Source: a virus (lineage: Duplodnaviria > Caudoviricetes). From it: DNA of 52,784 nt. Within the stretch, counting starts at the first letter, position 1. Each line of letters begins with the position of its first letter. Positions 1-52,784 of the stretch are shown here, piece by piece. The stretch is from IMG/VR virus record IMGVR_UViG_3300044960_000379, positions 1-52,784 of that record. The stretch is one strand, 5' to 3'. The position numbers and the translations under genes are program-made. The notes beneath the pieces were generated by a model. It saw nothing but the letters and a program-made list of their open reading frames with translations, searched no databases and was not told the origin of the DNA.

Positions 1-233
1 TTGTCGCCGAGCAGTTGAAGCAGCTGGCCATCGCGGTGGCAGTAGGCGAAAAGAGCCACGCCGAAATCGCCAAGAAGCTCGACTCGCTGGCGGCCAAGGT
101 CGATTCGCTGCTCACGCAGCAGCACGAGGATCGCGGGGCCGAGAAGTCGTGGGCCCCGGTCTTCGACGTTCTCTACAAGGTGGCGGTCGGCGTCGGGATC
201 GCGTATGTTATCTTCTTCCTCAAGATCAAGTGA
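1..233 (+). CDS. Small membrane protein, 5' partial (holin-like topology possible)
   Basis: Frame is open from the window edge. Coiled-coil-like segment, C-terminal hydrophobic helix (VLYKVAVGVGIAYVIFFL) and basic tail. Confidence 0.55.
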   Translation, partial: VAEQLKQLAIAVAVGEKSHAEIAKKLDSLAAKVDSLLTQQHEDRGAEKSWAPVFDVLYKVAVGVGIAYVIFFLKIK

Positions 234-240
234 GGCGATC

Positions 241-435
241 ATGGCGAACCCCCACCAGAACACCCCCTGCGCGCCGTGCGCCCGCAAGCGGCGGGAGCTT
301 GCCGAGGCCGCGCAGCGCGCCGCCAACGCCGCTCGCCAGGGCGACGTCCGCGCCGTTGGGCGCCACCTCATCGAGACGGCACGTGTCGCGCGCGAGGGCG
401 CCGCGATGATGACCGGCCTGAAGCCGAAGGAGTGA
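241..435 (+). CDS. Hypothetical protein with CxxC motif
   Basis: ATG at 241 after GAGG; PCAPC motif; packed in the operon. Confidence 0.65.
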   Translation: MANPHQNTPCAPCARKRRELAEAAQRAANAARQGDVRAVGRHLIETARVAREGAAMMTGLKPKE

Positions 436-438
436 CCC

Positions 439-633
439 ATGGCGCGCGACTACAATGTGGACAAGAAGCCGAAGATGCTCGGCAGCTTCCCGAAGTATAC
501 CGGCAACCTGAACGCCTCGTCGACCAAGAGTCAGGGAGTTACCGGCGCGGCGGCCATGGGGCCTAGCCCGCAGGCGAAGAAGCCGAACCCGACTTTCTTC
601 AAGAAGAAGCACCCCGGCGCCACTTACCGTTGA
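439..633 (+). CDS. Small basic hypothetical protein
   Basis: AAGGAG RBS upstream; 64 aa, Lys-rich. Confidence 0.7.
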   Translation: MARDYNVDKKPKMLGSFPKYTGNLNASSTKSQGVTGAAAMGPSPQAKKPNPTFFKKKHPGATYR

Positions 634-658
634 CGGTTTCGCTAGGTAGGCGTATAGA
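630..658 (+). promoter_or_regulatory. Candidate sigma70 promoter for the scaffold/capsid operon
   Basis: TTGACG(630-635)-N17-TATAGA(653-658) at an intergenic gap. Confidence 0.5.
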
Positions 659-690
659 TACCGCCGTTGTCTACGGAGCAGGGCCTTCCC

Positions 691-864
691 ATGCGTCCAC
701 GCAAGACGGTGCACAAGGGCATCCTCGCAGCGTCCGGTTCCCCCGCCGGCCCTGGTGTTCGCGTTGCCGGCGGGACCGTCACCAAGACAGGCCCTGCCCG
801 TAGCGCCGCCGGTTCTCGCCCGCAGGCGAAGATGTTCGACAAGAAGCGGGGGCAGACGAAGTGA
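691..864 (+). CDS. Small basic hypothetical protein
   Basis: ATG at 691; stop overlaps the next start (GTGA). Confidence 0.55.
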   Translation: MRPRKTVHKGILAASGSPAGPGVRVAGGTVTKTGPARSAAGSRPQAKMFDKKRGQTK

Positions 865-1082
865 ACCGTCGGTTGCTCCCGCTGTCTGTTGTTCGCGACC
901 TGCACAACGCCCGACTGCTTGTGCCGCTGACTGCGGCCATCGAGCAGGCTAGGCAGGCCGACCTGAAGACCCTCGTCGGGACGTCTGATTGGGCCGCGTG
1001 TCGGCTGGTGCAGGGCCGCATTCAGGCCCTCGACGACTTTCTGCACTCCCTCTCCACCCAACTGCAGAGTGACAAGCCGTGA
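861..1082 (+). CDS. Hypothetical protein (small gene preceding the scaffold)
   Basis: GTGA overlaps at both ends; QGRIQAL motif resembles small pre-scaffold proteins of podoviruses. Confidence 0.7.
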   Translation: MNRRLLPLSVVRDLHNARLLVPLTAAIEQARQADLKTLVGTSDWAACRLVQGRIQALDDFLHSLSTQLQSDKP

Positions 1083-2092
1083 CCACCCTCCCGTCCTCCA
1101 TTCGTTCGGCCCGTGCCCGCATGACCGCCATGGTCGGCGCCGCCGGCGCGGCCATGCCGCCTCTCCCGGCGCAGGTGCAGGCTGACGCCCCCGCTACCCA
1201 GCCGGCGCAGCCCGCCGCCCAGACGCCTGTGCAGTCTGTCGCCCCGCCTGCTGCGCCTGTCGCCCAGCCTGTTGCGCCGCCTGTCGCGCAGCCTGCTGTG
1301 CAGCCCCCTGCCCAGCCGGCGTCGGGGCCGGTGCCCGCGTCGACCGACGCGACCGTTCAGGCGCTGCTGCGCCAGAATCAGCAGTTGCTCGACCGCCTCG
1401 CCGCGCAGTCGAGGCCCGAGCCGGCGGACGCGCCTGAGAAGCCCGAGCCTGACTTCGTCCCCCGCATCGAACGGCTCAACGTCTCTGCCGCCGAACGCGA
1501 CACGTTCGGGCCGGCCGAGTCCTACATCCGCGCGCTTGCGCGTGAGGAGGTGCTGGCGGCGCTTGAGCAGCTTGTCCCCGAGTTCAACAAGGTCCGCCAG
1601 CGGACGGCCAAGCTCGAAAAGGACTTGGACAAGCGGGTCGGCTCGGTCACGCAGCAGACCTTCTCGCAGGCGCTCTATGCCGCCGTGCCGGACTTCGACG
1701 CGCTCGTCGCCGACGCGGCGTTCAACGCCTACCTCGACAAGCCGCTTCCCTACCAGCCGGGGCGGACCATCCGCAGCCTTCTGGCCGAGGCTTACCGGGC
1801 GCAGGACGTTGCCACGATCCGCGCCAATGTCGATCTTTTCAGGCGGCAGGCCGCTCCGGCTTCCGCCTATGTCGCGCCGGACCCCAGCGCGCTTGTTCAT
1901 CCCGTGGTGGCCGGCGGGGGGCAGCCGGCGGTGCCTGTTCAGGCACCTACGCCTGAAATCCTGACCGCGTCGCAGCGCATGGCCGACTATTCCAGCTATC
2001 GTTCGGGCAAGATGCCCCACGACCAGTGGATGCAGCGGCAGGCGCTCTACGACAAGGCCATGATTGAAGGCAGGTTTGACCCCAACAAGTGA
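1079..2092 (+). CDS. Putative capsid scaffolding protein
   Basis: Immediately upstream of the capsid gene; P/A/Q-rich N-terminus, coiled-coil middle, C-terminal AMIEGR. Confidence 0.7.
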   Translation: MTTLPSSIRSARARMTAMVGAAGAAMPPLPAQVQADAPATQPAQPAAQTPVQSVAPPAAPVAQPVAPPVAQPAVQPPAQPASGPVPASTDATVQALLRQNQQLLDRLAAQSRPEPADAPEKPEPDFVPRIERLNVSAAERDTFGPAESYIRALAREEVLAALEQLVPEFNKVRQRTAKLEKDLDKRVGSVTQQTFSQALYAAVPDFDALVADAAFNAYLDKPLPYQPGRTIRSLLAEAYRAQDVATIRANVDLFRRQAAPASAYVAPDPSALVHPVVAGGGQPAVPVQAPTPEILTASQRMADYSSYRSGKMPHDQWMQRQALYDKAMIEGRFDPNK

Positions 2093-2100
2093 GGTAAACA

Positions 2101-3051
2101 ATGGTCCGGTATACGAACGCAATTCCGGCCGCTGCCGGCTATCCGCAGTATTCGGGCAATCTTATCCCCCCGATCTACTCGCAGACGCTGATCGAGAACT
2201 TCTATTGCTCGACGGTGTTCGGCGACATTTCCACTACCGAATACATCGGGGAGATGCGCGGCAAGGGCGACCAGATTACGTTCTTCCGCGAGCCGTGCGT
2301 CATCGTCCGTGACCACGTCAAGGACGGCACGATCAAGCACGACGTCCTCGAATCGGATACCGTCACGCTCGTCATCGACCGGGCCAAGGAGTTCTCCTAC
2401 AAGATCGCGCGGCTCGACGCCGACATGATGCCCATGTGGGATCAGATGCGGTCCAAGCTGATGCAGAACACCGCCCGCACCATCGCGGACAAGATCGACT
2501 GCGAGCTGCTGGGGGAAATCTACACCTACGCGCACTGCGACAATCAGGGCCCGGCCGCCGGGTGCGTCTCGCACAGCTACAACCTCGGTCAGACCGGCAA
2601 CCCGGTGCCCGTCACCAGCATCAACGTGCTGGAAGTCATCACCAATGTCGCTGCGGTGCTGGACGAGGCGTGCATCCCGAAGGAAGGGCGTTACCTCGTG
2701 ATCCCCACCCCGATGAAGGTGGCGATCATGAACTCGGAGCTGCGCGCCGCCTACTTCTCCGGGCTGAGCCAGTCCACCTACCTGAATGGCAAGATCGCCG
2801 ATAACATCGCCGGCTTTGCCATCTACGAGTCCAACCACGTTCCGCGCGTCTTCGACGCCGGCGCCAACACCTGGGCGTGGCACATCGTCGCCGGCATCCG
2901 GTCGGCCACCTGCTTCGCCTCGGTCGTCGAGCACACGCGCGAAATCGAGGACAAGGACTCCTGGGACATCTACTATCAGGGCCTGCAGGCGTATGGGTTC
3001 GGCGTCATCCAGCCGAAGGCGCTGGCGCACCTCTACGCTCGGTTCAACTGA
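2101..3051 (+). CDS. Major capsid protein
   Basis: GAGG RBS; 316 aa; IPPIYS...EYIGE...GDQITF...LVIDRAK...GFAIYESNHVP...YGFGVIQP pattern of podoviral coat proteins; strong codon bias. Confidence 0.88.
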   Translation: MVRYTNAIPAAAGYPQYSGNLIPPIYSQTLIENFYCSTVFGDISTTEYIGEMRGKGDQITFFREPCVIVRDHVKDGTIKHDVLESDTVTLVIDRAKEFSYKIARLDADMMPMWDQMRSKLMQNTARTIADKIDCELLGEIYTYAHCDNQGPAAGCVSHSYNLGQTGNPVPVTSINVLEVITNVAAVLDEACIPKEGRYLVIPTPMKVAIMNSELRAAYFSGLSQSTYLNGKIADNIAGFAIYESNHVPRVFDAGANTWAWHIVAGIRSATCFASVVEHTREIEDKDSWDIYYQGLQAYGFGVIQPKALAHLYARFN

Positions 3052-3075
3052 TCGCCGGCAGTCGGAGTTATCACC

Positions 3076-3705
3076 ATGGCAATTCACAAGCTGTTCTTCG
3101 GCGGCCAGCGGACGGTCAATCCGTATCTGGCCATGCTTCCCCAGGTTGCCCCGGACCCGGATGCCGTCTTCGAGACGGACAACCGCCACGGCCCGGTGCT
3201 GTTCTCGCCGACTCGCTGGATGCCCTTCGGGCACTCCATGGACGAGGTGTCCTGCGCGTCCTGTGGCGCGGCGGACTGCCGCGAGTCCAAGGCGATCAAC
3301 CAGTATGTCTGCGACAACGAGATCGTCGACGGCGACTCCATCGACACGCACATCATCCCTCGCTACACCGAGGTGCGGTCCATTTGGTGGATGATCGACC
3401 GGCCGATCCCCGGCCTCACGCTGACGCTTGAGTTCCGGGACATCACTGACGACACCTCGTCGGTTGCCATCCCGATCCCCGGCGGCACGATCAACGCTGC
3501 GGTCGCCGGCTCCGGCATCATCCACCTGCCGCTGGATGGCACCTTCTACTTCCCGCGCAACGGCCTGCTCCGGGTGACGCTCACCGGCGTGCCCGACGCG
3601 CCGCCGACTTCGCCCAACTGCATGTCGTGCGGCGCCGGCGGCCTGCAGGGCTTCAGCTTCTTCCTTAGCCCGGAGATTTACGAGCCCTGCCGTGGCCTGT
3701 TCTGA
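3076..3705 (+). CDS. Putative virion protein (decoration/minor head), Cys-rich
   Basis: GGAG RBS; follows the capsid gene; beta-rich; CASC and CMSC motifs. Confidence 0.6.
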   Translation: MAIHKLFFGGQRTVNPYLAMLPQVAPDPDAVFETDNRHGPVLFSPTRWMPFGHSMDEVSCASCGAADCRESKAINQYVCDNEIVDGDSIDTHIIPRYTEVRSIWWMIDRPIPGLTLTLEFRDITDDTSSVAIPIPGGTINAAVAGSGIIHLPLDGTFYFPRNGLLRVTLTGVPDAPPTSPNCMSCGAGGLQGFSFFLSPEIYEPCRGLF

Positions 3706-3734
3706 TCGACACGTGAATGGGAAGCGGGTATAGT
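3706..3734 (+). promoter_or_regulatory. Candidate sigma70 promoter
   Basis: TCGACA(3706-3711)-N17-TATAGT(3729-3734) in an intergenic gap. Confidence 0.5.
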
Positions 3735-3756
3735 CGGCGCCGGCTTCCGTTTCCCT

Positions 3757-3790
3757 GCGCCGTGGGCCTTTGGGTGGAGGCCCACGGCGC
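3757..3790 (+). other. 13-bp GC-rich stem-loop after the capsid genes (processing, stability or weak terminator)
   Basis: GCGCCGTGGGCCT / AGGCCCACGGCGC inverted repeat; no clear U-tract. Confidence 0.55.
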
Positions 3791-3820
3791 CCTCCCGTTC
3801 CACCCGACCCGGAGTCAGAC

Positions 3821-4240
3821 ATGATCGAAGCCACCCACGGCCTGTCTGCTACCAGCGTGCCCGCTGCCGGGCGCAAGGGGCCTGCTTTCCTCCGCAACCG
3901 GATCAACGGGGCAGTCTACCCCTACCACCCAGCCATCGAGCGGCTTCCGCACATCGAACCGTTCTACGGGGCCCCCACGCAGACGCTGCCTGATCGCGAG
4001 GCGCCTGTGCCGACCGCCGAGCACCCGGCCGCGTGGCAGGCGACGCCCCGCGAAGGCGTGGACGTGACGGCTCCGGCGAGCGCCCCGCCGGTCGAGCCTG
4101 TGCCGCCGGCCGAGGCTGCCCCGCCTGGCGCGCCGACGCCATTCGAGACCGTGCCTGTTTCCGCCCAGCCGCCTGTTCAGCTTGGGTTCCCCGAGCTTCC
4201 TGCCGTGACGCTGGGGTCTTTCGATGGTGGCGACCCATAA
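3821..4240 (+). CDS. Hypothetical protein, Pro/Ala-rich C-terminus
   Basis: GGAG RBS before ATG 3821. Confidence 0.65.
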   Translation: MIEATHGLSATSVPAAGRKGPAFLRNRINGAVYPYHPAIERLPHIEPFYGAPTQTLPDREAPVPTAEHPAAWQATPREGVDVTAPASAPPVEPVPPAEAAPPGAPTPFETVPVSAQPPVQLGFPELPAVTLGSFDGGDP

Positions 4241-5003
4241 CCTCGGCTCGACGGTCGACCAGATTCTGGTCCGCGCCGGGCGCCTGCTGAACGACTACGA
4301 GGAGCAGGGGCGCCAGTTTGTCCGCTGGCCGAAGGTCAGCCTGCTGGACTACCTCAACGAGGCGCTTGCGCAGCTGGCTGCCCACCGCCGCGACGCTTTC
4401 GCCGTTCAGGCCGTGCTGCCGCTCGTGCCGGGCGCGCAGCAGGAGTTGCCGTCCGACTACATCGAACTGGTCAAGCTCGACCGCAACATGACGCGGGGCG
4501 CGACCGGCGAGCCGGAGCCGGGCGCGCCGATCAAGGAACAGGACCAGCGGATGGTGGCGGCGGTCCGCAAGCCGGACTGCCTTGGAACCGTTTCCAGCAC
4601 GGGTAAGAACAGGCCCTATTGCGTCAGGAGCTATTCGCGCAACCCGGTGTCACCGACGCATTTCGATGTGACGCCGCCGGTTCCGCCGGACGAAGTCGTT
4701 GAAGTGATCGCTACGGTGATTCGCCGCCCTAGGCAGTTCACCATCGGCGACTACGCGAAGCACGTTGGCGTCGCGCCGGAGTTCGAGGCCGCGCTGGTCG
4801 ATTGGGTGCTCTATCGGGCGTTCATGATCGACACGGAGTCCGCGTCCGCCGTGAAGGTCGCGGCTGCTTACGCGGCGGCCTTCTACAACGTTCTCGACAC
4901 GCAGCGGCGCGACCGTTCCGGCTTCAACGCGGACCGTCGGGCGAACCTGCAGGCGCCTGCCACCCCGACTATTCGGTATCGCCCTCGGAGTGATTCGCCG
5001 TGA
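4224..5003 (+). CDS. Putative head-tail adaptor (DUF6682-like)
   Basis: RAGRLLND...VRW...LLDYLNEA...RRDA and ALVDWVLYRAF motifs; position after the head genes. Confidence 0.7.
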   Translation: MVATHNLGSTVDQILVRAGRLLNDYEEQGRQFVRWPKVSLLDYLNEALAQLAAHRRDAFAVQAVLPLVPGAQQELPSDYIELVKLDRNMTRGATGEPEPGAPIKEQDQRMVAAVRKPDCLGTVSSTGKNRPYCVRSYSRNPVSPTHFDVTPPVPPDEVVEVIATVIRRPRQFTIGDYAKHVGVAPEFEAALVDWVLYRAFMIDTESASAVKVAAAYAAAFYNVLDTQRRDRSGFNADRRANLQAPATPTIRYRPRSDSP

Positions 5004-5644
5004 CCTGCACTTGCGCTCCGCCGGAGGGCGGCTCTGTCCGTCTGGAAGACTTCTTCCCCAACGTGATCCCGTTCGTCATGGGCATCCCCGACGAGGTGGC
5101 TGCGCACGCCATCCGCGAGGCGGCCATCCTGCTTGCCCGGCGGGCGCAGGTGCTCCGCCGCCACGTCACCATCGAAACCCTGCCGGACGTGCCTGACTAC
5201 CAGCTTGAGTTGGAGGACGACTATGTGGTTATCGGCCTACTCGATGTGGCGTTGTTCGGTTCTCGTCTCTCGGCGCTGAACCGGCCCCCGCTGGATCGAC
5301 ACACCCCCACGCGCCCGTCCTACTACTTCGCGCCGCCGGATGACCTGCGGGTCTACCCTTCTCCGTCGCGCGAAAGTCCGTGCGGTCTGGAGGTCGTCGC
5401 CGCCGTCTCGCCCGGGCGCGACAGCTGCTTTCTGGACCGCGTGCTCTACGACCAGTTCGCCCACGTCATCGGGGACGGCGCCGCGGCCAGCATCATGCAG
5501 ATGAAAGGCGGAGACTGGTATAACCCCGCGGGGGCGGAGCGGCACTGGCGGTCGTTCGCCCTTGGGGCGGCGGATGCCAAGGCGGCGGCCAGCCGCAGCT
5601 ACTCGTCCGGGCCTACCTACATGACGACGCGGAGGTGGGTGTGA
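5000..5644 (+). CDS. Putative adaptor/tail tubular protein
   Basis: F.P.V...V.G.PD......IREAAI pattern; translationally coupled to its neighbours. Confidence 0.6.
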   Translation: MTCTCAPPEGGSVRLEDFFPNVIPFVMGIPDEVAAHAIREAAILLARRAQVLRRHVTIETLPDVPDYQLELEDDYVVIGLLDVALFGSRLSALNRPPLDRHTPTRPSYYFAPPDDLRVYPSPSRESPCGLEVVAAVSPGRDSCFLDRVLYDQFAHVIGDGAAASIMQMKGGDWYNPAGAERHWRSFALGAADAKAAASRSYSSGPTYMTTRRWV

Positions 5645-6486
5645 GGCACTACCTGTTCCAGCCCCGCCGGCCCCTCGACCCGCGCGCGCTGCAGGCGCCG
5701 CTCGCCTCGCCGGATTGCAAGGACTGCGCTCCGCCGCCGTGCAATTCGTGCGCCCCGGGCTGTGCGACTTGCCTTGACGTCGAGGACTGCAGGCCGAAAT
5801 ACATCCGCGCCAAGCACTCGATCACCAAGGACACGGCGGCGACCTGCTTCCGCCCTTCCGATTGTCGCTACACCGCGCGCGGCAGGAAGCTGGAAGAACT
5901 GGAAGCGTGGGTGCGCCCGCGCGGAACCCTCGTCTGGCGGCTTGCCTACCCGGCGTTCGACCGCGACGACGATGGCAACATCTGCTTTCGCTGGGACCAC
6001 CACCTGTTCGCGCTCGGGGCCAAGCGGCTTGAGGTCGAGTTCCGCGAATGCGGGGAGCCGTGCGGCGTGGTGGAACTGCGCATCAGGCAGGACTGCCTCA
6101 TCGACCGGAATGCTGCTACCAACGTGGAGCGGCGCGACTTCTGCCCGCCGCTGGTCGCGCCTGGGGAGATTACGAACGTGTTCGATGCCGTCGTCCAGTT
6201 CACCGGGTTTCTCGGCGCCGTGCTTGAATCTGGCGCTACCGTCCTGAAGCTCTGCCCGCCGGATCGCCAGCGGCTGTGTTCGGTCAACCTCTGCCGCCCT
6301 GTCGAGCTTGCCATTGATGACGGCGTGAACGGCGAGATCGTCCGCTTCGTCGGTTGCACCAACGGGCTGCCGATTATCGAGCGCGGGGTTGACGGCACTG
6401 TCCCCCGCCGCTTCCCCGCCGGGGCGCGGGTCAGGTTCGTCTGGACCAGCGGCAACGTGCTGGCCGCGCAGGAGGGATGCTCGTGA
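5635..6486 (+). CDS. Putative virion protein, Cys-rich
   Basis: CKDC..CNSC..CATC cluster; IERGVDGTVPRRFPAGARV resembles tail-associated modules. Start codon uncertain. Confidence 0.6.
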   Translation: MGVRHYLFQPRRPLDPRALQAPLASPDCKDCAPPPCNSCAPGCATCLDVEDCRPKYIRAKHSITKDTAATCFRPSDCRYTARGRKLEELEAWVRPRGTLVWRLAYPAFDRDDDGNICFRWDHHLFALGAKRLEVEFRECGEPCGVVELRIRQDCLIDRNAATNVERRDFCPPLVAPGEITNVFDAVVQFTGFLGAVLESGATVLKLCPPDRQRLCSVNLCRPVELAIDDGVNGEIVRFVGCTNGLPIIERGVDGTVPRRFPAGARVRFVWTSGNVLAAQEGCS

Positions 6487-7820
6487 GCAGCCTGTTCTCC
6501 ACCACGCTGGTTCATGCCGTTCCGTCCGACGCGACGACGCTGACCGTCGTCGGTCTGCCGCCCGCGTTCATCACGATGATGAACACGCCGGGGCACGCCT
6601 TCGCCGAAATCTACACCGCCGGGCGGCGGGAGGTCGTGCTCGTGTCGCAGGCATCCGCCGGGCTGCTGACGGTTCAGCGGGGCATGCGCGGCACGTCCGC
6701 GCTTCCGTGGCCGGCTGGCGCGTGCATCTGCGGCGTCGAGTTCATCGAGGGGCCTTGCCCGCCGGACGGCTCGGCCAACCCGTGCCTTGACCTGTGGGCG
6801 GCGCTGACCGTCGACGAATCTCTGCTGTTCGACGCTGACCTGCCGCGCCTTGGGCTGCGGCCTACCGGGGTCGTGCCGGGCAACTACGGCGGGGCCGTGG
6901 TCAACCAGTTCGGTCAGTTCGTCTCGATCCCGGACAACTGGCCGGCGAGCGCGCTGCCGATCTTCGACCCGTGCGGCTGCCTCGACCAGATTATCACCCC
7001 CGGCCCGCCCGCAACGGCAGCCGACGTCTCCTATGTCCCGGTCACGTTCGCGCCTATCGTCACCGGAACGAACGTGCAGGTGGCCATCGAGCAGCTGGAA
7101 GCGGCGCTGCACGCGCTCGGCGGCTCGCTGTCCGGCGGGTTCGGCGTGCTGTCCATCGCGACGAACGCTCCCATCGTGCAGTCGGGGCCGCCGGCAAGCC
7201 CGACCATCGGGCATGCGCTTTCCGGCCTCGCGCCCGGGGTCTATGACGGGTTCACCGTCGACCAGTGGGGGCACGTCGTCGCCTACACGCCCCCGGCGCC
7301 GATCAGCGTCGCGGTCAACGGCATCGCTCCGGTCGTCGCCGCCTTCAACCCCATCCCGGCTCCCCTCGGCACCTACGACGTGTCGGTCAACCCCGCGACC
7401 TACACGTCGCCCGGCGTCGTTCAGCTGGTCAACCCTGCGGACATCCCGAGCAGCGTCCCGCCGAGCGCCGGCGGCCACGTCATCACGTGGGACGGACTGC
7501 AGCAGGCGCTGAACAATCTCCCGGATGTGCTCATCGAGCGCGCGACCATCGGGGCAGGGTCGTGGAGCATCACCGCCGCGACGCAGGTCGCCTCCGGTAA
7601 CGCCTCGACGGTGGTCGTCGCCAGCAGCCCGGGCAGTATCGACGTCCAGCTCATCCCGCCTGCCCCGGGCGAATACCAGGTCGTCGCGACCCTGCGCGGC
7701 GACCATGCGGCGTCCATCTACGTCGAAAACCTGTCGGCGAGCCTGTTCCGCATTTACTGGGTTGCCGCCGGCCTTGGCACCGCGACGCACGTCGATTTCC
7801 ACGTGACGGACCTGACCTGA
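6477..7820 (+). CDS. Putative tail fibre/appendage protein
   Basis: Repeated TGVVPGNYG..VNQFG / SGLAPGVYDG.TVDQWGH shaft motifs, plus TNVQVAIEQL and PGVVQL. Confidence 0.65.
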   Translation: MLVSSLFSTTLVHAVPSDATTLTVVGLPPAFITMMNTPGHAFAEIYTAGRREVVLVSQASAGLLTVQRGMRGTSALPWPAGACICGVEFIEGPCPPDGSANPCLDLWAALTVDESLLFDADLPRLGLRPTGVVPGNYGGAVVNQFGQFVSIPDNWPASALPIFDPCGCLDQIITPGPPATAADVSYVPVTFAPIVTGTNVQVAIEQLEAALHALGGSLSGGFGVLSIATNAPIVQSGPPASPTIGHALSGLAPGVYDGFTVDQWGHVVAYTPPAPISVAVNGIAPVVAAFNPIPAPLGTYDVSVNPATYTSPGVVQLVNPADIPSSVPPSAGGHVITWDGLQQALNNLPDVLIERATIGAGSWSITAATQVASGNASTVVVASSPGSIDVQLIPPAPGEYQVVATLRGDHAASIYVENLSASLFRIYWVAAGLGTATHVDFHVTDLT

Positions 7821-9511
7821 TGCCGTCGATCAGGATCACGCGCTTTGGTGGTATTCGCCCGGCGGTCGCCGGTGAGCACCTTGACCCGCGCTATGCGCAG
7901 GAAGCCCATAACCTCCGCCTGCGTGACCTGACGCTTCGGCCGTTCCTCGCCCCGCTTGAGGAGCAGGTCGAGCCGCACCCCGTTCGCTCCATTTACCGCA
8001 GCGCCGATTCGTCGACCTGTTGCTCGCGCCTGTTGACGTGGGACCACTGTGTTTCGGTGATGGAGGCGCCGGACCCCGGCGCGTGCCCGACCGGCGACAT
8101 GCTGCTGGTGTTCCACCAGGGCGACCGTCCGGCCGAGCCGCAGCGTTACATGCGCTGCGAGGACGCCTACTACCCCATCCGCGTGCCAAAGCCCGAGAAG
8201 GTGCTGACGTTGACCAGGCTCGCCGCTGGCACCATCGAGGGCAAGCTTGAAGGCTCTGGGCCAGACGCGCGCGCCTACACCTACACGTGGGTTGACCGCT
8301 TCGGGGTCGAGTCGATCCCGGCCATGCCGTCGAGGCAGGTCCGTTCCTACGACGACGAGGTGTGGAGGCTCGACGGGTTCGACACGCCGCCGCCGAACGC
8401 CGAGTTCGTCCGAATCTACCGATCCACGACGCAGTTCGAGGACGGCCGGCAGGTCAAGAACCCGATGGACAGCAGCTACCAGCTGGTTGAGGAAGTCCCC
8501 ATCGACGCCAACTGGGCCGGCTCGTTCGTCGATAGCCGACGCCTTCTGCACATGGACTACGGCACACTGACGACGTTCGAGAATTGCGACATCCCGGAGC
8601 GGATGGAGCAGGTCGTCGTCACCGAGCAGGGCTACCTTGTCGGGTTTCGGGGCAACGAGCTGTTCATTTCCGAGCGGTATGAGGCTCACAACTGGCCGGA
8701 GAAATACCGCCAGATGCTCCCCGACAAGATCGTCGCGCTCGCTGTTCGCTACGACATCGTGTTCATCGCGACCACCGGCCGGCCTTACAAGGCCAGCATT
8801 GCCTTCGCGCGCATGGGCGACACCGCTGACGCCACCATCGAGGTGATCCCGTTTACGGAGCATTACCCCTGCATCGGCGCGCAGACCATGGTCCCGACCG
8901 ACAACGGTGCCGCCTATTGCACCCACAAGGGCATCGTCAGGTTGCCGACGAACGGCAACGCCAAGCTGGAGTCGAGGTTCCGCGTCGACGAGGACGACTT
9001 CCGCGACTTCGCGCCGAACCTGGCCGTCTACCACAACGGCAAATACCTCGCGTCGCGCAGCCCCGCCGGGCGCGGCATCATCGTCGATTTCGAGGATAGG
9101 GTCGAAGGCGACATCGACATCGGCGACCTCGTGACCGCAGACCTGCGCTGGGATGCCGTCCATTCCGGCCGCGACGGCTATGTCTACTTCTCGCGCGGGA
9201 ACACGGTCTATCGCTGGAACGCCGGCCGGCAGCCGATGCCCTACCGCTGGCGCTCGAAGGTGTTTGTCCAGCCGGGGCTGGTGGCGTTCGCCGCCGCCAA
9301 GGTGGTCGCCGACTACGGCCCACCGATCCAGTTCAGGCTGTTCGCCGATGGCTCGCTTTATGCCGAGGATGTGGTATCGTCGAGCGCACCGTTCCGGTTG
9401 CCGGCGCGCGGACGAGGCATCAACTGGGAGGTCGAGGTGTCTGGCGCCACGCGGATCAGGGAAATCCACGTCGCCACCTCGATGGCCGAGCTGACGGAGG
9501 CGCAGGGATGA
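7820..9511 (+). CDS. Putative tail hub/stabilisation (nozzle) protein
   Basis: 563 aa; I..FGG..P start; YTYTWVD..G.ES; SE..E.HNWP; YRWRSKVF near the C-terminus. Confidence 0.7.
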   Translation: MPSIRITRFGGIRPAVAGEHLDPRYAQEAHNLRLRDLTLRPFLAPLEEQVEPHPVRSIYRSADSSTCCSRLLTWDHCVSVMEAPDPGACPTGDMLLVFHQGDRPAEPQRYMRCEDAYYPIRVPKPEKVLTLTRLAAGTIEGKLEGSGPDARAYTYTWVDRFGVESIPAMPSRQVRSYDDEVWRLDGFDTPPPNAEFVRIYRSTTQFEDGRQVKNPMDSSYQLVEEVPIDANWAGSFVDSRRLLHMDYGTLTTFENCDIPERMEQVVVTEQGYLVGFRGNELFISERYEAHNWPEKYRQMLPDKIVALAVRYDIVFIATTGRPYKASIAFARMGDTADATIEVIPFTEHYPCIGAQTMVPTDNGAAYCTHKGIVRLPTNGNAKLESRFRVDEDDFRDFAPNLAVYHNGKYLASRSPAGRGIIVDFEDRVEGDIDIGDLVTADLRWDAVHSGRDGYVYFSRGNTVYRWNAGRQPMPYRWRSKVFVQPGLVAFAAAKVVADYGPPIQFRLFADGSLYAEDVVSSSAPFRLPARGRGINWEVEVSGATRIREIHVATSMAELTEAQG

Positions 9512-9744
9512 TGTTCAACTACGTTGCCGACTACCTCAACGACGTCGCCGGTTTTGCTGTCGTGCGCGCGGTCGACGCCGGGTTGACCGCCGGGGTGGTG
9601 GTCCAGATTGCCGGTTATCTCGACGCCGCCGGCGAGCCGGTGTCCTGCCGGATGCGCGCGGCCCGCGCCGTCTGCATTTTCCCCGGGGGCGAGGTGCTGA
9701 ACCTCTGGGGCGTCGCCAATGCCCCCACTGTCGTGTTTCATTGA
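9508..9744 (+). CDS. Hypothetical protein
   Basis: ATGA overlap with the upstream gene. Confidence 0.55.
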   Translation: MMFNYVADYLNDVAGFAVVRAVDAGLTAGVVVQIAGYLDAAGEPVSCRMRAARAVCIFPGGEVLNLWGVANAPTVVFH

Positions 9745-9751
9745 GGACTCC

Positions 9752-10225
9752 ATGGCTTCCTGGGAAGACGACGCGACGCTCAAGCTGCGCGGCTACTTCA
9801 AGACCGACGCCGCCACCGGCATTGTCGTGGCCATGCTTGGCGCGCTGCGGACTGTGCAGCGCATCCAGCGCGGCCTGACCGACGACGACACTCCGCGCGA
9901 CGTGCTCCGCCTGCTGTTTACCACCGTGATCGCCATCTACGACAGCCCCTTCATTCAGCAGCACGGGGCCAAGCTGTTGCCGATCTACCAAGCAGCGGTC
10001 ATGGGCTGGCTCGACGGCGCGCGCTACTTGTCCGAAGTCGGCAAGCAGCCCGAGGATGCCCCGCGTGACGAGAAGACGATCAGGCTGGTCGAGAACGCGC
10101 AGGCGTGCGCGCGGCTCTACCGCGAGTTCGTCGTTCAGGCTATGGTGTGCGAAGTTGGCCCGCAGGAGGGGATCGGCCGTTCCCTGCGGCTGCGCGAGAC
10201 GCTGGACGAGCTGATGGAGCGGTGA
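9752..10225 (+). CDS. Hypothetical protein
   Basis: GAGGA RBS before ATG 9752; helical composition. Confidence 0.65.
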   Translation: MASWEDDATLKLRGYFKTDAATGIVVAMLGALRTVQRIQRGLTDDDTPRDVLRLLFTTVIAIYDSPFIQQHGAKLLPIYQAAVMGWLDGARYLSEVGKQPEDAPRDEKTIRLVENAQACARLYREFVVQAMVCEVGPQEGIGRSLRLRETLDELMER

Positions 10226-10226
10226 C

Positions 10227-11192
10227 GTGAGCATCGTCGAACGCGCACGAATCTTCGAAATCCCGCGCGACAACTGGCAGCGGGATTTCACCACGATCAT
10301 CGGCACCTACGCCGTCATCCGCCAGTTCCAGCTTTACGAGGAGCAGCTTGCGCTCGCCCGCCAGACGGTGCGGCAGGCGGAGGATTACCTTGACCTGACC
10401 AAGTGGAACTTCTGGAACATCGCGGTCCCCACCTGGAACCGCCAGCGCGATCTGTTCGACCGCTACGTGGCCAATTTCGCCTACTACGAAGTCGAGTATA
10501 TGTCTGACGCATTCCGGTTCAAGGAATACGAGCCGGACTACACGACGCAGGAAGGTCGCACGCAAGGTCAGGTCCAGTATATCTTCGACCGTGCCGCGCT
10601 TCAGCGAAAGCGTCAGATCGGTAAATACGCCGCTGGTCGCGCGTGCCACGACGCTGTTTACTTCGCCACCATGACGGCGCTGGCCAAGGTCGACGCCGCT
10701 AACCACGGCTACCGCTACGAGGAAGCCAAGAAGCGCGAGCTGGATGCGTGGTATTGGCAGCGCCGGACCGACGGCGCGCGAATCACCGACAGCATGGCCA
10801 ACCGCGTGGTGGCCGGGATCAACAACGGGGCCAACGTCGCCACGAACGCCATCAACGCCGTCGGGCGCGCGGTCAGCGCGCTGGTCAGCGCCACCAACGC
10901 CGCCGGCACGGCGACCCACAACGCCGCGCAAGCCTACGGTGCGCTGGCGAACGGTGCGTTCAGGGCACAGGGCTACGCCATGGGGCGCGGCGGCAACGGT
11001 TTCGACATCGGCGGCATGATCGGCGGAATGCAGGGCTTCGGCGGCAACGGCTACCAGCTCGTCGGCCCGAGGCAGGCCGTCGGCGGCGCGGTGGCCGAAT
11101 CGCTGGGCCGGTCCTCGGCGATGGTCCCCGGCGGCGGCGACTACGAGACGGCCGGCGTCTACTCCGGCATTGGCCTGCAGCACTACACCTGA
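10227..11192 (+). CDS. Putative internal virion (ejection) protein
   Basis: Helical N-terminus and A/N/G-rich C-terminus; lies among the ejection genes. Confidence 0.55.
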   Translation: MSIVERARIFEIPRDNWQRDFTTIIGTYAVIRQFQLYEEQLALARQTVRQAEDYLDLTKWNFWNIAVPTWNRQRDLFDRYVANFAYYEVEYMSDAFRFKEYEPDYTTQEGRTQGQVQYIFDRAALQRKRQIGKYAAGRACHDAVYFATMTALAKVDAANHGYRYEEAKKRELDAWYWQRRTDGARITDSMANRVVAGINNGANVATNAINAVGRAVSALVSATNAAGTATHNAAQAYGALANGAFRAQGYAMGRGGNGFDIGGMIGGMQGFGGNGYQLVGPRQAVGGAVAESLGRSSAMVPGGGDYETAGVYSGIGLQHYT

Positions 11193-11194
11193 CC

Positions 11195-12502
11195 ATGGCT
11201 GTCAACCCCACCATCCCGCCGGAAAACTTCCTTGATGAAAACGAGCCGTCCAATCCGTTGGCGCGCGCGCCTGAGCCGCCCGTCGAGCCGGAACCGCGAG
11301 CGCAGGGACAGGAAGACGCCACCGGACAGGAAGCGCCGGCAGAACCGGCCCCTGCGCAGCCGGAGCCTCTTGCCAATCCCCTAGCCGCCCCGGCCCCGGC
11401 GCAGGCGGACTCCGGCGAGTCTGACCCTCTGTTCGACCTTGTGCCGCAGCAGGAAGAAGCCGGTGGCACGTCCCTCCCTCCCGGGCAGGAGCACGTCGAC
11501 CCGGCGAAAGCGGCCGAGGCGGAGCCGGTCGACTATCCTGACATGGCGAACAGCCGCAACTTCGGCGTCGAGGACTATCGCCGGCTGCTCCGCCACCCGA
11601 ACGTCCAGCGGGGGCTCTACGCCATCCGGCAGGCCGAGGGCACGCAACGCTACGCCAACCCCTACACGACGGCGTTCGGCGGGCGTCAGATTGGCGACCT
11701 GTCGTGGCACCCCATGCGGGCGTTCCCGTTCCGCAACCCGGCCGGCGGGCCGAACGCCACCACGGCAGCGGGGGCCTACCAGTTCCTCGGGCGCACGTGG
11801 AACGGCGTGGCGCGCCGTCTGGGCCTGCGCGACTTCAGCCCCGAATCGCAGGACATTGCTGCCCTGCACCTCATCAACCAGCGTGGAGGGCTGCGCGCGC
11901 TCGTCAACGGCGACGCTGTCGGCTGGGCGCGGGCCGTCCGGGGCGAGTGGGCGTCGTTCCCCGGCGCGGGCTACGGGCAGGGCGAGCAGCGCATGAGCAG
12001 GATCGTCCGCTGGTTCAACTCTCCCGGCGCGGACGCCATTCCCGACTATGCCGAGATCGCTCGGACAGGACGGTTCGTCTCTCGCCCCAACCCCAACTCA
12101 GGCGCTGGTGCTGTTGCCCAGGTGCCCGGCACGGACGCCGGCACCTCTGGCGGCGGTGCCAGCGCCGCCGCCCCCCGCTCTCCCCGGAACCCGCTGGCCG
12201 ACAACCCCTACGACTACAGCGATCGGGAGACGGGGGGCGGCGACTACGAACCCTCGACGCCGCGCAACCCGCTGGCGGCCGCCGCGCCCAACTACGACCC
12301 GAACGTCTGGGACGAGCGGGACGAGCCGAACGTCTGGGACGAGCGAGACGAGCCGAAGGGCGTAGGAGCCGACCCGATCCCGCCGTCGACGCTCGGACAG
12401 CCTCAAGCGAGCCGCCGACCGCAGAATCCACTGGCGACCAACCCCGCGCAGGCGTATGCTGCGCGCCTGTCAGGATTAAGGCGCAACTTGTTCGGAGGTT
12501 AG
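11195..12502 (+). CDS. Virion-associated lytic transglycosylase (lambda R/GH104-like domain with disordered flanks)
   Basis: IRQAEGT...TAAGAYQFL..TW...DFSPESQD.AA...EWASFPGAGYGQ is the lambda R signature. Confidence 0.85.
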   Translation: MAVNPTIPPENFLDENEPSNPLARAPEPPVEPEPRAQGQEDATGQEAPAEPAPAQPEPLANPLAAPAPAQADSGESDPLFDLVPQQEEAGGTSLPPGQEHVDPAKAAEAEPVDYPDMANSRNFGVEDYRRLLRHPNVQRGLYAIRQAEGTQRYANPYTTAFGGRQIGDLSWHPMRAFPFRNPAGGPNATTAAGAYQFLGRTWNGVARRLGLRDFSPESQDIAALHLINQRGGLRALVNGDAVGWARAVRGEWASFPGAGYGQGEQRMSRIVRWFNSPGADAIPDYAEIARTGRFVSRPNPNSGAGAVAQVPGTDAGTSGGGASAAAPRSPRNPLADNPYDYSDRETGGGDYEPSTPRNPLAAAAPNYDPNVWDERDEPNVWDERDEPKGVGADPIPPSTLGQPQASRRPQNPLATNPAQAYAARLSGLRRNLFGG

Positions 12503-12503
12503 C

Positions 12504-13469
12504 GTGGCCTACGCCGACCCGTTTGGCTCGTTCATCGACGGCTTCCGGCAGGGCGAGGCCGACGCGCGCAAGGCCGCCGGAGAATCCAAGCGGTCCCGGC
12601 GCGGCGGCTCTGACGATTCCGGCGGCTCCGGCGGCTCCGGCGGCGGCCGGAACAACGACGACCTCATCCCCAACGCGCCGATCCAGCCCGGGCTCCGCCC
12701 CGGCGACCGTGGCTTTGTTCCGATGCCGCGTCCTCCGGTCCCGGTCCTCACCGACCAGAACCCTTCGCGCGGCTACGGCGAAACCGAAGGCCCGGGCGCC
12801 GATGCGCTTGCCCCGACGCCGTTTGATCGCGGCGGGAACCCCATGGCACCAGAGGACGGCATGGCCCCCGGAGGCGCGGTTCCTGCCCCCGTCGCGCGGA
12901 CGCAGCTGCAGATGCCCGAAGACGGCATGGCTCCCGGCGGGGCCGCGCCGCGTCAGGCGGCGCGGCTGCCCGAGGACGGCGGCGCGCCCGGCGCGGCCAC
13001 GGCCATGCTCCCGCCGCCGGTGCCGAATCCGTTCACTGCACCGGAAGATTTCGGCTCGCCGGGCGTGGCCCCGCCGAGTCTTGAGGACGTGCTCAACCGC
13101 CTGCCCCCGCCGCCGCCGATCCGGCCGCCCGACAACGTCGACGTGCTGCGCATGATCGACCGCGAGGCGCGCGCCGCCGGGCGGGTGCCGTTCTGGGTGC
13201 AGACCCAGCGCGTGCAGGTGCAGGATCGCGACCCGTTTGGCCGGCCGGCCGGGCCGCCGCGCGAGGTGATCCGCCGCAATCCCGACTTCGTCGAGCCGCA
13301 GAACAACGACGGAGCCTGGCAGTCGGTCAGGATGCGTCGGGAGGCCACGCTGCCGGAAATGCGCCGGCGGGCGGCCGCTGGACGGCTCACACGCGAGCAG
13401 TTCAACTACCTGATGCGCTACATGCAGGGCGATCCTGACCTGACCAATCCGTTCGAGGGCGTCCCCTGA
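12504..13469 (+). CDS. Putative internal virion protein, Pro/Gly-rich
   Basis: GGAGG RBS and GTG start; PEDGMAPGG repeats. Confidence 0.6.
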   Translation: MAYADPFGSFIDGFRQGEADARKAAGESKRSRRGGSDDSGGSGGSGGGRNNDDLIPNAPIQPGLRPGDRGFVPMPRPPVPVLTDQNPSRGYGETEGPGADALAPTPFDRGGNPMAPEDGMAPGGAVPAPVARTQLQMPEDGMAPGGAAPRQAARLPEDGGAPGAATAMLPPPVPNPFTAPEDFGSPGVAPPSLEDVLNRLPPPPPIRPPDNVDVLRMIDREARAAGRVPFWVQTQRVQVQDRDPFGRPAGPPREVIRRNPDFVEPQNNDGAWQSVRMRREATLPEMRRRAAAGRLTREQFNYLMRYMQGDPDLTNPFEGVP

Positions 13470-14032
13470 TGCTTTACGGACCCTACGCTTCCTACGCCAA
13501 CGGACCTGATACCGTCGCGCCGATGCCGGAGTGGCAGGATTTGCTGCACGCGGCGCGCGTCGACATGCTCGTGAAGGACGTGCTCAAGCGGGTCGAATCA
13601 GTGGGGATGGCCGCAGCGGCGGTAGCGGTGCCCGCTACCCCCACGCCGTTCGGCGACGGAGCCGTTCAGCCGCCGTTCGCCGAGGAGCCGCTGCAGGAAG
13701 ACGCCGCAGGCGGTGCTTTCGACATGTTCGAGCCGCCGGAAGGCGGCCCTACGCTTCCCGACGGCCAGTGGAACACCGGGGCCGACATGGAGACCTATCG
13801 CATCATCGGCGCGACGCCGTTCGATGGACCGATGGAGCAGCCCATGGAGCAGTTCGCCGGCGGGCTCGATAATCTTCGCGTGACGCGCGAGGCGATGCAG
13901 CCGCTTGAGCGCGCGATCAGGCCGACGTTCGACACTTACAGCCGGTTCGGCTATCCTGACCTCAAGGCGGACCCTTACGGTAACGGCATCATCAACGCCA
14001 TCCGCCGGATGGTTCGTGGAGCGCAGGCGTGA
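13469..14032 (+). CDS. Hypothetical (probable virion) protein
   Basis: TGATG overlap upstream and GTGA overlap downstream. Confidence 0.6.
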   Translation: MLYGPYASYANGPDTVAPMPEWQDLLHAARVDMLVKDVLKRVESVGMAAAAVAVPATPTPFGDGAVQPPFAEEPLQEDAAGGAFDMFEPPEGGPTLPDGQWNTGADMETYRIIGATPFDGPMEQPMEQFAGGLDNLRVTREAMQPLERAIRPTFDTYSRFGYPDLKADPYGNGIINAIRRMVRGAQA

Positions 14033-17000
14033 GCTACGTAGTTGGCGATCTTCCGATTCCGGAAGAAGACACCCTCGACCCGTCGGAGCAGCAGCGGCTG
14101 CGGCAGCTGCGCGGGCAGCCGGAGCCGCCGCCTCCGCCGCGTGCCCAACCGCAGCCGTCCCAGCCGCAGACGCAGACAGAGCCGCTTCCGCCGCGCGCTC
14201 AACCGGAACCTCCGCAGCCGGAGCCGCTTCCGCCGCGCGCTCAACCGGAACCTCCGCAGCCGGAGCCGCCCTCGCCGCAGCCGGCGCAGCAGGACTCCGA
14301 TCCCGAAGTCGAGGTTCCCGGCTACGAAGGTCGCTGGTCGCGCGCTCGCGTGCGCCAGCTCCGGGAGCTGGAAGCGCAGCCGCCGACACCGGAGAACATC
14401 GTCGCCTACTCGCGGGCGGTCGGCGAGCGCAGCCTCGACATCCTCACGCGCGACCCGAAGGACGACACCGACACCGACAGGGCGCAGCGCCGAACCGCAG
14501 CATTCCGCCTGCAGTTCCGGCGTTGGGTGGCCGAGAACGGGCTCGAAGAAGCCTTCGCCAACGGATCGGCGCGCGATCAGGAACGAATCATCCAGCAGTG
14601 GGCGGACAGCATCCACCCGCCGACCCCGCAGACCAACCGTCGCGGCGAGCAGACCGGGCGGGCGGTTCGCAGCGCCGAATCCCGCGAGCTGACTGCGGCC
14701 CTCGTCGGCGAAGGGAGGATGCCCTACTGGACGACGTTTGTCCCGGACGAGCAGCAGGTCGACGAAGCGGTCAGGAACAGGACCGCCCGCGAGACGAGGG
14801 CCGCGCAGCAGGCCGCGCAGCAGGCCGCGCGAGCGGCGCAGGCCGAAGCCCGACAGGTGCCGGCAAACCCTCTGGCGCGAACCCCGCAGGCCGCCGCGCC
14901 GCAGGAACCGCAGGCCGGGTTCTGGACCCGCGCGAAGGACGTCGCCGTCGAAACCATCGCCGGAGTCGCGCGCGGCGCTGTCGGGCTTGGCGACTTCGTC
15001 AATCGTGGGCTGCAGCAGCTCGGCATCGGTGCCGACCAGGCCGACGTCGAGGGTATCTACGCGCTGCTGGACGCCGCGAAGGGGCAGTTCCAGTCGGAGG
15101 CTTTCCAGCGCGAGTCGCGAGCGTTCTCCGAAGCCCTGCGCAAGGTCGACGGCAGCGTCATTGTCTCCATGGGCCGGGCGCTCGCGCGCGGCGACACCGA
15201 GGGCGCCCGGCAGCTCGCTCAGCAGTCCGGCATCGGCGAAGCGTGGGACCGCGCCGGCACCACCGTCGTGCTGGCGACTATCCTCGGCGGTGCCGCCGAG
15301 TTCGTCGCGCCGTTCAGCGCCGGCGCGCGAGTGGCGCGCGCCGGGGCCAATGTCCTTGCGCGGGGTGCGCCGCGCGTGGCGACAGCTGCGCCGGCGGCAG
15401 GCGGCATCGCCGCCGCTACCGCTGCTCCGACAGCGACGCAGATGACGGAAGTTGGAGCCGAAGTCCGCCGCCAGACCGGGGACAACGCGCGCGCCGACGC
15501 AGCCTCGGCCATGGCGTCCGCCGGCGGTGCCATCGCGGCGCTCGGCAACGTTCTCGGCGCGACCATCGGTCCCGGCGGGCAGGTCGCCCGCGCTCTTGGA
15601 ATGCGCGGGGCCAGTGCTGTCGCCGGAGAGGCCGCCAGCGCACCCGCCCGGGCCGCCATTGCCGGTGCCGCTGGCGCGGCGCAGGGCGGCCTTGCCACCG
15701 CAGGCCAGAACGTCAACCGCGCCGAGGCCGGCGTCGAGCAGGAGAACGTCACCGGGCCGGCGCTTCTTGGCGGCGTGCTCGGCGGTGTGCTTGGTGCGTT
15801 CCCCACGCGCGGGCGCAGCGAGGCCCCGCCAGCGCCGCCGGTGCCGGCGGCACCTGGCACTGCGCAGGCCGGCAACGGCGTCATCCGGGGCGGCGTCGCC
15901 AAGGCCGAGGCTCAGCAGTCGGCCCCGCAGCCAGTCCTCGCGCTCCCGCCACCCTCCGGCAACGCGCCCGAATCTCTGCGGCGCACGCCGGAGGGCGGGC
16001 TGGTCGACCGCCGCGCCGCTGTTCCCGGAGGGGTGGTGCCGGAGGATGCCGGCGTGCGCGAGCGCAACGCGCCGTTCTCGTGGAACGACCGGCGACAGGC
16101 GGACCCGAACACCATCTTCGTGCCGCCGACGCGCGCCCTGCCCGCCCCCGACCCCGACAACCCGTCGCCGAGGCCGCAGGTCGACATCATCGAGCGCAAC
16201 GCGCCGTTTAACCGCAACGACCCGCGACAGGATTTCCCCCGCGAGCCGGGGGTCATCTACGGCGAGCCGCCGCCCCGGAGGCCGGCACTGCCGGCGCCTG
16301 AGCCCGGGCAGGAGCCGTTCGTGGCGCGCGAGGCGCGGCCCCGCGAAAGTGTCGTCGAGCAGAACGCCCCGCTCAATCCGGCGGACCCGCGACAAACGGA
16401 CCCGAACACCATCTATCTGCCGCGCTACTACGGCTCGGACTTCACCGAAGTTCCTCCCCTTCGTCGGCGGCTCGGCGAGATGCCGCCGGAACCGCCGCCT
16501 GCGGCTCCGCGCGGGCGCGAGGTGCAGCCCGCCGAGCAGATTGTGGCTGACGCCATGTCGCTGCCGCGCAGCATCCTCACGCCCGAGGAACGACAGACTC
16601 TCGGAGTCGACCGGCCGCGCGTGCTCACGCCGGACGGCATCCTCGACGTCAGCGGCGACACGCCGAAGCTCGTGCGGCCGAACACGCGCGAGTTCATCAC
16701 CGCCAACACCGAAGGACGGCTTCCGCCGGCCGGCGTCAGCCCCGAGGTGGCCGCCCGCATCGTCGAGCAGGCGCGCATCCGCCGGCAGGTGGAGCTGGCG
16801 CGAGACGCCTTCGTGGCGCAGCAGCAGGCACGCGGCGTGCCGCGCGATCAAGCGTGGCAGAACCTCGCCCGCGCCGAGCAGGACGGCACGTTCCGGCGCT
16901 TCATGGAGCAGTTCTACAGCCGCAAGGGCGTCCGCCCGGCGGCTTTCGTCGACACGCCCACTGCCGCCGCCGTAGTGGGCGAAATCGACGGCCTTGCCAC

Positions 17001-20000
17001 GCGCGTCGGCGCCGCCGTCGAAGTCTACGACGGCGTCAGGGCCATGCCGATCGAATACCGGCAGGCGTTCGCGGACGGCCAGACCAAGGCAGTCACGTTC
17101 ACCGATCAGGACGGCGTGCGCCGCGTAGTGGTGGACCGCTCCATGCACGCCGACGGCACGGACCTGCGCAAGACGCTGCAGCACGAGATCGTCGGGCACG
17201 TCGCGCTGCCGGAAATCCTCGGAGCTACGGCCTACAACAACCTCATGATGCAGGTGTCCCGCCTGCAGGCCGAGAACAGCGCCGTCGCGCAGCTCTACCG
17301 GGAAGTGGCGAAGCAGTATCCCGGAGCCGACCCCCGCACGCAGGCGGCGGAGGTGCTGGCGCGCGTCGTCGAGGACGGTTCGCTGCCGAAGCGCAGCGGC
17401 GTCCAGAAGCTGCGCGATTCGTTCCTCGCCGCCATGCGGCAGGCGGGGTTCAGGGGCCAGAAGGACGGCCTCATGACCGGCGATCAGCTGCAGTCGCTGC
17501 TCGCCACCGTGCGCGATTCGGTCAACAACCCGGAAGCGGCGTGGAGGCTCAAGGAAGCCACCGCGCCGCTCGGCAGCGCCGGCCTCGGGCAGCAGTTCGA
17601 GCGCACGGTCACCGGAACCCGGCAGACGCTCTGGACGCGCGCTGCGGCCTTCCTGTGGAACGAGAACGCGCCGATCATCGAGGCGGCGCGCACGCTGCGC
17701 GACGTGCGCGGCGTGCAGTCCGGGGTCGTCGACCAGCTGTTCCAGGCCCCCAACAGGATCAACACCACGTTCGACAGGTTCGCCGTCCGGCACATCGAGC
17801 CGATCCGCAAGACCATGCAGGAAGTGGCCGACGCCACGGGCAAGTCACTCGACCAGGTCAGCGTCATCCTCGACCAGATTGCCGCCGCCAAGCACGGCAT
17901 CGAGCGCAACGAAGCCACGTGGTTGCTGTTCGCGAAGGTCGCCGACAGGGTCGAGGGCGAGCGCATCGCGCTGTTCCGCGACTTCCGCAACGGCAAGATC
18001 GACGGCAAGACGCTCCGCGACAACCTGCGCGCCATCGTCACCGACGACACCGCTCGGACGCCGCGCGACGAATGGCGCGGCTACGGTGCCACCGATAGCG
18101 AAATCAGGCAGCTGCAGCGGGCGCTCGCCGACGACCCGGCGGCGCAGATGGTCGAGGCGCGGGTGTGGCCCATGCTGCGAGCCTTCGTCGACGACCTCAC
18201 TGACCATCAGCTCAAGTCGGGCATCCTGACCCGCGCCGAGGTCGACCTCTACGGGTTCGCCAACTATGTCCCGGCGCGCGGCGGCGCGGCGGACGCCCCG
18301 CCGCTGGTCATCAACGACATCGCCGGCAACTATGTCACCAGCCACACGGCGCAGGGACGTGGCGGTCAGGGCATCCCCGAGCGCGTGCTCGGCGAGCTGC
18401 TGGACATGTCGGTGGACACGGCGCGCGCGTTCGGCAACCGCGAGTTCTTCCGCGCACTTGGCGAGGCCGTCGCGCTGGACGTCGCCAACACGGCGGCCGG
18501 CCGCAAGCCGCTCTACGGGCGCGAGGTCGAGTCGTCGAACGTCATCTCGACGGCGGCGGACGACAAGATTCGGTTCAACATCCCGAAGGGCGTCCGCCCG
18601 GAAGACTACCAGAACGTCTTCCGCTACATCGACGCTAACGGCGACCTGCGCTACCTCGCGATCACCGACCCGACGCTTGCCGCCGCCCTGCGCGGCGTGG
18701 CGGAGGGGCCGCCGCGCGCATCGAAGATCGCGGCGGCGGCGCAATCCGTGACCGGCCTGCAGGGCCGCCTGCTGACCTCCCTCAACCCCTGGTTCTGGGC
18801 GACACAGATTCAGCGCGACCTGATCGGCAACACGCTGCGCATGCTGACCGACTACCAGGCGTTCGGCATGACGGCGAAGGACGTGCCGACCATGACCAGT
18901 GGCTTCCTCGCGCGGTTCTCGCGCGAGATGCTTCCGCTGTCGGACACGTGGCGCTACGCTTCCCTGAACGCGGATCGCGGCGCGCAGCTGCGCCTCATCG
19001 AGGAATGGAAGCAGTCGAACGACCCGAAGCTGCGCGAGCGGGCCGAGTTCCTTGAGGCCGGCGCGATCCGCTTCTCGTCGCAGTTCTCCGCCACCAGCGA
19101 GTTTCGCGGCACGCCGCTGGCCAATGTCCTCATGGGGACGGATAACCTCGCCCGGCGCGGTTACGACCGGCTGTTCGGCGCCGATGGCGTGCTCAAGACG
19201 CTCGCCGAGCGCATGTCCACGGCGCAGGAAGCACTTGAGCTTGGGCACCGCTGGGCTTTCTACCAGACCCTCCGCCGGCACGGAATGGACCCGGAGCGTG
19301 CCCGGTCCGAGACGATCCAGCTGACCAACTTCAACCAGCGATCCAAGGTCAGCCGCGCACTGAACCCGTGGTTCGCGTTCTCGCACACCATCACCGCCGG
19401 TGCCGACCGCGCTTTCAACAAGGGTCTCTGGCGCAACGGCGAGATTCCGTGGCGGCGCGTCGAGCTGCCCGATGGAACCGTGCAGCGCACCGTTTCGCTT
19501 GCGGACGTGGCGAAGAATCTCAACTACCTCCGCCTCGGCGTCGTCGCCGCCATGGGCTACGCCGCCTCCGCCGCCACGATGAGCCTTCTCGGTGAGCAGA
19601 AGGACAAGAACGGCGTTTCGCTGGCGGACAAGCTGTCGCCGGAGTCGCGGATGCGGTCGCTGTTCTTCCCCGGCACCAAGCCGGGGCAGGTGTTCCGCAT
19701 CGCCATGCCGGACACCGAGGCCACGCTCGGTCTCGCCCTCGGCGTCGCGATCCACGGGCTCGAAACCGGCACCATGAATCAGGCCGAGGCGCGCGTCGGG
19801 CTGCTCAACGTCGCGCAGCGCATCTTCGGTCCGGCGCTCAAGCCGCGCAACGACTTCCCGGACGGCGAGCGCGGCAACCCCATCACGAGCATGACCCTCG
19901 GCGCGGTCCCCACCGTGCTTCGGCCCGTCGTCGAAGGGGCGCTCAACTACAACTTCGCCGGCAACCCGCTGGACAGGCGCGGTCAGGTGGTCAACGCACC

Positions 20001-20778
20001 GGGCGGGCAGATTCGACTCGCCGGAGTCGAGGCTACGCGGGACACGACCAACCCCTTCTGGCGGCGGTTCGCCGAGGCGGTGCGCGACGCGACCGGCGGG
20101 CCGGGACGCGGTGCGGACGTCAGCGGCGACGTCTACCGCAACATCATCACGACCTATCTCGGCGCCCCTGCGAGGGTCTGGGACGGCGTTGCACAGGCCG
20201 AGCACCAGGCCCGCCGGGACGGCAAGGCGAACGAGTTCAACCCCGTCGAGAAGATCATCCGCGACCTGTTCATCAAGGAAGAAAACTCGTTCAAGGGATA
20301 CTATTTCCGCGAGCACGAGCAGGCCAAGGCTCCGCTCGAATCCATGCGGCGCGCCTACTACGCCGCCGTGCAGGCCGACCGCGACAGCGGCGACGCGCGG
20401 ATGGTCCGCACCCCCGACTCTCGTGGGCGGATGCGCATGGCGTGGAGCGTCGGGCCGCGCCAGCGGGCGTTCCTTGAGGCAAACCCGGTCATGCGGGACT
20501 ACGAGGATTTCCTCCGCGCCCGCGCGTCCAACGACAGGCGCGAGACTGCGTCCGCCGGGGCGTCGCCCTACCAGCAGTCGAGGACCGCGCGCGAGTCCGG
20601 CGATCCTGACCGCATCCGCGAAATGCAGGAGCGGAACGAGGACCGGCTCGCCGCCGAGATTCGACTGTTCAAGGGCCTCTGGCAGGCACACGCCGAGTGG
20701 CAGGCGCAGGGGGCTAATCCCGACCGCTGGTCGGCGATCAGGGATCGCTTTCTGCCACCGCAGGCGAGAACACCTTGA
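14029..20778 (+). CDS. Large internal virion/ejection polyvalent protein (HExxxH metallopeptidase-like segment; LPD38-like C-terminus)
   Basis: 2249 aa, last gene of the late operon; LQHEIVGH...AAEVLAR motif; T.NF....LNPWFAF and LRPVVE..LNYNFAGNP motifs. Confidence 0.75.
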   Translation: MSYVVGDLPIPEEDTLDPSEQQRLRQLRGQPEPPPPPRAQPQPSQPQTQTEPLPPRAQPEPPQPEPLPPRAQPEPPQPEPPSPQPAQQDSDPEVEVPGYEGRWSRARVRQLRELEAQPPTPENIVAYSRAVGERSLDILTRDPKDDTDTDRAQRRTAAFRLQFRRWVAENGLEEAFANGSARDQERIIQQWADSIHPPTPQTNRRGEQTGRAVRSAESRELTAALVGEGRMPYWTTFVPDEQQVDEAVRNRTARETRAAQQAAQQAARAAQAEARQVPANPLARTPQAAAPQEPQAGFWTRAKDVAVETIAGVARGAVGLGDFVNRGLQQLGIGADQADVEGIYALLDAAKGQFQSEAFQRESRAFSEALRKVDGSVIVSMGRALARGDTEGARQLAQQSGIGEAWDRAGTTVVLATILGGAAEFVAPFSAGARVARAGANVLARGAPRVATAAPAAGGIAAATAAPTATQMTEVGAEVRRQTGDNARADAASAMASAGGAIAALGNVLGATIGPGGQVARALGMRGASAVAGEAASAPARAAIAGAAGAAQGGLATAGQNVNRAEAGVEQENVTGPALLGGVLGGVLGAFPTRGRSEAPPAPPVPAAPGTAQAGNGVIRGGVAKAEAQQSAPQPVLALPPPSGNAPESLRRTPEGGLVDRRAAVPGGVVPEDAGVRERNAPFSWNDRRQADPNTIFVPPTRALPAPDPDNPSPRPQVDIIERNAPFNRNDPRQDFPREPGVIYGEPPPRRPALPAPEPGQEPFVAREARPRESVVEQNAPLNPADPRQTDPNTIYLPRYYGSDFTEVPPLRRRLGEMPPEPPPAAPRGREVQPAEQIVADAMSLPRSILTPEERQTLGVDRPRVLTPDGILDVSGDTPKLVRPNTREFITANTEGRLPPAGVSPEVAARIVEQARIRRQVELARDAFVAQQQARGVPRDQAWQNLARAEQDGTFRRFMEQFYSRKGVRPAAFVDTPTAAAVVGEIDGLATRVGAAVEVYDGVRAMPIEYRQAFADGQTKAVTFTDQDGVRRVVVDRSMHADGTDLRKTLQHEIVGHVALPEILGATAYNNLMMQVSRLQAENSAVAQLYREVAKQYPGADPRTQAAEVLARVVEDGSLPKRSGVQKLRDSFLAAMRQAGFRGQKDGLMTGDQLQSLLATVRDSVNNPEAAWRLKEATAPLGSAGLGQQFERTVTGTRQTLWTRAAAFLWNENAPIIEAARTLRDVRGVQSGVVDQLFQAPNRINTTFDRFAVRHIEPIRKTMQEVADATGKSLDQVSVILDQIAAAKHGIERNEATWLLFAKVADRVEGERIALFRDFRNGKIDGKTLRDNLRAIVTDDTARTPRDEWRGYGATDSEIRQLQRALADDPAAQMVEARVWPMLRAFVDDLTDHQLKSGILTRAEVDLYGFANYVPARGGAADAPPLVINDIAGNYVTSHTAQGRGGQGIPERVLGELLDMSVDTARAFGNREFFRALGEAVALDVANTAAGRKPLYGREVESSNVISTAADDKIRFNIPKGVRPEDYQNVFRYIDANGDLRYLAITDPTLAAALRGVAEGPPRASKIAAAAQSVTGLQGRLLTSLNPWFWATQIQRDLIGNTLRMLTDYQAFGMTAKDVPTMTSGFLARFSREMLPLSDTWRYASLNADRGAQLRLIEEWKQSNDPKLRERAEFLEAGAIRFSSQFSATSEFRGTPLANVLMGTDNLARRGYDRLFGADGVLKTLAERMSTAQEALELGHRWAFYQTLRRHGMDPERARSETIQLTNFNQRSKVSRALNPWFAFSHTITAGADRAFNKGLWRNGEIPWRRVELPDGTVQRTVSLADVAKNLNYLRLGVVAAMGYAASAATMSLLGEQKDKNGVSLADKLSPESRMRSLFFPGTKPGQVFRIAMPDTEATLGLALGVAIHGLETGTMNQAEARVGLLNVAQRIFGPALKPRNDFPDGERGNPITSMTLGAVPTVLRPVVEGALNYNFAGNPLDRRGQVVNAPGGQIRLAGVEATRDTTNPFWRRFAEAVRDATGGPGRGADVSGDVYRNIITTYLGAPARVWDGVAQAEHQARRDGKANEFNPVEKIIRDLFIKEENSFKGYYFREHEQAKAPLESMRRAYYAAVQADRDSGDARMVRTPDSRGRMRMAWSVGPRQRAFLEANPVMRDYEDFLRARASNDRRETASAGASPYQQSRTARESGDPDRIREMQERNEDRLAAEIRLFKGLWQAHAEWQAQGANPDRWSAIRDRFLPPQARTP

Positions 20779-23700
20779 CGACCAACACGTCGCGCGGAAG
20801 CATCCTGTCCTCGTGGCTGTAGACCGGCCCGGCACCGGGCGCGAGAATCTTGCGCGCCCTGCCGACCAGCGGGTGGTCTCGCAGCTGCGCCATGAGGTCG
20901 GCGACGTTGCGCGGTCGCATGAGCGCCGGCAGGTAGTCGAGCAGCACGTAGTAGACCTCGTGGACGCCGTCCTTGTCGGGGCGGACGTGCGCACGGCAGA
21001 CCAGCGGGCCTGCGGCCACGCCGGTCAGCGGCGGCGGTTGCGGGACCACGGTGTCGCCGCTGTGCAGGTAGGTGATCTTGCGGCCCGGCGGGATGTTGGT
21101 CCGCAGGGCCTCGACCAGCGCCGAATAGGCGGCATCCATGCCGCTCGTCTCCGACACATACCGCTTCTGCTCGTCGAGCAGGGAGCGGAGGAACCGTTCG
21201 CGCCGGCTTCCCATCTTGATGATCCCCATTTCCTCAAGCAGTTCCTCGGCGACGAGAAGCGCCGCCGTCGTCGAAACGAACAGGACCGACGTGCGGTCTT
21301 GCGCGTGGGCGTGCAGTTCGGCGCGAAGCGCCTCGATCCTCTCCGACACCCGGCTGTAGTTGGCGAGCACGTGCCGCACGAAGCGGGGGCCGAGGAACCC
21401 ATAGTTGGCCGAAAGTGCCGCTTCGACGTTGGCCACGTCGGCGGCCTGCATCTTGAACGCCATGCCGTTGGCATGCAGCGTCATGACCCTGCGCTTGGTC
21501 CCCTCGTCGTTCAGGCTCGTCTGGTTCCCGAGAGCGTCCTGGATCGCTGTGTTGGTCGCGGCGATAAACAGGGTCTTCCACGACCCACGGTTGGCGCGCA
21601 GCGCGTTGCTGTCGCGCGTCATGCGCTCCTTCGGTCGGTTGTTGGTCGCCAGCGTGACGAAGCCGGCGATTTCTTCCTGCGACACCCGCGCCAGCTCGTC
21701 GATGTAGATCGGCAGGTTGCCGTGCCAGATGTGGCGGATTTCGGCGGCGTTGTCGGTGTCCGACGGCGATGCGATGCCCCTCGGGTTGGCGGGGTCACCC
21801 CAGATGCTCCGCCCAAGGCGCATCACCGTGGTCTTGGCCGTGCCGGCAGGGCCGGAGACGTTCAGCAGGCAGGACGTCGAGACGCCCGACACCATGGACA
21901 CCAGCGGCGCGGCGAAGCCGGCGAGAAGCGCCGTGTAGGCCCAATCGCGCGCGGACAGGAACAGCGCGCGCATCGCCAGTTCGTGTCTTATGGGGTCGCC
22001 CGCCGTTCCGAACAGCGACACCGCCTCGGCATGGACGCCGACGCGCACGGGGGCCTGCGCGTAGCCACCGGCGCGGACCGCCAACGGCCCGCACAGAAAC
22101 TCCCGGTCGCCGTCGTGGTCCGCCCACCCGTTCGTCACGGCGACGAGGCGCTTCTGCTCGCGGTCGACGGCAGCCTTGCAGAGCTTGATGTAGTCGTAGA
22201 AAAGCCGGTGGACTTCCGGCGACAGATGCTCCGGCGAGACGCCCATGGAGCTGATTTCCGCCGCGACGTAGCGAATGTCCGGGAGGATGGCGTTCTCAAG
22301 CACCCGCTGCTTCGCGCGACGCGGGGTAGACTGCGACGAAATGTCCTCGACCGTGACGATGTAGTTGTGGCGGTTGGGGTCTTCCGGCTTCGGCGAGGCG
22401 GCGGTGATCGCCCACAACCCTTCCGTCAGCTTGGTCGGAACCAGAACCTTCGAGATGGCCTTGCGGGAGTTCCTGGGCACGCGCTCGTTGTTCTCGTCGA
22501 CGCGGTATTCCTGCACCCAGTAGAGCGCGGTGTCTGTCGCCCAGTAGCCTTCTTCTTGCGCTTCGGTGTTGACGTTGACGCACCGCTTCACGAAGCCCGG
22601 CAAGGTCAGGTAGGCACCGATTTCACCGGGCGGCGGGTAGGCCGCCTCGACCTGCGCCGCCGTCACGGCGCCGGCGGTGACGCGCGCCTTGTAGAGCGGG
22701 AGGTTCACCGGCGAGGCGTCGCCGCTGCGCCTGAACGCAGGGCAGTTCTGGCACGCTTCCGGAGTGTAGGGCAGGCCGGTGGCGGGGTCTTTCAGCGCCG
22801 AGCGGATGTTGGCGCAGGTGGCGATCCCGGCGTTCTCCCGGATGGCGCGGGCGACAACCTTCGGCCACGGGTCGTTGACCTGCGGCTGGACCATTGTCAG
22901 CAGCTTGGCTGCGGTGGCCTCGCCGTCCTTGCAGTAGGCCAACAGGCGGGACAGAACCCATCGCTGCTGGTAAGGCACGTCCACCGGCTGACCTGCGCGA
23001 ACGCCGCGCGCAATCTGCGCCACGAGGTTCCTGATCGGCGCGCAGCCGGACGCGATCTCGACGAAGTCGCCGCTGCGCGTGCGCGACAGCCGGTCGTCGA
23101 AAAGCCCGACGAGGGGGAGATGCGCAGCGTTAGGCGGGGCGACGGTGCCTGCGGTTTCTGGCCTGTTTATGGTTCCGACTGCCGGCACGCCGGCGGCCTC
23201 GACGCCGGCAAGGAACGACTCCACGGTGTAGACGCGGTCGAACGCGGCGAGAATCTTGACCGGGCGCGGGTCGGTCGGGTTTTTCGCGTTGACCGCCCCG
23301 GGGAAGCGCAGCAGCCCGGCGAGGTCGATGACCCGACTGGTGTCGGCGGCCAGCACCGGGTCGATTGCGGTCACGCGGTCGCGGAAAGTGACGGCGGCGG
23401 CACGCCACGTCGCCGGGTCGACAGACTCCGCGAGTCGCCAATAGAGGTGGATGCCGTAGCCGGACGAGACGACAAACGTCGGCAACGGCAGTTTGCCGGC
23501 GCGGACGTGCCCGTAGAGAGCGGCGACGACTTCGGTCTGCGAGCGATACTTGCCGTTGCCGGCGGGGTCGACGTCGACGTCGAGGACGAAGGTGCGGCAC
23601 GCGGAGACGTTGGCGGCCTTCCGCGCCGTGGTGCCGGGGACGAACCCGTTGAAGGCGAACCAGCAGTCCATGCCGCGCGCGGCGGCCGCGTCAATCGCGC

Positions 23701-23824
23701 GCAGGACAGCCGCGTGGCTATCGCAGATGACCGCCCTTGCCGGACGGCCGCCGACAGGTAGGACTACGATGAAGGAAGCCGTGCCGTCGTCGGGCAGGCA
23801 GGTGAGGAGCCGGGCGTCTGCCAT
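20738..23824 (-). CDS. Primase-polymerase fused to a DUF927-type helicase
   Basis: FVLDVDV and SSGYGIHLYWRL (AEP/RepB-like); CxxC cluster; Walker A-like SGPAGTAKTT and Walker B IYIDE. Confidence 0.8.
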   Translation of the reverse strand: MADARLLTCLPDDGTASFIVVLPVGGRPARAVICDSHAAVLRAIDAAAARGMDCWFAFNGFVPGTTARKAANVSACRTFVLDVDVDPAGNGKYRSQTEVVAALYGHVRAGKLPLPTFVVSSGYGIHLYWRLAESVDPATWRAAAVTFRDRVTAIDPVLAADTSRVIDLAGLLRFPGAVNAKNPTDPRPVKILAAFDRVYTVESFLAGVEAAGVPAVGTINRPETAGTVAPPNAAHLPLVGLFDDRLSRTRSGDFVEIASGCAPIRNLVAQIARGVRAGQPVDVPYQQRWVLSRLLAYCKDGEATAAKLLTMVQPQVNDPWPKVVARAIRENAGIATCANIRSALKDPATGLPYTPEACQNCPAFRRSGDASPVNLPLYKARVTAGAVTAAQVEAAYPPPGEIGAYLTLPGFVKRCVNVNTEAQEEGYWATDTALYWVQEYRVDENNERVPRNSRKAISKVLVPTKLTEGLWAITAASPKPEDPNRHNYIVTVEDISSQSTPRRAKQRVLENAILPDIRYVAAEISSMGVSPEHLSPEVHRLFYDYIKLCKAAVDREQKRLVAVTNGWADHDGDREFLCGPLAVRAGGYAQAPVRVGVHAEAVSLFGTAGDPIRHELAMRALFLSARDWAYTALLAGFAAPLVSMVSGVSTSCLLNVSGPAGTAKTTVMRLGRSIWGDPANPRGIASPSDTDNAAEIRHIWHGNLPIYIDELARVSQEEIAGFVTLATNNRPKERMTRDSNALRANRGSWKTLFIAATNTAIQDALGNQTSLNDEGTKRRVMTLHANGMAFKMQAADVANVEAALSANYGFLGPRFVRHVLANYSRVSERIEALRAELHAHAQDRTSVLFVSTTAALLVAEELLEEMGIIKMGSRRERFLRSLLDEQKRYVSETSGMDAAYSALVEALRTNIPPGRKITYLHSGDTVVPQPPPLTGVAAGPLVCRAHVRPDKDGVHEVYYVLLDYLPALMRPRNVADLMAQLRDHPLVGRARKILAPGAGPVYSHEDRMLPRDVLVVKVFSPAVAESDP

Positions 23825-23871
23825 GCTAGTCCCCGTCTTGGGGCGCCCCTTGGCGGGGCGCCCCGCAATCA

Positions 23872-25014
23872 TCAGGCACCCAGCTTGCGGAGCAGCTCGG
23901 TGAGGCCGCCCTCATCGTCGTCAAACACCGACGCGTCGACCGAGTCGCCAGCCGGCGCGGGGGCGCTGGCCAGCACGTTGCCGGCCGCAGGCGCGGCGGG
24001 AGTAGCGGCAGCGGGGGTAGCGGCGGCAGCGGGGGTAGCGGCGGCAGCGGGGGTAGCGGCGGCAGCGGGGGAAGCGGCCTTCCTCGGCCTGCCCCTGGTC
24101 GGCGAAGCGGAGGCAGCGGGAGCGGCAGAGGCGGCGGGGGCAAACCTGTTGGTCGGCTGCGCCGGCGCAGCGGGTTCCTGCCGCTCGGGCGGAAGCACTT
24201 CGCCAGTCAGCGCGGCCGGGGTAGCTTGCGCCGGGGCGGCCGACGCGACAGGGGAATCCGCAAACGCGGGCGTGACGGCCGATGCTCCGGCCGACTCGGT
24301 GACGATAGCAGAAGTATGGCGGGTGATAAAGTCCTTGTTTTCGCTCACCACGCGAACGAGCGCCGTCAGCTCCTCCTCCGACCAGAAACCGACGGGGCGG
24401 AACATGACCTTCGGCACGCTGGCGCGCGAATCGAACTCGATGCGGGTGCAGATGGTCATGGGGTTGACCCCGTTGGCCTGCCGCGCCAGCAGCTTGCCGT
24501 AGGACGACAGGCTGTAGAGGTTGGACGCCGGGTTGTCGTCGCCGAACACGGACATGCCCTTGACGTCCATGAGATAGACGCGCTCCGGGTCGCCCGTGAA
24601 GACGACGGCCAGCCGCTTGGCGTAGCCGCACGCCTTGGTCCCCGGAAGGTTGCCGGACCCGGCCACGTTCTGCGGACAAACCGCGCAGGACGTGGCCTGC
24701 TTGGCCGGCGCCGACTTGTCGGGCACGGTTCCGTCGGTCGAGTAGCAGTCCGGCGTGCCGGCCTGCGCGTTCGGATCGAATGCATCGGCCCAGAACATGC
24801 GCGACACGGTCGGGATCGCCCCGACGATGGCAACGTCGATGTAGGTGGTCGGCAGCGTGATCGTCTCGCCGTCCCGGACGAGGTTGAAGCGGCCGCCACG
24901 GAACGAGATGCGCGGCACGGACTCGCCGGCAGACGCGAGGGTGATCGCCGGCAGCGCAGCAGTGACGCGCGCGACATGGGCGGGGATGTGGCCGCCGAGG
25001 GTGGTGAGGTTCAT
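23872..25014 (-). CDS. Putative ssDNA-binding/annealing protein
   Basis: AGGAG RBS; RISFRGGRF...DCYSTDG...CAVCPQN..GSG...KAC; Ala/Pro linker with 18-bp repeats (about 24003-24070); acidic tail. Confidence 0.65.
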   Translation of the reverse strand: MNLTTLGGHIPAHVARVTAALPAITLASAGESVPRISFRGGRFNLVRDGETITLPTTYIDVAIVGAIPTVSRMFWADAFDPNAQAGTPDCYSTDGTVPDKSAPAKQATSCAVCPQNVAGSGNLPGTKACGYAKRLAVVFTGDPERVYLMDVKGMSVFGDDNPASNLYSLSSYGKLLARQANGVNPMTICTRIEFDSRASVPKVMFRPVGFWSEEELTALVRVVSENKDFITRHTSAIVTESAGASAVTPAFADSPVASAAPAQATPAALTGEVLPPERQEPAAPAQPTNRFAPAASAAPAASASPTRGRPRKAASPAAAATPAAAATPAAAATPAAATPAAPAAGNVLASAPAPAGDSVDASVFDDDEGGLTELLRKLGA

Positions 25015-25029
25015 GGTTTTCTCCTAGGT

Positions 25030-25440
25030 TCAGCTGCTGCGGGTGCGGAGCTTGATTTCCGCCATGACGTCGACGCCGGGCGGCGGGGCTCCGGTGTCGT
25101 CGAGGTATTCGCGCACTGCCGCCGGCGACAGTCGCCGCTGCAGCAACGCGAGGTTCTGCGTCTCGATGACGTGGCCGTGGAAAGCCTGCCAATCGACGAC
25201 GTAAGGAATACGCTGCACTTCGGTGTAGAACAGCGCGCCGTCGACGCGGGCGCAGGAAAGACCATGCTTGCGCATGTAGGCCAGCACGGCCTGCTCGATA
25301 GTCGCCATCTTCTTGCGGATGGCTTCCTCGCGCTTGGCCAACTCCGCCAATTCTCCCCGGAGGGCGAGCAGCGTATCGGCGGCTTGCTGCAGGGGGGCGG
25401 CCACGGGGCCGTCGGGCGGTTGGGTGGTTTCAGGCTGCAT
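25030..25440 (-). CDS. Conserved-type phage replication-region protein
   Basis: Coiled coil, then DWQAF...LLQRRLS...PPPGV, typical of small genes next to an SSB. Confidence 0.65.
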   Translation of the reverse strand: MQPETTQPPDGPVAAPLQQAADTLLALRGELAELAKREEAIRKKMATIEQAVLAYMRKHGLSCARVDGALFYTEVQRIPYVVDWQAFHGHVIETQNLALLQRRLSPAAVREYLDDTGAPPPGVDVMAEIKLRTRSS

Positions 25441-27022
25441 TTGCTTCTTTCCCCTGATTGAGCACCTTTCGGTAGAGGTCCAGCAGGTGCTGCTGGCTCA
25501 TCTGCTTGTCGCGGAGGGCGGTATACCATTCCCGTTCGACGGGGTGCCCCCACAAGTTGCACACCAGAACCTTGTTCTTCTGGCCCGGCCTGTCGGCGCG
25601 GGCGTTGGCCTGCTCGTATTGCTCGGCGGCCATCACAGGTCCATACCAAATCGTCGCCGATGCGGCGGTTAACGTCAAGCCATGTCCTGCCGCCTTCGGG
25701 TGCAGGACGAGGATGCGCAGGTCGGAGTCGACCTGCTGAAACTCCCTGACGAGGCGGGTCCGCTCGCTGATGGACGTTCGTCCGTCGATGAAGCGCGTCG
25801 ACTCCGACCCGTAGCGCCGGCGCAGGTGCTCGCACAGCACGTCGATGGACGCGCGGAACGGAGCGAAGACCAGCGCCTTGCCCGGCGTCTCGTCAATCAC
25901 CTCGCAGACTCCTTCGAGTCTGGGGTCGACGCTGACCCGGCTCGATTCGCCCGCGTCGTTGCGCACGACGCCCTGGCAGACCTGAAAGAGCTTGAGCAAG
26001 CGGGCGGCGGCGTGGACGGCCGTGACCTTCTGGCCGGCAATCTCGGCGATGCTTTCGCGCACCAGGTCGTCGACGGCCTTCTTCTGGTCGGCAGACAGCG
26101 CGCAGTAGCGGTCCACCGTCGTCGTTGGCGGAAGGTCGAGGCAGTCGGCGCGCGAGAACCGCACAGCCGGCTGCAGCGCGGCGAACACCGCTTCGACGGC
26201 ACCCTTCTTCGGCACCCACTTGAACCGCGTGACCTGCTCCATGGTCATGTCGCGAAACGCGGCGTGCGACGGCGGGACGCGGTGCGGGCACACCAGCTTG
26301 GCCAGGCCGTAGGCGTCGAGCGGGCTCTGCGGCATCGGCGATCCGGTCATCAGCCAGAGCCAGCGCGGCTGCGCCAGCATCTTCAACGCGCCGAACCGTT
26401 GCGTCGTGTGGGCCTTGAACGCGCTCGCCTCGTCGACGACGACAAGGCCGATGTCCTTGCGCCGCATCAACTCGGCGTGGAGCAATTTAAGTCCGTCGTG
26501 GTTGGTGATATAGTAGTCTGCCGGCGTGGCAAGCGCCGCGAGCCGCTTGGCACGCGGACCGTAGAGCACCTGCACCCGCGCCCCCGGCGCGATGTTGAAC
26601 AACTCGTCACGCCAGACACTGTGAAGCGTCGACAGCGGCGAAGCGATCAGGACGGACGTCAGGACGCCACGGGCGCGAAGGTATTCGCAAGCCCAGATGC
26701 AGGCGGCGGTCTTTCCGGTGCCCATGTCGTTGAAGACGAACGCCTTCGGGTTCAGGGTCAGGAACGCTGCCGTCTCGCGCTGGTGGGCGAAAGGCCGGAA
26801 CCGTCCGGGCCACGACCACTTCGGGTCGCGCATGATCGGGCTATCGACGTCGACGCCGAGATTGCGGAGCAGCCTGGCGACCTCGACCGTGTGCGGGGCG
26901 ACCGCCACTGATTCGCCGCGCAACGTGCCGCGCGCAATGGCGCGCAGGTGCGGCTCCACCGTGTCGGCGACCGCCCCCGGCAGCACGATCCCGCCCGGGA
27001 TGTAGCGAACAGTGCCGGTCAC
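25430..27022 (-). CDS. SNF2-family (SF2) helicase
   Basis: DMGTGKT, VVDEAS, MTGSP, GHGLTLTAA and QANARADRPGQ motifs. Confidence 0.9.
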   Translation of the reverse strand: MTGTVRYIPGGIVLPGAVADTVEPHLRAIARGTLRGESVAVAPHTVEVARLLRNLGVDVDSPIMRDPKWSWPGRFRPFAHQRETAAFLTLNPKAFVFNDMGTGKTAACIWACEYLRARGVLTSVLIASPLSTLHSVWRDELFNIAPGARVQVLYGPRAKRLAALATPADYYITNHDGLKLLHAELMRRKDIGLVVVDEASAFKAHTTQRFGALKMLAQPRWLWLMTGSPMPQSPLDAYGLAKLVCPHRVPPSHAAFRDMTMEQVTRFKWVPKKGAVEAVFAALQPAVRFSRADCLDLPPTTTVDRYCALSADQKKAVDDLVRESIAEIAGQKVTAVHAAARLLKLFQVCQGVVRNDAGESSRVSVDPRLEGVCEVIDETPGKALVFAPFRASIDVLCEHLRRRYGSESTRFIDGRTSISERTRLVREFQQVDSDLRILVLHPKAAGHGLTLTAASATIWYGPVMAAEQYEQANARADRPGQKNKVLVCNLWGHPVEREWYTALRDKQMSQQHLLDLYRKVLNQGKEANAA

Positions 27023-27318
27023 TTGTCGGTCCTCGGGCGGAAGATGAGCGCGAGACCGTCAACGTTGTGGCGGTCGACGACGAACGGCGTGCCGCCGGCG
27101 GCGCGGATGGCTTCAAGCTCCTGTGCCTGCAGCGCCGTCGGGGGGTTCTTGTCGGAATCGGCCTTGCACTCGATGGCGAAGAACCTGCCCGCGTGGCAGA
27201 CAAGGATATCGGGCACGCCCGCGCGGCCGAAGCCGTTGGCCGGAGGGAAACAATACCACGCGCCGGCTTCCTTGAGGATGGCAACGGCGCGGTTCTTGAC
27301 GCGGCGTTCGGGTGTCAT
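27019..27318 (-). CDS. VRR-NUC domain nuclease
   Basis: TPE..VK...GVPDILVC..GRFFAIECK...PTALQ.......AAGG. Confidence 0.88.
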   Translation of the reverse strand: MTPERRVKNRAVAILKEAGAWYCFPPANGFGRAGVPDILVCHAGRFFAIECKADSDKNPPTALQAQELEAIRAAGGTPFVVDRHNVDGLALIFRPRTDK

Positions 27319-27998
27319 CAGCGCCTCCCGTTGTGCGGGCAATCGAGGACAGGACAGTGAGCGCGGCAGAGCCCACTGGGGCGGTGCGGCCACGAATCGT
27401 GGTCGAACGACCAGCGGATGTCAGCCAACAATGCGTAGGTCGGCGCGAGCATGGCGGGCAAGTCCTGCCGGCGGTAGCTCTTAACGTGCTTGACGTTGTG
27501 CTGGGCGTAGACGAAGGACGTGACGACGGCCTTCACCTCTGGGAAGTTGCAGAACACGGCGGCGGCGTTGCGGGCGGCCTGCCCGGTGTCGCCGCGCGGC
27601 TTGCCGGTCTTCCAGTCGATGACGGCGGCCAGCGGCTTGTCGTGCATCAGCACGAGCACGTCGACGATGGCACGCCCCCAGACGTCCGGCGCGTAGAAAT
27701 CGGTCCCGGTGAGGCGGGCCGTGATCCCGAGCTTCACCTCCGCGCGCTTCTCGCCGTCGAGCGCCATGACCTGATCGAGGAACGGCTTGTAGGTCGGCAA
27801 CCGGTCAGCAGGGAACGGCGCCTCGCCCTTGATCGCCAGCTCAAGCGCCTCGTGCACCTCAAGGCCGGCGAGCGCGTGCTCGCCCGGCTCGTCCTTGATG
27901 TCCTTCGCCACGCGCTTGCGGTAGAACTTGTGCGGGCACGTTTCGTATTCGTTGAGCGCGGAGTGCGACCAAACAAAGTTATCTGCCGTAGAGTGCAT
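27318..27998 (-). CDS. PD-(D/E)XK Cas4-like exonuclease
   Basis: WSHSAL..YETCP, G..VH..LE, VD...IDWKTGK, and C-terminal Cys cluster (CRAHCPVLDC). Confidence 0.85.
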   Translation of the reverse strand: MHSTADNFVWSHSALNEYETCPHKFYRKRVAKDIKDEPGEHALAGLEVHEALELAIKGEAPFPADRLPTYKPFLDQVMALDGEKRAEVKLGITARLTGTDFYAPDVWGRAIVDVLVLMHDKPLAAVIDWKTGKPRGDTGQAARNAAAVFCNFPEVKAVVTSFVYAQHNVKHVKSYRRQDLPAMLAPTYALLADIRWSFDHDSWPHRPSGLCRAHCPVLDCPHNGRR

Positions 27999-28000
27999 GT

Positions 28001-28417
28001 TCAGTCCTCGATAAATCGAGTGTCCGGCGAAAGTCGCGTATATTCACTAAAGCACAGCCGCGTCACGGCTTCCAGCAAATAAGCGTTGGCTTCGCTCGAA
28101 AACTGCTTTTCGCCGATGTATTCGGCTACGTATTCGACTACGTGCGCGGCTTCGTGCGCGCACAGTCCGACCAGTCCCGCCAGCGAACGCACCGGCTTGT
28201 GCTGAAGCCAGACGACGATGCGGCACCGCTGGGTTTCCTCGTGGACGTAGGACACGGTGCGGCCGGGGGTATCCGGAGCGGCGGACTTGAGGCCAAGACC
28301 GGACAGCAACGCAGCGTGCTGCGGAGCCGTCGTGGCCACCCCCACCTGGCACGGATAGCACGCGAGGCCGAACCAGCGCGGCATCGGCTTCGGCTTCGGT
28401 TTCGATTCGCTGGTCAT
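28001..28417 (-). CDS. Hypothetical protein with HExxH motif
   Basis: CAHEAAH...EANAYL; ATGA overlap with the polymerase stop. Confidence 0.7.
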   Translation of the reverse strand: MTSESKPKPKPMPRWFGLACYPCQVGVATTAPQHAALLSGLGLKSAAPDTPGRTVSYVHEETQRCRIVVWLQHKPVRSLAGLVGLCAHEAAHVVEYVAEYIGEKQFSSEANAYLLEAVTRLCFSEYTRLSPDTRFIED

Positions 28418-30246
28418 TTTGCCAGTCCATAGATTGCAGCTGTGCTGACGGAGCAGCTGACGGCCATGCGCGGCCACCAGCGCGGCGGGGTCGACATGAC
28501 CCGCCGGACGAACGCGGCGCACTCATCCGCCTCGTTTTCGCGGCACATGACCACCACCTCGTCGTGCACCTGCATGAGGACAGGGTAGCGGGGCAGGATG
28601 GCCAGCACCTGTTCGGTGATGATTTCGCGAGCCAGAAACTGCGACAGGTTCTCAAGCACCTGACCGCCATAGATTTTCTTCCGCCCGGTCGGGGTCGTCT
28701 TGCTGTTGAAGGCGTAAGTGAACTCGCCGCTCTCCTCCGCCCGCAGGTCGGGGTATTTCACCGCAAGCCCCGACGGCCCGATGACACGGTCGTTGAGCCA
28801 GACGAGCGGCGGGTTGGACGGCAGGTTGGCCGGAGCGTCGCCGGCCGCCATGATCTTCAGCGCGCGCCCGAGCATCTTCCACGTCGCCGGGAACGCCCGA
28901 TAGGTGGCGCGGTAGGTCTTCACGATGCGTTCGGCCTCGGCGTCGTCCAACGTCTTGCCGGTCTGCGCCCAATAGGCCGCCGCGAACGTCCCGGCCCCGG
29001 ACTGGTAGCCGAGCTGCAGGACGGCGACCTTGCCGACCTGCCGCGCCTCGGGGTCGGAGTCCTTCGTCACCGGGCGACCAAAAAGCGTCGAGGCAAACTG
29101 CGCGTAGAGGTCGGCGCCGGCGACCAGGGTGTCGACAATGTCCCACTGCCCGCACAGGCCGGCGCTGGTGCGCAGCTCGATGTTGGCGCTGTCCGCAACG
29201 ACGAGCGTGTAGCCCTCCGGCGCCATGATCGCCTTGCGCAGCATGGACCTGCGCGACAGGTTCTGCGGGTTGCCCCCGCCCCCGCGCCCGCCGGACAGAC
29301 GGTGCGTCACCATCGCCCCGGAGTAGCCGAGGTCGACCGGCCACGCGCCGGTCGCGGCGACGGCCGCGTAGGCCGCCGCCCGCGTCTCCTCGATACTCGA
29401 CTTGACGGACAGGCGCGCCGAAACAAGCGCCGCGACCGTCGGGTCTTCGTGGTTCTTCAAGGCCACGAACGCCGCGTCCTTGGCGCTGAACGCCCACGTC
29501 ACGTTGCCGGTCCGCTTCGACACCTTCGTCGGGGGATCGACGCCAGCGGCCATCAGCAGCGCGGCCAGCCGGTCGTTCGACCTCAAGTCGACCGCTTCGC
29601 GCTGGATTTCCGCGAGCACCTTCTCGCGCATTTCGATTTCGGCGTCGCGCAAGGACAGCAAAAGGCCGTGGTTCAGGACGAGCAGCGGCTTGACGAACAT
29701 CCGCACCGTCCAGTCGAGCACCTTGTATTCGCGCGCAGGAAAGTCGCGCGACAGGATGCGCATTATCTGGTAGGTGTTCTCGATGTCGCTGACCGCGTAG
29801 CTGGCCAGCTGCCCCCGAAGGTCGGGCGAAAGCTGCCGCTGCCCCATGGCGGCGACGAGCGCCGCCGCGCCGGTCTTGCCGGGCAGGCCGAGGTGCTTGG
29901 CCACGGAATCCAGCGAATGCGACGGAAGGCTGCCGCCGATGATGGCGCGCGACATGCCCATGGTGTCGATCCACATCTGCGGGTCGAGCCCGTAGCGCCA
30001 CGCCAGGATGGCTCCGTCGAACTTGACGTTGTGCCCGTAGATCACGACTCCGGGAGTCCGAGCCAGACGGCGGACGAACTCCGGCAGCGCCTCGGCATCC
30101 AGCCACCGGGCCGGCTCCCCATCAACCTTGACGGCCGCGCCGTGCACCATGAACCGCTGATCCCGCAGATACTCTGTCATGGACAGCTTCCGCAGGCTGT
30201 ATTCGCGGTCGTAGTAGGTTTCGAAGTCGATGCCGACGAGGATCAT
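28414..30246 (-). CDS. DNA polymerase, family A, with 3'-5' exonuclease domain
   Basis: IDFET and HNVKFD (exonuclease); motif A DSANIELR, motif B RQVGKVAVLQLGY, motif C QVHDEVV. Confidence 0.92.
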   Translation of the reverse strand: MILVGIDFETYYDREYSLRKLSMTEYLRDQRFMVHGAAVKVDGEPARWLDAEALPEFVRRLARTPGVVIYGHNVKFDGAILAWRYGLDPQMWIDTMGMSRAIIGGSLPSHSLDSVAKHLGLPGKTGAAALVAAMGQRQLSPDLRGQLASYAVSDIENTYQIMRILSRDFPAREYKVLDWTVRMFVKPLLVLNHGLLLSLRDAEIEMREKVLAEIQREAVDLRSNDRLAALLMAAGVDPPTKVSKRTGNVTWAFSAKDAAFVALKNHEDPTVAALVSARLSVKSSIEETRAAAYAAVAATGAWPVDLGYSGAMVTHRLSGGRGGGGNPQNLSRRSMLRKAIMAPEGYTLVVADSANIELRTSAGLCGQWDIVDTLVAGADLYAQFASTLFGRPVTKDSDPEARQVGKVAVLQLGYQSGAGTFAAAYWAQTGKTLDDAEAERIVKTYRATYRAFPATWKMLGRALKIMAAGDAPANLPSNPPLVWLNDRVIGPSGLAVKYPDLRAEESGEFTYAFNSKTTPTGRKKIYGGQVLENLSQFLAREIITEQVLAILPRYPVLMQVHDEVVVMCRENEADECAAFVRRVMSTPPRWWPRMAVSCSVSTAAIYGLAK

Positions 30247-30461
30247 GTGCAGCTCCTGAGCAGCCGTCTGACGACGCCGAGCGCGTTGTAGTCGCACCTG
30301 ACGTCCGATGGTGTTCTGGCCAATACTATAGATACATTGCTTCCGTCCACGTGGACTTTGTAGCGCCGCGCGGTTTCCTCGACTGAGTATTTGATCTGGT
30401 TATCCTGCAAGAACTTGCAGGTCTTTGGGTATAGTTTCTTGAGCTTGTGCTCCGGCGTCAT
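30243..30461 (-). CDS. Small hypothetical protein (lower GC)
   Basis: ATGA overlaps at both ends; GGGAGG RBS. Confidence 0.65.
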   Translation of the reverse strand: MTPEHKLKKLYPKTCKFLQDNQIKYSVEETARRYKVHVDGSNVSIVLARTPSDVRCDYNALGVVRRLLRSCT

Positions 30462-31606
30462 GCTGCCCTCCCTGCATCCAGCACGTCCATCAGCGACGAA
30501 ATCACCTCCGCCGCGAGCGGGGCAACGATTGCATTGCCCGCAATGCGCCAGAGACCCACTCTGCCGGGAAGCCCATCAACCAGCAGGCGAATACCGGATT
30601 CGGCGCGCCGGGCCTTGCCGTCGTGGCAGGCGAGCCATTCGGCACCTGCCCAGAAGGAGCCGTTCCGCGCAGCAGGCCGTTCATCAGCAGCTCGCCCGAC
30701 CGCGCGCCGCTCCGGGACTTCCGCCCGCCGGCCACGTCCGCCAGTGTCGGCGTCGGCCACGCCGCTGCCATCTGCCGGGGCAACTGGTCGAGCCGCGACC
30801 GGCCGTCCTCCGTGGCCGTCGCCATGCCCGGCGTGTCCTTCCAGTCGCGAGCCGAAGGCGTCACCCAGGGTGACGCCTGATGCATTTGCGAGGGAAGGGG
30901 CTGGCCACCGGCCCCGAAGCTCTGGTTCGGCCCGCCCTTCTCGCCGTCGCTCGCCCTCGGCGTGGGCCACTGACCCATCGTGCCCGCGATCTGCTGCGGC
31001 AGGCTCTCGCCCGTATCGTGCGGCCTCGGCCCCAGCGAGCCCTTGTTCCCGTCCATCGCCTGCGGGGTGTTCCACGGCTTGGGCTCCGGGCTTCCAGCCG
31101 GCCCCCTCAACGGCGACCCAGTAGAGCCGCTGGCGGATGTGGGGGGCGTCCACGGCGCAAGCCGGGATATCGACCCCCCGGCAGGCGTAGCCTTCTCGCG
31201 CCAGATCAGCGCGCACTCCGTCGAACCAACCGTAGCCAGCCTTGCCCGCAACCTGTTCTCCCACGACGACAGGGGGCCGGCAGGCACGGACGAGGCGAAA
31301 GAAGTCGGGCCACAGGTGCCTTGAATCGTCGGCACCTCGGCGTTTCCCCGCCGCCGAGAACGGCTGGCACGGGCAGGAGCCGGTCCAGAGGGGGCGGTCG
31401 TCGGACCACCCGGCGAGTCGGGCAGCAACGGACCAGAGGCCGCCGCCGGCGAAAAGGTGAACTTGGCTGAAGCCTCGCAGGTCATCGGGCTGAACCTCCG
31501 TGACGGATCGCGTGTCGACGACACCCGGCGCAATGGCACCGTCCTCGATCAGGTAGCGCAGGACATGCGCCGCGTCGGGGTCGTTCTCGTTGTAGTAGGC
31601 GGTCAC
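30458..31606 (-). CDS. C5-cytosine DNA methyltransferase (main/alpha chain)
   Basis: LFAGGG (motif I), SCPCQPFS (IV), GEQV (VI), PHIRQRLY (VIII), GNAIV (X). Confidence 0.9.
   Translation of the reverse strand: MTAYYNENDPDAAHVLRYLIEDGAIAPGVVDTRSVTEVQPDDLRGFSQVHLFAGGGLWSVAARLAGWSDDRPLWTGSCPCQPFSAAGKRRGADDSRHLWPDFFRLVRACRPPVVVGEQVAGKAGYGWFDGVRADLAREGYACRGVDIPACAVDAPHIRQRLYWVAVEGAGWKPGAQAVEHPAGDGREQGLAGAEAARYGREPAAADRGHDGSVAHAEGERRREGRAEPELRGRWPAPSLANASGVTLGDAFGSRLEGHAGHGDGHGGRPVAARPVAPADGSGVADADTGGRGRRAEVPERRAVGRAADERPAARNGSFWAGAEWLACHDGKARRAESGIRLLVDGLPGRVGLWRIAGNAIVAPLAAEVISSLMDVLDAGRAA
30502..31539 (-). CDS. Probable nested alternative-frame methyltransferase subunit (beta-like); start codon uncertain
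   Basis: Open frame inside the methyltransferase gene with four W-x-TP repeats and NPVFACWLMGFPAEW (motif IX-like), which the main frame lacks. Confidence 0.7.
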   Translation of the reverse strand: MPLRRVSSTRDPSRRFSPMTCEASAKFTFSPAAASGPLLPDSPGGPTTAPSGPAPARASRSRRRGNAEVPTIQGTCGPTSFASSVPAGPLSSWENRLRARLATVGSTECALIWREKATPAGGSISRLAPWTPPTSASGSTGSPLRGPAGSPEPKPWNTPQAMDGNKGSLGPRPHDTGESLPQQIAGTMGQWPTPRASDGEKGGPNQSFGAGGQPLPSQMHQASPWVTPSARDWKDTPGMATATEDGRSRLDQLPRQMAAAWPTPTLADVAGGRKSRSGARSGELLMNGLLRGTAPSGQVPNGSPATTARPGAPNPVFACWLMGFPAEWVSGALRAMQSLPRSRRR

Positions 31607-31827
31607 TTGTTGTCCCCCCTGTTCTTGGACGGGTCGCGCAGGCGCAGGTTGCCCGGCGAGTTGCCCCCGCCCTTGCGGATCGGCTTGACGTGGTCCACGT
31701 CCTTGCCGGCCAGCGCGGCCTTGCCGACCTTCTTCTCCATCATGCGGCGCGCCTCGACCCGCAGCTGCGTGTCCTTGCGATGCGCCCGCTCGTATTCGCC
31801 GTAGCGGTGCGGTCCCTTCCTCGGCAT
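31603..31827 (-). CDS. Small HNH endonuclease
   Basis: GKDVDHVKPIRKGG.N..GNLR.....NRG. Confidence 0.85.
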   Translation of the reverse strand: MPRKGPHRYGEYERAHRKDTQLRVEARRMMEKKVGKAALAGKDVDHVKPIRKGGGNSPGNLRLRDPSKNRGDNK

Positions 31828-31828
31828 T

Positions 31829-31975
31829 TCACGTCCTCATCATGATGACAGCGGCAGCGACAAGCCCGGCGGCGGCGCCGACGATCACGGCAACCTCGGC
31901 AGCGAAACCGAACACGGCGGCAGCCACCCCGAGCAGACCGGCGAACAGGCCGGAAACGTAGAGCATCCCGATCAC
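31829..31975 (-). CDS. 48-aa two-helix membrane protein (not in the ORF track)
   Basis: Hand translation: MIGMLYVSGLFAGLLGVAAAVFGFAAEVAVIVGAAAGLVAAAVIMMRT. It fills the gap exactly, with a GTGA overlap. Confidence 0.65.
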   Translation of the reverse strand: MIGMLYVSGLFAGLLGVAAAVFGFAAEVAVIVGAAAGLVAAAVIMMRT

Positions 31976-32406
31976 GCCCCCCGAGCCCCGTAGAACACCG
32001 GATGCCCGTCAGCGGCCGCGCGGAGGATCGTGTCGTCGGCGATGTCGATCCCCGGAAGGGCTACGACGAAGTAGTCCGGGAACATGGCGCGGATGATGCG
32101 GTTGCGCTTCTTGAACAGCTGCTCGCGCTCGCGCGCGTTCTCGTCGGGCGGCAGCGGCGGCCGGTCGTCCTGCCCGATGTAGAGCGGGCGGTAGTAGAAC
32201 ACGACGCCGAGGTAGGAGGCGAAGTCGAACATCCACCGCTCGACCTTCGGCGAAACGCCGACCACAAGCGTCTCGAAGCGGTAGCGGCCGTGGAGCGACC
32301 CCATCATGCGGTCTAGGTGCTCCATGGCAGACTCCGAGAGTCTGTCCGGGTTGCCCGTCACGATGCAGGTGGAAATGGGCGCGTCAGCGGTAGTGCCGTC
32401 GATCAT
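31972..32406 (-). CDS. Hypothetical protein, possibly a divergent SLOG/DUF2493 fold
   Basis: IVTG...LVVG...RN.....PDYFVVALPG spacing resembles the YspA/SLOG family. Confidence 0.45.
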   Translation of the reverse strand: MIDGTTADAPISTCIVTGNPDRLSESAMEHLDRMMGSLHGRYRFETLVVGVSPKVERWMFDFASYLGVVFYYRPLYIGQDDRPPLPPDENAREREQLFKKRNRIIRAMFPDYFVVALPGIDIADDTILRAAADGHPVFYGARGA

Positions 32407-32698
32407 GGCTTGGGCCCCTGTGGCTGGTGTGCCCGCGCGCCGGCGCGCGGGCGGAGGCGATCAGCTCCCGGATCGCTTCGTTGAGTGCGGCATCCGGCGT
32501 GTCGCCGTAGCCGGTGAACGTGCGCGATCCGTGGAGTCTGCAGATGATGCCGCGCTTCGACTGCCCGAAGTTGACAGCCACGCCGGCCTTGGCCTTGCGG
32601 AAACGCTTTTCTTCCGCAATTAAATTCATCGCTTGGATGATTTTTTCCTGCACGCGAACCCCCTGTTTATGGTTCCGACGTCGCCGCGAGCCGCGCAT
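32384..32698 (-). CDS. Small hypothetical protein (true start probably internal)
   Basis: TGYGDTPDAALNEAI motif; fills the operon gap. Confidence 0.55.
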   Translation of the reverse strand: MRGSRRRRNHKQGVRVQEKIIQAMNLIAEEKRFRKAKAGVAVNFGQSKRGIICRLHGSRTFTGYGDTPDAALNEAIRELIASARAPARGHTSHRGPSHDRRHYR

Positions 32699-33320
32699 CG
32701 GAAGCCGTTTCGAAGCGCCGGCGAACGCCCGGCGGAAACCATGCGAGGATAGTGCCGCGCCTCGGCAGAGTCAAATCCCAAACCATCCAGCAGTAGGCCG
32801 TGGCGGTGGTCGCCTCGGGGTCGTAGCGGCCCCGGACCATCGCGACCCGCTCGCTGAACTGAAGGACATGGGTCGGCGGCTGGCAGTCGTAGATGCGGCG
32901 GAACCTGTCGCCGCCTTCGAGCGCCGCCGTGCGGACGAGCATGGCTACGCCCCGCCGCGCCTCCGTCAGGGCGCGCGTGACGAAGTCGGTTAACCGCGCA
33001 AACGGTGGGTTAGTTATAATCCAATCGGCGTCGAAGCCTTCGGCGTTCGACGTGTAGTCGACGATCTTCCACCCCTTGCCGTAGTCGAAGATGTCGGAGC
33101 CCCGCACGTCGGCGAAAAACTCCCGCAAGACTTCGGTCATGTGCCCGAGCCCGGCAGCGGGGTCGTAGGCGACCATGGTGCCGATGTCCTGCCGAGCCGA
33201 CAGGAACGCGCACAGGGCGCGGGTGGCCCACGGCGGCGTGGGGAACAGGTCGGGGTCGTCGCGCTTCGCCTCGCGCTTGGCCATCACGGCGGCGGACGTG
33301 TTCTGCGCTTTCCTCGTCAT
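32667..33320 (-). CDS. Amino (N6-adenine-type) DNA methyltransferase
   Basis: FPTPPWAT, DPAAGLG (motif I), IITNPPF (motif IV). Confidence 0.85.
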   Translation of the reverse strand: MTRKAQNTSAAVMAKREAKRDDPDLFPTPPWATRALCAFLSARQDIGTMVAYDPAAGLGHMTEVLREFFADVRGSDIFDYGKGWKIVDYTSNAEGFDADWIITNPPFARLTDFVTRALTEARRGVAMLVRTAALEGGDRFRRIYDCQPPTHVLQFSERVAMVRGRYDPEATTATAYCWMVWDLTLPRRGTILAWFPPGVRRRFETASDARLAATSEP

Positions 33321-33736
33321 CGGTGCCTCCGGGCAGTGCGGCGGTTCTCCGAGGCGGATACCCACCGAAGGTTGGACCGACGGCAGTCGAGACTGTCGCC
33401 GTTGATGTGGTCGGCCACCGGCTTGCCGGGCGGCGGCGGGCCAGCGGCCCGCAGCAGCACCTCGCGGTGCAGGTAGACCTTGGTGTAGGTCGCCTCGCCG
33501 GCGACGCGCCTGCAAGCGGCGCGGGCGGTGTATCGCTTGCGGCGGAGCCCGCTGTGCTTGTTGCTAAGTGACACTGACCAGCGCCAGCGCAGTGCCCATT
33601 GGTAGTCCTCGAAGTCGACGAGGGCAAACACGCTGGCGTCAGAAGTGAGATAGATGCGGCAAGGCGCATCCCAGTCGATCTCGTGCAAGGCAAAGGGGTC
33701 GCCGTCGGCGACCCCTGCCGGGAGGCGGGTGCTCAC
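33317..33736 (-). CDS. HNH endonuclease
   Basis: ALVDFEDY...YLHREV...DHINGDSLDCRRSNLRWVSASEN. Confidence 0.85.
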   Translation of the reverse strand: MSTRLPAGVADGDPFALHEIDWDAPCRIYLTSDASVFALVDFEDYQWALRWRWSVSLSNKHSGLRRKRYTARAACRRVAGEATYTKVYLHREVLLRAAGPPPPGKPVADHINGDSLDCRRSNLRWVSASENRRTARRHR

Positions 33737-34596
33737 GTGAACAGCCCCACCAGCGAAGCGGCGGCATCGTAGCACGCCTTCTTGGCCGCCTCCATCTCCG
33801 CCTGCACGACTTCCTTCTCGCTGCGGCGAGCTTTGGCGCGGAACTCCCAGAACGATTCCAGGCGCTGCAGCACCTGCTCGCGGGTGATGGCCAGCGCCTC
33901 GGACACGATGGGATCGCGGGTCAGGTTGAACTCGTCGACCTTGTCAATGAGTTCGCGCAAGCGTTCGATCCGCTCGATGCGGAACCGCTCGCCCTTGTCC
34001 AGCTGGTCGTGGATCGACAGCACCTCGCCGTAGACCTCGTCGCACAGCCGCTCGACGTAGCCGGCATACGCCTTGCCGATGGACTGTGCCACCCGCTCCG
34101 CAAGGTCGCGGTCGTCGCTCACCCGAAAGTCCCCCATGTCCGGCACGGGCAGATATTCGACAGCGAACGAGCAGGCTCCCTGCACGTCCTCCTTCAGCGG
34201 GTAGTCCTCCGGGCGGAACAGGTCGCCGAGGCTTTCGCGCGCCGCCTCCACGTGCTTGTCATAGGAGTCAAGGAACTCCCGAAGCGCCTCGTTGAAGTTG
34301 GACTCGTGGAGTCTGAACGCCTCGTCGAAGCTGCTCCATGCCACGAGCGGCAGCAGCGCGGCGCCGTTGTTGTCCCACGGGAAAGTGCGTGCGTGGAAGT
34401 CGGCGCGCGCGGCGGCGACGATCTTGCCGAGCCGGTCGGTGGAGTCGGCGGCGAAGATGCGCTTGAGGTAGCGCCCGACCTTCTCGCCGGCGCTCTTGCG
34501 CCGGCGGACTTCCTCGGTGACGTCCTGGTCCACCACGGTCCGGGTGAACAGGGTCACGCTCAAGCGAACGAGAATAGCCTTTTCCTTCAGCGACAT
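33733..34596 (-). CDS. DUF3150-like protein
   Basis: AGGAGG RBS; AILVRLSV...TFPW...G..LLP...LGDLF..EDYP pattern of the family that accompanies phage AAA/vWA pairs. Confidence 0.65.
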   Translation of the reverse strand: MSLKEKAILVRLSVTLFTRTVVDQDVTEEVRRRKSAGEKVGRYLKRIFAADSTDRLGKIVAAARADFHARTFPWDNNGAALLPLVAWSSFDEAFRLHESNFNEALREFLDSYDKHVEAARESLGDLFRPEDYPLKEDVQGACSFAVEYLPVPDMGDFRVSDDRDLAERVAQSIGKAYAGYVERLCDEVYGEVLSIHDQLDKGERFRIERIERLRELIDKVDEFNLTRDPIVSEALAITREQVLQRLESFWEFRAKARRSEKEVVQAEMEAAKKACYDAAASLVGLFT

Positions 34597-34610
34597 GGTT
34601 GCCTCCTAAG

Positions 34611-35459
34611 TCAAGCGTCGCAAGCGATGTAGTAGTGGTTGTCGCGCGTCCCCGCCGTCAGGAACGACGGCGCAGCGTGGAAATCGCGCGCGGGCAGAAT
34701 GTTAACCTCCCGGACAAAGCCGAACGGCGCGGTGGTGTAGGTGTCGGACGTCAGGGAGTGCAGCAGATGCTGCACGTATTCCACGCCGCACTCCGAAACC
34801 TTGGCGACGATGTCGGCCGCCGTCCCGCCCTGCGCGGCGGCACGCACGAAGCCATGGTGCGCCGGGCCGGCGTAGGCGAAGGAAGCGAGCATGAGTCGCA
34901 CCGCGATAGGCTGCGCCACGAGCCGCACCGCAAACGGCAGTCCCTGCAGCCGCGCGTCGGGCGAGCCCGGCTTGTCGACGCCGAGGGTGTCAAGGAGCTT
35001 GAGGATGTCGTCGACGGTCCCCTGCGGGAGGGCGCAGACAACGGCGGAAAGGCCGAAGTCGTAGACGCCGAGCCCCCGATCACCGATGGCGAGCGCCGTG
35101 ATGTCACCGCGCACGCGCAGGGTGCCGTCGACGAGGTTCTGTTCCACGGAGACGTCGTGGAGCGTAGCCCCGGCCGCGTAGGCAACCTGACCGCGCTGGA
35201 CGAGCAGCGCAGCGGAAGCGGTCGCAAACGGAACGGCCGAAGGTCGGCGGAAGTCGCCGGCCGCCGACTCCAGTCGAGTCCGCCGGACAACGACGGGCTT
35301 GTGGCCGTTCAGGAGGTCGCGCCGCCAGTCGGACGACAGCAGCGGGCCTTCGACGAGCATGTCGCACGTCGGTGGGCTGAAATCGGCCGCGATCTTGGCG
35401 TCGGGGTGCCAGAGTGCGTCAACCGGGCGCAGGTCAAGCGGGATGGTGCACGGGATCAT
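34611..35459 (-). CDS. Hypothetical protein
   Basis: GGAG RBS before ATG 35459; in the operon. Confidence 0.6.
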   Translation of the reverse strand: MIPCTIPLDLRPVDALWHPDAKIAADFSPPTCDMLVEGPLLSSDWRRDLLNGHKPVVVRRTRLESAAGDFRRPSAVPFATASAALLVQRGQVAYAAGATLHDVSVEQNLVDGTLRVRGDITALAIGDRGLGVYDFGLSAVVCALPQGTVDDILKLLDTLGVDKPGSPDARLQGLPFAVRLVAQPIAVRLMLASFAYAGPAHHGFVRAAAQGGTAADIVAKVSECGVEYVQHLLHSLTSDTYTTAPFGFVREVNILPARDFHAAPSFLTAGTRDNHYYIACDA

Positions 35460-35461
35460 GG

Positions 35462-36631
35462 TCAATCTCCAATTCTCACGGAGCGGCCCCAAGGGGCGGT
35501 GATTTCGGTGGTGAACGCCCAGACCACAGGGTAGCCGGGTGCCCGCTGCGGGAACGTGCCGTAGCCGTCGGTGAAGTAGACGAGCGCAGACGGGCGGGCG
35601 ACATGCGCGCGGACCCAATCGAACGGCGGCCGGAAGTCGGTCCCGCCGCCGCCGCACGGCGACAGGACAAGGTCGGAAGGCCGGTCGAACGTCTCAACCT
35701 TGTTGACGTCCGCATCGCAGTAGACGACGTGGATTTTCTCCGGCCGCGTCTGCGCGCAGAGTTGGCGAATGTAGGACTCGAAGCGCCCGAGCACGCCGTC
35801 GTCGATGGACCCGCTGGTGTCCACGACGAGGACAAACTCGCCAGCCGGCTCGCGCCTCCTGCCCGGCATGAGCGTCGGCAACTGGCTGCGCCGCGACGGG
35901 CGCGCCCAGCTGCGGTCGTCCGTCAGGCGGGCATGGGCGGACAGGACCACATGCGCCAGCACGCGCCGCCAGTCGACCTTCGGCGCTGCCACCGCCTGCA
36001 CGACGCGCTCGACCATGGCGGAGACATTCCCGACCGTCTTGGCGGCCGCAGCGGCGGAGATGATGTCCGCCGCCACCTGCGGAGCGGCGGACTCGTCGGA
36101 GTCCAGAATCGCGTCGAAGCCGCCGGAAACGTCGCCGCTGCCGGAGCCGCCCTGCGGGGCGGCAGCCACCAGCCGATCATAGATCGCCTCGGCGCTGTCG
36201 TCGGTGCCGACGCGAGGATCGAACAGGTAGGCGAACGACCGCATCGGCGCGCGGCCGGACAGCACGTCGATCAGGCCGCCGATGTGCATGGGCGGGCCGT
36301 CCTCGGCCGGGAAGTCGAACCTGAACCCCCGGCGCATCAACTCGGCGTTGATGACGAAATCGGCGGCCATGTTCCACAGGTTCGGCCAGCGCGACCCGCG
36401 CCGGATGTTGTGCAGCGTCGCCTTGTGCCACGCCTCATGGGCGAGCACGGTGGCGCGGGTCGCGTCGTCCAGCCTGCCCATGAAGGTCGGGTTGTAGAGC
36501 ACGACCTTGACGCAGTCGGTCGCTGCCGTCTGCTGCGACTCGTCAGGAGTCAGCGTCATCGTGGAAAGGACGGACGCCTCGAAAGGCGCCCCTCCGATGA
36601 GAATGGCCAGAGCCTTGCGAAGATCGGCCAT
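35462..36631 (-). CDS. DUF2201-type metallopeptidase-vWA domain protein
   Basis: TAATD, LAHEAWH, WNMAAD..IN; vWA MIDAS DTSGS, GGGGTDF, FTDG. Confidence 0.88.
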   Translation of the reverse strand: MADLRKALAILIGGAPFEASVLSTMTLTPDESQQTAATDCVKVVLYNPTFMGRLDDATRATVLAHEAWHKATLHNIRRGSRWPNLWNMAADFVINAELMRRGFRFDFPAEDGPPMHIGGLIDVLSGRAPMRSFAYLFDPRVGTDDSAEAIYDRLVAAAPQGGSGSGDVSGGFDAILDSDESAAPQVAADIISAAAAAKTVGNVSAMVERVVQAVAAPKVDWRRVLAHVVLSAHARLTDDRSWARPSRRSQLPTLMPGRRREPAGEFVLVVDTSGSIDDGVLGRFESYIRQLCAQTRPEKIHVVYCDADVNKVETFDRPSDLVLSPCGGGGTDFRPPFDWVRAHVARPSALVYFTDGYGTFPQRAPGYPVVWAFTTEITAPWGRSVRIGD

Positions 36632-36634
36632 CGG

Positions 36635-37711
36635 TCACTCCTTGCGCAGGAAGTTGCCGGCGGACACGAAGTCGCCGTTGTTGTGGATGTGCCGAAGCAA
36701 CTCGGCATCGGCGATCAGCGCGGACCCGTTGGGCTCGGTCTTGACGCGCGCCATCAGGCGCTTGACGAACAGGCCGGACACCTCGGGGTGGTGACGCTCG
36801 ACCCACCTGAACCCGTTGCGGACCTGCGCGGCGTTCTTGGCGGTGCTCGCCAGCGCGAACGCCTGAAGCAGCGCCATGGCGAGGTTGTCATGCGCGCCGA
36901 AGCCATCCGGGCCGGCCAGCAGCTTCTCGGACGGGTGCAGCTTGGACATGCAGTCCAGCACATGGGCAACGCGCGCCGCCGCCTCGTCGCCCACCACGGC
37001 CGCCAGCATGACCATCCGCATGGCCGGCGACGAGGCGAACTTCAGGACGTCGCTCGCCCGCTTCCACGCGCGCGGCGTCGGCGAGCGAGGCTGCTCGGGG
37101 TCGAACTTGGCGTGCAGGAACTCCTGCGAAACGCGCAGCGCGGCGATGATTTCCGGCGACACGTCGTTGGCGAAAGCATAGTCGGTCCACTCATCGAAAG
37201 TCGGACCGGAGAAGCTGACCACCGCCATGCGGTTGGTCAGCGGACGCGGCAACTCCTCAACCATGGCCCCGGAGCCGGGCGGGTTGCACGCGGCAATCAC
37301 GCGCGTTCCGGGCGGGAACGGGAAGCCACCGCAGCGCCGGTCGAGGATCACTTCGTAGAGCGCCGAGAGAACACCGCGCGAAGCGAGGTTCACCTCGTCG
37401 AGAAACAGCATCACCGGCTTGCCGGCGGACTCGTGGAGTCTGGTCGCCTCAGCAACCAGATCGGGCTGGCAGCGCACGGCCGTGCGCGTGGCCACGTCGC
37501 CGACCGGGATGCCGCCGAGGTCTTCCGGCAGCATCTGACTGGCGCGCCGGTCGAGCAGCGCATAGCCCGCCGCCTCGGCGACGGAGCGAACAATCTCGCT
37601 CTTTCCGATCCCCGGCTTGCCCTCGACCAGCAGCGGCAGGTCAAGCGCCACGGACATGTGGATGGACTCCCGGAGTCCGTCGACCGAAACGGTATTCATC
37701 GTGATAGCCAT
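36635..37711 (-). CDS. MoxR-like AAA+ ATPase
   Basis: GKPGIGKS, LFLDE, AACN, PLTNR and PTPRAW motifs. Confidence 0.9.
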   Translation of the reverse strand: MAITMNTVSVDGLRESIHMSVALDLPLLVEGKPGIGKSEIVRSVAEAAGYALLDRRASQMLPEDLGGIPVGDVATRTAVRCQPDLVAEATRLHESAGKPVMLFLDEVNLASRGVLSALYEVILDRRCGGFPFPPGTRVIAACNPPGSGAMVEELPRPLTNRMAVVSFSGPTFDEWTDYAFANDVSPEIIAALRVSQEFLHAKFDPEQPRSPTPRAWKRASDVLKFASSPAMRMVMLAAVVGDEAAARVAHVLDCMSKLHPSEKLLAGPDGFGAHDNLAMALLQAFALASTAKNAAQVRNGFRWVERHHPEVSGLFVKRLMARVKTEPNGSALIADAELLRHIHNNGDFVSAGNFLRKE

Positions 37712-37758
37712 GTGCGGCTCCCCTGTTGCGTAGTGAGACTATCCCACTACTAAAAAAT

Positions 37759-37787
37759 ATCATAGCAAATAACGCTTGTTGTGTCAA
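37759..37787 (-). promoter_or_regulatory. Strong sigma70 promoter for the AAA/vWA operon
   Basis: Minus strand reads TTGACA-N17-TATGAT with an extended TG, in an AT-rich gap. Confidence 0.85.
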
Positions 37788-37790
37788 GCG

Positions 37791-38069
37791 TTATTTATGA
37801 CTGTCGGCGGCTCGGCGAACGCCGGCGCAGCCCCGGCACCGGGCGCAGTCGAGGCAGTCGAAGCAGTCCCGGCACTGGACGCACCCGACGCAGCTCACGC
37901 AATCGGTGCAGCCGTAGCAGTCGACGCAGTTGAAGCAGTCGACGCAGCCGACGCAGTTCTTCAGCGTCGCCAGTGCCGCCAGCGCGAGCGTTTTCGCGCC
38001 CCACATGGCCAGCGACGCCCGATTGCCGTTCTCGTCGACGACCCATCCGGCGGGTGGGTCTACGGCCAT
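37791..38069 (-). CDS. Cys-x-x repeat protein, paralogue 5 (15 triplets)
   Basis: Head WVVDENGNRAS..WG...ALAAL..L followed by (Cxx)15; GAAGGAG RBS. Confidence 0.85.
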   Translation of the reverse strand: MAVDPPAGWVVDENGNRASLAMWGAKTLALAALATLKNCVGCVDCFNCVDCYGCTDCVSCVGCVQCRDCFDCLDCARCRGCAGVRRAADSHK

Positions 38070-38500
38070 GGACAGACTCCTTCGGTCCGGTCGGCGGCGA
38101 TGTTCCGCGCGCCGGTGTCACGCGAACAGCCTGCGCAGCAGGCACAGTTCTGGCAGTCGACGCAGCGGATACAGTCGGTGCAATCCGAGCATCGGCCGCA
38201 GCGGATGCAGCCGGAGCAGCCGGCGCAACCAGAGCAGCGGTGACAGCCGGTGCAATGGTAGCAGTCGTTGCACCAAGCGCAACCGGAGCAGCCGAAGCAC
38301 CGCAGGCATGCCGTGCTTTCGGTGCAGACCACGCACTCCTGGCAGTCGACGCAGTTGAAGCAGTCGGTGCAGCCGAAGCAGCCCTGCAGACTGTCAAGGG
38401 CGGCGCGCGCCGCCTCGACCGACCCCCACCGGGCGACCGACGCCCGATTGCCGTTCGCGTCGGTGATCCATTCGACGGCCATGTTTATGGTTCCTTTCAT
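38060..38500 (-). CDS. Cys-x-x repeat protein, paralogue 4 (28 triplets)
   Basis: Head WITDANGNRASVARWGSVEAARAALDSL, Cxx run with one Ser substitution, tail DRTEGVCP. Confidence 0.85.
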   Translation of the reverse strand: MKGTINMAVEWITDANGNRASVARWGSVEAARAALDSLQGCFGCTDCFNCVDCQECVVCTESTACLRCFGCSGCAWCNDCYHCTGCHRCSGCAGCSGCIRCGRCSDCTDCIRCVDCQNCACCAGCSRDTGARNIAADRTEGVCPWP

Positions 38501-38952
38501 GGGCGGACTCCTTCGAGTCGGTTGGCGTCGTTAAGGGCTTCGCAGCTGGCGCACTCGTCGCAGCGCGAGCAACGCAGGCACCCGTCGCAGTCGGTGCAGT
38601 CCGAGCAGTCGGTGCATCGCCGGCAGCCGGAGCAGTCGGTGCAGTCCGAGCAGTCGGTGCAGTCGACACAGCCGGAGCAGTCGGCGCACCACGAGCAGTC
38701 GGCGCAGTGACGACAGCCGGAGCAGTCGGCGCACCACGAGCAGTCGGCGCAGTGACGACAGCCGGAGCAGTCGGCGCACCACGAGCAGTCGGCGCAGTGA
38801 CGACAGCCCGAGCAGCCCGAGCAGTCGGCACAGTCGGTGCAGCCGGAGCAGCCCTGCAGGCTGTCGAGGACGGCGCGCGCCGCCTCGACCGACCCCCACC
38901 GGGCGACCGACGCCCGGTTGCCGTTCGCGTCAGTGATCCATTTCGTGGTCAT
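38497..38952 (-). CDS. Cys-x-x repeat protein, paralogue 3 (35 triplets)
   Basis: ATG 38952 with ATGA overlap and GAAGGAG RBS; same head; tail NRLEGVRP. Confidence 0.85.
   Translation of the reverse strand: MTTKWITDANGNRASVARWGSVEAARAVLDSLQGCSGCTDCADCSGCSGCRHCADCSWCADCSGCRHCADCSWCADCSGCRHCADCSWCADCSGCVDCTDCSDCTDCSGCRRCTDCSDCTDCDGCLRCSRCDECASCEALNDANRLEGVRP
38671..38805. repeat. Perfect 45-bp tandem repeat x3 inside paralogue 3
   Basis: GCCGGAGCAGTCGGCGCACCACGAGCAGTCGGCGCAGTGACGACA at 38671, 38716 and 38761. Confidence 0.95.
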
Positions 38953-39323
38953 GGGCGGACTCCTTCGAGTCGGTTGGCCTTGGTCACGTTCCGGCAGTCG
39001 GCGCAGCCGGAGCAGTCGACGCACCGGACGCAGCCCGAGCAGCCGGAGCAGTCGGCGCAGTAACGACAGCCGGCGCAGTCGGAGCAGCCCCGGCAGCCGA
39101 CGCACCGGACACAGTCGACGCAGTTGGAGCAGTCGACGCACCGGACGCAGCCCGAGCAGCCGGAGCAGTCGAAGCAACCCGAGCAGTCCCGCAAGGTGGC
39201 GAGGGCGGCGCGCGCCGCCTCGACGGACCCCCATCGGTCGACAGATGCGTGGTTGCCGTTCGCGTCGGTGACCCACGCGATGGTCATGGACGTGGCCAAG
39301 GACGCAGTCATGGACGCGATCAT
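38949..39323 (-). CDS. Cys-x-x repeat protein, paralogue 2 (22 triplets)
   Basis: ATG 39323 after GAAGGAG; head WVTDANGNHASVDRWGSVEAARAAL; tail NRLEGVRP. Confidence 0.85.
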   Translation of the reverse strand: MIASMTASLATSMTIAWVTDANGNHASVDRWGSVEAARAALATLRDCSGCFDCSGCSGCVRCVDCSNCVDCVRCVGCRGCSDCAGCRYCADCSGCSGCVRCVDCSGCADCRNVTKANRLEGVRP

Positions 39324-39325
39324 GG

Positions 39326-39766
39326 TCAGGCTCCTTCGAGTCGGTTGGCGTTGGTCACGTTCCGGCAGTCCGAGCAGCCGGAGCAGCCGGAGCAGTCGAC
39401 ACAGTCGAGGCAGTCGGTGCAGCCCCGGCAGCTGGCGCACCGGACGCAGCCGGAGCAGCCATAGCAACCGGCGCAGTCCGAGCAGTCCGCGCAGCCGAAG
39501 CAGCCCCGGCAGCCGGAGCAGCTGGCGCACCGGACGCAGCCGGAGCAGTCGACGCAGCCGGAGCAGTCGGCGCAACTGCGGCAGTCGAGGCAGTCCGAGC
39601 AGTCGGTGCATCGCCGGCAGCCGGAGCAGTCGGCGCAGTTGGTGCAGTCGACGCAGTCACGGCAGCCTCGCAGGGAGGCAAGGGCGGCGCGCGCCGCCTC
39701 GGCCGATCCCCAGCGGTCGACCGACGCCCGGTTGCCGTTCGCGTCGGTGATCCATTTCGTGGTCAT
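39326..39766 (-). CDS. Cys-x-x repeat protein, paralogue 1 (34 triplets)
   Basis: GAGGAGG RBS and ATGA overlap; same head; tail NRLEGA. Confidence 0.85.
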   Translation of the reverse strand: MTTKWITDANGNRASVDRWGSAEAARAALASLRGCRDCVDCTNCADCSGCRRCTDCSDCLDCRSCADCSGCVDCSGCVRCASCSGCRGCFGCADCSDCAGCYGCSGCVRCASCRGCTDCLDCVDCSGCSGCSDCRNVTNANRLEGA

Positions 39767-41538
39767 GGGCAGACCTCCTCGCGCCGGATCAGATGCGCCT
39801 GCACGGACGCCGGCGCCTTGCCCCGTCCGGCGACGTGCAGCAGCGGCACGGTCGGCGCGATCAGGATCGTCAGCCCCGCGTATCGGCTGCCGCCGAACCT
39901 CACCTGCAGCGACCGCGCAAGGGCGACGGCCGTCGGCACGCCGAACCAGCCGATCATCGTCGCCAGCGCCGCTTCGCCGGGCGCGACGGGGCCGGCCAGC
40001 GCCGCCTCGACCGCACGCACGTCGCCCTTCGACGCACGCAAGGCGCCGCGCAGCCGATCCGCCCCCGGGACGTGCAGCCCCACCAGCCCGCGCCCGGCGA
40101 AGCGCGGACCGCGCCGCGCCTGATCCAGATCGCCGGAAAGCACCGCCACGGTCAGCGGGGCGGGCGGAACGGGCGGAGCGTGCGGATCGGAAGCATCGGA
40201 GGCATCGGAGGCATCGGTGTCGAGCAGCAGCGCCGTCCGGACGAACGTCTCCGTGGCCGCAGGGTCGAGCAGCAGCACTTCGCCGGACCGGACGTCAGGC
40301 ACCAGAGACAGTCCGCAGTCCACCGCCGGGGCAGCCCCGCTCGCCGAACGACAGAACACGCGCGCCACGTCGCCCCTGCGCGTCCCGTCCGCCGTCGGCG
40401 AGCGCACCACCGACGACAGAAGCGCCGGATCGCCGCCGATCATGCCAGCGACAGCCTCGCGCGCCCGGTGCCAGACAGTCGCCGAGGACACAAGCGAGTC
40501 GCCTCCCGAGGAGGCCGAGGACACAAGCGAGCCGTGCTCCGGGACCGCCGCCGTCGCAGCCGCCGCCACCAGCACATGCCCGCGCCGGATGGAGCCGTCC
40601 GGCATGGTGTGCGAGCAGGCCGGCAGCGCCGTGGCGAACACGTCGGACTCCACGAGTCCGACAGCGCCGCTCATGTCGCGCATCGTCTCGACGGCGACGC
40701 GAACGCGCTCGACCCGATCCGCGAGCGCCTGCGGATCGTCATCCCAGACAACTCGCACCATCCCGCCCTGCCGGAACCCATCCACATCGCACGGACGGGC
40801 GCGGAGCGGCGAGATGACGCCGCACCAGCCCATGGCGAGCGCGCCATGCGCGGAACCGTCAGGCACGAACACCGTGCTGGACCCGTCAGGATCGGAGGAG
40901 TCGTATTCCATCCCGGCCGCCACCAGCGCACGGATCGGCACGTAGGGACGCGACGACAGGGACGCCGGCGCGCCAGCCTCCCGCAACCGGACCACGGGGC
41001 AGAACACCGGCACCGTCGTTGTCGAGTGAAACACGCTATGCTCCGGCAAGGGCAAGGGCACGAACACGGGCGTGCCGTCACGCGGTCCGACCGCCAGCGG
41101 CGGCAGGACAGACTCCGGGAGTCCGAGCGTGATGGTGGTAGTGCCGTCTAGCTTCTGCCGGGCCCACAGACCAGGAACCCACCTGCTCAGCAGCGCGTTG
41201 AGCCGGCGCGCCGTGCTCGCCGAGCCATACCCGTCAACCGCGAAACCGACCACACGGGCATCGGCAATACACTCCGGAAGCGGCGGGATCACGCCGACCG
41301 GCCGCCCCGGCATCGGCCGGAACCCCTTCATCCAGCGGCGGAGCGAACGCTGATCCGCCACGTCGAGCCAGCGCGGACCGGACAGGCGAACGTAGAAGAT
41401 GTTCCTGGAGAAATGCGACCACACGATCAGGTTCCGGTCGCAGTAGAAGGTCACGGTGGTGCTGCTGCCGCAGGACCGCGCGTAGATGAGCTGCGGCTCG
41501 GGCTGGGCCGGACGGCGAGGACGGTGAAGGTTGGGCAT
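39763..41538 (-). CDS. Large early hypothetical protein
   Basis: First gene after the consensus promoter; GGAG before ATG 41538 (alternative start 41604); coupled to paralogue 1. No motif recognised. Confidence 0.65.
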   Translation of the reverse strand: MPNLHRPRRPAQPEPQLIYARSCGSSTTVTFYCDRNLIVWSHFSRNIFYVRLSGPRWLDVADQRSLRRWMKGFRPMPGRPVGVIPPLPECIADARVVGFAVDGYGSASTARRLNALLSRWVPGLWARQKLDGTTTITLGLPESVLPPLAVGPRDGTPVFVPLPLPEHSVFHSTTTVPVFCPVVRLREAGAPASLSSRPYVPIRALVAAGMEYDSSDPDGSSTVFVPDGSAHGALAMGWCGVISPLRARPCDVDGFRQGGMVRVVWDDDPQALADRVERVRVAVETMRDMSGAVGLVESDVFATALPACSHTMPDGSIRRGHVLVAAAATAAVPEHGSLVSSASSGGDSLVSSATVWHRAREAVAGMIGGDPALLSSVVRSPTADGTRRGDVARVFCRSASGAAPAVDCGLSLVPDVRSGEVLLLDPAATETFVRTALLLDTDASDASDASDPHAPPVPPAPLTVAVLSGDLDQARRGPRFAGRGLVGLHVPGADRLRGALRASKGDVRAVEAALAGPVAPGEAALATMIGWFGVPTAVALARSLQVRFGGSRYAGLTILIAPTVPLLHVAGRGKAPASVQAHLIRREEVCP

Positions 41539-41622
41539 GAGCAGACTCCGGGGAGTCGGCCGGGGCGACTGCCACGCGCCGTCCGGCCTGCGTGAATAAG
41601 GCATAACTGTGGCAGTATTTGA

Positions 41623-41651
41623 ATTATAGCATCATATACATTGGGTGTCAA
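41623..41651 (-). promoter_or_regulatory. Perfect-consensus sigma70 promoter
   Basis: Minus strand reads TTGACA-N17-TATAAT with an extended -10 TG. Confidence 0.9.
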
Positions 41652-42498
41652 TAGCGGAGTTATGTGGGAAAAGGGGCTTATATACAGTCGTGAGCGGCTT
41701 TCCCACAATTGGTTTGTTGTCCGTTTTAGGGAAGCAATCCTAGAGTGAGCACCCAATTGTGGCAGACGGCGGCTCAAAGCAGGTAAGCCCAGTCAACCTC
41801 GGCGACCCCAGCGTTGTGTGGAGCCAGTGATTATTTTTCTCGGCCCTCTCGGAGCCGAATGTGTCAAAATTAAGGAATGTGGGATTACGGCGACTGCGGC
41901 ACATAGCGGCGATAAGTAGGCTCAGTAGGGAGACTTGGCTTGTTTTGCCGCCAGGATGCGGAAAACCCAGATGTATACGTAGCAAATGGCGGAGGCGGCA
42001 CTGGGCATACGTAACGGAATTATATATGCCGAGCGGCGTAAGAGGGATTGCGGCGGGGCTATATGCGTATACGCGCGGCGTGTTTTGCGGGGTGGAGGGC
42101 GCGGAGAGGGAAGTCCAGAGGGTGTGTGGGGGGTCGTGGTATTGCTGTCTCAGTGAAGGAAATGGAGGTATAAAAATGCGAATGTGGCGGAGGTGTGGCG
42201 TTGCCACAATTCGCCGCCGCTGACGAGACCCTACCTTCCAGTTATATGATAAGATTCACTAGTAAATAATGTCTTTGCTGTATATATCCAAGTCCATACG
42301 CATTTCTATGGACAGATAGACCGCCCCCAAAGTGCCGCTTACGGACAATTTCCATTCGCCTACTCTTTATAAGTCAGTTTATTGGTATGACGGCACGAAG
42401 AATGCCTAGCCAAGTTTCCCGAAATAAAATACTGGGTATACATACTCATTTTCGCCACAATCGCCAGTGTAGTTTCTCGCTCCCGGCCAACAGACCGC

Positions 42499-42526
42499 TT
42501 GACAGCGCCGCTCGGCATGCTACCGT
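42499..42526 (+). promoter_or_regulatory. Candidate sigma70 promoter
   Basis: TTGACA-N16-TACCGT upstream of an AGGAGG RBS. Confidence 0.55.
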
Positions 42527-42562
42527 CCGGTTCCGCGTCGCGATCAGACAGGAGGACAGCCC

Positions 42563-43420
42563 GTGCGCAACACCTACACCCACCGTCTGGCGGAGGAGGC
42601 AAAATCCGCTCTTGGGAAGGACTATATCCGTAACTACTGCGTCGAAGTGCTGGCTTGGGCGAAGCTGGCGCTGGCACTGGACGTTCCGAGGGTCCCGCGC
42701 TCGCCGACGTCTCCGATGTCGTCGCTGCGGCGGCTCAACATCGTCCATCCGCATGTCCACGTGGCGCAGCAGGTTCCCGCCATGCAGTTGCCGTGGGGGG
42801 CCGTGGCGCGCGACGCGCCGCTCGGCCCGGCGACGATCTTCGTCTACCGGACGGGACGGCTGCTGGCCTTCAACAAGCTGCTGCTGGCCGAAGTTTTCGC
42901 CTCCATCGAGTCTTCGGTCGTGGCGGCTCCGTCGCGCCTTGCCAAGGCGCGCAACGCGGCCTCGCGGGCCTTCATGCGCACGTCCATCGCCGCCGAGGCC
43001 GCCGCTGCCCTCGGGCGGGTTCCCCCGGGCCGCTGGACGCCGCAGACGGACGTCCTGTGCGGCTACAACCTCCCGACTGTCGGCAGGATCGCCGTGGATG
43101 GTTTCTCCGCGCCGGGCGTGACGGCCTACGGCTTCTTCACGCGCGCTGCCGGCAAGCAGTCGGCCATGGCGCCGGCCGTGGTCGTGGCACAGACGTTCCT
43201 CGACGCCATCCAGTCCGGCTCGCTGGACCGCTGGACAGGCATGGCTCCGGCTGCTGGCAGGCTTGGCGCGCAGGCACCGGTGGCACCGTCGCTGCAGGCG
43301 CCTCTGGCAGACTCCGGGAGTCCGATCCCCATGCCGACGCGGGTCGAGGCCCGCCCCGATCCGGGCGTCGATGACGACCTTCGCGATGTGTTCGAGTCGC
43401 TGCGTGCCGTCGAGGACTGA
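42563..43420 (+). CDS. Hypothetical protein (lone rightward gene in the early region)
   Basis: AGGAGG RBS, GTG start, 285 aa, acidic C-terminus. Confidence 0.7.
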   Translation: MRNTYTHRLAEEAKSALGKDYIRNYCVEVLAWAKLALALDVPRVPRSPTSPMSSLRRLNIVHPHVHVAQQVPAMQLPWGAVARDAPLGPATIFVYRTGRLLAFNKLLLAEVFASIESSVVAAPSRLAKARNAASRAFMRTSIAAEAAAALGRVPPGRWTPQTDVLCGYNLPTVGRIAVDGFSAPGVTAYGFFTRAAGKQSAMAPAVVVAQTFLDAIQSGSLDRWTGMAPAAGRLGAQAPVAPSLQAPLADSGSPIPMPTRVEARPDPGVDDDLRDVFESLRAVED

Positions 43421-43558
43421 CGGCCGCCGCGCTCCGCCGCGCTCCGCTCCGCCGCGCAGTTCCCCGCGAGGAACCATAAACAACGCAACCCCGGGGCCGC
43501 TCTGCCGCGTCGTTGCCTGCATGGAACCATAAACATCGCCGCGCCGCGCGCGGCGATG

Positions 43559-43696
43559 TTTCCAGGCCGGAGCGGAGCTTCCGGCCTGTTTCCCGCACCA
43601 TGGCCGGCCATGGTGCAGCGCAGCGAACGGCCTGTTTCCCGCGCCGTGGCCGGCCATGGTGCAGCGCAGCGATTCGACGCCGCTCCGGCCTGGAAA
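43559..43696 (+). ncRNA. Candidate structured non-coding element (outer stem enclosing two hairpins)
   Basis: 17-bp inverted repeat (43559-43575 / 43680-43696) encloses two 45-bp direct repeats, each containing a 22-nt palindrome. Confidence 0.4.
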
Positions 43697-43705
43697 GCGG
43701 GCGTG

Positions 43706-43735
43706 AAAAAACCCGCCTGGCGCAAGCCAGGCGGG
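43706..43735 (-). terminator. Intrinsic terminator (second of a tandem pair)
   Basis: 10-bp stem CCCGCCTGGC/GCCAGGCGGG with U6 on the minus strand. Confidence 0.8.
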
Positions 43736-43752
43736 CCGGAAAGCGGGCATGG

Positions 43753-43781
43753 AAAAACCCGCCTAGCTTGCGCTAGGCGGG
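43753..43781 (-). terminator. Intrinsic terminator (first of a tandem pair)
   Basis: 10-bp stem CCCGCCTAGC/GCTAGGCGGG, GCAA loop and U5 on the minus strand, just after the 43796 stop. Confidence 0.8.
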
Positions 43782-43795
43782 CTGGAAGGCGCGGC

Positions 43796-44689
<894 letters not shown>

Positions 44690-44753
44690 AGGTCACTCCT
44701 ATCGGGTTTTGAGCGGATCGCATGGCCGTAAACCCATAACCGACCATGCAGCA

Positions 44754-44782
44754 ATTATTATACAAAACAGCCGCTAAGTCAA
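44754..44782 (-). promoter_or_regulatory. Candidate sigma70 promoter
   Basis: Minus strand reads TTGACT-N17-AATAAT (an overlapping TATAAT is present) in an AT-rich patch. Confidence 0.6.
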
Positions 44783-44800
44783 TAACTACGTTACGCGCTA

Positions 44801-44972
44801 GACTCCGTGGAGTCCGGCATCGCCGCGCTGCGCTTTGCTGCGCCGCAGCAAGCAATGCTGCGCCGCCGAAAGCAGATGCTGCGCCGCAGCAAGCAATGCT
44901 GCGCCGCGAGACGCGGGTGCCGCGCTGCCGAAACGTAAATGCTGCGCTGCCGAAACCGGACTCCACGGAGTC
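44801..44972. repeat. 17-bp inverted repeat enclosing TGCTGCGC(C/T)GC repeats with about 20-22-bp period
   Basis: GACTCCGTGGAGTCCGG (44801-44817) and its reverse complement (44956-44972); internal units at 44836, 44856, 44877, 44897, 44918 and 44940. Confidence 0.85.
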
Positions 44973-45076
44973 CGACCCCCCATCGGACCAAAGGGGCGGG
45001 GGCGCCGTGGCTCCAAAAAGCAAGCCACTAGCTCGCGCTCGACGCCACTTCGCGCGGTGTGAAATCCGACAGGCCA

Positions 45077-45209
45077 CGCAACCCCAGCCCGACGGCGCAA
45101 CCCCAGCCCGACGGCGCAACCCCAGCCCGACGGCGCAACCCCAGCCCGACGGCGCAACCCCAGCCCGACGGCGCAACCCCAGCCCGACGGCGCAACCCCA
45201 GCCCGACGG
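45077..45209. repeat. Perfect 19-bp tandem repeat x7
   Basis: CGCAACCCCAGCCCGACGG x7 with no spacers, plus a degenerate eighth copy. Confidence 0.97.
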
Positions 45210-45239
45210 CGCGACCCCGCCGAACGACGGAAGACGCTC

Positions 45240-45268
45240 TTGACAGCGCGAAAGACATCCGGCACCGT
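45240..45268 (+). promoter_or_regulatory. Candidate promoter for a small RNA
   Basis: TTGACA-N17-CACCGT (compare TACCGT at 42521). Confidence 0.45.
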
Positions 45269-45312
45269 AGCCTCGCTGTTTGGTTTTAGGATTTCCTCCT
45301 GAGCACGCGACT

Positions 45313-45347
45313 GGCCGGTGCGTCGCCGCACCGGCCTCTTTCTTTTT
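45313..45347 (+). terminator. Intrinsic terminator
   Basis: GGCCGGTGCG-TCGC-CGCACCGGCC followed by TCTTTCTTTTT. Confidence 0.8.
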
Positions 45348-45357
45348 GCGCCGCCCG

Positions 45358-45387
45358 TTGACACGACGGCTTCGCCGCGTGCATCAT
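45358..45387 (+). promoter_or_regulatory. Candidate promoter for the lysis operon
   Basis: TTGACA-N18-CATCAT right after the terminator. Confidence 0.45.
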
Positions 45388-45466
45388 GGATTCGGTCAAC
45401 CTGCACAAGGACCGACCGTCTGGGAGTAAAGCGGGCCGCCCCCGCCTTCACGCCGGAGACACCCAC

Positions 45467-45739
45467 ATGAACGCCACCCAGCAGCCGCGCCCGGCGCTGC
45501 CCCCGCAGCTTCGCACGCAGGCCGCCCTCGCCGTCGACCAGTTCTTCGGAGTGCTCGGGATCGCCGTCACCAACCGGACCGCGCACGACGCCCTGACCGA
45601 CGCCATGGGGCGCCTGATGGCATCCGCATTCCATGCCGGCGTCGAGTATTCCCGCAAGATCGACGCGCCCGGTTTTGCCGGCCCGACCGAACCCGACACG
45701 ATGGACAGCGCCAATGGCCCCGACTACACCAAGGGTTAA
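45467..45739 (+). CDS. Hypothetical protein
   Basis: GGAG RBS before ATG 45467. Confidence 0.6.
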   Translation: MNATQQPRPALPPQLRTQAALAVDQFFGVLGIAVTNRTAHDALTDAMGRLMASAFHAGVEYSRKIDAPGFAGPTEPDTMDSANGPDYTKG

Positions 45740-46688
45740 TGACGCCGGACGCTATATTTGCATGGCGTTCGAAGGTTTCGCGCCGAAGCCCTATATCTGC
45801 CCCGCCGGCGTCCGCACGCAGGGTTTCGGCCACACGGCGGCCGCCGGGCCGACGACGCCTCCCATGGGCGAGGACTGGACGGTTGCCGACGGCGTCGCGA
45901 TCTTTGCCCGCACGTTCGACTCCTACGCGGCCCGGGCAGCGACCCAGCTTGGCCCGCAGGCCATGTCCCGCCTCACCGACAACCAGTTCTCGGCGCTGGC
46001 GAGCTTCGTCTACAACACCGGATCGCTCTATCTGAAGTCCGGCCACCCGACCGGAATCCTCCGCGCGGTTCGCGAGGGACGGTTTTCGGATGTTCCCGCC
46101 GAACTGCGCCGCTGGACGCGCGCTGGCGGGCAGACGCTGCCCGGGCTGGTCCGGCGGCGCGAGGCCGAGGCGGCCCTGTGGTCCAACGATCCGAAGACCG
46201 CCATCCGGCTGGCTGGACCGATCCCTCTCGTCGACGCGCGCGGGCGGGTTGCCGGCACCGTGCGGCTTCCGTCCGTGACGGGTGTTCCCAACCTCACGCC
46301 GTTCGACGGCACGCCGCGTTCCGGCGAGCAGGTTGCCCCCACCGCCACGCCTCCGACCGCCTCCGCCGAGGAGGTGGACAGCGCCGCCCGCGATTCGGTT
46401 CAGCGCAACCGTGGCAAGTTCGCCGGCGCGGCCTCCGCCGGCGGCGCGGCCCCGGCGGCCACCATGGCGACCACCAGCGACTGGCTGCTTGTCGGCGTCG
46501 TTGCTATCGTCGTCCTCGGCCTGCTGATCGGGGCGCTGGTCTGGTGGTTCGCCGGGGTGAGGCAGGACGCCGACCTGCACGCCGCCACCGGCACGCCGCA
46601 GGGACAGCCGCTGCCCGAGCCCGAGGCAGACCCCTACGCCCCCGGCGGCCCCGCCGACCCGGCGCGCGTCGCGGACAACTTCGTGTGA
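45714..46688 (+). CDS. Endolysin, GH24 (T4-type) lysozyme with a C-terminal transmembrane segment
   Basis: FEG...PYICPAGV.T.GFGHT, NQFSALASFVYNTG, LPGLVRRREAEAALW; hydrophobic WLLVGVVAIVVLGLLIGALVWWF. Start codon uncertain. Confidence 0.88.
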   Translation: MAPTTPRVNDAGRYICMAFEGFAPKPYICPAGVRTQGFGHTAAAGPTTPPMGEDWTVADGVAIFARTFDSYAARAATQLGPQAMSRLTDNQFSALASFVYNTGSLYLKSGHPTGILRAVREGRFSDVPAELRRWTRAGGQTLPGLVRRREAEAALWSNDPKTAIRLAGPIPLVDARGRVAGTVRLPSVTGVPNLTPFDGTPRSGEQVAPTATPPTASAEEVDSAARDSVQRNRGKFAGAASAGGAAPAATMATTSDWLLVGVVAIVVLGLLIGALVWWFAGVRQDADLHAATGTPQGQPLPEPEADPYAPGGPADPARVADNFV

Positions 46689-46691
46689 ACC

Positions 46692-47138
46692 ATGGGCGCG
46701 CCGGCGAGATTTGCGACCGCTGCGCTCATGGTCCTCGCCGTCGTCGTGCCGGCCGCTGTCCTGGCCTTGTTCCTCTCCTTGCTCTGGCACGCCGCGTTCA
46801 ACCTCGGCAAGGCCGAAGGCTACGCGGACGGGTCGCGGTCCGGGTTCGCGGCGGGGTTCCTGACCGGCAGGGACAGTTGTCGCCGCGCGCCGCCAGAAGA
46901 CGGGAGCCTGCACATGCACAAGGCCATTGCCATCGTCGTCGCGGCCACCTTCGCCGCTGCCGCCGTCGACACGCTCCGCGCGCCCTCCGCGCCCTCCGCG
47001 CCTTCCGCGCCCTCCGCGCCCTCCGCGTCCGTCCCGCCGGAGAACTTCGTCTGCGACGACCCGGACTCCCCGGACCTCGACATCGAGGCCCTGCGGGACT
47101 GCCTGCGGCCGCTCGTGCGGTCGGCGCCGCCGGGTTGA
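46692..47138 (+). CDS. Membrane protein in the lysis cassette (spanin/holin-like)
   Basis: N-terminal TM helix, GxxxGY pattern, second hydrophobic stretch, (APS)4 linker and Cys pair. Confidence 0.5.
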   Translation: MGAPARFATAALMVLAVVVPAAVLALFLSLLWHAAFNLGKAEGYADGSRSGFAAGFLTGRDSCRRAPPEDGSLHMHKAIAIVVAATFAAAAVDTLRAPSAPSAPSAPSAPSASVPPENFVCDDPDSPDLDIEALRDCLRPLVRSAPPG

Positions 47139-47162
47139 CGCGCTGACCTGCGGGTCTATCTT
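47135..47162 (+). promoter_or_regulatory. Candidate promoter for the packaging operon
   Basis: TTGACG-N16-TATCTT upstream of a GAGGA RBS. Confidence 0.5.
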
Positions 47163-47180
47163 CGGGGCACGAGGACAGCC

Positions 47181-47945
47181 ATGGCTGCTGCGGCTGCACA
47201 AGACCTGAACGACACCACGTCCGGCGCGGTGCTTGCCGCCGACGAGGAGGCGGCGCGTCTCGCGCGCCTCGGGCTGACCGAGCGGCCGGTGCTATCGGCC
47301 GACAAGGCCGCCGCCGGGCGCAAGGCATACGGCGTCGTCTCCGACCGCCTGACGGGCAGGACGAGGCAGGAGCGGCCGCGCGAATGGTGGCTGGACTGGC
47401 TGGATGCCGTTGGCGTCGACGCCGTGCTTGAGAAGATCGCCTCCGGGATGCTGCCGGTGGAGATTGCCTTCTGCAACGACGTGCCGCTCATGGTCATGAA
47501 CGAGTGGCTGCGCACCCGCGTGCCGCCGGACAGGCTGTCGGAGGCATGGGCCGTTCACGCCGAGGTGCTGCTGCTGCGCGCCCAGCTGGGGATCACGCAG
47601 GACGCCGACAGCCCGGGCGAGGCGCAGCTCATCAAGGCCGAGTGTGACCGCTTCGCGTGGATGGCCGAGCGGCTGGACAGCCGGCGCTGGGGCCCGCCGG
47701 GCAAGTCGGCGGAGAAGCCCCCGCTCGTCGCCATCGAGCTGAACATCTCCGGAGCCGCGCAGGGCAGGCAGGTGTTCCAGACCATCGACGCCGCGCCGGT
47801 CGCGCCCCACGCTGGCGCGCCGACCGATGCGCTCGACCTGCTGGCGGCGCCGGCGGCCGCTCCGACGATGGGCGACCTCGACGAAGCCTTCAGGGTCATC
47901 TTCGGCACGGACCCGCAGCCACGCACGCGGCTGGTGCCGGCATGA
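47181..47945 (+). CDS. Putative terminase small subunit
   Basis: Precedes TerL; VLEKIASG HTH-like segment and WMAERLD...WG motif. Confidence 0.7.
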   Translation: MAAAAAQDLNDTTSGAVLAADEEAARLARLGLTERPVLSADKAAAGRKAYGVVSDRLTGRTRQERPREWWLDWLDAVGVDAVLEKIASGMLPVEIAFCNDVPLMVMNEWLRTRVPPDRLSEAWAVHAEVLLLRAQLGITQDADSPGEAQLIKAECDRFAWMAERLDSRRWGPPGKSAEKPPLVAIELNISGAAQGRQVFQTIDAAPVAPHAGAPTDALDLLAAPAAAPTMGDLDEAFRVIFGTDPQPRTRLVPA

Positions 47946-49369
47946 GCGACGGTCAGGACAAGCTCACCTACACGCCGACCCCCACCTTCGCCGCCTTCCA
48001 CGCGGACGACAGCCTCGTGCGCGCCGTCATGGGGCCGTTCGCGTCGGGCAAGTCGACGGGCATGGTGATGGAGCTGCTGATTCGCGCCATGCAGCAGAAG
48101 GCCCACGGCGGCGTGCGCTACAGCCGGGCGCTCGTCGTGCGCAACACTTACGCCGAGCTGAAGTCGACGACGATCCGCACCTTCCTGCAGTGGCTCGGGC
48201 CGCTGGGGGAGATCGCCTACGACAGCCCCATACGGTTCAAGTCCGTGCGCTCCCTGCGCGACGGCACGGTGATGGACTTCGAGGTGTGGTTCCTGCCGCT
48301 GGACCGCGAGGACGACGTCAAGAAGCTCCGCTCGCTGGAGGTGACCTTCGCGTGGATCAACGAGGCGTCGGAGGTGCCGGGCAACGTGCTCGACCAGCTG
48401 CGCGGCCGCATCGGGCGCTACCCGCCGCCGACGCTCGGCGGCCCGTCGTGGCGCGGCATCATCATGGACACCAACCCGCCGCCAGTGCGCAGCTGGTTCT
48501 ACGACCTGTTCGAGGTGCGCAAGCCGGAGAATCACAAGCTGTTCCGCCAGCCGCCGGCGCTGCTCGACGGCCCGGAGCCGGGCACCTTCGTGCCCAACCC
48601 GGAGGCGGAGAACATCCGCCCGGAGCTGGGGGGCTACCAGTATTACTTCAACCAGGTCGCTGGCGCGGACGAAAGCTTCATCAAGGTCTTCGTTCAGGGC
48701 CAGTATGGGCAGATTTTCGACGGCCGGCCGGTCTATTCGCGCTTCGACGACCGCATCCACGTCTCGAAGGAGCCGCTGCAGCCCAACCCGCTGGCTCCGC
48801 TGGAGATCGGCATGGACTTCGGCCTCAACCCGGCGGCCGTGTTCACGCAGCTGTCCCCGCGCGGCGGGCTCTACGCCCTCGACGAGATCGCCCCCGCCAA
48901 CGTCACCTTCGAGGAGTTCGTGACGGAGATGCTGGCGCCGAAGCTGCGGGAGCGGTTCAGGGGCATCCCCGTGCAGGTCTACGGCGATCCGGCGGGGGCC
49001 AGCCGCAATTCCCTGTCGAGCAAGACCGTCTACGAGATTCTGCGCGAGCGTGGCATCGCCGCCGTGCCGGCGCGGACCAACGACCTGCTGCTGCGGCGCG
49101 ACGCCGTGACCTACTTCCTTGAGCGTCAGAATGGCTTCCTGCTCGACCCGCGCTGCCGCATTCTGAGGGAGGGCTTCCTCGGCGGCTACAGGTTCGCCAA
49201 GCAGTCCGGCAGGCAGACGTCGGACCCGAAGCCCGAGAAGAACGAGTTCAGCCACATCCACGACGCGCTGCAATACGTGGCGCTCAACTACTACCAGACG
49301 GCCATGTCGGCGCGGCGGCGCCCGCTGCCCGGCGTTTCTGGTCCGCAACGACGCTTCCGGTATGCCTGA
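47942..49369 (+). CDS. terL: Terminase large subunit
   Basis: MGPFASGKS, VVRNTYAELKSTT, INEASE, MDTNPP; nuclease motifs GMDFG, GDPAG, SHIHDALQY. Confidence 0.93.
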   Translation: MSDGQDKLTYTPTPTFAAFHADDSLVRAVMGPFASGKSTGMVMELLIRAMQQKAHGGVRYSRALVVRNTYAELKSTTIRTFLQWLGPLGEIAYDSPIRFKSVRSLRDGTVMDFEVWFLPLDREDDVKKLRSLEVTFAWINEASEVPGNVLDQLRGRIGRYPPPTLGGPSWRGIIMDTNPPPVRSWFYDLFEVRKPENHKLFRQPPALLDGPEPGTFVPNPEAENIRPELGGYQYYFNQVAGADESFIKVFVQGQYGQIFDGRPVYSRFDDRIHVSKEPLQPNPLAPLEIGMDFGLNPAAVFTQLSPRGGLYALDEIAPANVTFEEFVTEMLAPKLRERFRGIPVQVYGDPAGASRNSLSSKTVYEILRERGIAAVPARTNDLLLRRDAVTYFLERQNGFLLDPRCRILREGFLGGYRFAKQSGRQTSDPKPEKNEFSHIHDALQYVALNYYQTAMSARRRPLPGVSGPQRRFRYA

Positions 49370-49389
49370 TAACGTGGTATTCGTCGGAC

Positions 49390-51420
49390 ATGGCCATGAC
49401 CAATCCGTTTGCGCAGAAATTGGTCGACGCGCTTCGAGGCGCGGCGCTGGCCTACGAGCAGCCTGATCTGCTGTCCGGCCTCGCCCGGCACGTGCGCGAA
49501 GCCTTCACCGCCGCCGACATGCACCGTCGCTCGTCGGGTGTCGAGCGTGACCTCATGCGCTGCCTGCGCGCGGTCAACAACGTCTACGACCCCGAGGACA
49601 TGGAGGTGCTGAACGGGGTCGACATCTACATCGGCTTGACCAACCTCAAGGTGCGCGGTGCCAAGGCGTGGATCACCGACATTCTGGCCAACACCGAGGA
49701 CCAGCCGTGGACGATCAAGGCGACGCCCAAGCCGGAGCTGCCGGAGGAGGCCACGGAGGCGGTCCGCCAGAAGCTCGCCGATGAGATCGCTCGCTACGGC
49801 ATGACGTTCAACCTGCAGGACCGCGCCTCGCACCTGCTCGCCGTGGCGCAGAAGCACACCGACGCGGTCGCCGCCGCGTCCGCCGAGCGGATGGAGGCCA
49901 TCATCCGGGACCGCATGGTCGAGGCAGGCTGGCGCACCACCTTTGACCAGTTCGTCAACGACCTCGTGACCTACCCCACTGCCATCCTGCGCGGGCCTGT
50001 CGCGTCGGTCGAGTCCGACCTTCAGTGGCGGGGCAACACCCTCGTCCCGGTCCGCCGGACGGTCTACCGCATGGTCCGCGTCGACCCGTTCCGCTTCTAC
50101 CCCAGCCCCAATTCGACCTGCCCGAACAGCGGGGCCTACGTCATCGAGCGGGTCGACATGTCGGCGGACGAGCTGGCGGGGTGCATGGACCTGCCGTTCT
50201 TCGACGAGGTGGCCATCAGGAAGGTCTTTGCGCAGTTTCCCAACGGGAAGTCGGAGCATTTGTCCGCGCAGACGGCGGTCGATGACGCCAACAAGACCAA
50301 GGCAGATACCCATGCGCCCTCCGACGGCGTTTACCAGGTGCTCGTCTACTACGGCAAGGTGAAGGGCGACCTACTGCTCGACCATCACGTCGCCGGCGTC
50401 GACCCGCAGCGGGTCTACGAGGCGGAGGTGTGGACCTGCGGCGACATCGTGATTCGCGCCCTGCTGAACCCGCATCCGCTCGGCAAGCGGCCCTTCTTCG
50501 CCTGCTCGTTCGAGGTGATCCCCGGGGCGTTCTGGGGCAAGGCGCTGCCGCTGCTGCTCCGCGACGTGCAGCGGCTGGCCAACGCGGCGGCACGGTCGCT
50601 GGTGCGCAACATGAGCTATTCCGCCGGCCCCATCGGCGAAGTCGACTACGAGCGCCTGTCCGAAAGCGAGACGAACGTCGAGGAAGTGACGCCCTACCGC
50701 ATCTACCGGGTCGCGGCGGACAGGTTCAGTTCGACGCCCAGCCCGGCGTTCCGGTTCCAGATTGTCCCCAGTGTCGCCGACCAGCTTCTGCGTATCTACG
50801 AGTATTACGCCAAGATGGCAGACGACATCTCGGGTATTCCGGCCTACGTGCTCGGCAACCCGCAGGTGGCCGGCGCCGGCCGCACGCTGGGTGGCCTCTC
50901 GCTTCTCATGGGCAACGCGGCGAAAGGCGTCAAGAACGTCATCTCGTCGGTCGACAAGTATATCATCGAGCCGGTGGTGAGGGCCTACTGGACGCTTGAG
51001 ATGCTTTACGGCTCGGATCATTCCGCCAAGGGTGATTCGCAGGTCGTGGCGCGCGGGGCGTCCGGTCTTCTGCAGCGCGAGCTGTCGCAGGCGCGCGCCG
51101 TCGAGGTGCTGAACATGCTCACCCCCTACGCGCAGGCTGGCCTCGTCCCGGCGGCCGGGCTGCAGGTGGTCATCCGCAACGTGCTGCAGTCGCTCGGCTT
51201 CAGCGCCGACGAGATTGTCCCCGATCCGGCGCGGCAGGCGCAGCTCGCCATGGCCGGCGGGCAGCGCCCGCCGATGCCGACGGGCATGGCGGCCGGGTCG
51301 CCGGTGCCCTCGACGCAGCCGGGCACGCCGATGCCGCGCCTCGACCGTCGTTCCGCCCCTCCGCCGGACCCCGGCGCCTACCGTCTGCCGCCGGCGGCGG
51401 CTGAACCGCAAGGAGGATGA
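49390..51420 (+). CDS. Portal protein
   Basis: 676 aa after TerL; VDPFRFYPSP, GAFWG..LP, ADDISGIP.Y..G...GAGRTLGGLS.LMGNA. Confidence 0.85.
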   Translation: MAMTNPFAQKLVDALRGAALAYEQPDLLSGLARHVREAFTAADMHRRSSGVERDLMRCLRAVNNVYDPEDMEVLNGVDIYIGLTNLKVRGAKAWITDILANTEDQPWTIKATPKPELPEEATEAVRQKLADEIARYGMTFNLQDRASHLLAVAQKHTDAVAAASAERMEAIIRDRMVEAGWRTTFDQFVNDLVTYPTAILRGPVASVESDLQWRGNTLVPVRRTVYRMVRVDPFRFYPSPNSTCPNSGAYVIERVDMSADELAGCMDLPFFDEVAIRKVFAQFPNGKSEHLSAQTAVDDANKTKADTHAPSDGVYQVLVYYGKVKGDLLLDHHVAGVDPQRVYEAEVWTCGDIVIRALLNPHPLGKRPFFACSFEVIPGAFWGKALPLLLRDVQRLANAAARSLVRNMSYSAGPIGEVDYERLSESETNVEEVTPYRIYRVAADRFSSTPSPAFRFQIVPSVADQLLRIYEYYAKMADDISGIPAYVLGNPQVAGAGRTLGGLSLLMGNAAKGVKNVISSVDKYIIEPVVRAYWTLEMLYGSDHSAKGDSQVVARGASGLLQRELSQARAVEVLNMLTPYAQAGLVPAAGLQVVIRNVLQSLGFSADEIVPDPARQAQLAMAGGQRPPMPTGMAAGSPVPSTQPGTPMPRLDRRSAPPPDPGAYRLPPAAAEPQGG

Positions 51421-51719
51421 AGATGCCCCACCTCATGGACGGGGAGCCGGTGCTCATCAACGATCAGGTGCATGACACCGCGCTCGGCAACGGGCGGGTG
51501 GTCGAGCTTCTGCTTGACAACCGCTTCGTCGTGCAGTTCTATCCGACCCAGCGCAGGGTCACTTATCGGACGAATGGTGTGGCGGCCAACAGGCAGCATC
51601 GGTCGCTTTACTGGCACGACCCGGTTCTGGTCATTCCGGCCAAGGCCGAGCCGCGCTGGCTGCTGATTCGGCGCATGTGCATGGGTATCGTGACGGAAAT
51701 GCGAGGCTTCTCGTCGTGA
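51417..51719 (+). CDS. Hypothetical protein
   Basis: AGGAGG RBS; ATGA overlap. Confidence 0.7.
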   Translation: MKMPHLMDGEPVLINDQVHDTALGNGRVVELLLDNRFVVQFYPTQRRVTYRTNGVAANRQHRSLYWHDPVLVIPAKAEPRWLLIRRMCMGIVTEMRGFSS

Positions 51720-52120
51720 ATGTCACCACCGCCCGCCATTTCGACGTAGGCACCGCCGGCTACAATCCGGCGGGCGAGAAGACGTGGCACGGGCGGCCGT
51801 TCTGGCGCCGCGACGGCGAAGTCCTCTGTTCCAGCCACACCATCGACGTGTGGGACAGCCCGGTCGTGATCCGGGCCTTCGGCTTGCCGTGCGATTCGCG
51901 CATCGTCGTCCAGATGGTGGCCGGCTGCAACGAGGGCAGCGTCTATCAAGACCTCTACCTCTGTGGTAGACTCATCAGCCTGACACCAACCAACAATCTC
52001 GTTGTTCTCCCGGTCGACGGCCGCTACCGCCTTCGGCTTATGGGAGCCGACCCCGACGAGGTTTACGTGGTGCAGCACCGCACCGGCATTCACTTCGACT
52101 TCGGGAGTCTTTTGCGATGA
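51716..52120 (+). CDS. Hypothetical (probable virion) protein
   Basis: GTGA and ATGA overlaps; beta-rich. Confidence 0.65.
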   Translation: MNVTTARHFDVGTAGYNPAGEKTWHGRPFWRRDGEVLCSSHTIDVWDSPVVIRAFGLPCDSRIVVQMVAGCNEGSVYQDLYLCGRLISLTPTNNLVVLPVDGRYRLRLMGADPDEVYVVQHRTGIHFDFGSLLR

Positions 52121-52784
52121 GCTGCAATCCCTGCGACCCGTGCTATCAGGGCCATGTTCCGGCCACGCTTTCGTCGCCGCTGCAGACGATTGCGGTGGAT
52201 CGGTCGGGTGTTGACCTGCAGACCTTCACCATCGACATCAACCCGGCGAACACCGCTCAGGCGCTGGCGCAGAGCCCCGCCGCAACCGCCACGTTGTGCG
52301 CTGCGCTGAGCAACTGCCTTAATCTGACGGTCGAGCTTCCTCTGGTTGGCGAAGGCACTCCGTCTGACCCGCTGCGGCTTCTCCCTCTTGGGACGGTCAA
52401 CCTCATCATCTCGCATCCGCCGGCCATGACGCTGCTGTGCGACGCCATTCGGTCGTGCGTCGGATCGCTGAGCATCGACGACATCATCAACTACGGCACC
52501 GACCCCGCAGGTTTCCCGATGGTCGTGGTCGTGAACCCCGACACCATCGGCATTCGCCGCCTTGTCGCCGGTCCCGGCATCGTGATTGTCCAGCAGCCGG
52601 ACGGCTCGTTGCGCATCGAGGCCAACTACGCCGAAATCTGCGCCGGGTTGACCTCGATCAACTGCGCCGTTGGCGGCGGAGGCGTCGGCTCGGTCGGCTC
52701 GGTCGGCACGGTCGGCACGGTCGGTGTCGGCACGGTCGGTGTCGGCACGGTCGGTGTCGGCACGGTCGGTGTCGGCACGGTCGG
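52117..52784 (+). CDS. Putative fibre protein, 3' partial (not in the ORF track)
   Basis: Hand translation: MSCNPCDPCY...PLVGEGTPSDPL...LVAGPGIVI...GGGGVGSVGSVGT(VGVGT)n, open to the window end. Confidence 0.7.
   Translation, partial: MSCNPCDPCYQGHVPATLSSPLQTIAVDRSGVDLQTFTIDINPANTAQALAQSPAATATLCAALSNCLNLTVELPLVGEGTPSDPLRLLPLGTVNLIISHPPAMTLLCDAIRSCVGSLSIDDIINYGTDPAGFPMVVVVNPDTIGIRRLVAGPGIVIVQQPDGSLRIEANYAEICAGLTSINCAVGGGGVGSVGSVGTVGTVGVGTVGVGTVGVGTVGVGTV

Follow-up and report, generated by a model that had tools for sequence, protein, structure and literature searches.

Strict short palindromes, many of them intragenic and clustered relative to a replication landmark, make up the parS, matS and SlmA/Noc families, whose spacing is fixed, whose reader is known and whose members flank their landmark on both sides. 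Among phages, a close counterpart to the sites treated here is found in the Cluster A stoperators (L5, Bxb1), of which tens of short-motif copies (up to ~30 sites per genome) are dispersed in or next to genes, with a motif that differs from relative to relative and follows the repressor in doing so (PMC6550527). A stoperator is an asymmetric site of 13 bp with one orientation to transcription and a known repressor. The start-associated SAS/ESAS are repeats peculiar to each phage that are located at translation starts and contain the Shine-Dalgarno sequence, and the ESAS of Cluster K mycobacteriophages are described as inverted repeats with imperfect 17-bp arms and a variable spacer of 4-13 bp that lie upstream of genes only (PMC3203893). 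The C-boxes of restriction-modification controller (C) proteins carry GACT/AGTC half-sites, their consensus being GACT-N3-AGTC-N4-GACT-N3-AGTC (PMC2175313). Lastly, GANTC, the word of the CcrM/GcrA sites in Alphaproteobacteria, is both methylated and under-represented there (PMC8919816).

The window, that is, the whole stretch of 52,784 nucleotides analysed here, is an incomplete metagenomic podovirus contig (74% complete, a linear fragment) from a virus that is distant kin of HMO-2011 and Rhizobium phages, and it carries 21 palindromes of the form GACTC-N3-5-GAGTC. As with stoperators, there are many copies and the motif differs among relatives; unlike stoperators, the window sites are dyad-symmetric and mostly intragenic, have a variable spacer and a one-directional density gradient, and would be served by a putative reader. 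SAS/ESAS-like copies occur in the early genes of two relatives (G014 contig 11 and G001) and in the window at 38506, 38958 and 41544, but the arms here are strict and 5-7 bp long and 18 of the 21 window sites are intragenic. A position upstream of the start together with the RBS is characteristic of relatives G001, G002 and G014 contig 11 and not of the window. C-box operators were rejected as an explanation, as GACT and AGTC are 5-7 rather than 3 nt apart in these single, dispersed and intragenic sites, and neither an HTH_3 C protein nor an endonuclease gene was found. The half-sites themselves are shared, and in relative G001 the commonest form of the site reads TGACT-N3-AGTCA. The window sites also differ from the origin-proximal and macrodomain families, since no such reader was seen here.

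A strict family of palindromes

An exact search of the window returned 21 palindromes (ten N3, nine N4 and two N5), identical in start and spacer to those listed in an earlier note made from the sequence, whereas spacers of 0-2 and 6-30 yielded no copy and the reverse order, GAGTC..GACTC, does not occur. The sites and the features around them are as follows.

11408..11421: GACTC-CGGC-GAGTC in frame 0 of the plus-strand gene 11195-12502, which encodes a lysozyme/peptidase-like tail protein
16596..16608: N3 palindrome in the gene of a 2249-aa virion protein (14029-20778), frame 2
20015..20028: N4 palindrome in the same virion protein gene, frame 1
23424..23436: N3 palindrome in the minus-strand primase/helicase gene 20738-23872, frame 1
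25907..25920: N4 palindrome in the minus-strand SNF2 helicase gene 25430-27022, frame 1
30046..30058: N3 palindrome in frame 2 of the minus-strand family-A DNA polymerase gene 28414-30246, where the exonuclease domain has a variable loop
32330..32342: N3 palindrome in the minus-strand ORF 31972-32406, with an in-frame ATG 4 nt downstream
34301..34313: N3 palindrome in the minus-strand DUF3150-like gene 33733-34596
35266..35280: N5 palindrome in the minus-strand ORF 34611-35465
36090..36103: N4 palindrome in the minus-strand DUF2201 (peptidase/vWA) gene 35462-36631, frame 0 (LDSDESA)
36537..36551: N5 palindrome in the same DUF2201 gene, frame 2
37428..37440: N3 palindrome in the minus-strand MoxR-type AAA ATPase gene 36635-37711
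37665..37677: N3 palindrome in codons 12-16 of the same ATPase gene
38506..38519, minus strand: GACTC-GAAG-GAGTC at the 3' end (..RLEGVRP and stop) of the Cys-rich paralogue 38497-38952, doubling as the Shine-Dalgarno sequence GAAGGAG of paralogue 38060-38500
38958..38971, minus strand: duplicated unit of 38506, at the 3' end of paralogue 38949-39323 and in the RBS of 38497-38952
39329..39342, minus strand: one-mismatch copy GGCTC..GAGTC, at a duplicated paralogue junction as at 38506 and 38958
40646..40658: N3 palindrome in gene 39763-41538, the first of the leftward genes (591 aa, without a family)
41111..41123: N3 palindrome in the same leftward gene
41544..41557, minus strand: palindrome in the leader that precedes the leftward operon, ~60-75 nt downstream from the consensus promoter; the GGAG in the RBS of the first gene is part of it
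41623..41651, minus strand: sigma-70-type promoter TTGACA-17-TATAAT (12/12), facing the leftward operon at the focal end of the gradient
43310..43322: N3 palindrome near the 3' end of the plus-strand ORF 42563-43420, which matches no family and whose structure model is poor
44801..44814: intergenic palindrome that bounds the iteron block on the left and lies ~19 nt upstream of the -35 in a promoter-like site facing leftward (44782-44754)
44834..44958: five ~20-bp iterons (ATGCTGCGCC..), ori-like, between the palindromes 44801 and 44959
44959..44972: intergenic palindrome that bounds the iteron block on the right
52097..52109, plus strand: one-mismatch copy GACTT-CGG-GAGTC in the RBS of gene 52117-, in which a sense-strand G-U keeps the pairing

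The number of sites is far above chance. The naive expectation is 0.12 copies, dinucleotide shuffles (n=100) give a mean of 0.26 and a maximum of 2, and synonymous-codon shuffles (n=500) a mean of 0.98 and a maximum of 4 against 17 intragenic palindromes, a figure that follows the gene list at the time of the shuffle (18 of 21 lie wholly in coding sequence in the revised list). None of the 1024 possible pentamer arms shows a comparable excess, the next-ranking ones, such as CGCCG (22 vs 14.8), being simple GC words. The rarity by chance and the mostly coding location that the earlier note had claimed are thus borne out, also by the two controls that could have refuted it, codon-preserving shuffles and other pentamer palindromes. 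Since one duplicated unit accounts for both 38506 and 38958, there are ~20 independent sites. The 21 palindromes are a real and strongly selected signal in phage DNA.

The arms are strict, as one-mismatch copies are at chance level (6 observed vs 5.1 +/- 1.9 expected), which is evidence for a sequence-specific reading of the sites. Outside the arms, C is found at -2 in 17/21 and G at +2 in 15/21 sites, positions -1/+1 pair in 7/21 only, and neither flank nor loop asymmetry is significant. The 17 intragenic palindromes fall into frames 0, 1 and 2 three, ten and four times and hence do not represent a peptide motif. At the DUF2201 and PolA palindromes no indel is seen against homologues (64% identical in the case of 36090), so that the intragenic palindromes are not insertions but arose by substitution; REP/MITE-like selfish palindromes, which are extragenic insertions, were rejected on this ground and because most sites are intragenic.

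The same observations bear on the idea that the sites have no function and are a mutational or gene-conversion by-product, or a selfish mini-palindrome with the early region as its source of spread. The copies at the paralogue junctions did spread via tandem duplication, and in G014 contig 11 many of the early-gene copies are identical over at least 20 nt, as under concerted evolution. However, substitution instead of insertion, copies in all frames of conserved genes, the lack of any decayed copy among those seen and the recurrence of the pattern in four diverged genomes make a functionless origin extremely improbable.

Density gradient and related phages

The sites are unevenly distributed. 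The region 20738-44972, which makes up 46% of the window, holds 18 of the 21 palindromes (P=2e-4), and density rises towards 35-45 kb, as the earlier note had proposed for the early region. From the divergent early-control/ori-like region (~41.6-45 kb) it declines in one direction, through the leftward early/replication operon and, unbroken, beyond the end of this operon into the 3' part of the convergent, opposite-strand late operon, where it fades. Such a course fits position on the DNA, or read-through from the early promoter. At the focal end, the palindromes 44801 and 44959 each form the core of one of two inverted arms of 22 nt, which are 91% complementary and separated by 128 nt; this agrees with their proposed role as arms of a 44801-44972 element; the ori-like block is flanked by an AT-rich patch (44745-44800) on the left and by 8 x 19-bp tandem repeats (45077-45237) on the right, and a variant strain has one additional 20-bp iteron unit.

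A de novo search in nine genomes, examined whole or nearly whole, revealed site families in four of them, namely G000 (the 21-copy genome of the survey), G001 (18 copies), G002 (13) and G014 contig 11 (37), and further a 7-copy family in G005, whereas it found none in G003, G006, G009 and G012. The three relatives use other arms, GTGACTG..CAGTCAC (18 copies), GTGACA..TGTCAC (13) and CAAACC..GGTTTG (37), yet each shows a short variable spacer and a one-directional gradient as in the window. In all four, the gaps become larger the higher the rank of the site counted from the focal point (Spearman rho 0.76 in G000, 0.87 in G014 contig 11, 0.66 in G001 and 0.76 in G002), and in the four genomes tested the spacing departs from uniform with KS P values between 1e-3 and 3e-5. 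The arms have at most GACT (G000/G001) or GTGAC (G001/G002) in common and nothing with G014 contig 11, so that the homology of these families across phages would be one of architecture only. The GTGAC..GTCAC arms of G001 and G002 presumably also resemble matS.

As the nearest complete relatives have the same architecture, the element appears to be a trait of this podovirus lineage, and since the arms differ, the reader is most likely encoded by the phages, with a specificity that changes along with the sites. The same signal written in other letters probably reflects a phage-specific docking-site system rather than a host methylation code. In this context, all 33 perfect CAAACC-N4-5-GGTTTG palindromes in a 3.3-Mb assembly lie on G014 contig 11, and the CAAACC arm word is barely over its control in that assembly (170 vs 105, with ~50 on the phage contig). 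As such, a host-wide word (Chi, uptake sequences, REP) was rejected, this having been tested for the relative G014 only, and a host Chi-like word is unlikely.

One could imagine that the sites mark the distance from the first-entering genome end or from the origin and thereby protect or organise entering or replicating DNA, be it by docking of a co-injected virion protein, by ParB- or MatP-like bridging or as single-strand hairpins exposed by resection. The smooth one-way rise in spacing, genome-wide and across operons in four phages, would fit such a device, as would the bracketing of the iteron block by two sites, intragenic copies that ignore gene structure, and the PD-(D/E)XK exonuclease and Hjc-like resolvase that the phage encodes. 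Three virion proteins (5635-6486, 9719-10225 and 10227-11192) are moreover common to the four site-bearing phages and absent from G005, G006, G009 and G012, although this may reflect only relatedness. On the other hand, the record is a linear fragment that does not give the physical ends, ParB, MatP or similar families were not found in the window, small early genes that each carry a site would also explain the gradient, at least in G014 contig 11, and a purely structural role needs no identical arms. We therefore regard a position-marking device as improbable.

Methylation, restriction and nicking

The earlier note had suggested a methylation-sensing timing code. In a reading of this type, paired GASTC sites, 8-10 bp centre to centre (about one helical turn), would be methylated by host CcrM or by a phage N6-adenine methyltransferase and sensed by a GcrA- or SeqA-like reader. 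It is true that the arms are GANTC words, that the phage has genes for two methyltransferases, one of N6A type (32667-33365, phrog_799; NPPF motif) and one of C5 type (30458-31606), and that the cultured distant relatives infect Alphaproteobacteria, which methylate GANTC. However, pairs are made up of GACTC..GAGTC in one arrangement only, and GAWTC or mixed pairs at spacer 3-5 do not occur in the window. GANTC as such is not enriched (both strands, GASTC 91 vs a Markov expectation of 92.7, GAWTC 59 vs 65.7), the promoter location expected of GcrA-type sites is not seen with 18 of 21 sites wholly inside genes, and the phage N6A methyltransferase is not of the CcrM/HinfI class. GANTC does not persist in relatives of the same architecture either, whose arms lack the word and two of which are almost free of it (G001 with 4 in 65.9 kb, G014 contig 11 with 0 in 61.5 kb), so that the GANTC spelling of the arms in the window appears to be incidental. 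The methylation code is hence not supported and is very improbable.

GAGTC is also the recognition word of PleI/MlyI/Nt.BstNBI-type enzymes, which cut or nick 4-5 nt outside it. Pairs arranged tail to tail would direct the nicks outward on both strands, and such nicks could serve nick-primed bidirectional replication, T5-like programmed nicks or sinks for host enzymes. All-or-none arm specificity is typical of such enzymes, and two monomers acting independently would leave the spacer free; the window further encodes a family-A polymerase of strand-displacing type, and restriction-site avoidance is strong genome-wide (GTAC 0 copies, CCWGG 46 vs about 240). Against this stand the failure to find a type IIS-like or nickase protein, the cost of enriching a restricted word and the need for another enzyme in each relative. 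The depletion of isolated GASTC (49 observed vs 77.2 +/- 6.0 expected) speaks for such a link but is only mild, with an unremarkable rank of 43 among 476 words. The protective or decoy role against restriction put forward in the earlier note thus found no support, and a restriction- or nickase-linked role has, in our view, slightly poorer prospects even than a very improbable one.

A possible reader on DNA or on RNA

From our point of view, the palindromes are likely a selected, phage-specific cis-element and not a methylation code. Each site consists of two strict 5-bp arms, weakly extended to C-N-GACTC...GAGTC-N-G, around a free centre of 3-5 nt, and would be bound on phage DNA, not on RNA, by a phage-encoded protein that co-evolves with it. 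Like the stoperators of temperate actinophages, the bound reader could throttle or silence leftward transcription along its full length, and the copies that overlap an RBS could additionally occlude translation starts. The overlap with Shine-Dalgarno sequences described earlier for 38506, 38958 and 41544 was confirmed, and 32330 could be a further RBS copy if the true start is 32325. An operator or roadblock for a dimeric protein is thus the leading candidate among the three roles proposed in the earlier note, although the variable spacer fits a dimer poorly, and we put the roadblock mechanism forward tentatively, as a possibility that falls short of an even chance. Counting against it, neither a repressor-like nor another DNA-binding protein was found in the 74%-complete window by Pfam, PHROGs and NCBIfam, in which several ORFs have no family, and no early protein is common to the four site-bearing phages. 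No integrase was seen in the same window, and no palindrome lies within the 970 bp of non-coding promoter region at 41590-42560.

The main rival to the roadblock is a role as RNA-hairpin operator. In the long leftward transcripts the sites would form hairpins with a 5-7-bp stem and a 3-5-nt loop, which a phage translational repressor could use as operators, or which an endoribonuclease could have as targets or guards, and thereby shut off or tune early genes, in analogy to T4 RegA/RegB or to the start-associated sequences of Cluster K mycobacteriophages, whose ESAS are likewise variable-spacer inverted repeats at gene starts (PMC3203893). Hairpins are predicted for 21/21 sites (-4.7 to -11.1 kcal/mol). 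Within each of the four phages, spacer lengths differ by as much as 2 bp (3/4/5 in G000, 10/9/2 copies; 0/1/2/3 in G001, 1/11/5/1 copies; N4/N5 in G014 contig 11, 29/8 copies with 6-nt arms, the spacers being 6/7 if arms of 5 nt are counted). A dimer on duplex DNA would rarely tolerate this, whereas in a hairpin loop it is natural. In G002, all 12 N1 copies have the identical central base on one record strand, which points to strand-specific reading. Enrichment at translation starts in relatives (G001 6/18, P=4e-4; G002 4/13, P=9e-3) favours an RNA-level role as well, and in G014 contig 11 most early genes have, 2-4 nt ahead of the ATG, a fixed unit made up of the site and a central Shine-Dalgarno sequence. 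In the window, the three RBS copies are joined by the one-mismatch copies 39329 and 52097, and a sense-strand G precedes GAGTC, giving GGAG, in 16/21 sites.

Nevertheless, just 3 of the 21 window sites touch a translation start (P=0.1), and masking of internal GGAG is not general, with 203 unpaired against 13 paired sense-strand copies. There is no preference for variants compatible with G-U pairing (on the sense strand, 1 of 6 near-copies), the relatives show no consistent strand, and strict arms with free loops are the opposite of most RNA hairpin operators. The gradient also extends into late genes of the other strand, and Rfam gave no match in the window. We therefore consider an RNA-level role rather unlikely, and retain the DNA-bound, stoperator-like roadblock as the reading to be preferred. 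In its favour, two of the relatives appear temperate, as G001 carries a tyrosine integrase and G004 is classed as a provirus.

A strict palindrome family, mostly within genes

The 21 GACTC-N3-5-GAGTC palindromes that the earlier note had placed between 11408 and 44959 (start positions) were all found exactly there, with spacers of three, four and five nucleotides in 10, 9 and 2 sites, respectively. No copy was present at spacers of 0-2 or 6-30, and the reverse order (GAGTC..GACTC) had zero copies in the window. The estimate that chance would give well under one copy proved correct, as the naive word-frequency expectation was 0.12 and dinucleotide shuffles (n = 100) gave a mean of 0.26 and a maximum of 2. 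Codon-preserving shuffles and a comparison with other pentamer palindromes, both named beforehand as possible refutations, leave the observation standing: the 17 intragenic copies first mapped compare with a mean of 0.98 and a maximum of 4 in synonymous-codon shuffles (n = 500), a rerun with a revised gene list and the intergenic copies held fixed averaged 3.9 copies (at most 6) versus 21 observed, and no other pentamer of the 1024 showed a comparable excess as an arm. The analysis thus confirms the observation and makes it stronger than could be known from a first reading.

The window is a linear, whole IMG/VR virus record of 52,784 bases (68% G+C, estimated 74% complete), in which genes were called by codon statistics and named from Pfam and PHROGs.

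Gene layout of the window
1-20778, + strand: virion block (codon statistics, Pfam/PHROGs)
2101-3051, + strand: major head protein, in the virion block
within 1-20778, + strand: SU10-type adaptor and internal virion protein
14029-20778, + strand: 2249-aa LPD38 virion protein
41538 down to 20738, - strand: early/replication block, convergent to the virion block
41.6-45.4 kb: control region between early and late blocks
after the control region, + strand: start of the late block, with lysozyme, large terminase (47942) and SU10-type portal (49390)

The early block opens with a 591-aa orphan, followed by five tandem Cys-rich paralogues, a MoxR-type ATPase, a DUF2201 peptidase/vWA protein, a DUF3150-like protein, N6A and C5 methyltransferases, an HNH protein, a family-A polymerase, a PD-(D/E)XK exonuclease, an Hjc-like nuclease, a SNF2 helicase and a primase/helicase. 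The C5 cytosine methyltransferase gene (30458-31606, - strand), with PCQ and ENV-like motifs and a low-complexity middle, was overlooked by the codon-based gene caller, and contigs of two runs (X11, X17) skip 243 bases of it (30866-31110). Scans for tRNAs and Rfam families gave no match in the window. Cultured relatives are distant (portal identity at most 29%), and most are alphaproteobacterial phages (those of Rhizobium, Roseobacter and Pelagibacter, and Puniceispirillum phage HMO-2011). Near-identical DNA was found in runs labelled hot-spring and microbial-mat metagenomes.

As had been claimed, most sites lie inside coding sequence. The 17 intragenic copies first mapped use frames 0, 1 and 2 in 3, 10 and 4 cases and encode unrelated peptides, and no insertion relative to homologues was seen at the DUF2201 and polymerase sites, so that the words arose by substitution in pre-existing coding sequence. 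The arms are all-or-none, with six one-mismatch copies versus 5.1 +/- 1.9 in second-order Markov simulations, two of the six (39329 and 52097) being ribosome-binding-site copies. Outside the arms, C stands at -2 in 17/21 sites and G at +2 in 15/21; since positions -1/+1 are complementary in only 7/21, this bias reflects a sequence preference and not a longer stem. The centre is free apart from a tendency towards a sense-strand G at its end (16/21).

Two explanations of the intragenic copies were tried and rejected, namely hidden internal starts (a start codon within 10 nt in 6/16, about chance by a rough estimate) and masking of internal Shine-Dalgarno-like GGAG (203 sense copies unpaired versus 13 paired). 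Contigs of four runs were also compared with positions 25000-44990 of the window, the best strain differing by about 0.3-0.8%; none of 40 listed differences (183 further exist) fell in a site, a comparison without power as about 0.5 were expected.

The three sites said to overlap ribosome-binding sites (38506, 38958 and 41544) each contain one. Sites 38506 and 38958 form one duplicated unit, in which the terminal codons of one Cys-rich paralogue (..RLEGVRP*) are also the GAAGGAG ribosome-binding site of the next. The five tandem paralogues (phrog_15341; 37791-39766, - strand) have a conserved N-terminus in common, MTTKWITDANGNRASV.., after which cysteine recurs at each third position in dozens of Cys-X-X triplets; they are linked by this palindrome/ribosome-binding-site unit, and variant-strain assemblies break or rearrange at 37791-39766. 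Site 41544 contains that of the first leftward gene and follows a perfect TTGACA-17-TATAAT promoter at a distance of about 60-75 nt. This promoter (41651-41623, - strand), which matches the sigma-70 consensus at 12 of 12 positions, lies in a non-coding, AT-richer stretch of about 970 bp between divergent early genes (41590-42560). The stretch holds no palindrome copy, and its several CCACAATTG-type repeats could be conventional operators.

Sites 44801 and 44959 do form the arms of one element and bracket five iterons of about 20 bp. This element (44801-44972) lies between an AT-rich patch and eight 19-bp tandem repeats, an arrangement that looks origin-like from its sequence. Within 44745-45240 the order is AT-rich patch, iterons and then the tandem repeats (45077-45237), which are perfect or near-perfect; a variant strain (run X11) carries an additional 20-bp iteron unit after 44835.

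Palindrome families and gap gradient in related phages

Relatives were gathered by portal alignment, which yielded 80 viral and 23 genomic loci, and whole records were then fetched; IMG/VR holds at least 575 portal matches. No relative among the 80 viral loci and whole records carries a GACTC palindrome family: more than one GACTC-N3-5-GAGTC copy occurred at 0/80 portal-flank loci, one copy at 2/80, and a single copy in one of five whole records. Among 15 records scanned for the looser GACT-N2-7-AGTC, counts were within about 6 of controls in 12 virus records and fewer than the control in three whole assemblies. Single-protein scans with the MoxR ATPase and primase found no close early-region relatives among viral contigs, and a metagenome scan with the DUF2201 pair returned only relatives of at most 52% identity, the contig of a 60%-identical homologue not being recovered.

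A de novo search for hyphenated palindromes did find families with other arms in several related phages, and none in four further related genomes (G003, G006, G009 and G012).

Palindrome families in related phages, and Spearman correlation of successive-site gaps measured from the divergent control region along the early-operon direction in four genomes
Window (G000): rho 0.76, P 6e-5
G001: 65.9 kb, 65% G+C; portal 54%; (GT)GACTG-N0-3-CAGTC(AC) x18, spacer 0/1/2/3 = 1/11/5/1; rho 0.66, P 3e-3
G002: 60.4 kb; portal 53%; GTGACA-N3/5-TGTCAC x13, N3/N5 = 10/3; rho 0.76, P 7e-4
G014 contig 11: 61.5 kb, 67% G+C; portal 44%; CAAACC-N4/5-GGTTTG x37, N4/N5 = 29/8; rho 0.87, P 3e-12
G005: 60.3 kb; portal 38%; 7-copy family, spacer mostly fixed (6/7)

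The G014 contig belongs to a 3.3-Mb assembly labelled Sphingomonas taxi, although a phage contig binned with a host does not prove that host. All 33 perfect CAAACC..GGTTTG copies in this assembly lie on the phage contig and the arm word is near control frequency elsewhere, which makes the palindrome phage-specific and not a host-wide word. Positional homology of the PolA sites of the window and G001 was considered and rejected, as 14 residues separate them within a variable loop.

In a wider sample of these phage groups, 7/112 loci of at least 10 kb had a non-trivial palindrome family (P<1e-6), several directly upstream of ribosome-binding sites; such families are not rare in phages, yet not the rule. 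Three unrelated DUF2201-carrying phages each repeat a palindrome of their own just 5' of a ribosome-binding site or a start codon, namely GTGCAATTGCAC x11 (locus L085, 4007-11591), CGCATATGCG x14 (L103, 2431-11941) and ACTCC-N-GGAGT x7 (L159, 3382-21112).

The rise in density towards the early region that the earlier note had described is real, and gaps between successive sites increase away from the control region in all four genomes measured, with a spread that departs from uniform in each (KS P between 1e-3 and 3e-5). Round nearly the entire genome of G014 contig 11 they widen smoothly, starting at about 0.2 kb and reaching about 4 kb. The site series passes the end of the early/replication operon and enters the 3' part of the late operon on the opposite strand, whereas the genes at its 5' side (terminase, portal, capsid) have few or no sites; in the window, 1-11407 and 44973-52784 hold no perfect site. 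The gradient partly tracks gene size, since nearly every small early gene of G014 contig 11 carries a palindrome that is fused with the Shine-Dalgarno sequence and stands 2-4 nt 5' of the ATG. Copies inside the long genes for replication and virion proteins continue the trend.

GANTC and restriction words

The earlier note had read the palindromes as paired GANTC sites, possibly a CcrM/GcrA methylation signal. This framing is not supported, because every pair is GACTC..GAGTC (GAATC/GATTC and mixed pairs are absent at spacers 3-5 in the window), GANTC overall is not enriched in the window, and the families of relatives do without GANTC. Outside the palindromes, GASTC (GACTC/GAGTC) is mildly depleted, with 49 copies versus 77.2 +/- 6.0 expected, and GAWTC (GAATC/GATTC) slightly enriched, with 59 versus 43.2 +/- 5.2; the depletion of isolated half-sites is real yet ordinary (rank 43 of 476 words). 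Since G001 has four GANTC copies in its whole genome versus about 78 expected and G014 contig 11 has zero, genomes that purge this word build the same architecture from other sequences. In G002, depletion is confined to GAWTC (29 versus 57.4 expected). Three such avoidance patterns in three relatives suggest hosts with differing GANTC-family restriction or methylation systems, and a GANTC-containing repeat in a likely alphaproteobacterial phage need not be a CcrM/GcrA signal.

Other words are depleted as well. GTAC has 0 copies in the 52.8-kb window versus 238 in G001 and 257 in G002 (G014 contig 11 has 1); CCWGG has 46 versus about 240 expected from codon shuffles, an approximately five-fold depletion (G002 has 0); and GGCCC and GGACC are likewise scarce in the window. 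This depletion is a strong restriction-avoidance signature, different in each relative.

Recognition on DNA or RNA, and the candidate reader

The best reading is that the palindromes are recognition sites, typical of the lineage but specific to each phage, for a putative reader that co-evolves with them, i.e., a factor that recognises them. The sites would act most probably on DNA, as dispersed operators or roadblocks of the leftward operon; of the earlier interpretations, this option survives and the CcrM/GcrA one is not supported.

The main rival is that the palindromes are RNA-hairpin operators. The spacer varies in every site-bearing phage, with implied loops of about 3-5 nt throughout, which points to a single-stranded hairpin and hence to RNA, and the predicted hairpins are adequate (-4.7 to -11.1 kcal/mol). 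However, the arms are strict and the loops free, no preference for G-U variants was seen, and the flank preference involves no pairing, all of which argue for DNA; an analysis of G-U wobbles to choose the folded strand gave no consistent signal. In favour of RNA, sites are enriched at translation starts in G001 (6/18) and G002 (4/13), and the central base in G002 has a fixed polarity (12/12); in favour of DNA, just 3/21 sites in the window touch a translation start (P=0.1). The gradient also crosses to the other coding strand, and dispersed operators are an established precedent, both of which favour recognition on DNA. Recognition on DNA is put slightly ahead of RNA hairpins, after which comes a genome-end or origin-related positional device.

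Stoperators and SAS/ESAS, which are dispersed phage-specific motifs, are among the few known genome-wide phage control systems. Stoperators are a precedent for dispersed phage operators whose motif varies among relatives (PMC6550527), and SAS/ESAS have no established function (PMC3203893). What is unusual in the present family is the combination of very strict arms with a free centre, a mostly intragenic placement that costs coding sequence, and a density gradient in one direction that is reproducible across four diverged genomes. No description of the element or its gradient was found in searches of the literature.

One could speculate, as an improbable further step, that HMO-2011-related podoviruses share an undescribed 'distance code', in which each phage has its own strict mini-palindrome whose spacing grows from one genome landmark. 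Gaps of about 0.1-0.5 kb close to this landmark would widen smoothly to 3-5 kb with distance, regardless of where genes and operons end. A fast-evolving phage protein, possibly one that arrives with the DNA, would recognise the copies on DNA, whether in duplex form or extruded as small hairpins. If true, such a code could meter DNA entry, guard the first-entering end or organise the replicating genome, and would be a new class of phage cis-architecture and not a gene-regulation motif.

With regard to the reader itself, family searches (Pfam, PHROGs, NCBIfam) of the window and the early regions of G001 and G002 returned no repressor, ParB-like, HTH or nickase-like protein, the exceptions being an integrase and a weak winged-helix match in one 361-aa protein, both in G001. 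PDB sequence searches with the methyltransferase, the 2249-aa protein and the 613-aa ORF of the first leftward gene (39763-41604) yielded no DNA-binding protein or nuclease, and the 2249-aa virion protein (14029-20778) had no PDB sequence match. The LPD38 domain is the sole recognisable part of the latter, which has homologues of 2100-2580 aa in G001, G002 and G014 contig 11. No early protein is common to all four site-bearing phages, and phyletic profiling over nine genomes picked out virion proteins only, which may merely mirror relatedness. As arm sequences differ between relatives, the putative reader could be traced by co-variation over hundreds of metagenome relatives. In a protein atlas, ORF 33733-34596 falls in DUF3150-like clusters, and ORF 42563-43420 gave nothing usable (model pLDDT 0.31). 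Immediately 3' of the latter ORF, 43420-43796 contains dense direct 46-53-nt repeat pairs and 17-24-nt inverted repeats, which may be terminators or small RNAs.

Follow-up and report, generated by a model that had tools for sequence, protein, structure and literature searches.

What do five consecutive, cysteine-rich genes encode in a Caudoviricetes virus, and what is gained by having five of them? The genes occupy positions 37791-39766, on the minus strand, of a 52,784-nucleotide stretch of DNA that was analyzed at full length and is called the window here (IMG/VR record IMGVR_UViG_3300044960_000379, estimated to be 74% complete). The metagenomic sequencing runs in which this phage occurs carry the labels hot spring and microbial mat. 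An earlier note on the sequence had described an array of proteins with a constant head and a hypervariable (Cys-x-x)n body, and had proposed either a β-solenoid or a metal sink. The array, its family and its possible roles were examined using profile searches, structure prediction and independent contigs.

The gene array and its reading frame

The genes, designated g1 to g5, are consecutive and overlap or nearly abut, as the earlier note had stated. Each encodes a head, a run of Cxx triplets and a tail. g1 (39326-39766, minus strand) encodes 146 aa with 34 triplets and a tail ending in CRNVTNANRLEGA. g2 (38949-39323, minus) encodes 124 aa from the ATG at 39323, with a 12-aa N-terminal extension before the head, 22 triplets and a tail ending in NRLEGVRP. 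g3 (38497-38952, minus; 151 aa) contains 35 triplets and ends in the same NRLEGVRP, while g4 (38060-38500, minus; 146 aa) contains 28 triplets and ends in GARNIAADRTEGVCPWP. g5 (37791-38069, minus) encodes 92 aa with 15 triplets and a short tail. The stop and start codons overlap as ATGA at the junctions g2/g3 and g3/g4, and also between g1 and the 613-aa ORF upstream of it. The g4/g5 overlap is 10 nt long, and a 2-nt gap separates g1 from g2.

The tails contain NRLEG in g1-g3 and DRTEG in g4, and each of these four tails doubles as the ribosome binding site of the next gene. GAAGGAG is found on the minus strand inside the g1 tail for g2 (39331-39337), the g2 tail for g3 (38960-38966), the g3 tail for g4 (38508-38514) and the g4 tail for g5 (38077-38083), each time 7 nt before the next ATG, which for g2 is the one at 39323. 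The g5 tail carries no ribosome binding site. That of g1, GAGGAGG (39774-39780, minus), lies in the last codons of the 613-aa ORF. The five genes are translationally coupled.

A promoter scan of 5.7 kb found three promoter-like sites compared with 0.5 +/- 0.7 in shuffled sequences. The first, P1 (41623-41651, minus), reads TTGACA-17-(TG)TATAAT in a low-GC intergenic stretch. It matches the sigma-70 consensus at 12/12 positions and has the upstream TG, which bears out the perfect-consensus promoter of the earlier note. g1-g5 belong to the first operon behind P1, in the early/replication arm and away from the virion genes. The operon begins with the 613-aa ORF (39763-41604, minus; length as listed, true start uncertain), for which no family match was found and no relative among 61 related viral loci. 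A second promoter-like site, P2 (37759-37787, minus; TTGACA-17-(TG)TATGAT, 11/12), begins 4 nt past the g5 stop codon. This site separates the Cxx unit from the next operon, which encodes a MoxR-like AAA+ ATPase (36635-37711, minus; phrog_1297, PF07728) and a putative DUF2201 metallopeptidase that has a VWA-like domain (35462-36631, minus).

Repeats of this kind could be an assembly artefact, or non-coding DNA that is open in all frames by chance. Six of six frames are open across the repeats, short-read contigs break within the array in 4/4 runs compared, 15/61 related viral contigs terminate inside the repeat, and the GenBank annotators of phage FL-1 picked another frame. Nevertheless, codon-position GC, conserved heads and tails, and the ribosome binding sites favor coding. 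GC3 in the Cys frame is 0.82-0.90, resembling that of the other genes in the window, and the Cys codons are TGC (123) and TGT (13). The same Cys frame is conserved in AT-rich Campylobacter, Flavobacterium and Vibrio phages. Homologues from genomes of very different GC and the PHROG matches likewise favor coding. Independent Logan contigs span 5/5 gene junctions; run X1 bridges four of them with 0 mismatches, and the g3/g2 junction is bridged in X9, X10 and X11. In a related strain two repeat-number differences stand out (36 nt and a net 171 nt), and both keep the reading frame. The artefactual or non-coding reading is largely refuted and is given hardly any credence here. The five genes are real and paralogous, in agreement with the earlier note.

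A phage protein family with a common head domain

The head of 28 aa, running from W to L, is identical at 15-27/28 residues among the paralogues. That of g5 is the most divergent, with 15-17/28 residues identical to the other four. The conserved unit recognized in the earlier note is thus real, but its consensus string was off by one residue near 'A.AAL': as written it matches 0/5 heads, and shifted by one position it matches 4/5. All five proteins match a family head of W-[IVL]-x-[DG]-x-N-G-N-[RK]-[AC]-S..[WF]-G..E.A...L..L..C, with in-register Cxx triplets directly after it. In an alignment of the five proteins with 15 outside members, N12, G20, A25, L32 and C35 are invariant (g1 numbering). 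AlphaFold2 predicts residues 1-40 with a pLDDT of ~90. The head is also found without Cxx repeats, joined to other domains, and is a domain in its own right. DUF1508/YegP (PF07411) was tried as an identity for the head and rejected: comparison of a head profile of 47 sequences with 7 DUF1508 domains using hhalign gave a probability of 1.4%, and a Pfam match was also absent.

All five proteins match PHROG 15341, a family annotated as of unknown function, with E values of 3.8e-25 (g1), 1.5e-13 (g2), 4.1e-20 (g3), 6.1e-17 (g4) and 4.1e-16 (g5). A search with g1 matched 97 proteins. The head-only profile identified 265 clusters (50% identity) at E<=1e-3, of which 97 were found at E<=1e-10. The family ranges over phages of Proteobacteria, Bacteroidota and Campylobacterota, gut and soil phages included, and prophage-like copies occur in named Alpha- and Gammaproteobacteria and in one cyanobacterium. 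It is a widespread, uncharacterized family of phage accessory proteins. Pfam gave nothing at E<=1 for g1-g4 and noise only for g5, NCBIfam assigned no family, and no description of the family was found in the literature searched, in agreement with the earlier remark that no characterized system has this layout. Across the 61 related loci no conserved neighbor or partner of the family was seen.

The relatives reach ~310 aa, compared with 92-151 aa for g1-g5. Most have an extra C-terminal domain. In the long form, which accounts for 47/97 homologues, the repeats are followed by a helical domain of ~100 aa that is confidently folded by AlphaFold2 and has an invariant H-x-C-x3-H-C-R-x-G-W motif. 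g1-g5 have no such extension, and tblastn of the window with 14 of these domains returned repeat noise only. A multi-gene array is likewise not the usual layout of the family, as 54/61 related viral loci have a head detected by motif and each of these has one copy. Since the relatives are normally single-copy and usually carry the extra domain, the array of five short-form genes represents an amplification specific to this lineage.

The repeat body and its candidate fold

The in-register, Cys-initial triplets number 34, 22, 35, 29 and 15 in g1-g5. The earlier counts hold for g1, g2, g3 and g5, while g4 has 28 or 29 depending on whether a stray CPW in its tail is included; its run is also interrupted by one non-Cys triplet, STA. 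The five genes thus hold 134-135 triplets. Cysteine makes up 16-23% of residues in these proteins compared with 1.1% (152/13,881 residues) in a set of 37 further ORFs from the window. g1-g5 have neither a signal peptide nor a membrane segment.

The earlier note held that the x positions vary freely, which proved wrong. The first is S, V or A in 79/128 triplets and the second is D or G in 89/128 (70%). Nor is 'hypervariable' an apt term, as the variation consists of repeat-number change plus drift and no targeted diversification was seen. The g3 body contains a 45-nt unit in 5.1 copies with 92% identity, and the number of triplets varies between 4 and 58 among relatives. The repeats often include aromatic residues, with W, F and Y in g3-g5, and there are Y-rich relatives too. 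In g1-g3 four further period-3 triplets, Cys-less and hydrophobic (V/L, A, L, V/A), follow the last Cys.

The only solved structure found by sequence was the Tenebrio molitor antifreeze protein TmAFP (1EZG, PF02420), a right-handed β-helix with 12-residue coils and extensive disulfides. The phmmer E values were 3.4e-4 for g1 and 8.8e-5 for the protein P0001, but composition accounts for most of these matches (bias 35.5, score 24.9). The coil motif of TmAFP, as given in PMC4204002, is the 12-residue TCTxSxxCxxAx. In the printed part of the g1/1EZG alignment the Cys of 1EZG recur every six residues and coincide with alternate Cys of g1. The S and A of the motif, which we take to be small residues pointing inward, would then fall on the remaining g1 Cys, so that inward positions would recur with period 3 and each coil would comprise four triplets. 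Two relatives, in Vibrio phage 1.238 and Campylobacter phage CPt10, are labelled 'insect antifreeze protein' in GenBank. Common descent is nevertheless unlikely and the resemblance to TmAFP would be one of structural analogy only. Its Cys recur every 6 residues rather than every 3, and g1-g5 lack the T-C-T ice-binding face and a signal peptide, have a separate conserved head and belong to a bacterial cytoplasm setting. PF02420 did not match g1-g5 in Pfam at E<=1.

Further analogy comes from phage proteins with an N-terminal region, solenoid repeats (PF00805 or PF18836/PF00132) and a small C-terminal 'IGC / CGCF-GT-EF' domain, such as those of the Rheinheimera phage Barba25A (gp043 region), Chryseobacterium phage MA9V-2 (gp224) and Mannheimia phage 587AP2 (gp43). 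Two of their C-terminal domains, types D and C, are shared with Cxx relatives. Type D follows Pentapeptide repeats (PF00805, E 1.2e-28) in Barba25A, and type C follows Hexapep/YdcK solenoid repeats (PF00132, 40.9 bits; PF18836, 57.5 bits) in MA9V-2 and Podoviridae ctn9Y15. Pentapeptide and hexapeptide solenoids fill the same slot in related phage proteins. Like the Cxx genes, these are small, single accessory genes with variable repeat number. The Barba25A gene is frameshifted inside its repeats. They differ from g1-g5, which lack the solenoid-linked C-terminal domains and have a tripeptide repeat instead of a penta- or hexapeptide; PF00805, with its A(D/N)LXX repeats, did not match g1-g5. The analogy informs the fold and not the role. 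A third comparison is provided by actinobacterial proteins from Mycobacterium, Pseudonocardia and Solirubrobacterales, which consist of (G-S-x-A-x-A)n, ~10 Cxx triplets and a 'CSGLR..G.R.V' tail and have no Pfam or NCBIfam match above cut-off. These share with g1-g4 both the Cxx run and a hydrophobic end coil of four triplets. They differ in being chromosomal, in lacking the phage-type head and in having a long Gly/Ala/Ser/Val period-3/6 repeat ahead of the Cxx run.

A capped β-solenoid with a cysteine core is the favored fold on these analogies. The 1EZG register, the Cys-less end coil and the solenoid-associated C-terminal domains lend indirect support to the inner Cys ladder of the earlier note, and the second x position is taken by D, G, N or R, which are typically found in turns and on surfaces. 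Other observations do not fit as well. AlphaFold2 gave a pLDDT <50 for the repeat body, Foldseek found no fold match for either model and VIA-align none for the long-form model, so the solenoid is proposed by analogy. No clear 4-triplet (12-residue) super-period was seen in the x residues of 115 repeat runs, where lags 2, 5 and 8 are weakly depleted, and neither the repeat indels nor the TRF periods come in multiples of four triplets. A Cys-cored solenoid, if correct, would add a previously undescribed class of repeat to the pentapeptide and hexapeptide solenoids.

Candidate functions

We propose that g1-g5 are early, co-transcribed and translationally coupled, short-form PHROG 15341 genes whose products are Cys-cored, capped solenoids that act non-enzymatically and in a dosage-driven manner. 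This account is held tentatively, at somewhat less than an even chance of being right. One unit, comprising a ribosome binding site, head, (Cxx)n and tail, would have undergone tandem duplication in the phage lineage. The head would be a small autonomous β-β-α unit of ~33 aa. The body would be a tripeptide-repeat β-solenoid whose coils, like those of the Tenebrio β-helix, would probably comprise 12 residues, here four triplets. Every third residue, the Cys, would point into the core and leave x1 (S/V/A/T/R) and x2 (D/G/R/N) on the surface, and one Cys-less hydrophobic coil (V/L-xx-A-xx-L-xx-V/A) would close the rod. Because the cytoplasm is reducing, the Cys column is most likely held by metal and not by disulfides. 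The consensus promoter, strong ribosome binding sites, coupling and five copies suggest a need for dosage, and the five proteins may act by mass. Specific contacts would be made by the head, while the rod, variable in length, would serve as a scaffold, a decoy or a reservoir of thiols or metal and be directed against a host component early in infection.

Alternatively, the thiols themselves may be the function. A metallothionein-like sink would take up Zn, Cu, Fe/S, Cd or As in stoichiometric amounts, with detoxification of the cell, metal starvation of host metalloproteins or metal supply to metalloenzymes of phage or host as the outcome; the solenoid surface would be irrelevant. We regard this reading as unlikely overall, though deserving appreciable weight. 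It is consistent with the Cys content, the Ser/Gly/Asp-rich composition and the lack of a signal peptide. The elastic repeat number also fits, since capacity can scale in this way and a precise geometry cannot, as does the five-fold amplification behind a consensus promoter; in yeast, CUP1 amplification reportedly raises capacity. The hot-spring and microbial-mat labels, the H-x-C-x3-H-C of the long-form domain and the next operon point the same way, as pairs of MoxR-type ATPases and VWA proteins take part in metal-centre assembly in other systems. However, that adjacency is present in 0/61 related loci, and the family also occurs in the gut and soil phages. Metallothioneins mix CxC, CC and CxxC motifs, unlike the strict period 3 seen here, which together with the constrained x1 and x2, folded head and hydrophobic end coil exceeds what a simple chelator needs. 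We know of no classical metallothionein with aromatic residues, and neither Pfam nor NCBIfam gave a metallothionein match.

A bolder combination of the two ideas seems to us decidedly improbable. The (Cxx)n body might be a new protein architecture, a β-solenoid of tripeptide repeats in which each 12-residue coil directs four thiolates toward the axis, giving a continuous series of stacked tetrathiolate metal sites or an Fe-S-like chain ~4.8 Å apart. Such a metal-thiolate wire or sponge, with its length genetically tunable and in five copies in this phage, could seize or buffer host metal or redox chemistry early in infection while the head docks to a host target.

A true analogue of TmAFP, that is, a disulfide-stapled extracellular or virion-associated β-helix that folds only after lysis or export, is very improbable. 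The disulfide-rich structure of TmAFP and the hydrophobic, membrane-like segment that ends the head-bearing relative P0257 would favor it. Against it, g1-g5 lack export or membrane signals and lie in the early/replication arm instead of among virion genes, and 7-17 disulfides per chain would be implausible in the bacterial cytoplasm.

We give very little credence to RiPP precursors, in which the head would be a leader peptide and the (Cxx)n a core converted to thiazoles or thioether cross-links. The heterocycloanthracin/sonorensin precursors (TIGR03601; Haft 2009, PMC2674419) have the same layout of a conserved N-terminus and a Cys-Xaa-Xaa run that varies in number among strains; tandem paralogues are a further point of agreement. 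The two TIGR03601 matches were weak, the better at E 0.14 and the other at E 0.77, and scored 10.4 bits for g2 and 12.8 bits for g5 against a cut-off of 35; g1, g3 and g4 were unmatched. A search of all six frames of the window found neither a YcaO-type cyclodehydratase (PF02624) nor a radical SAM enzyme (PF04055) at E<=1, although the record is estimated to be 74% complete and a host enzyme could mature the precursor. One Campylobacter phage copy has a radical SAM gene two genes away, but no modifying enzyme recurs beside the 61 related loci. The absence of a neighboring enzyme is not decisive, as the abstract of PMC2674419 places the genes for the known precursors at a distance from the maturation operon. 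The folded head and the folded C-terminal domains of most relatives are unlike a leader-core peptide, and the chain lengths and the interchangeability of the repeat region with β-solenoid repeats also speak against this reading.

Our tentative preference is for a non-enzymatic binder, or a sink for thiols or metal, that is made early and amplified for dosage. For the family as a whole, no named, structurally solved or published member was found despite at least 265 head-bearing clusters. The repeats break short-read assemblies and mislead annotation, as with the wrong frame deposited for FL-1, and the family is consequently under-counted in databases. The five-gene amplification together with the perfect promoter amounts to a natural over-expression construct, which points to early action in stoichiometric amounts.

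The five-gene array and its reading frame

The array consists of five tandem minus-strand genes, g1 (39326-39766), g2 (38949-39323), g3 (38497-38952), g4 (38060-38500) and g5 (37791-38069). The organization proposed in an earlier note, a conserved head followed by a body of Cys-x-x (Cxx) triplets, was confirmed in the gene coordinates, heads and triplet counts. The 28-aa head, which runs from W to L, is present in all five proteins, and paralogues are identical at 15-27/28 residues and 51-79/84 bases; the head consensus string of the note was one residue out of register. g1 to g5 contain 34, 22, 35, 28-29 and 15 in-register Cys-first triplets, respectively. Cys comprises 16-23% of residues compared with 1.1% in the 37 other ORFs. 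The residues after Cys were thought to vary freely, which proved incorrect. The second residue of the triplet (x1) is S, V or A in 79/128 triplets, the third (x2) is D or G in 89/128, and the same bias is present in the triplets of ∼100 homologues. The highest Cys content among the other 37 ORFs (6.7%, mean 1.1%) belongs to a 283-aa ORF at 5635-6486 (+).

Proteins g1-g4 end in NRLEG or DRTEG, and the codons of this tail do supply a ribosome binding site (RBS) for the next gene, GAAGGAG, 7 nt before its ATG. Stops and starts within the array overlap or abut. Because of the tail-encoded GAAGGAG and these overlapping or abutting stops and starts, translation of the whole block, including a preceding 613-aa ORF, is coupled.

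Several results establish that these genes are real and that no artefact produced the array. The repeats are open in all six frames, and the codon signature of the genome is found in the Cys frame only (GC3 0.82-0.90; Cys codons TGC 123, TGT 13). PHROG 15341, a phage protein family of unknown function, matched 5/5 proteins (E 1.5e-13 to 3.8e-25), and the Cys frame is kept in AT-rich phages of Campylobacter, Flavobacterium and Vibrio. The stretch was found in 20 public metagenome runs, none of them listed as RNA and labeled hot-spring, microbial-mat, unspecified or factory metagenome, and contigs from four of the runs were aligned on the array region. The array interior is present as pieces of ∼75-260 bp, as expected of short-read graphs. 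Assembly artefact, the concern raised in the earlier note, was largely refuted by the read data. Contigs crossed 5/5 gene junctions: run X1 covered four at 0 mismatches, and X9, X10 and X11 covered g3/g2.

In X11, a strain ∼1% divergent, two of the joints leave the frame intact; they amount to 36 nt in g2 and to a net 171 nt in g3. g3 also contains a 45-nt unit in 5.1 copies with 92% identity. Given the in-frame repeat-number joints and this repeat, variation is attributed to slippage or unequal recombination plus drift. The contigs of four runs and the repeat analysis gave no sign of targeted hypermutation in the array.

One contig each in X9 and X10 joins 38663 to 39626, linking the g3 body to the g1 body with a net skip of 958 nt. 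The join may represent an in-frame g1/g3 chimera without g2, either from a recombinant subpopulation or as a graph artefact, and was not used as evidence because the latter is possible. Among related viral contigs, 15/61 stop inside the Cxx repeat (L020, L022-L024, L029, L030, L033, L042, L043, L045, L046, L049, L053, L056 and L070). Assemblies thus break repeatedly at the repeat, which leaves many database members truncated.

Genomic setting

The linear IMG/VR record spans 52,784 bp and is estimated to be 74% complete. The window resembles a tailed phage in its genes, which include those for terminase, a portal-like protein, an internal virion protein and endolysin. The virion-gene arm also contains a 2,249-aa ORF, 14029-20778 (+), with no PHROG match at E<=1e-5. 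A minus-strand replication arm encodes family A DNA polymerase, SNF2 helicase, primase, PD-(D/E)XK exonuclease and HNH endonuclease. At its head, in a low-GC intergenic stretch, is a perfect sigma-70-type promoter, TTGACA-17-TATAAT with an upstream TG (41651-41623, minus strand). Behind it lie the 613-aa ORF, for which profile searches found no family match, and then g1-g5. The divergent intergenic region (41600-42560), which separates the minus-strand early operon from the plus-strand genes, has a GC content of 0.59-0.61 and contains a weaker promoter-like site at 42275-42246. Neither tRNA nor Rfam families were found in the window, this region included.

A near-consensus promoter (37787-37759, minus strand; TTGACA-17-TATGAT with TG, 11/12) begins 4 nt beyond the stop of g5, at the head of the next operon. 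It precedes genes for a MoxR-like AAA+ ATPase (phrog_1297) and then a DUF2201 putative metallopeptidase with a VWA-like domain (35462-37711, minus strand). The PHROGs label of the DUF2201/VWA-like protein, ‘HNH endonuclease’ (phrog_1314), conflicts with its Pfam domains.

The wider family and other Cxx proteins

A search with g1 found 97 unnamed proteins of similar length and 20 longer ones. A head-only profile (47 sequences, 35 columns) identified 265 clusters at 50% identity (E<=1e-3). At least four Cxx triplets were present in 100/145 newly listed head proteins; many of the others were fragments cut short. In a few, the head is joined to unrelated C-terminal domains and Cxx is lacking altogether, so the head is an autonomous module. 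The head was modelled by AlphaFold2 as a hairpin plus helix (pLDDT ∼90). A relationship to DUF1508/YegP, suspected from the sequence pattern, was rejected (hhalign probability 1.4%).

In most relatives, termed long forms, the repeats are followed by a C-terminal domain; repeat number ranges from 4 to 58 triplets. The type A domain is helical (pLDDT ∼95) with an invariant H-x-C-x3-H-C-R-x-G-W motif. Types B, C and D have an I-x-x-G-C motif in common; type B was found in a single phage record, annotated hypothetical, and a word-index protein search with a type D domain returned the query alone. The C-terminal domain is absent from the window.

Of 61 related viral loci, 54 have one copy of the head motif and none has more than one. 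The 54 comprise 30 with a type A domain, 15 in which the contig ends inside the repeat, and 9 other forms. Three paralogues occur in Campylobacter phage CP21, where two lie side by side. When 37 window proteins were compared, the neighbours of the array (613-aa ORF, AAA ATPase, DUF2201 and two unknowns) had 0 relatives beside the 61 loci, where the most frequent true neighbour cluster occurred at 8/61. Because the family gene is normally a solitary accessory and the window lacks the C-terminal domain, the array of five short forms is a lineage-specific amplification.

Other arrangements were observed. P0257 (287 aa) has two head plus Cxx units per chain, then a hydrophobic C-terminal segment. 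In P0100 (971 aa), from an AT-rich organism, at least four ‘DENGN-x-NC’ plus Cxx units alternate with He_PIG Ig-like domains. Chromosomes of Mycobacterium, Pseudonocardia, Solirubrobacterales and other Actinomycetota encode a family (L094-L150; for example L104 7743-8168 in Mycobacterium aurum and L113 7824-8270) in which a long (G-S-x-A-x-A)n repeat of period 3/6 precedes ∼10 Cxx triplets and a conserved ‘CSGLR..G.R.V’ end. It had no Pfam/NCBIfam match above cut-off, and the surroundings of 38 loci showed local synteny only. Patescibacteria-type genomes encode 300-580-aa proteins with repeated units of short Cxx runs ending ‘C-F-G-C-V-G-L..K.Y.I.N..Y..EEY’ (P0104, P0107, P0111, P0112, P0115 and P0118; loci L085, L089 and L109), with five such genes consecutive in L089. 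These proteins had 0 family matches.

The phage family is catalogued solely as an unknown PHROG, with zero matches in Pfam and NCBIfam, and no publication on it was found in the openly accessible literature. GenBank labels of relatives are ‘hypothetical’, ‘insect antifreeze protein’, or a wrong-frame ORF, as in Flavobacterium phage FL-1 (L002, KY421186.2, 4800-5616). The deposited FL-1 CDS (4912-5256) uses an Ala-Pro-Ile/Val frame. The Cxx frame is a 234-aa ORF with a different head type (4800-5504), and the type A domain resumes in another frame (5392-5616). Since the two lie in different frames, the gene is frameshifted or mis-sequenced as well as mis-annotated. In Rheinheimera phage Barba25A (L162, MK719740.1, 2137-2695), a pentapeptide-repeat gene with a type D domain is broken across two frames inside the repeats (ORFs 2137-2583 and 2411-2695), and the second half alone is annotated.

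Fold of the repeat and proposed action

The repeat is probably a β-solenoid with a Cys core, one of two options in the earlier note, whose structural guess is partly supported. Three indirect lines converge on this fold; the body could not be modelled (pLDDT < 50, AlphaFold2), and neither a fold match nor a super-period was found. Against PDB, Foldseek returned no hit (E<=0.001) for either the g1 or the long-form model, and VIA-align against 48,161 chains gave a best Z of 4.5 (long-form model). The single BFVD match was to an unnamed protein of 74 aa that is 63% identical across the C-terminal domain, and ESM Atlas matches were only unnamed clusters, mostly viral.

The only solved protein found by sequence was 1EZG, the Tenebrio antifreeze β-helix (E 3.4e-4 with g1, 8.8e-5 with the homologue P0001). 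The 12-residue motif is given as TCTxSxxCxxAx (PMC4204002). In the printed part of the alignment the 1EZG Cys residues, six apart, align with every second Cys of g1. The four inward positions of the β-helix, at every third residue, are C, S, C and A. The match is heavy in composition, which counts against a solenoid.

Past the last Cys of g1-g3 the period of 3 persists over four more triplets (V/L, A, L, V/A). The actinobacterial family ends in L, A/V, L/A and V, and shares the Cxx run and tail. This end resembles a single closing coil, 12 residues long and Cys-less, and it means that the tail is conserved as protein and not as RBS alone.

C-terminal domains of the long forms also close recognised β-solenoids. 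Type D ends a Rheinheimera phage protein with a Pentapeptide body (PF00805, E 1.2e-28; tblastn on phage records). Type C ends proteins of Chryseobacterium phage MA9V-2 (Hexapep PF00132, 40.9 bits) and Podoviridae ctn9Y15 (YdcK PF18836, 57.5 bits), and one of Mannheimia phage 587AP2 whose β-solenoid repeat match (25.8 bits) is below cut-off. Because the same domains end both architectures, the Cxx run occupies the slot of a β-solenoid. Also against a solenoid, indel sizes are not multiples of four triplets, and 115 repeat runs (2,008 triplets) had no 6- or 12-residue super-period in the x residues, with weak depletion at lags 2, 5 and 8. The proteins are probably of a solenoid type, with an all-Cys tripeptide repeat not described before.

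Because the chains lack a signal peptide, metal ligation is a more plausible state than disulfide bonding for their 15-35 Cys each. Substantial weight is also given to a rival reading, a metallothionein-like action in which the thiols themselves would be the function. It fits the elastic length, the labeling of runs as hot-spring or mat, and the presence next to the array of a MoxR-type ATPase paired with a VWA/metallopeptidase protein, although that adjacency is not conserved at related viral loci. Several results argue against RiPP precursors, whose layout is right, as in the heterocycloanthracins (PMC2674419): TIGR03601 scored 10-13 bits against a cut-off of 35, YcaO and radical SAM genes were not found in the window, relatives have no recurrent maturase next to them, and folded domains lie at both ends. 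DNA mimicry was kept as a sub-case only, since known DNA mimics are far more acidic than g1-g5, whose net charge is 0 to -11 per protein.

The array lies in an operon behind a consensus promoter, with strong RBSs, coupling and five copies. We infer early, high, stoichiometric production of non-enzymatic proteins. These proteins would be capped Cys-cored rods, in which the conserved head would make a specific contact and the length-elastic body would serve as a scaffold or decoy surface, formed by x1 and x2, or as a thiol/metal reservoir.
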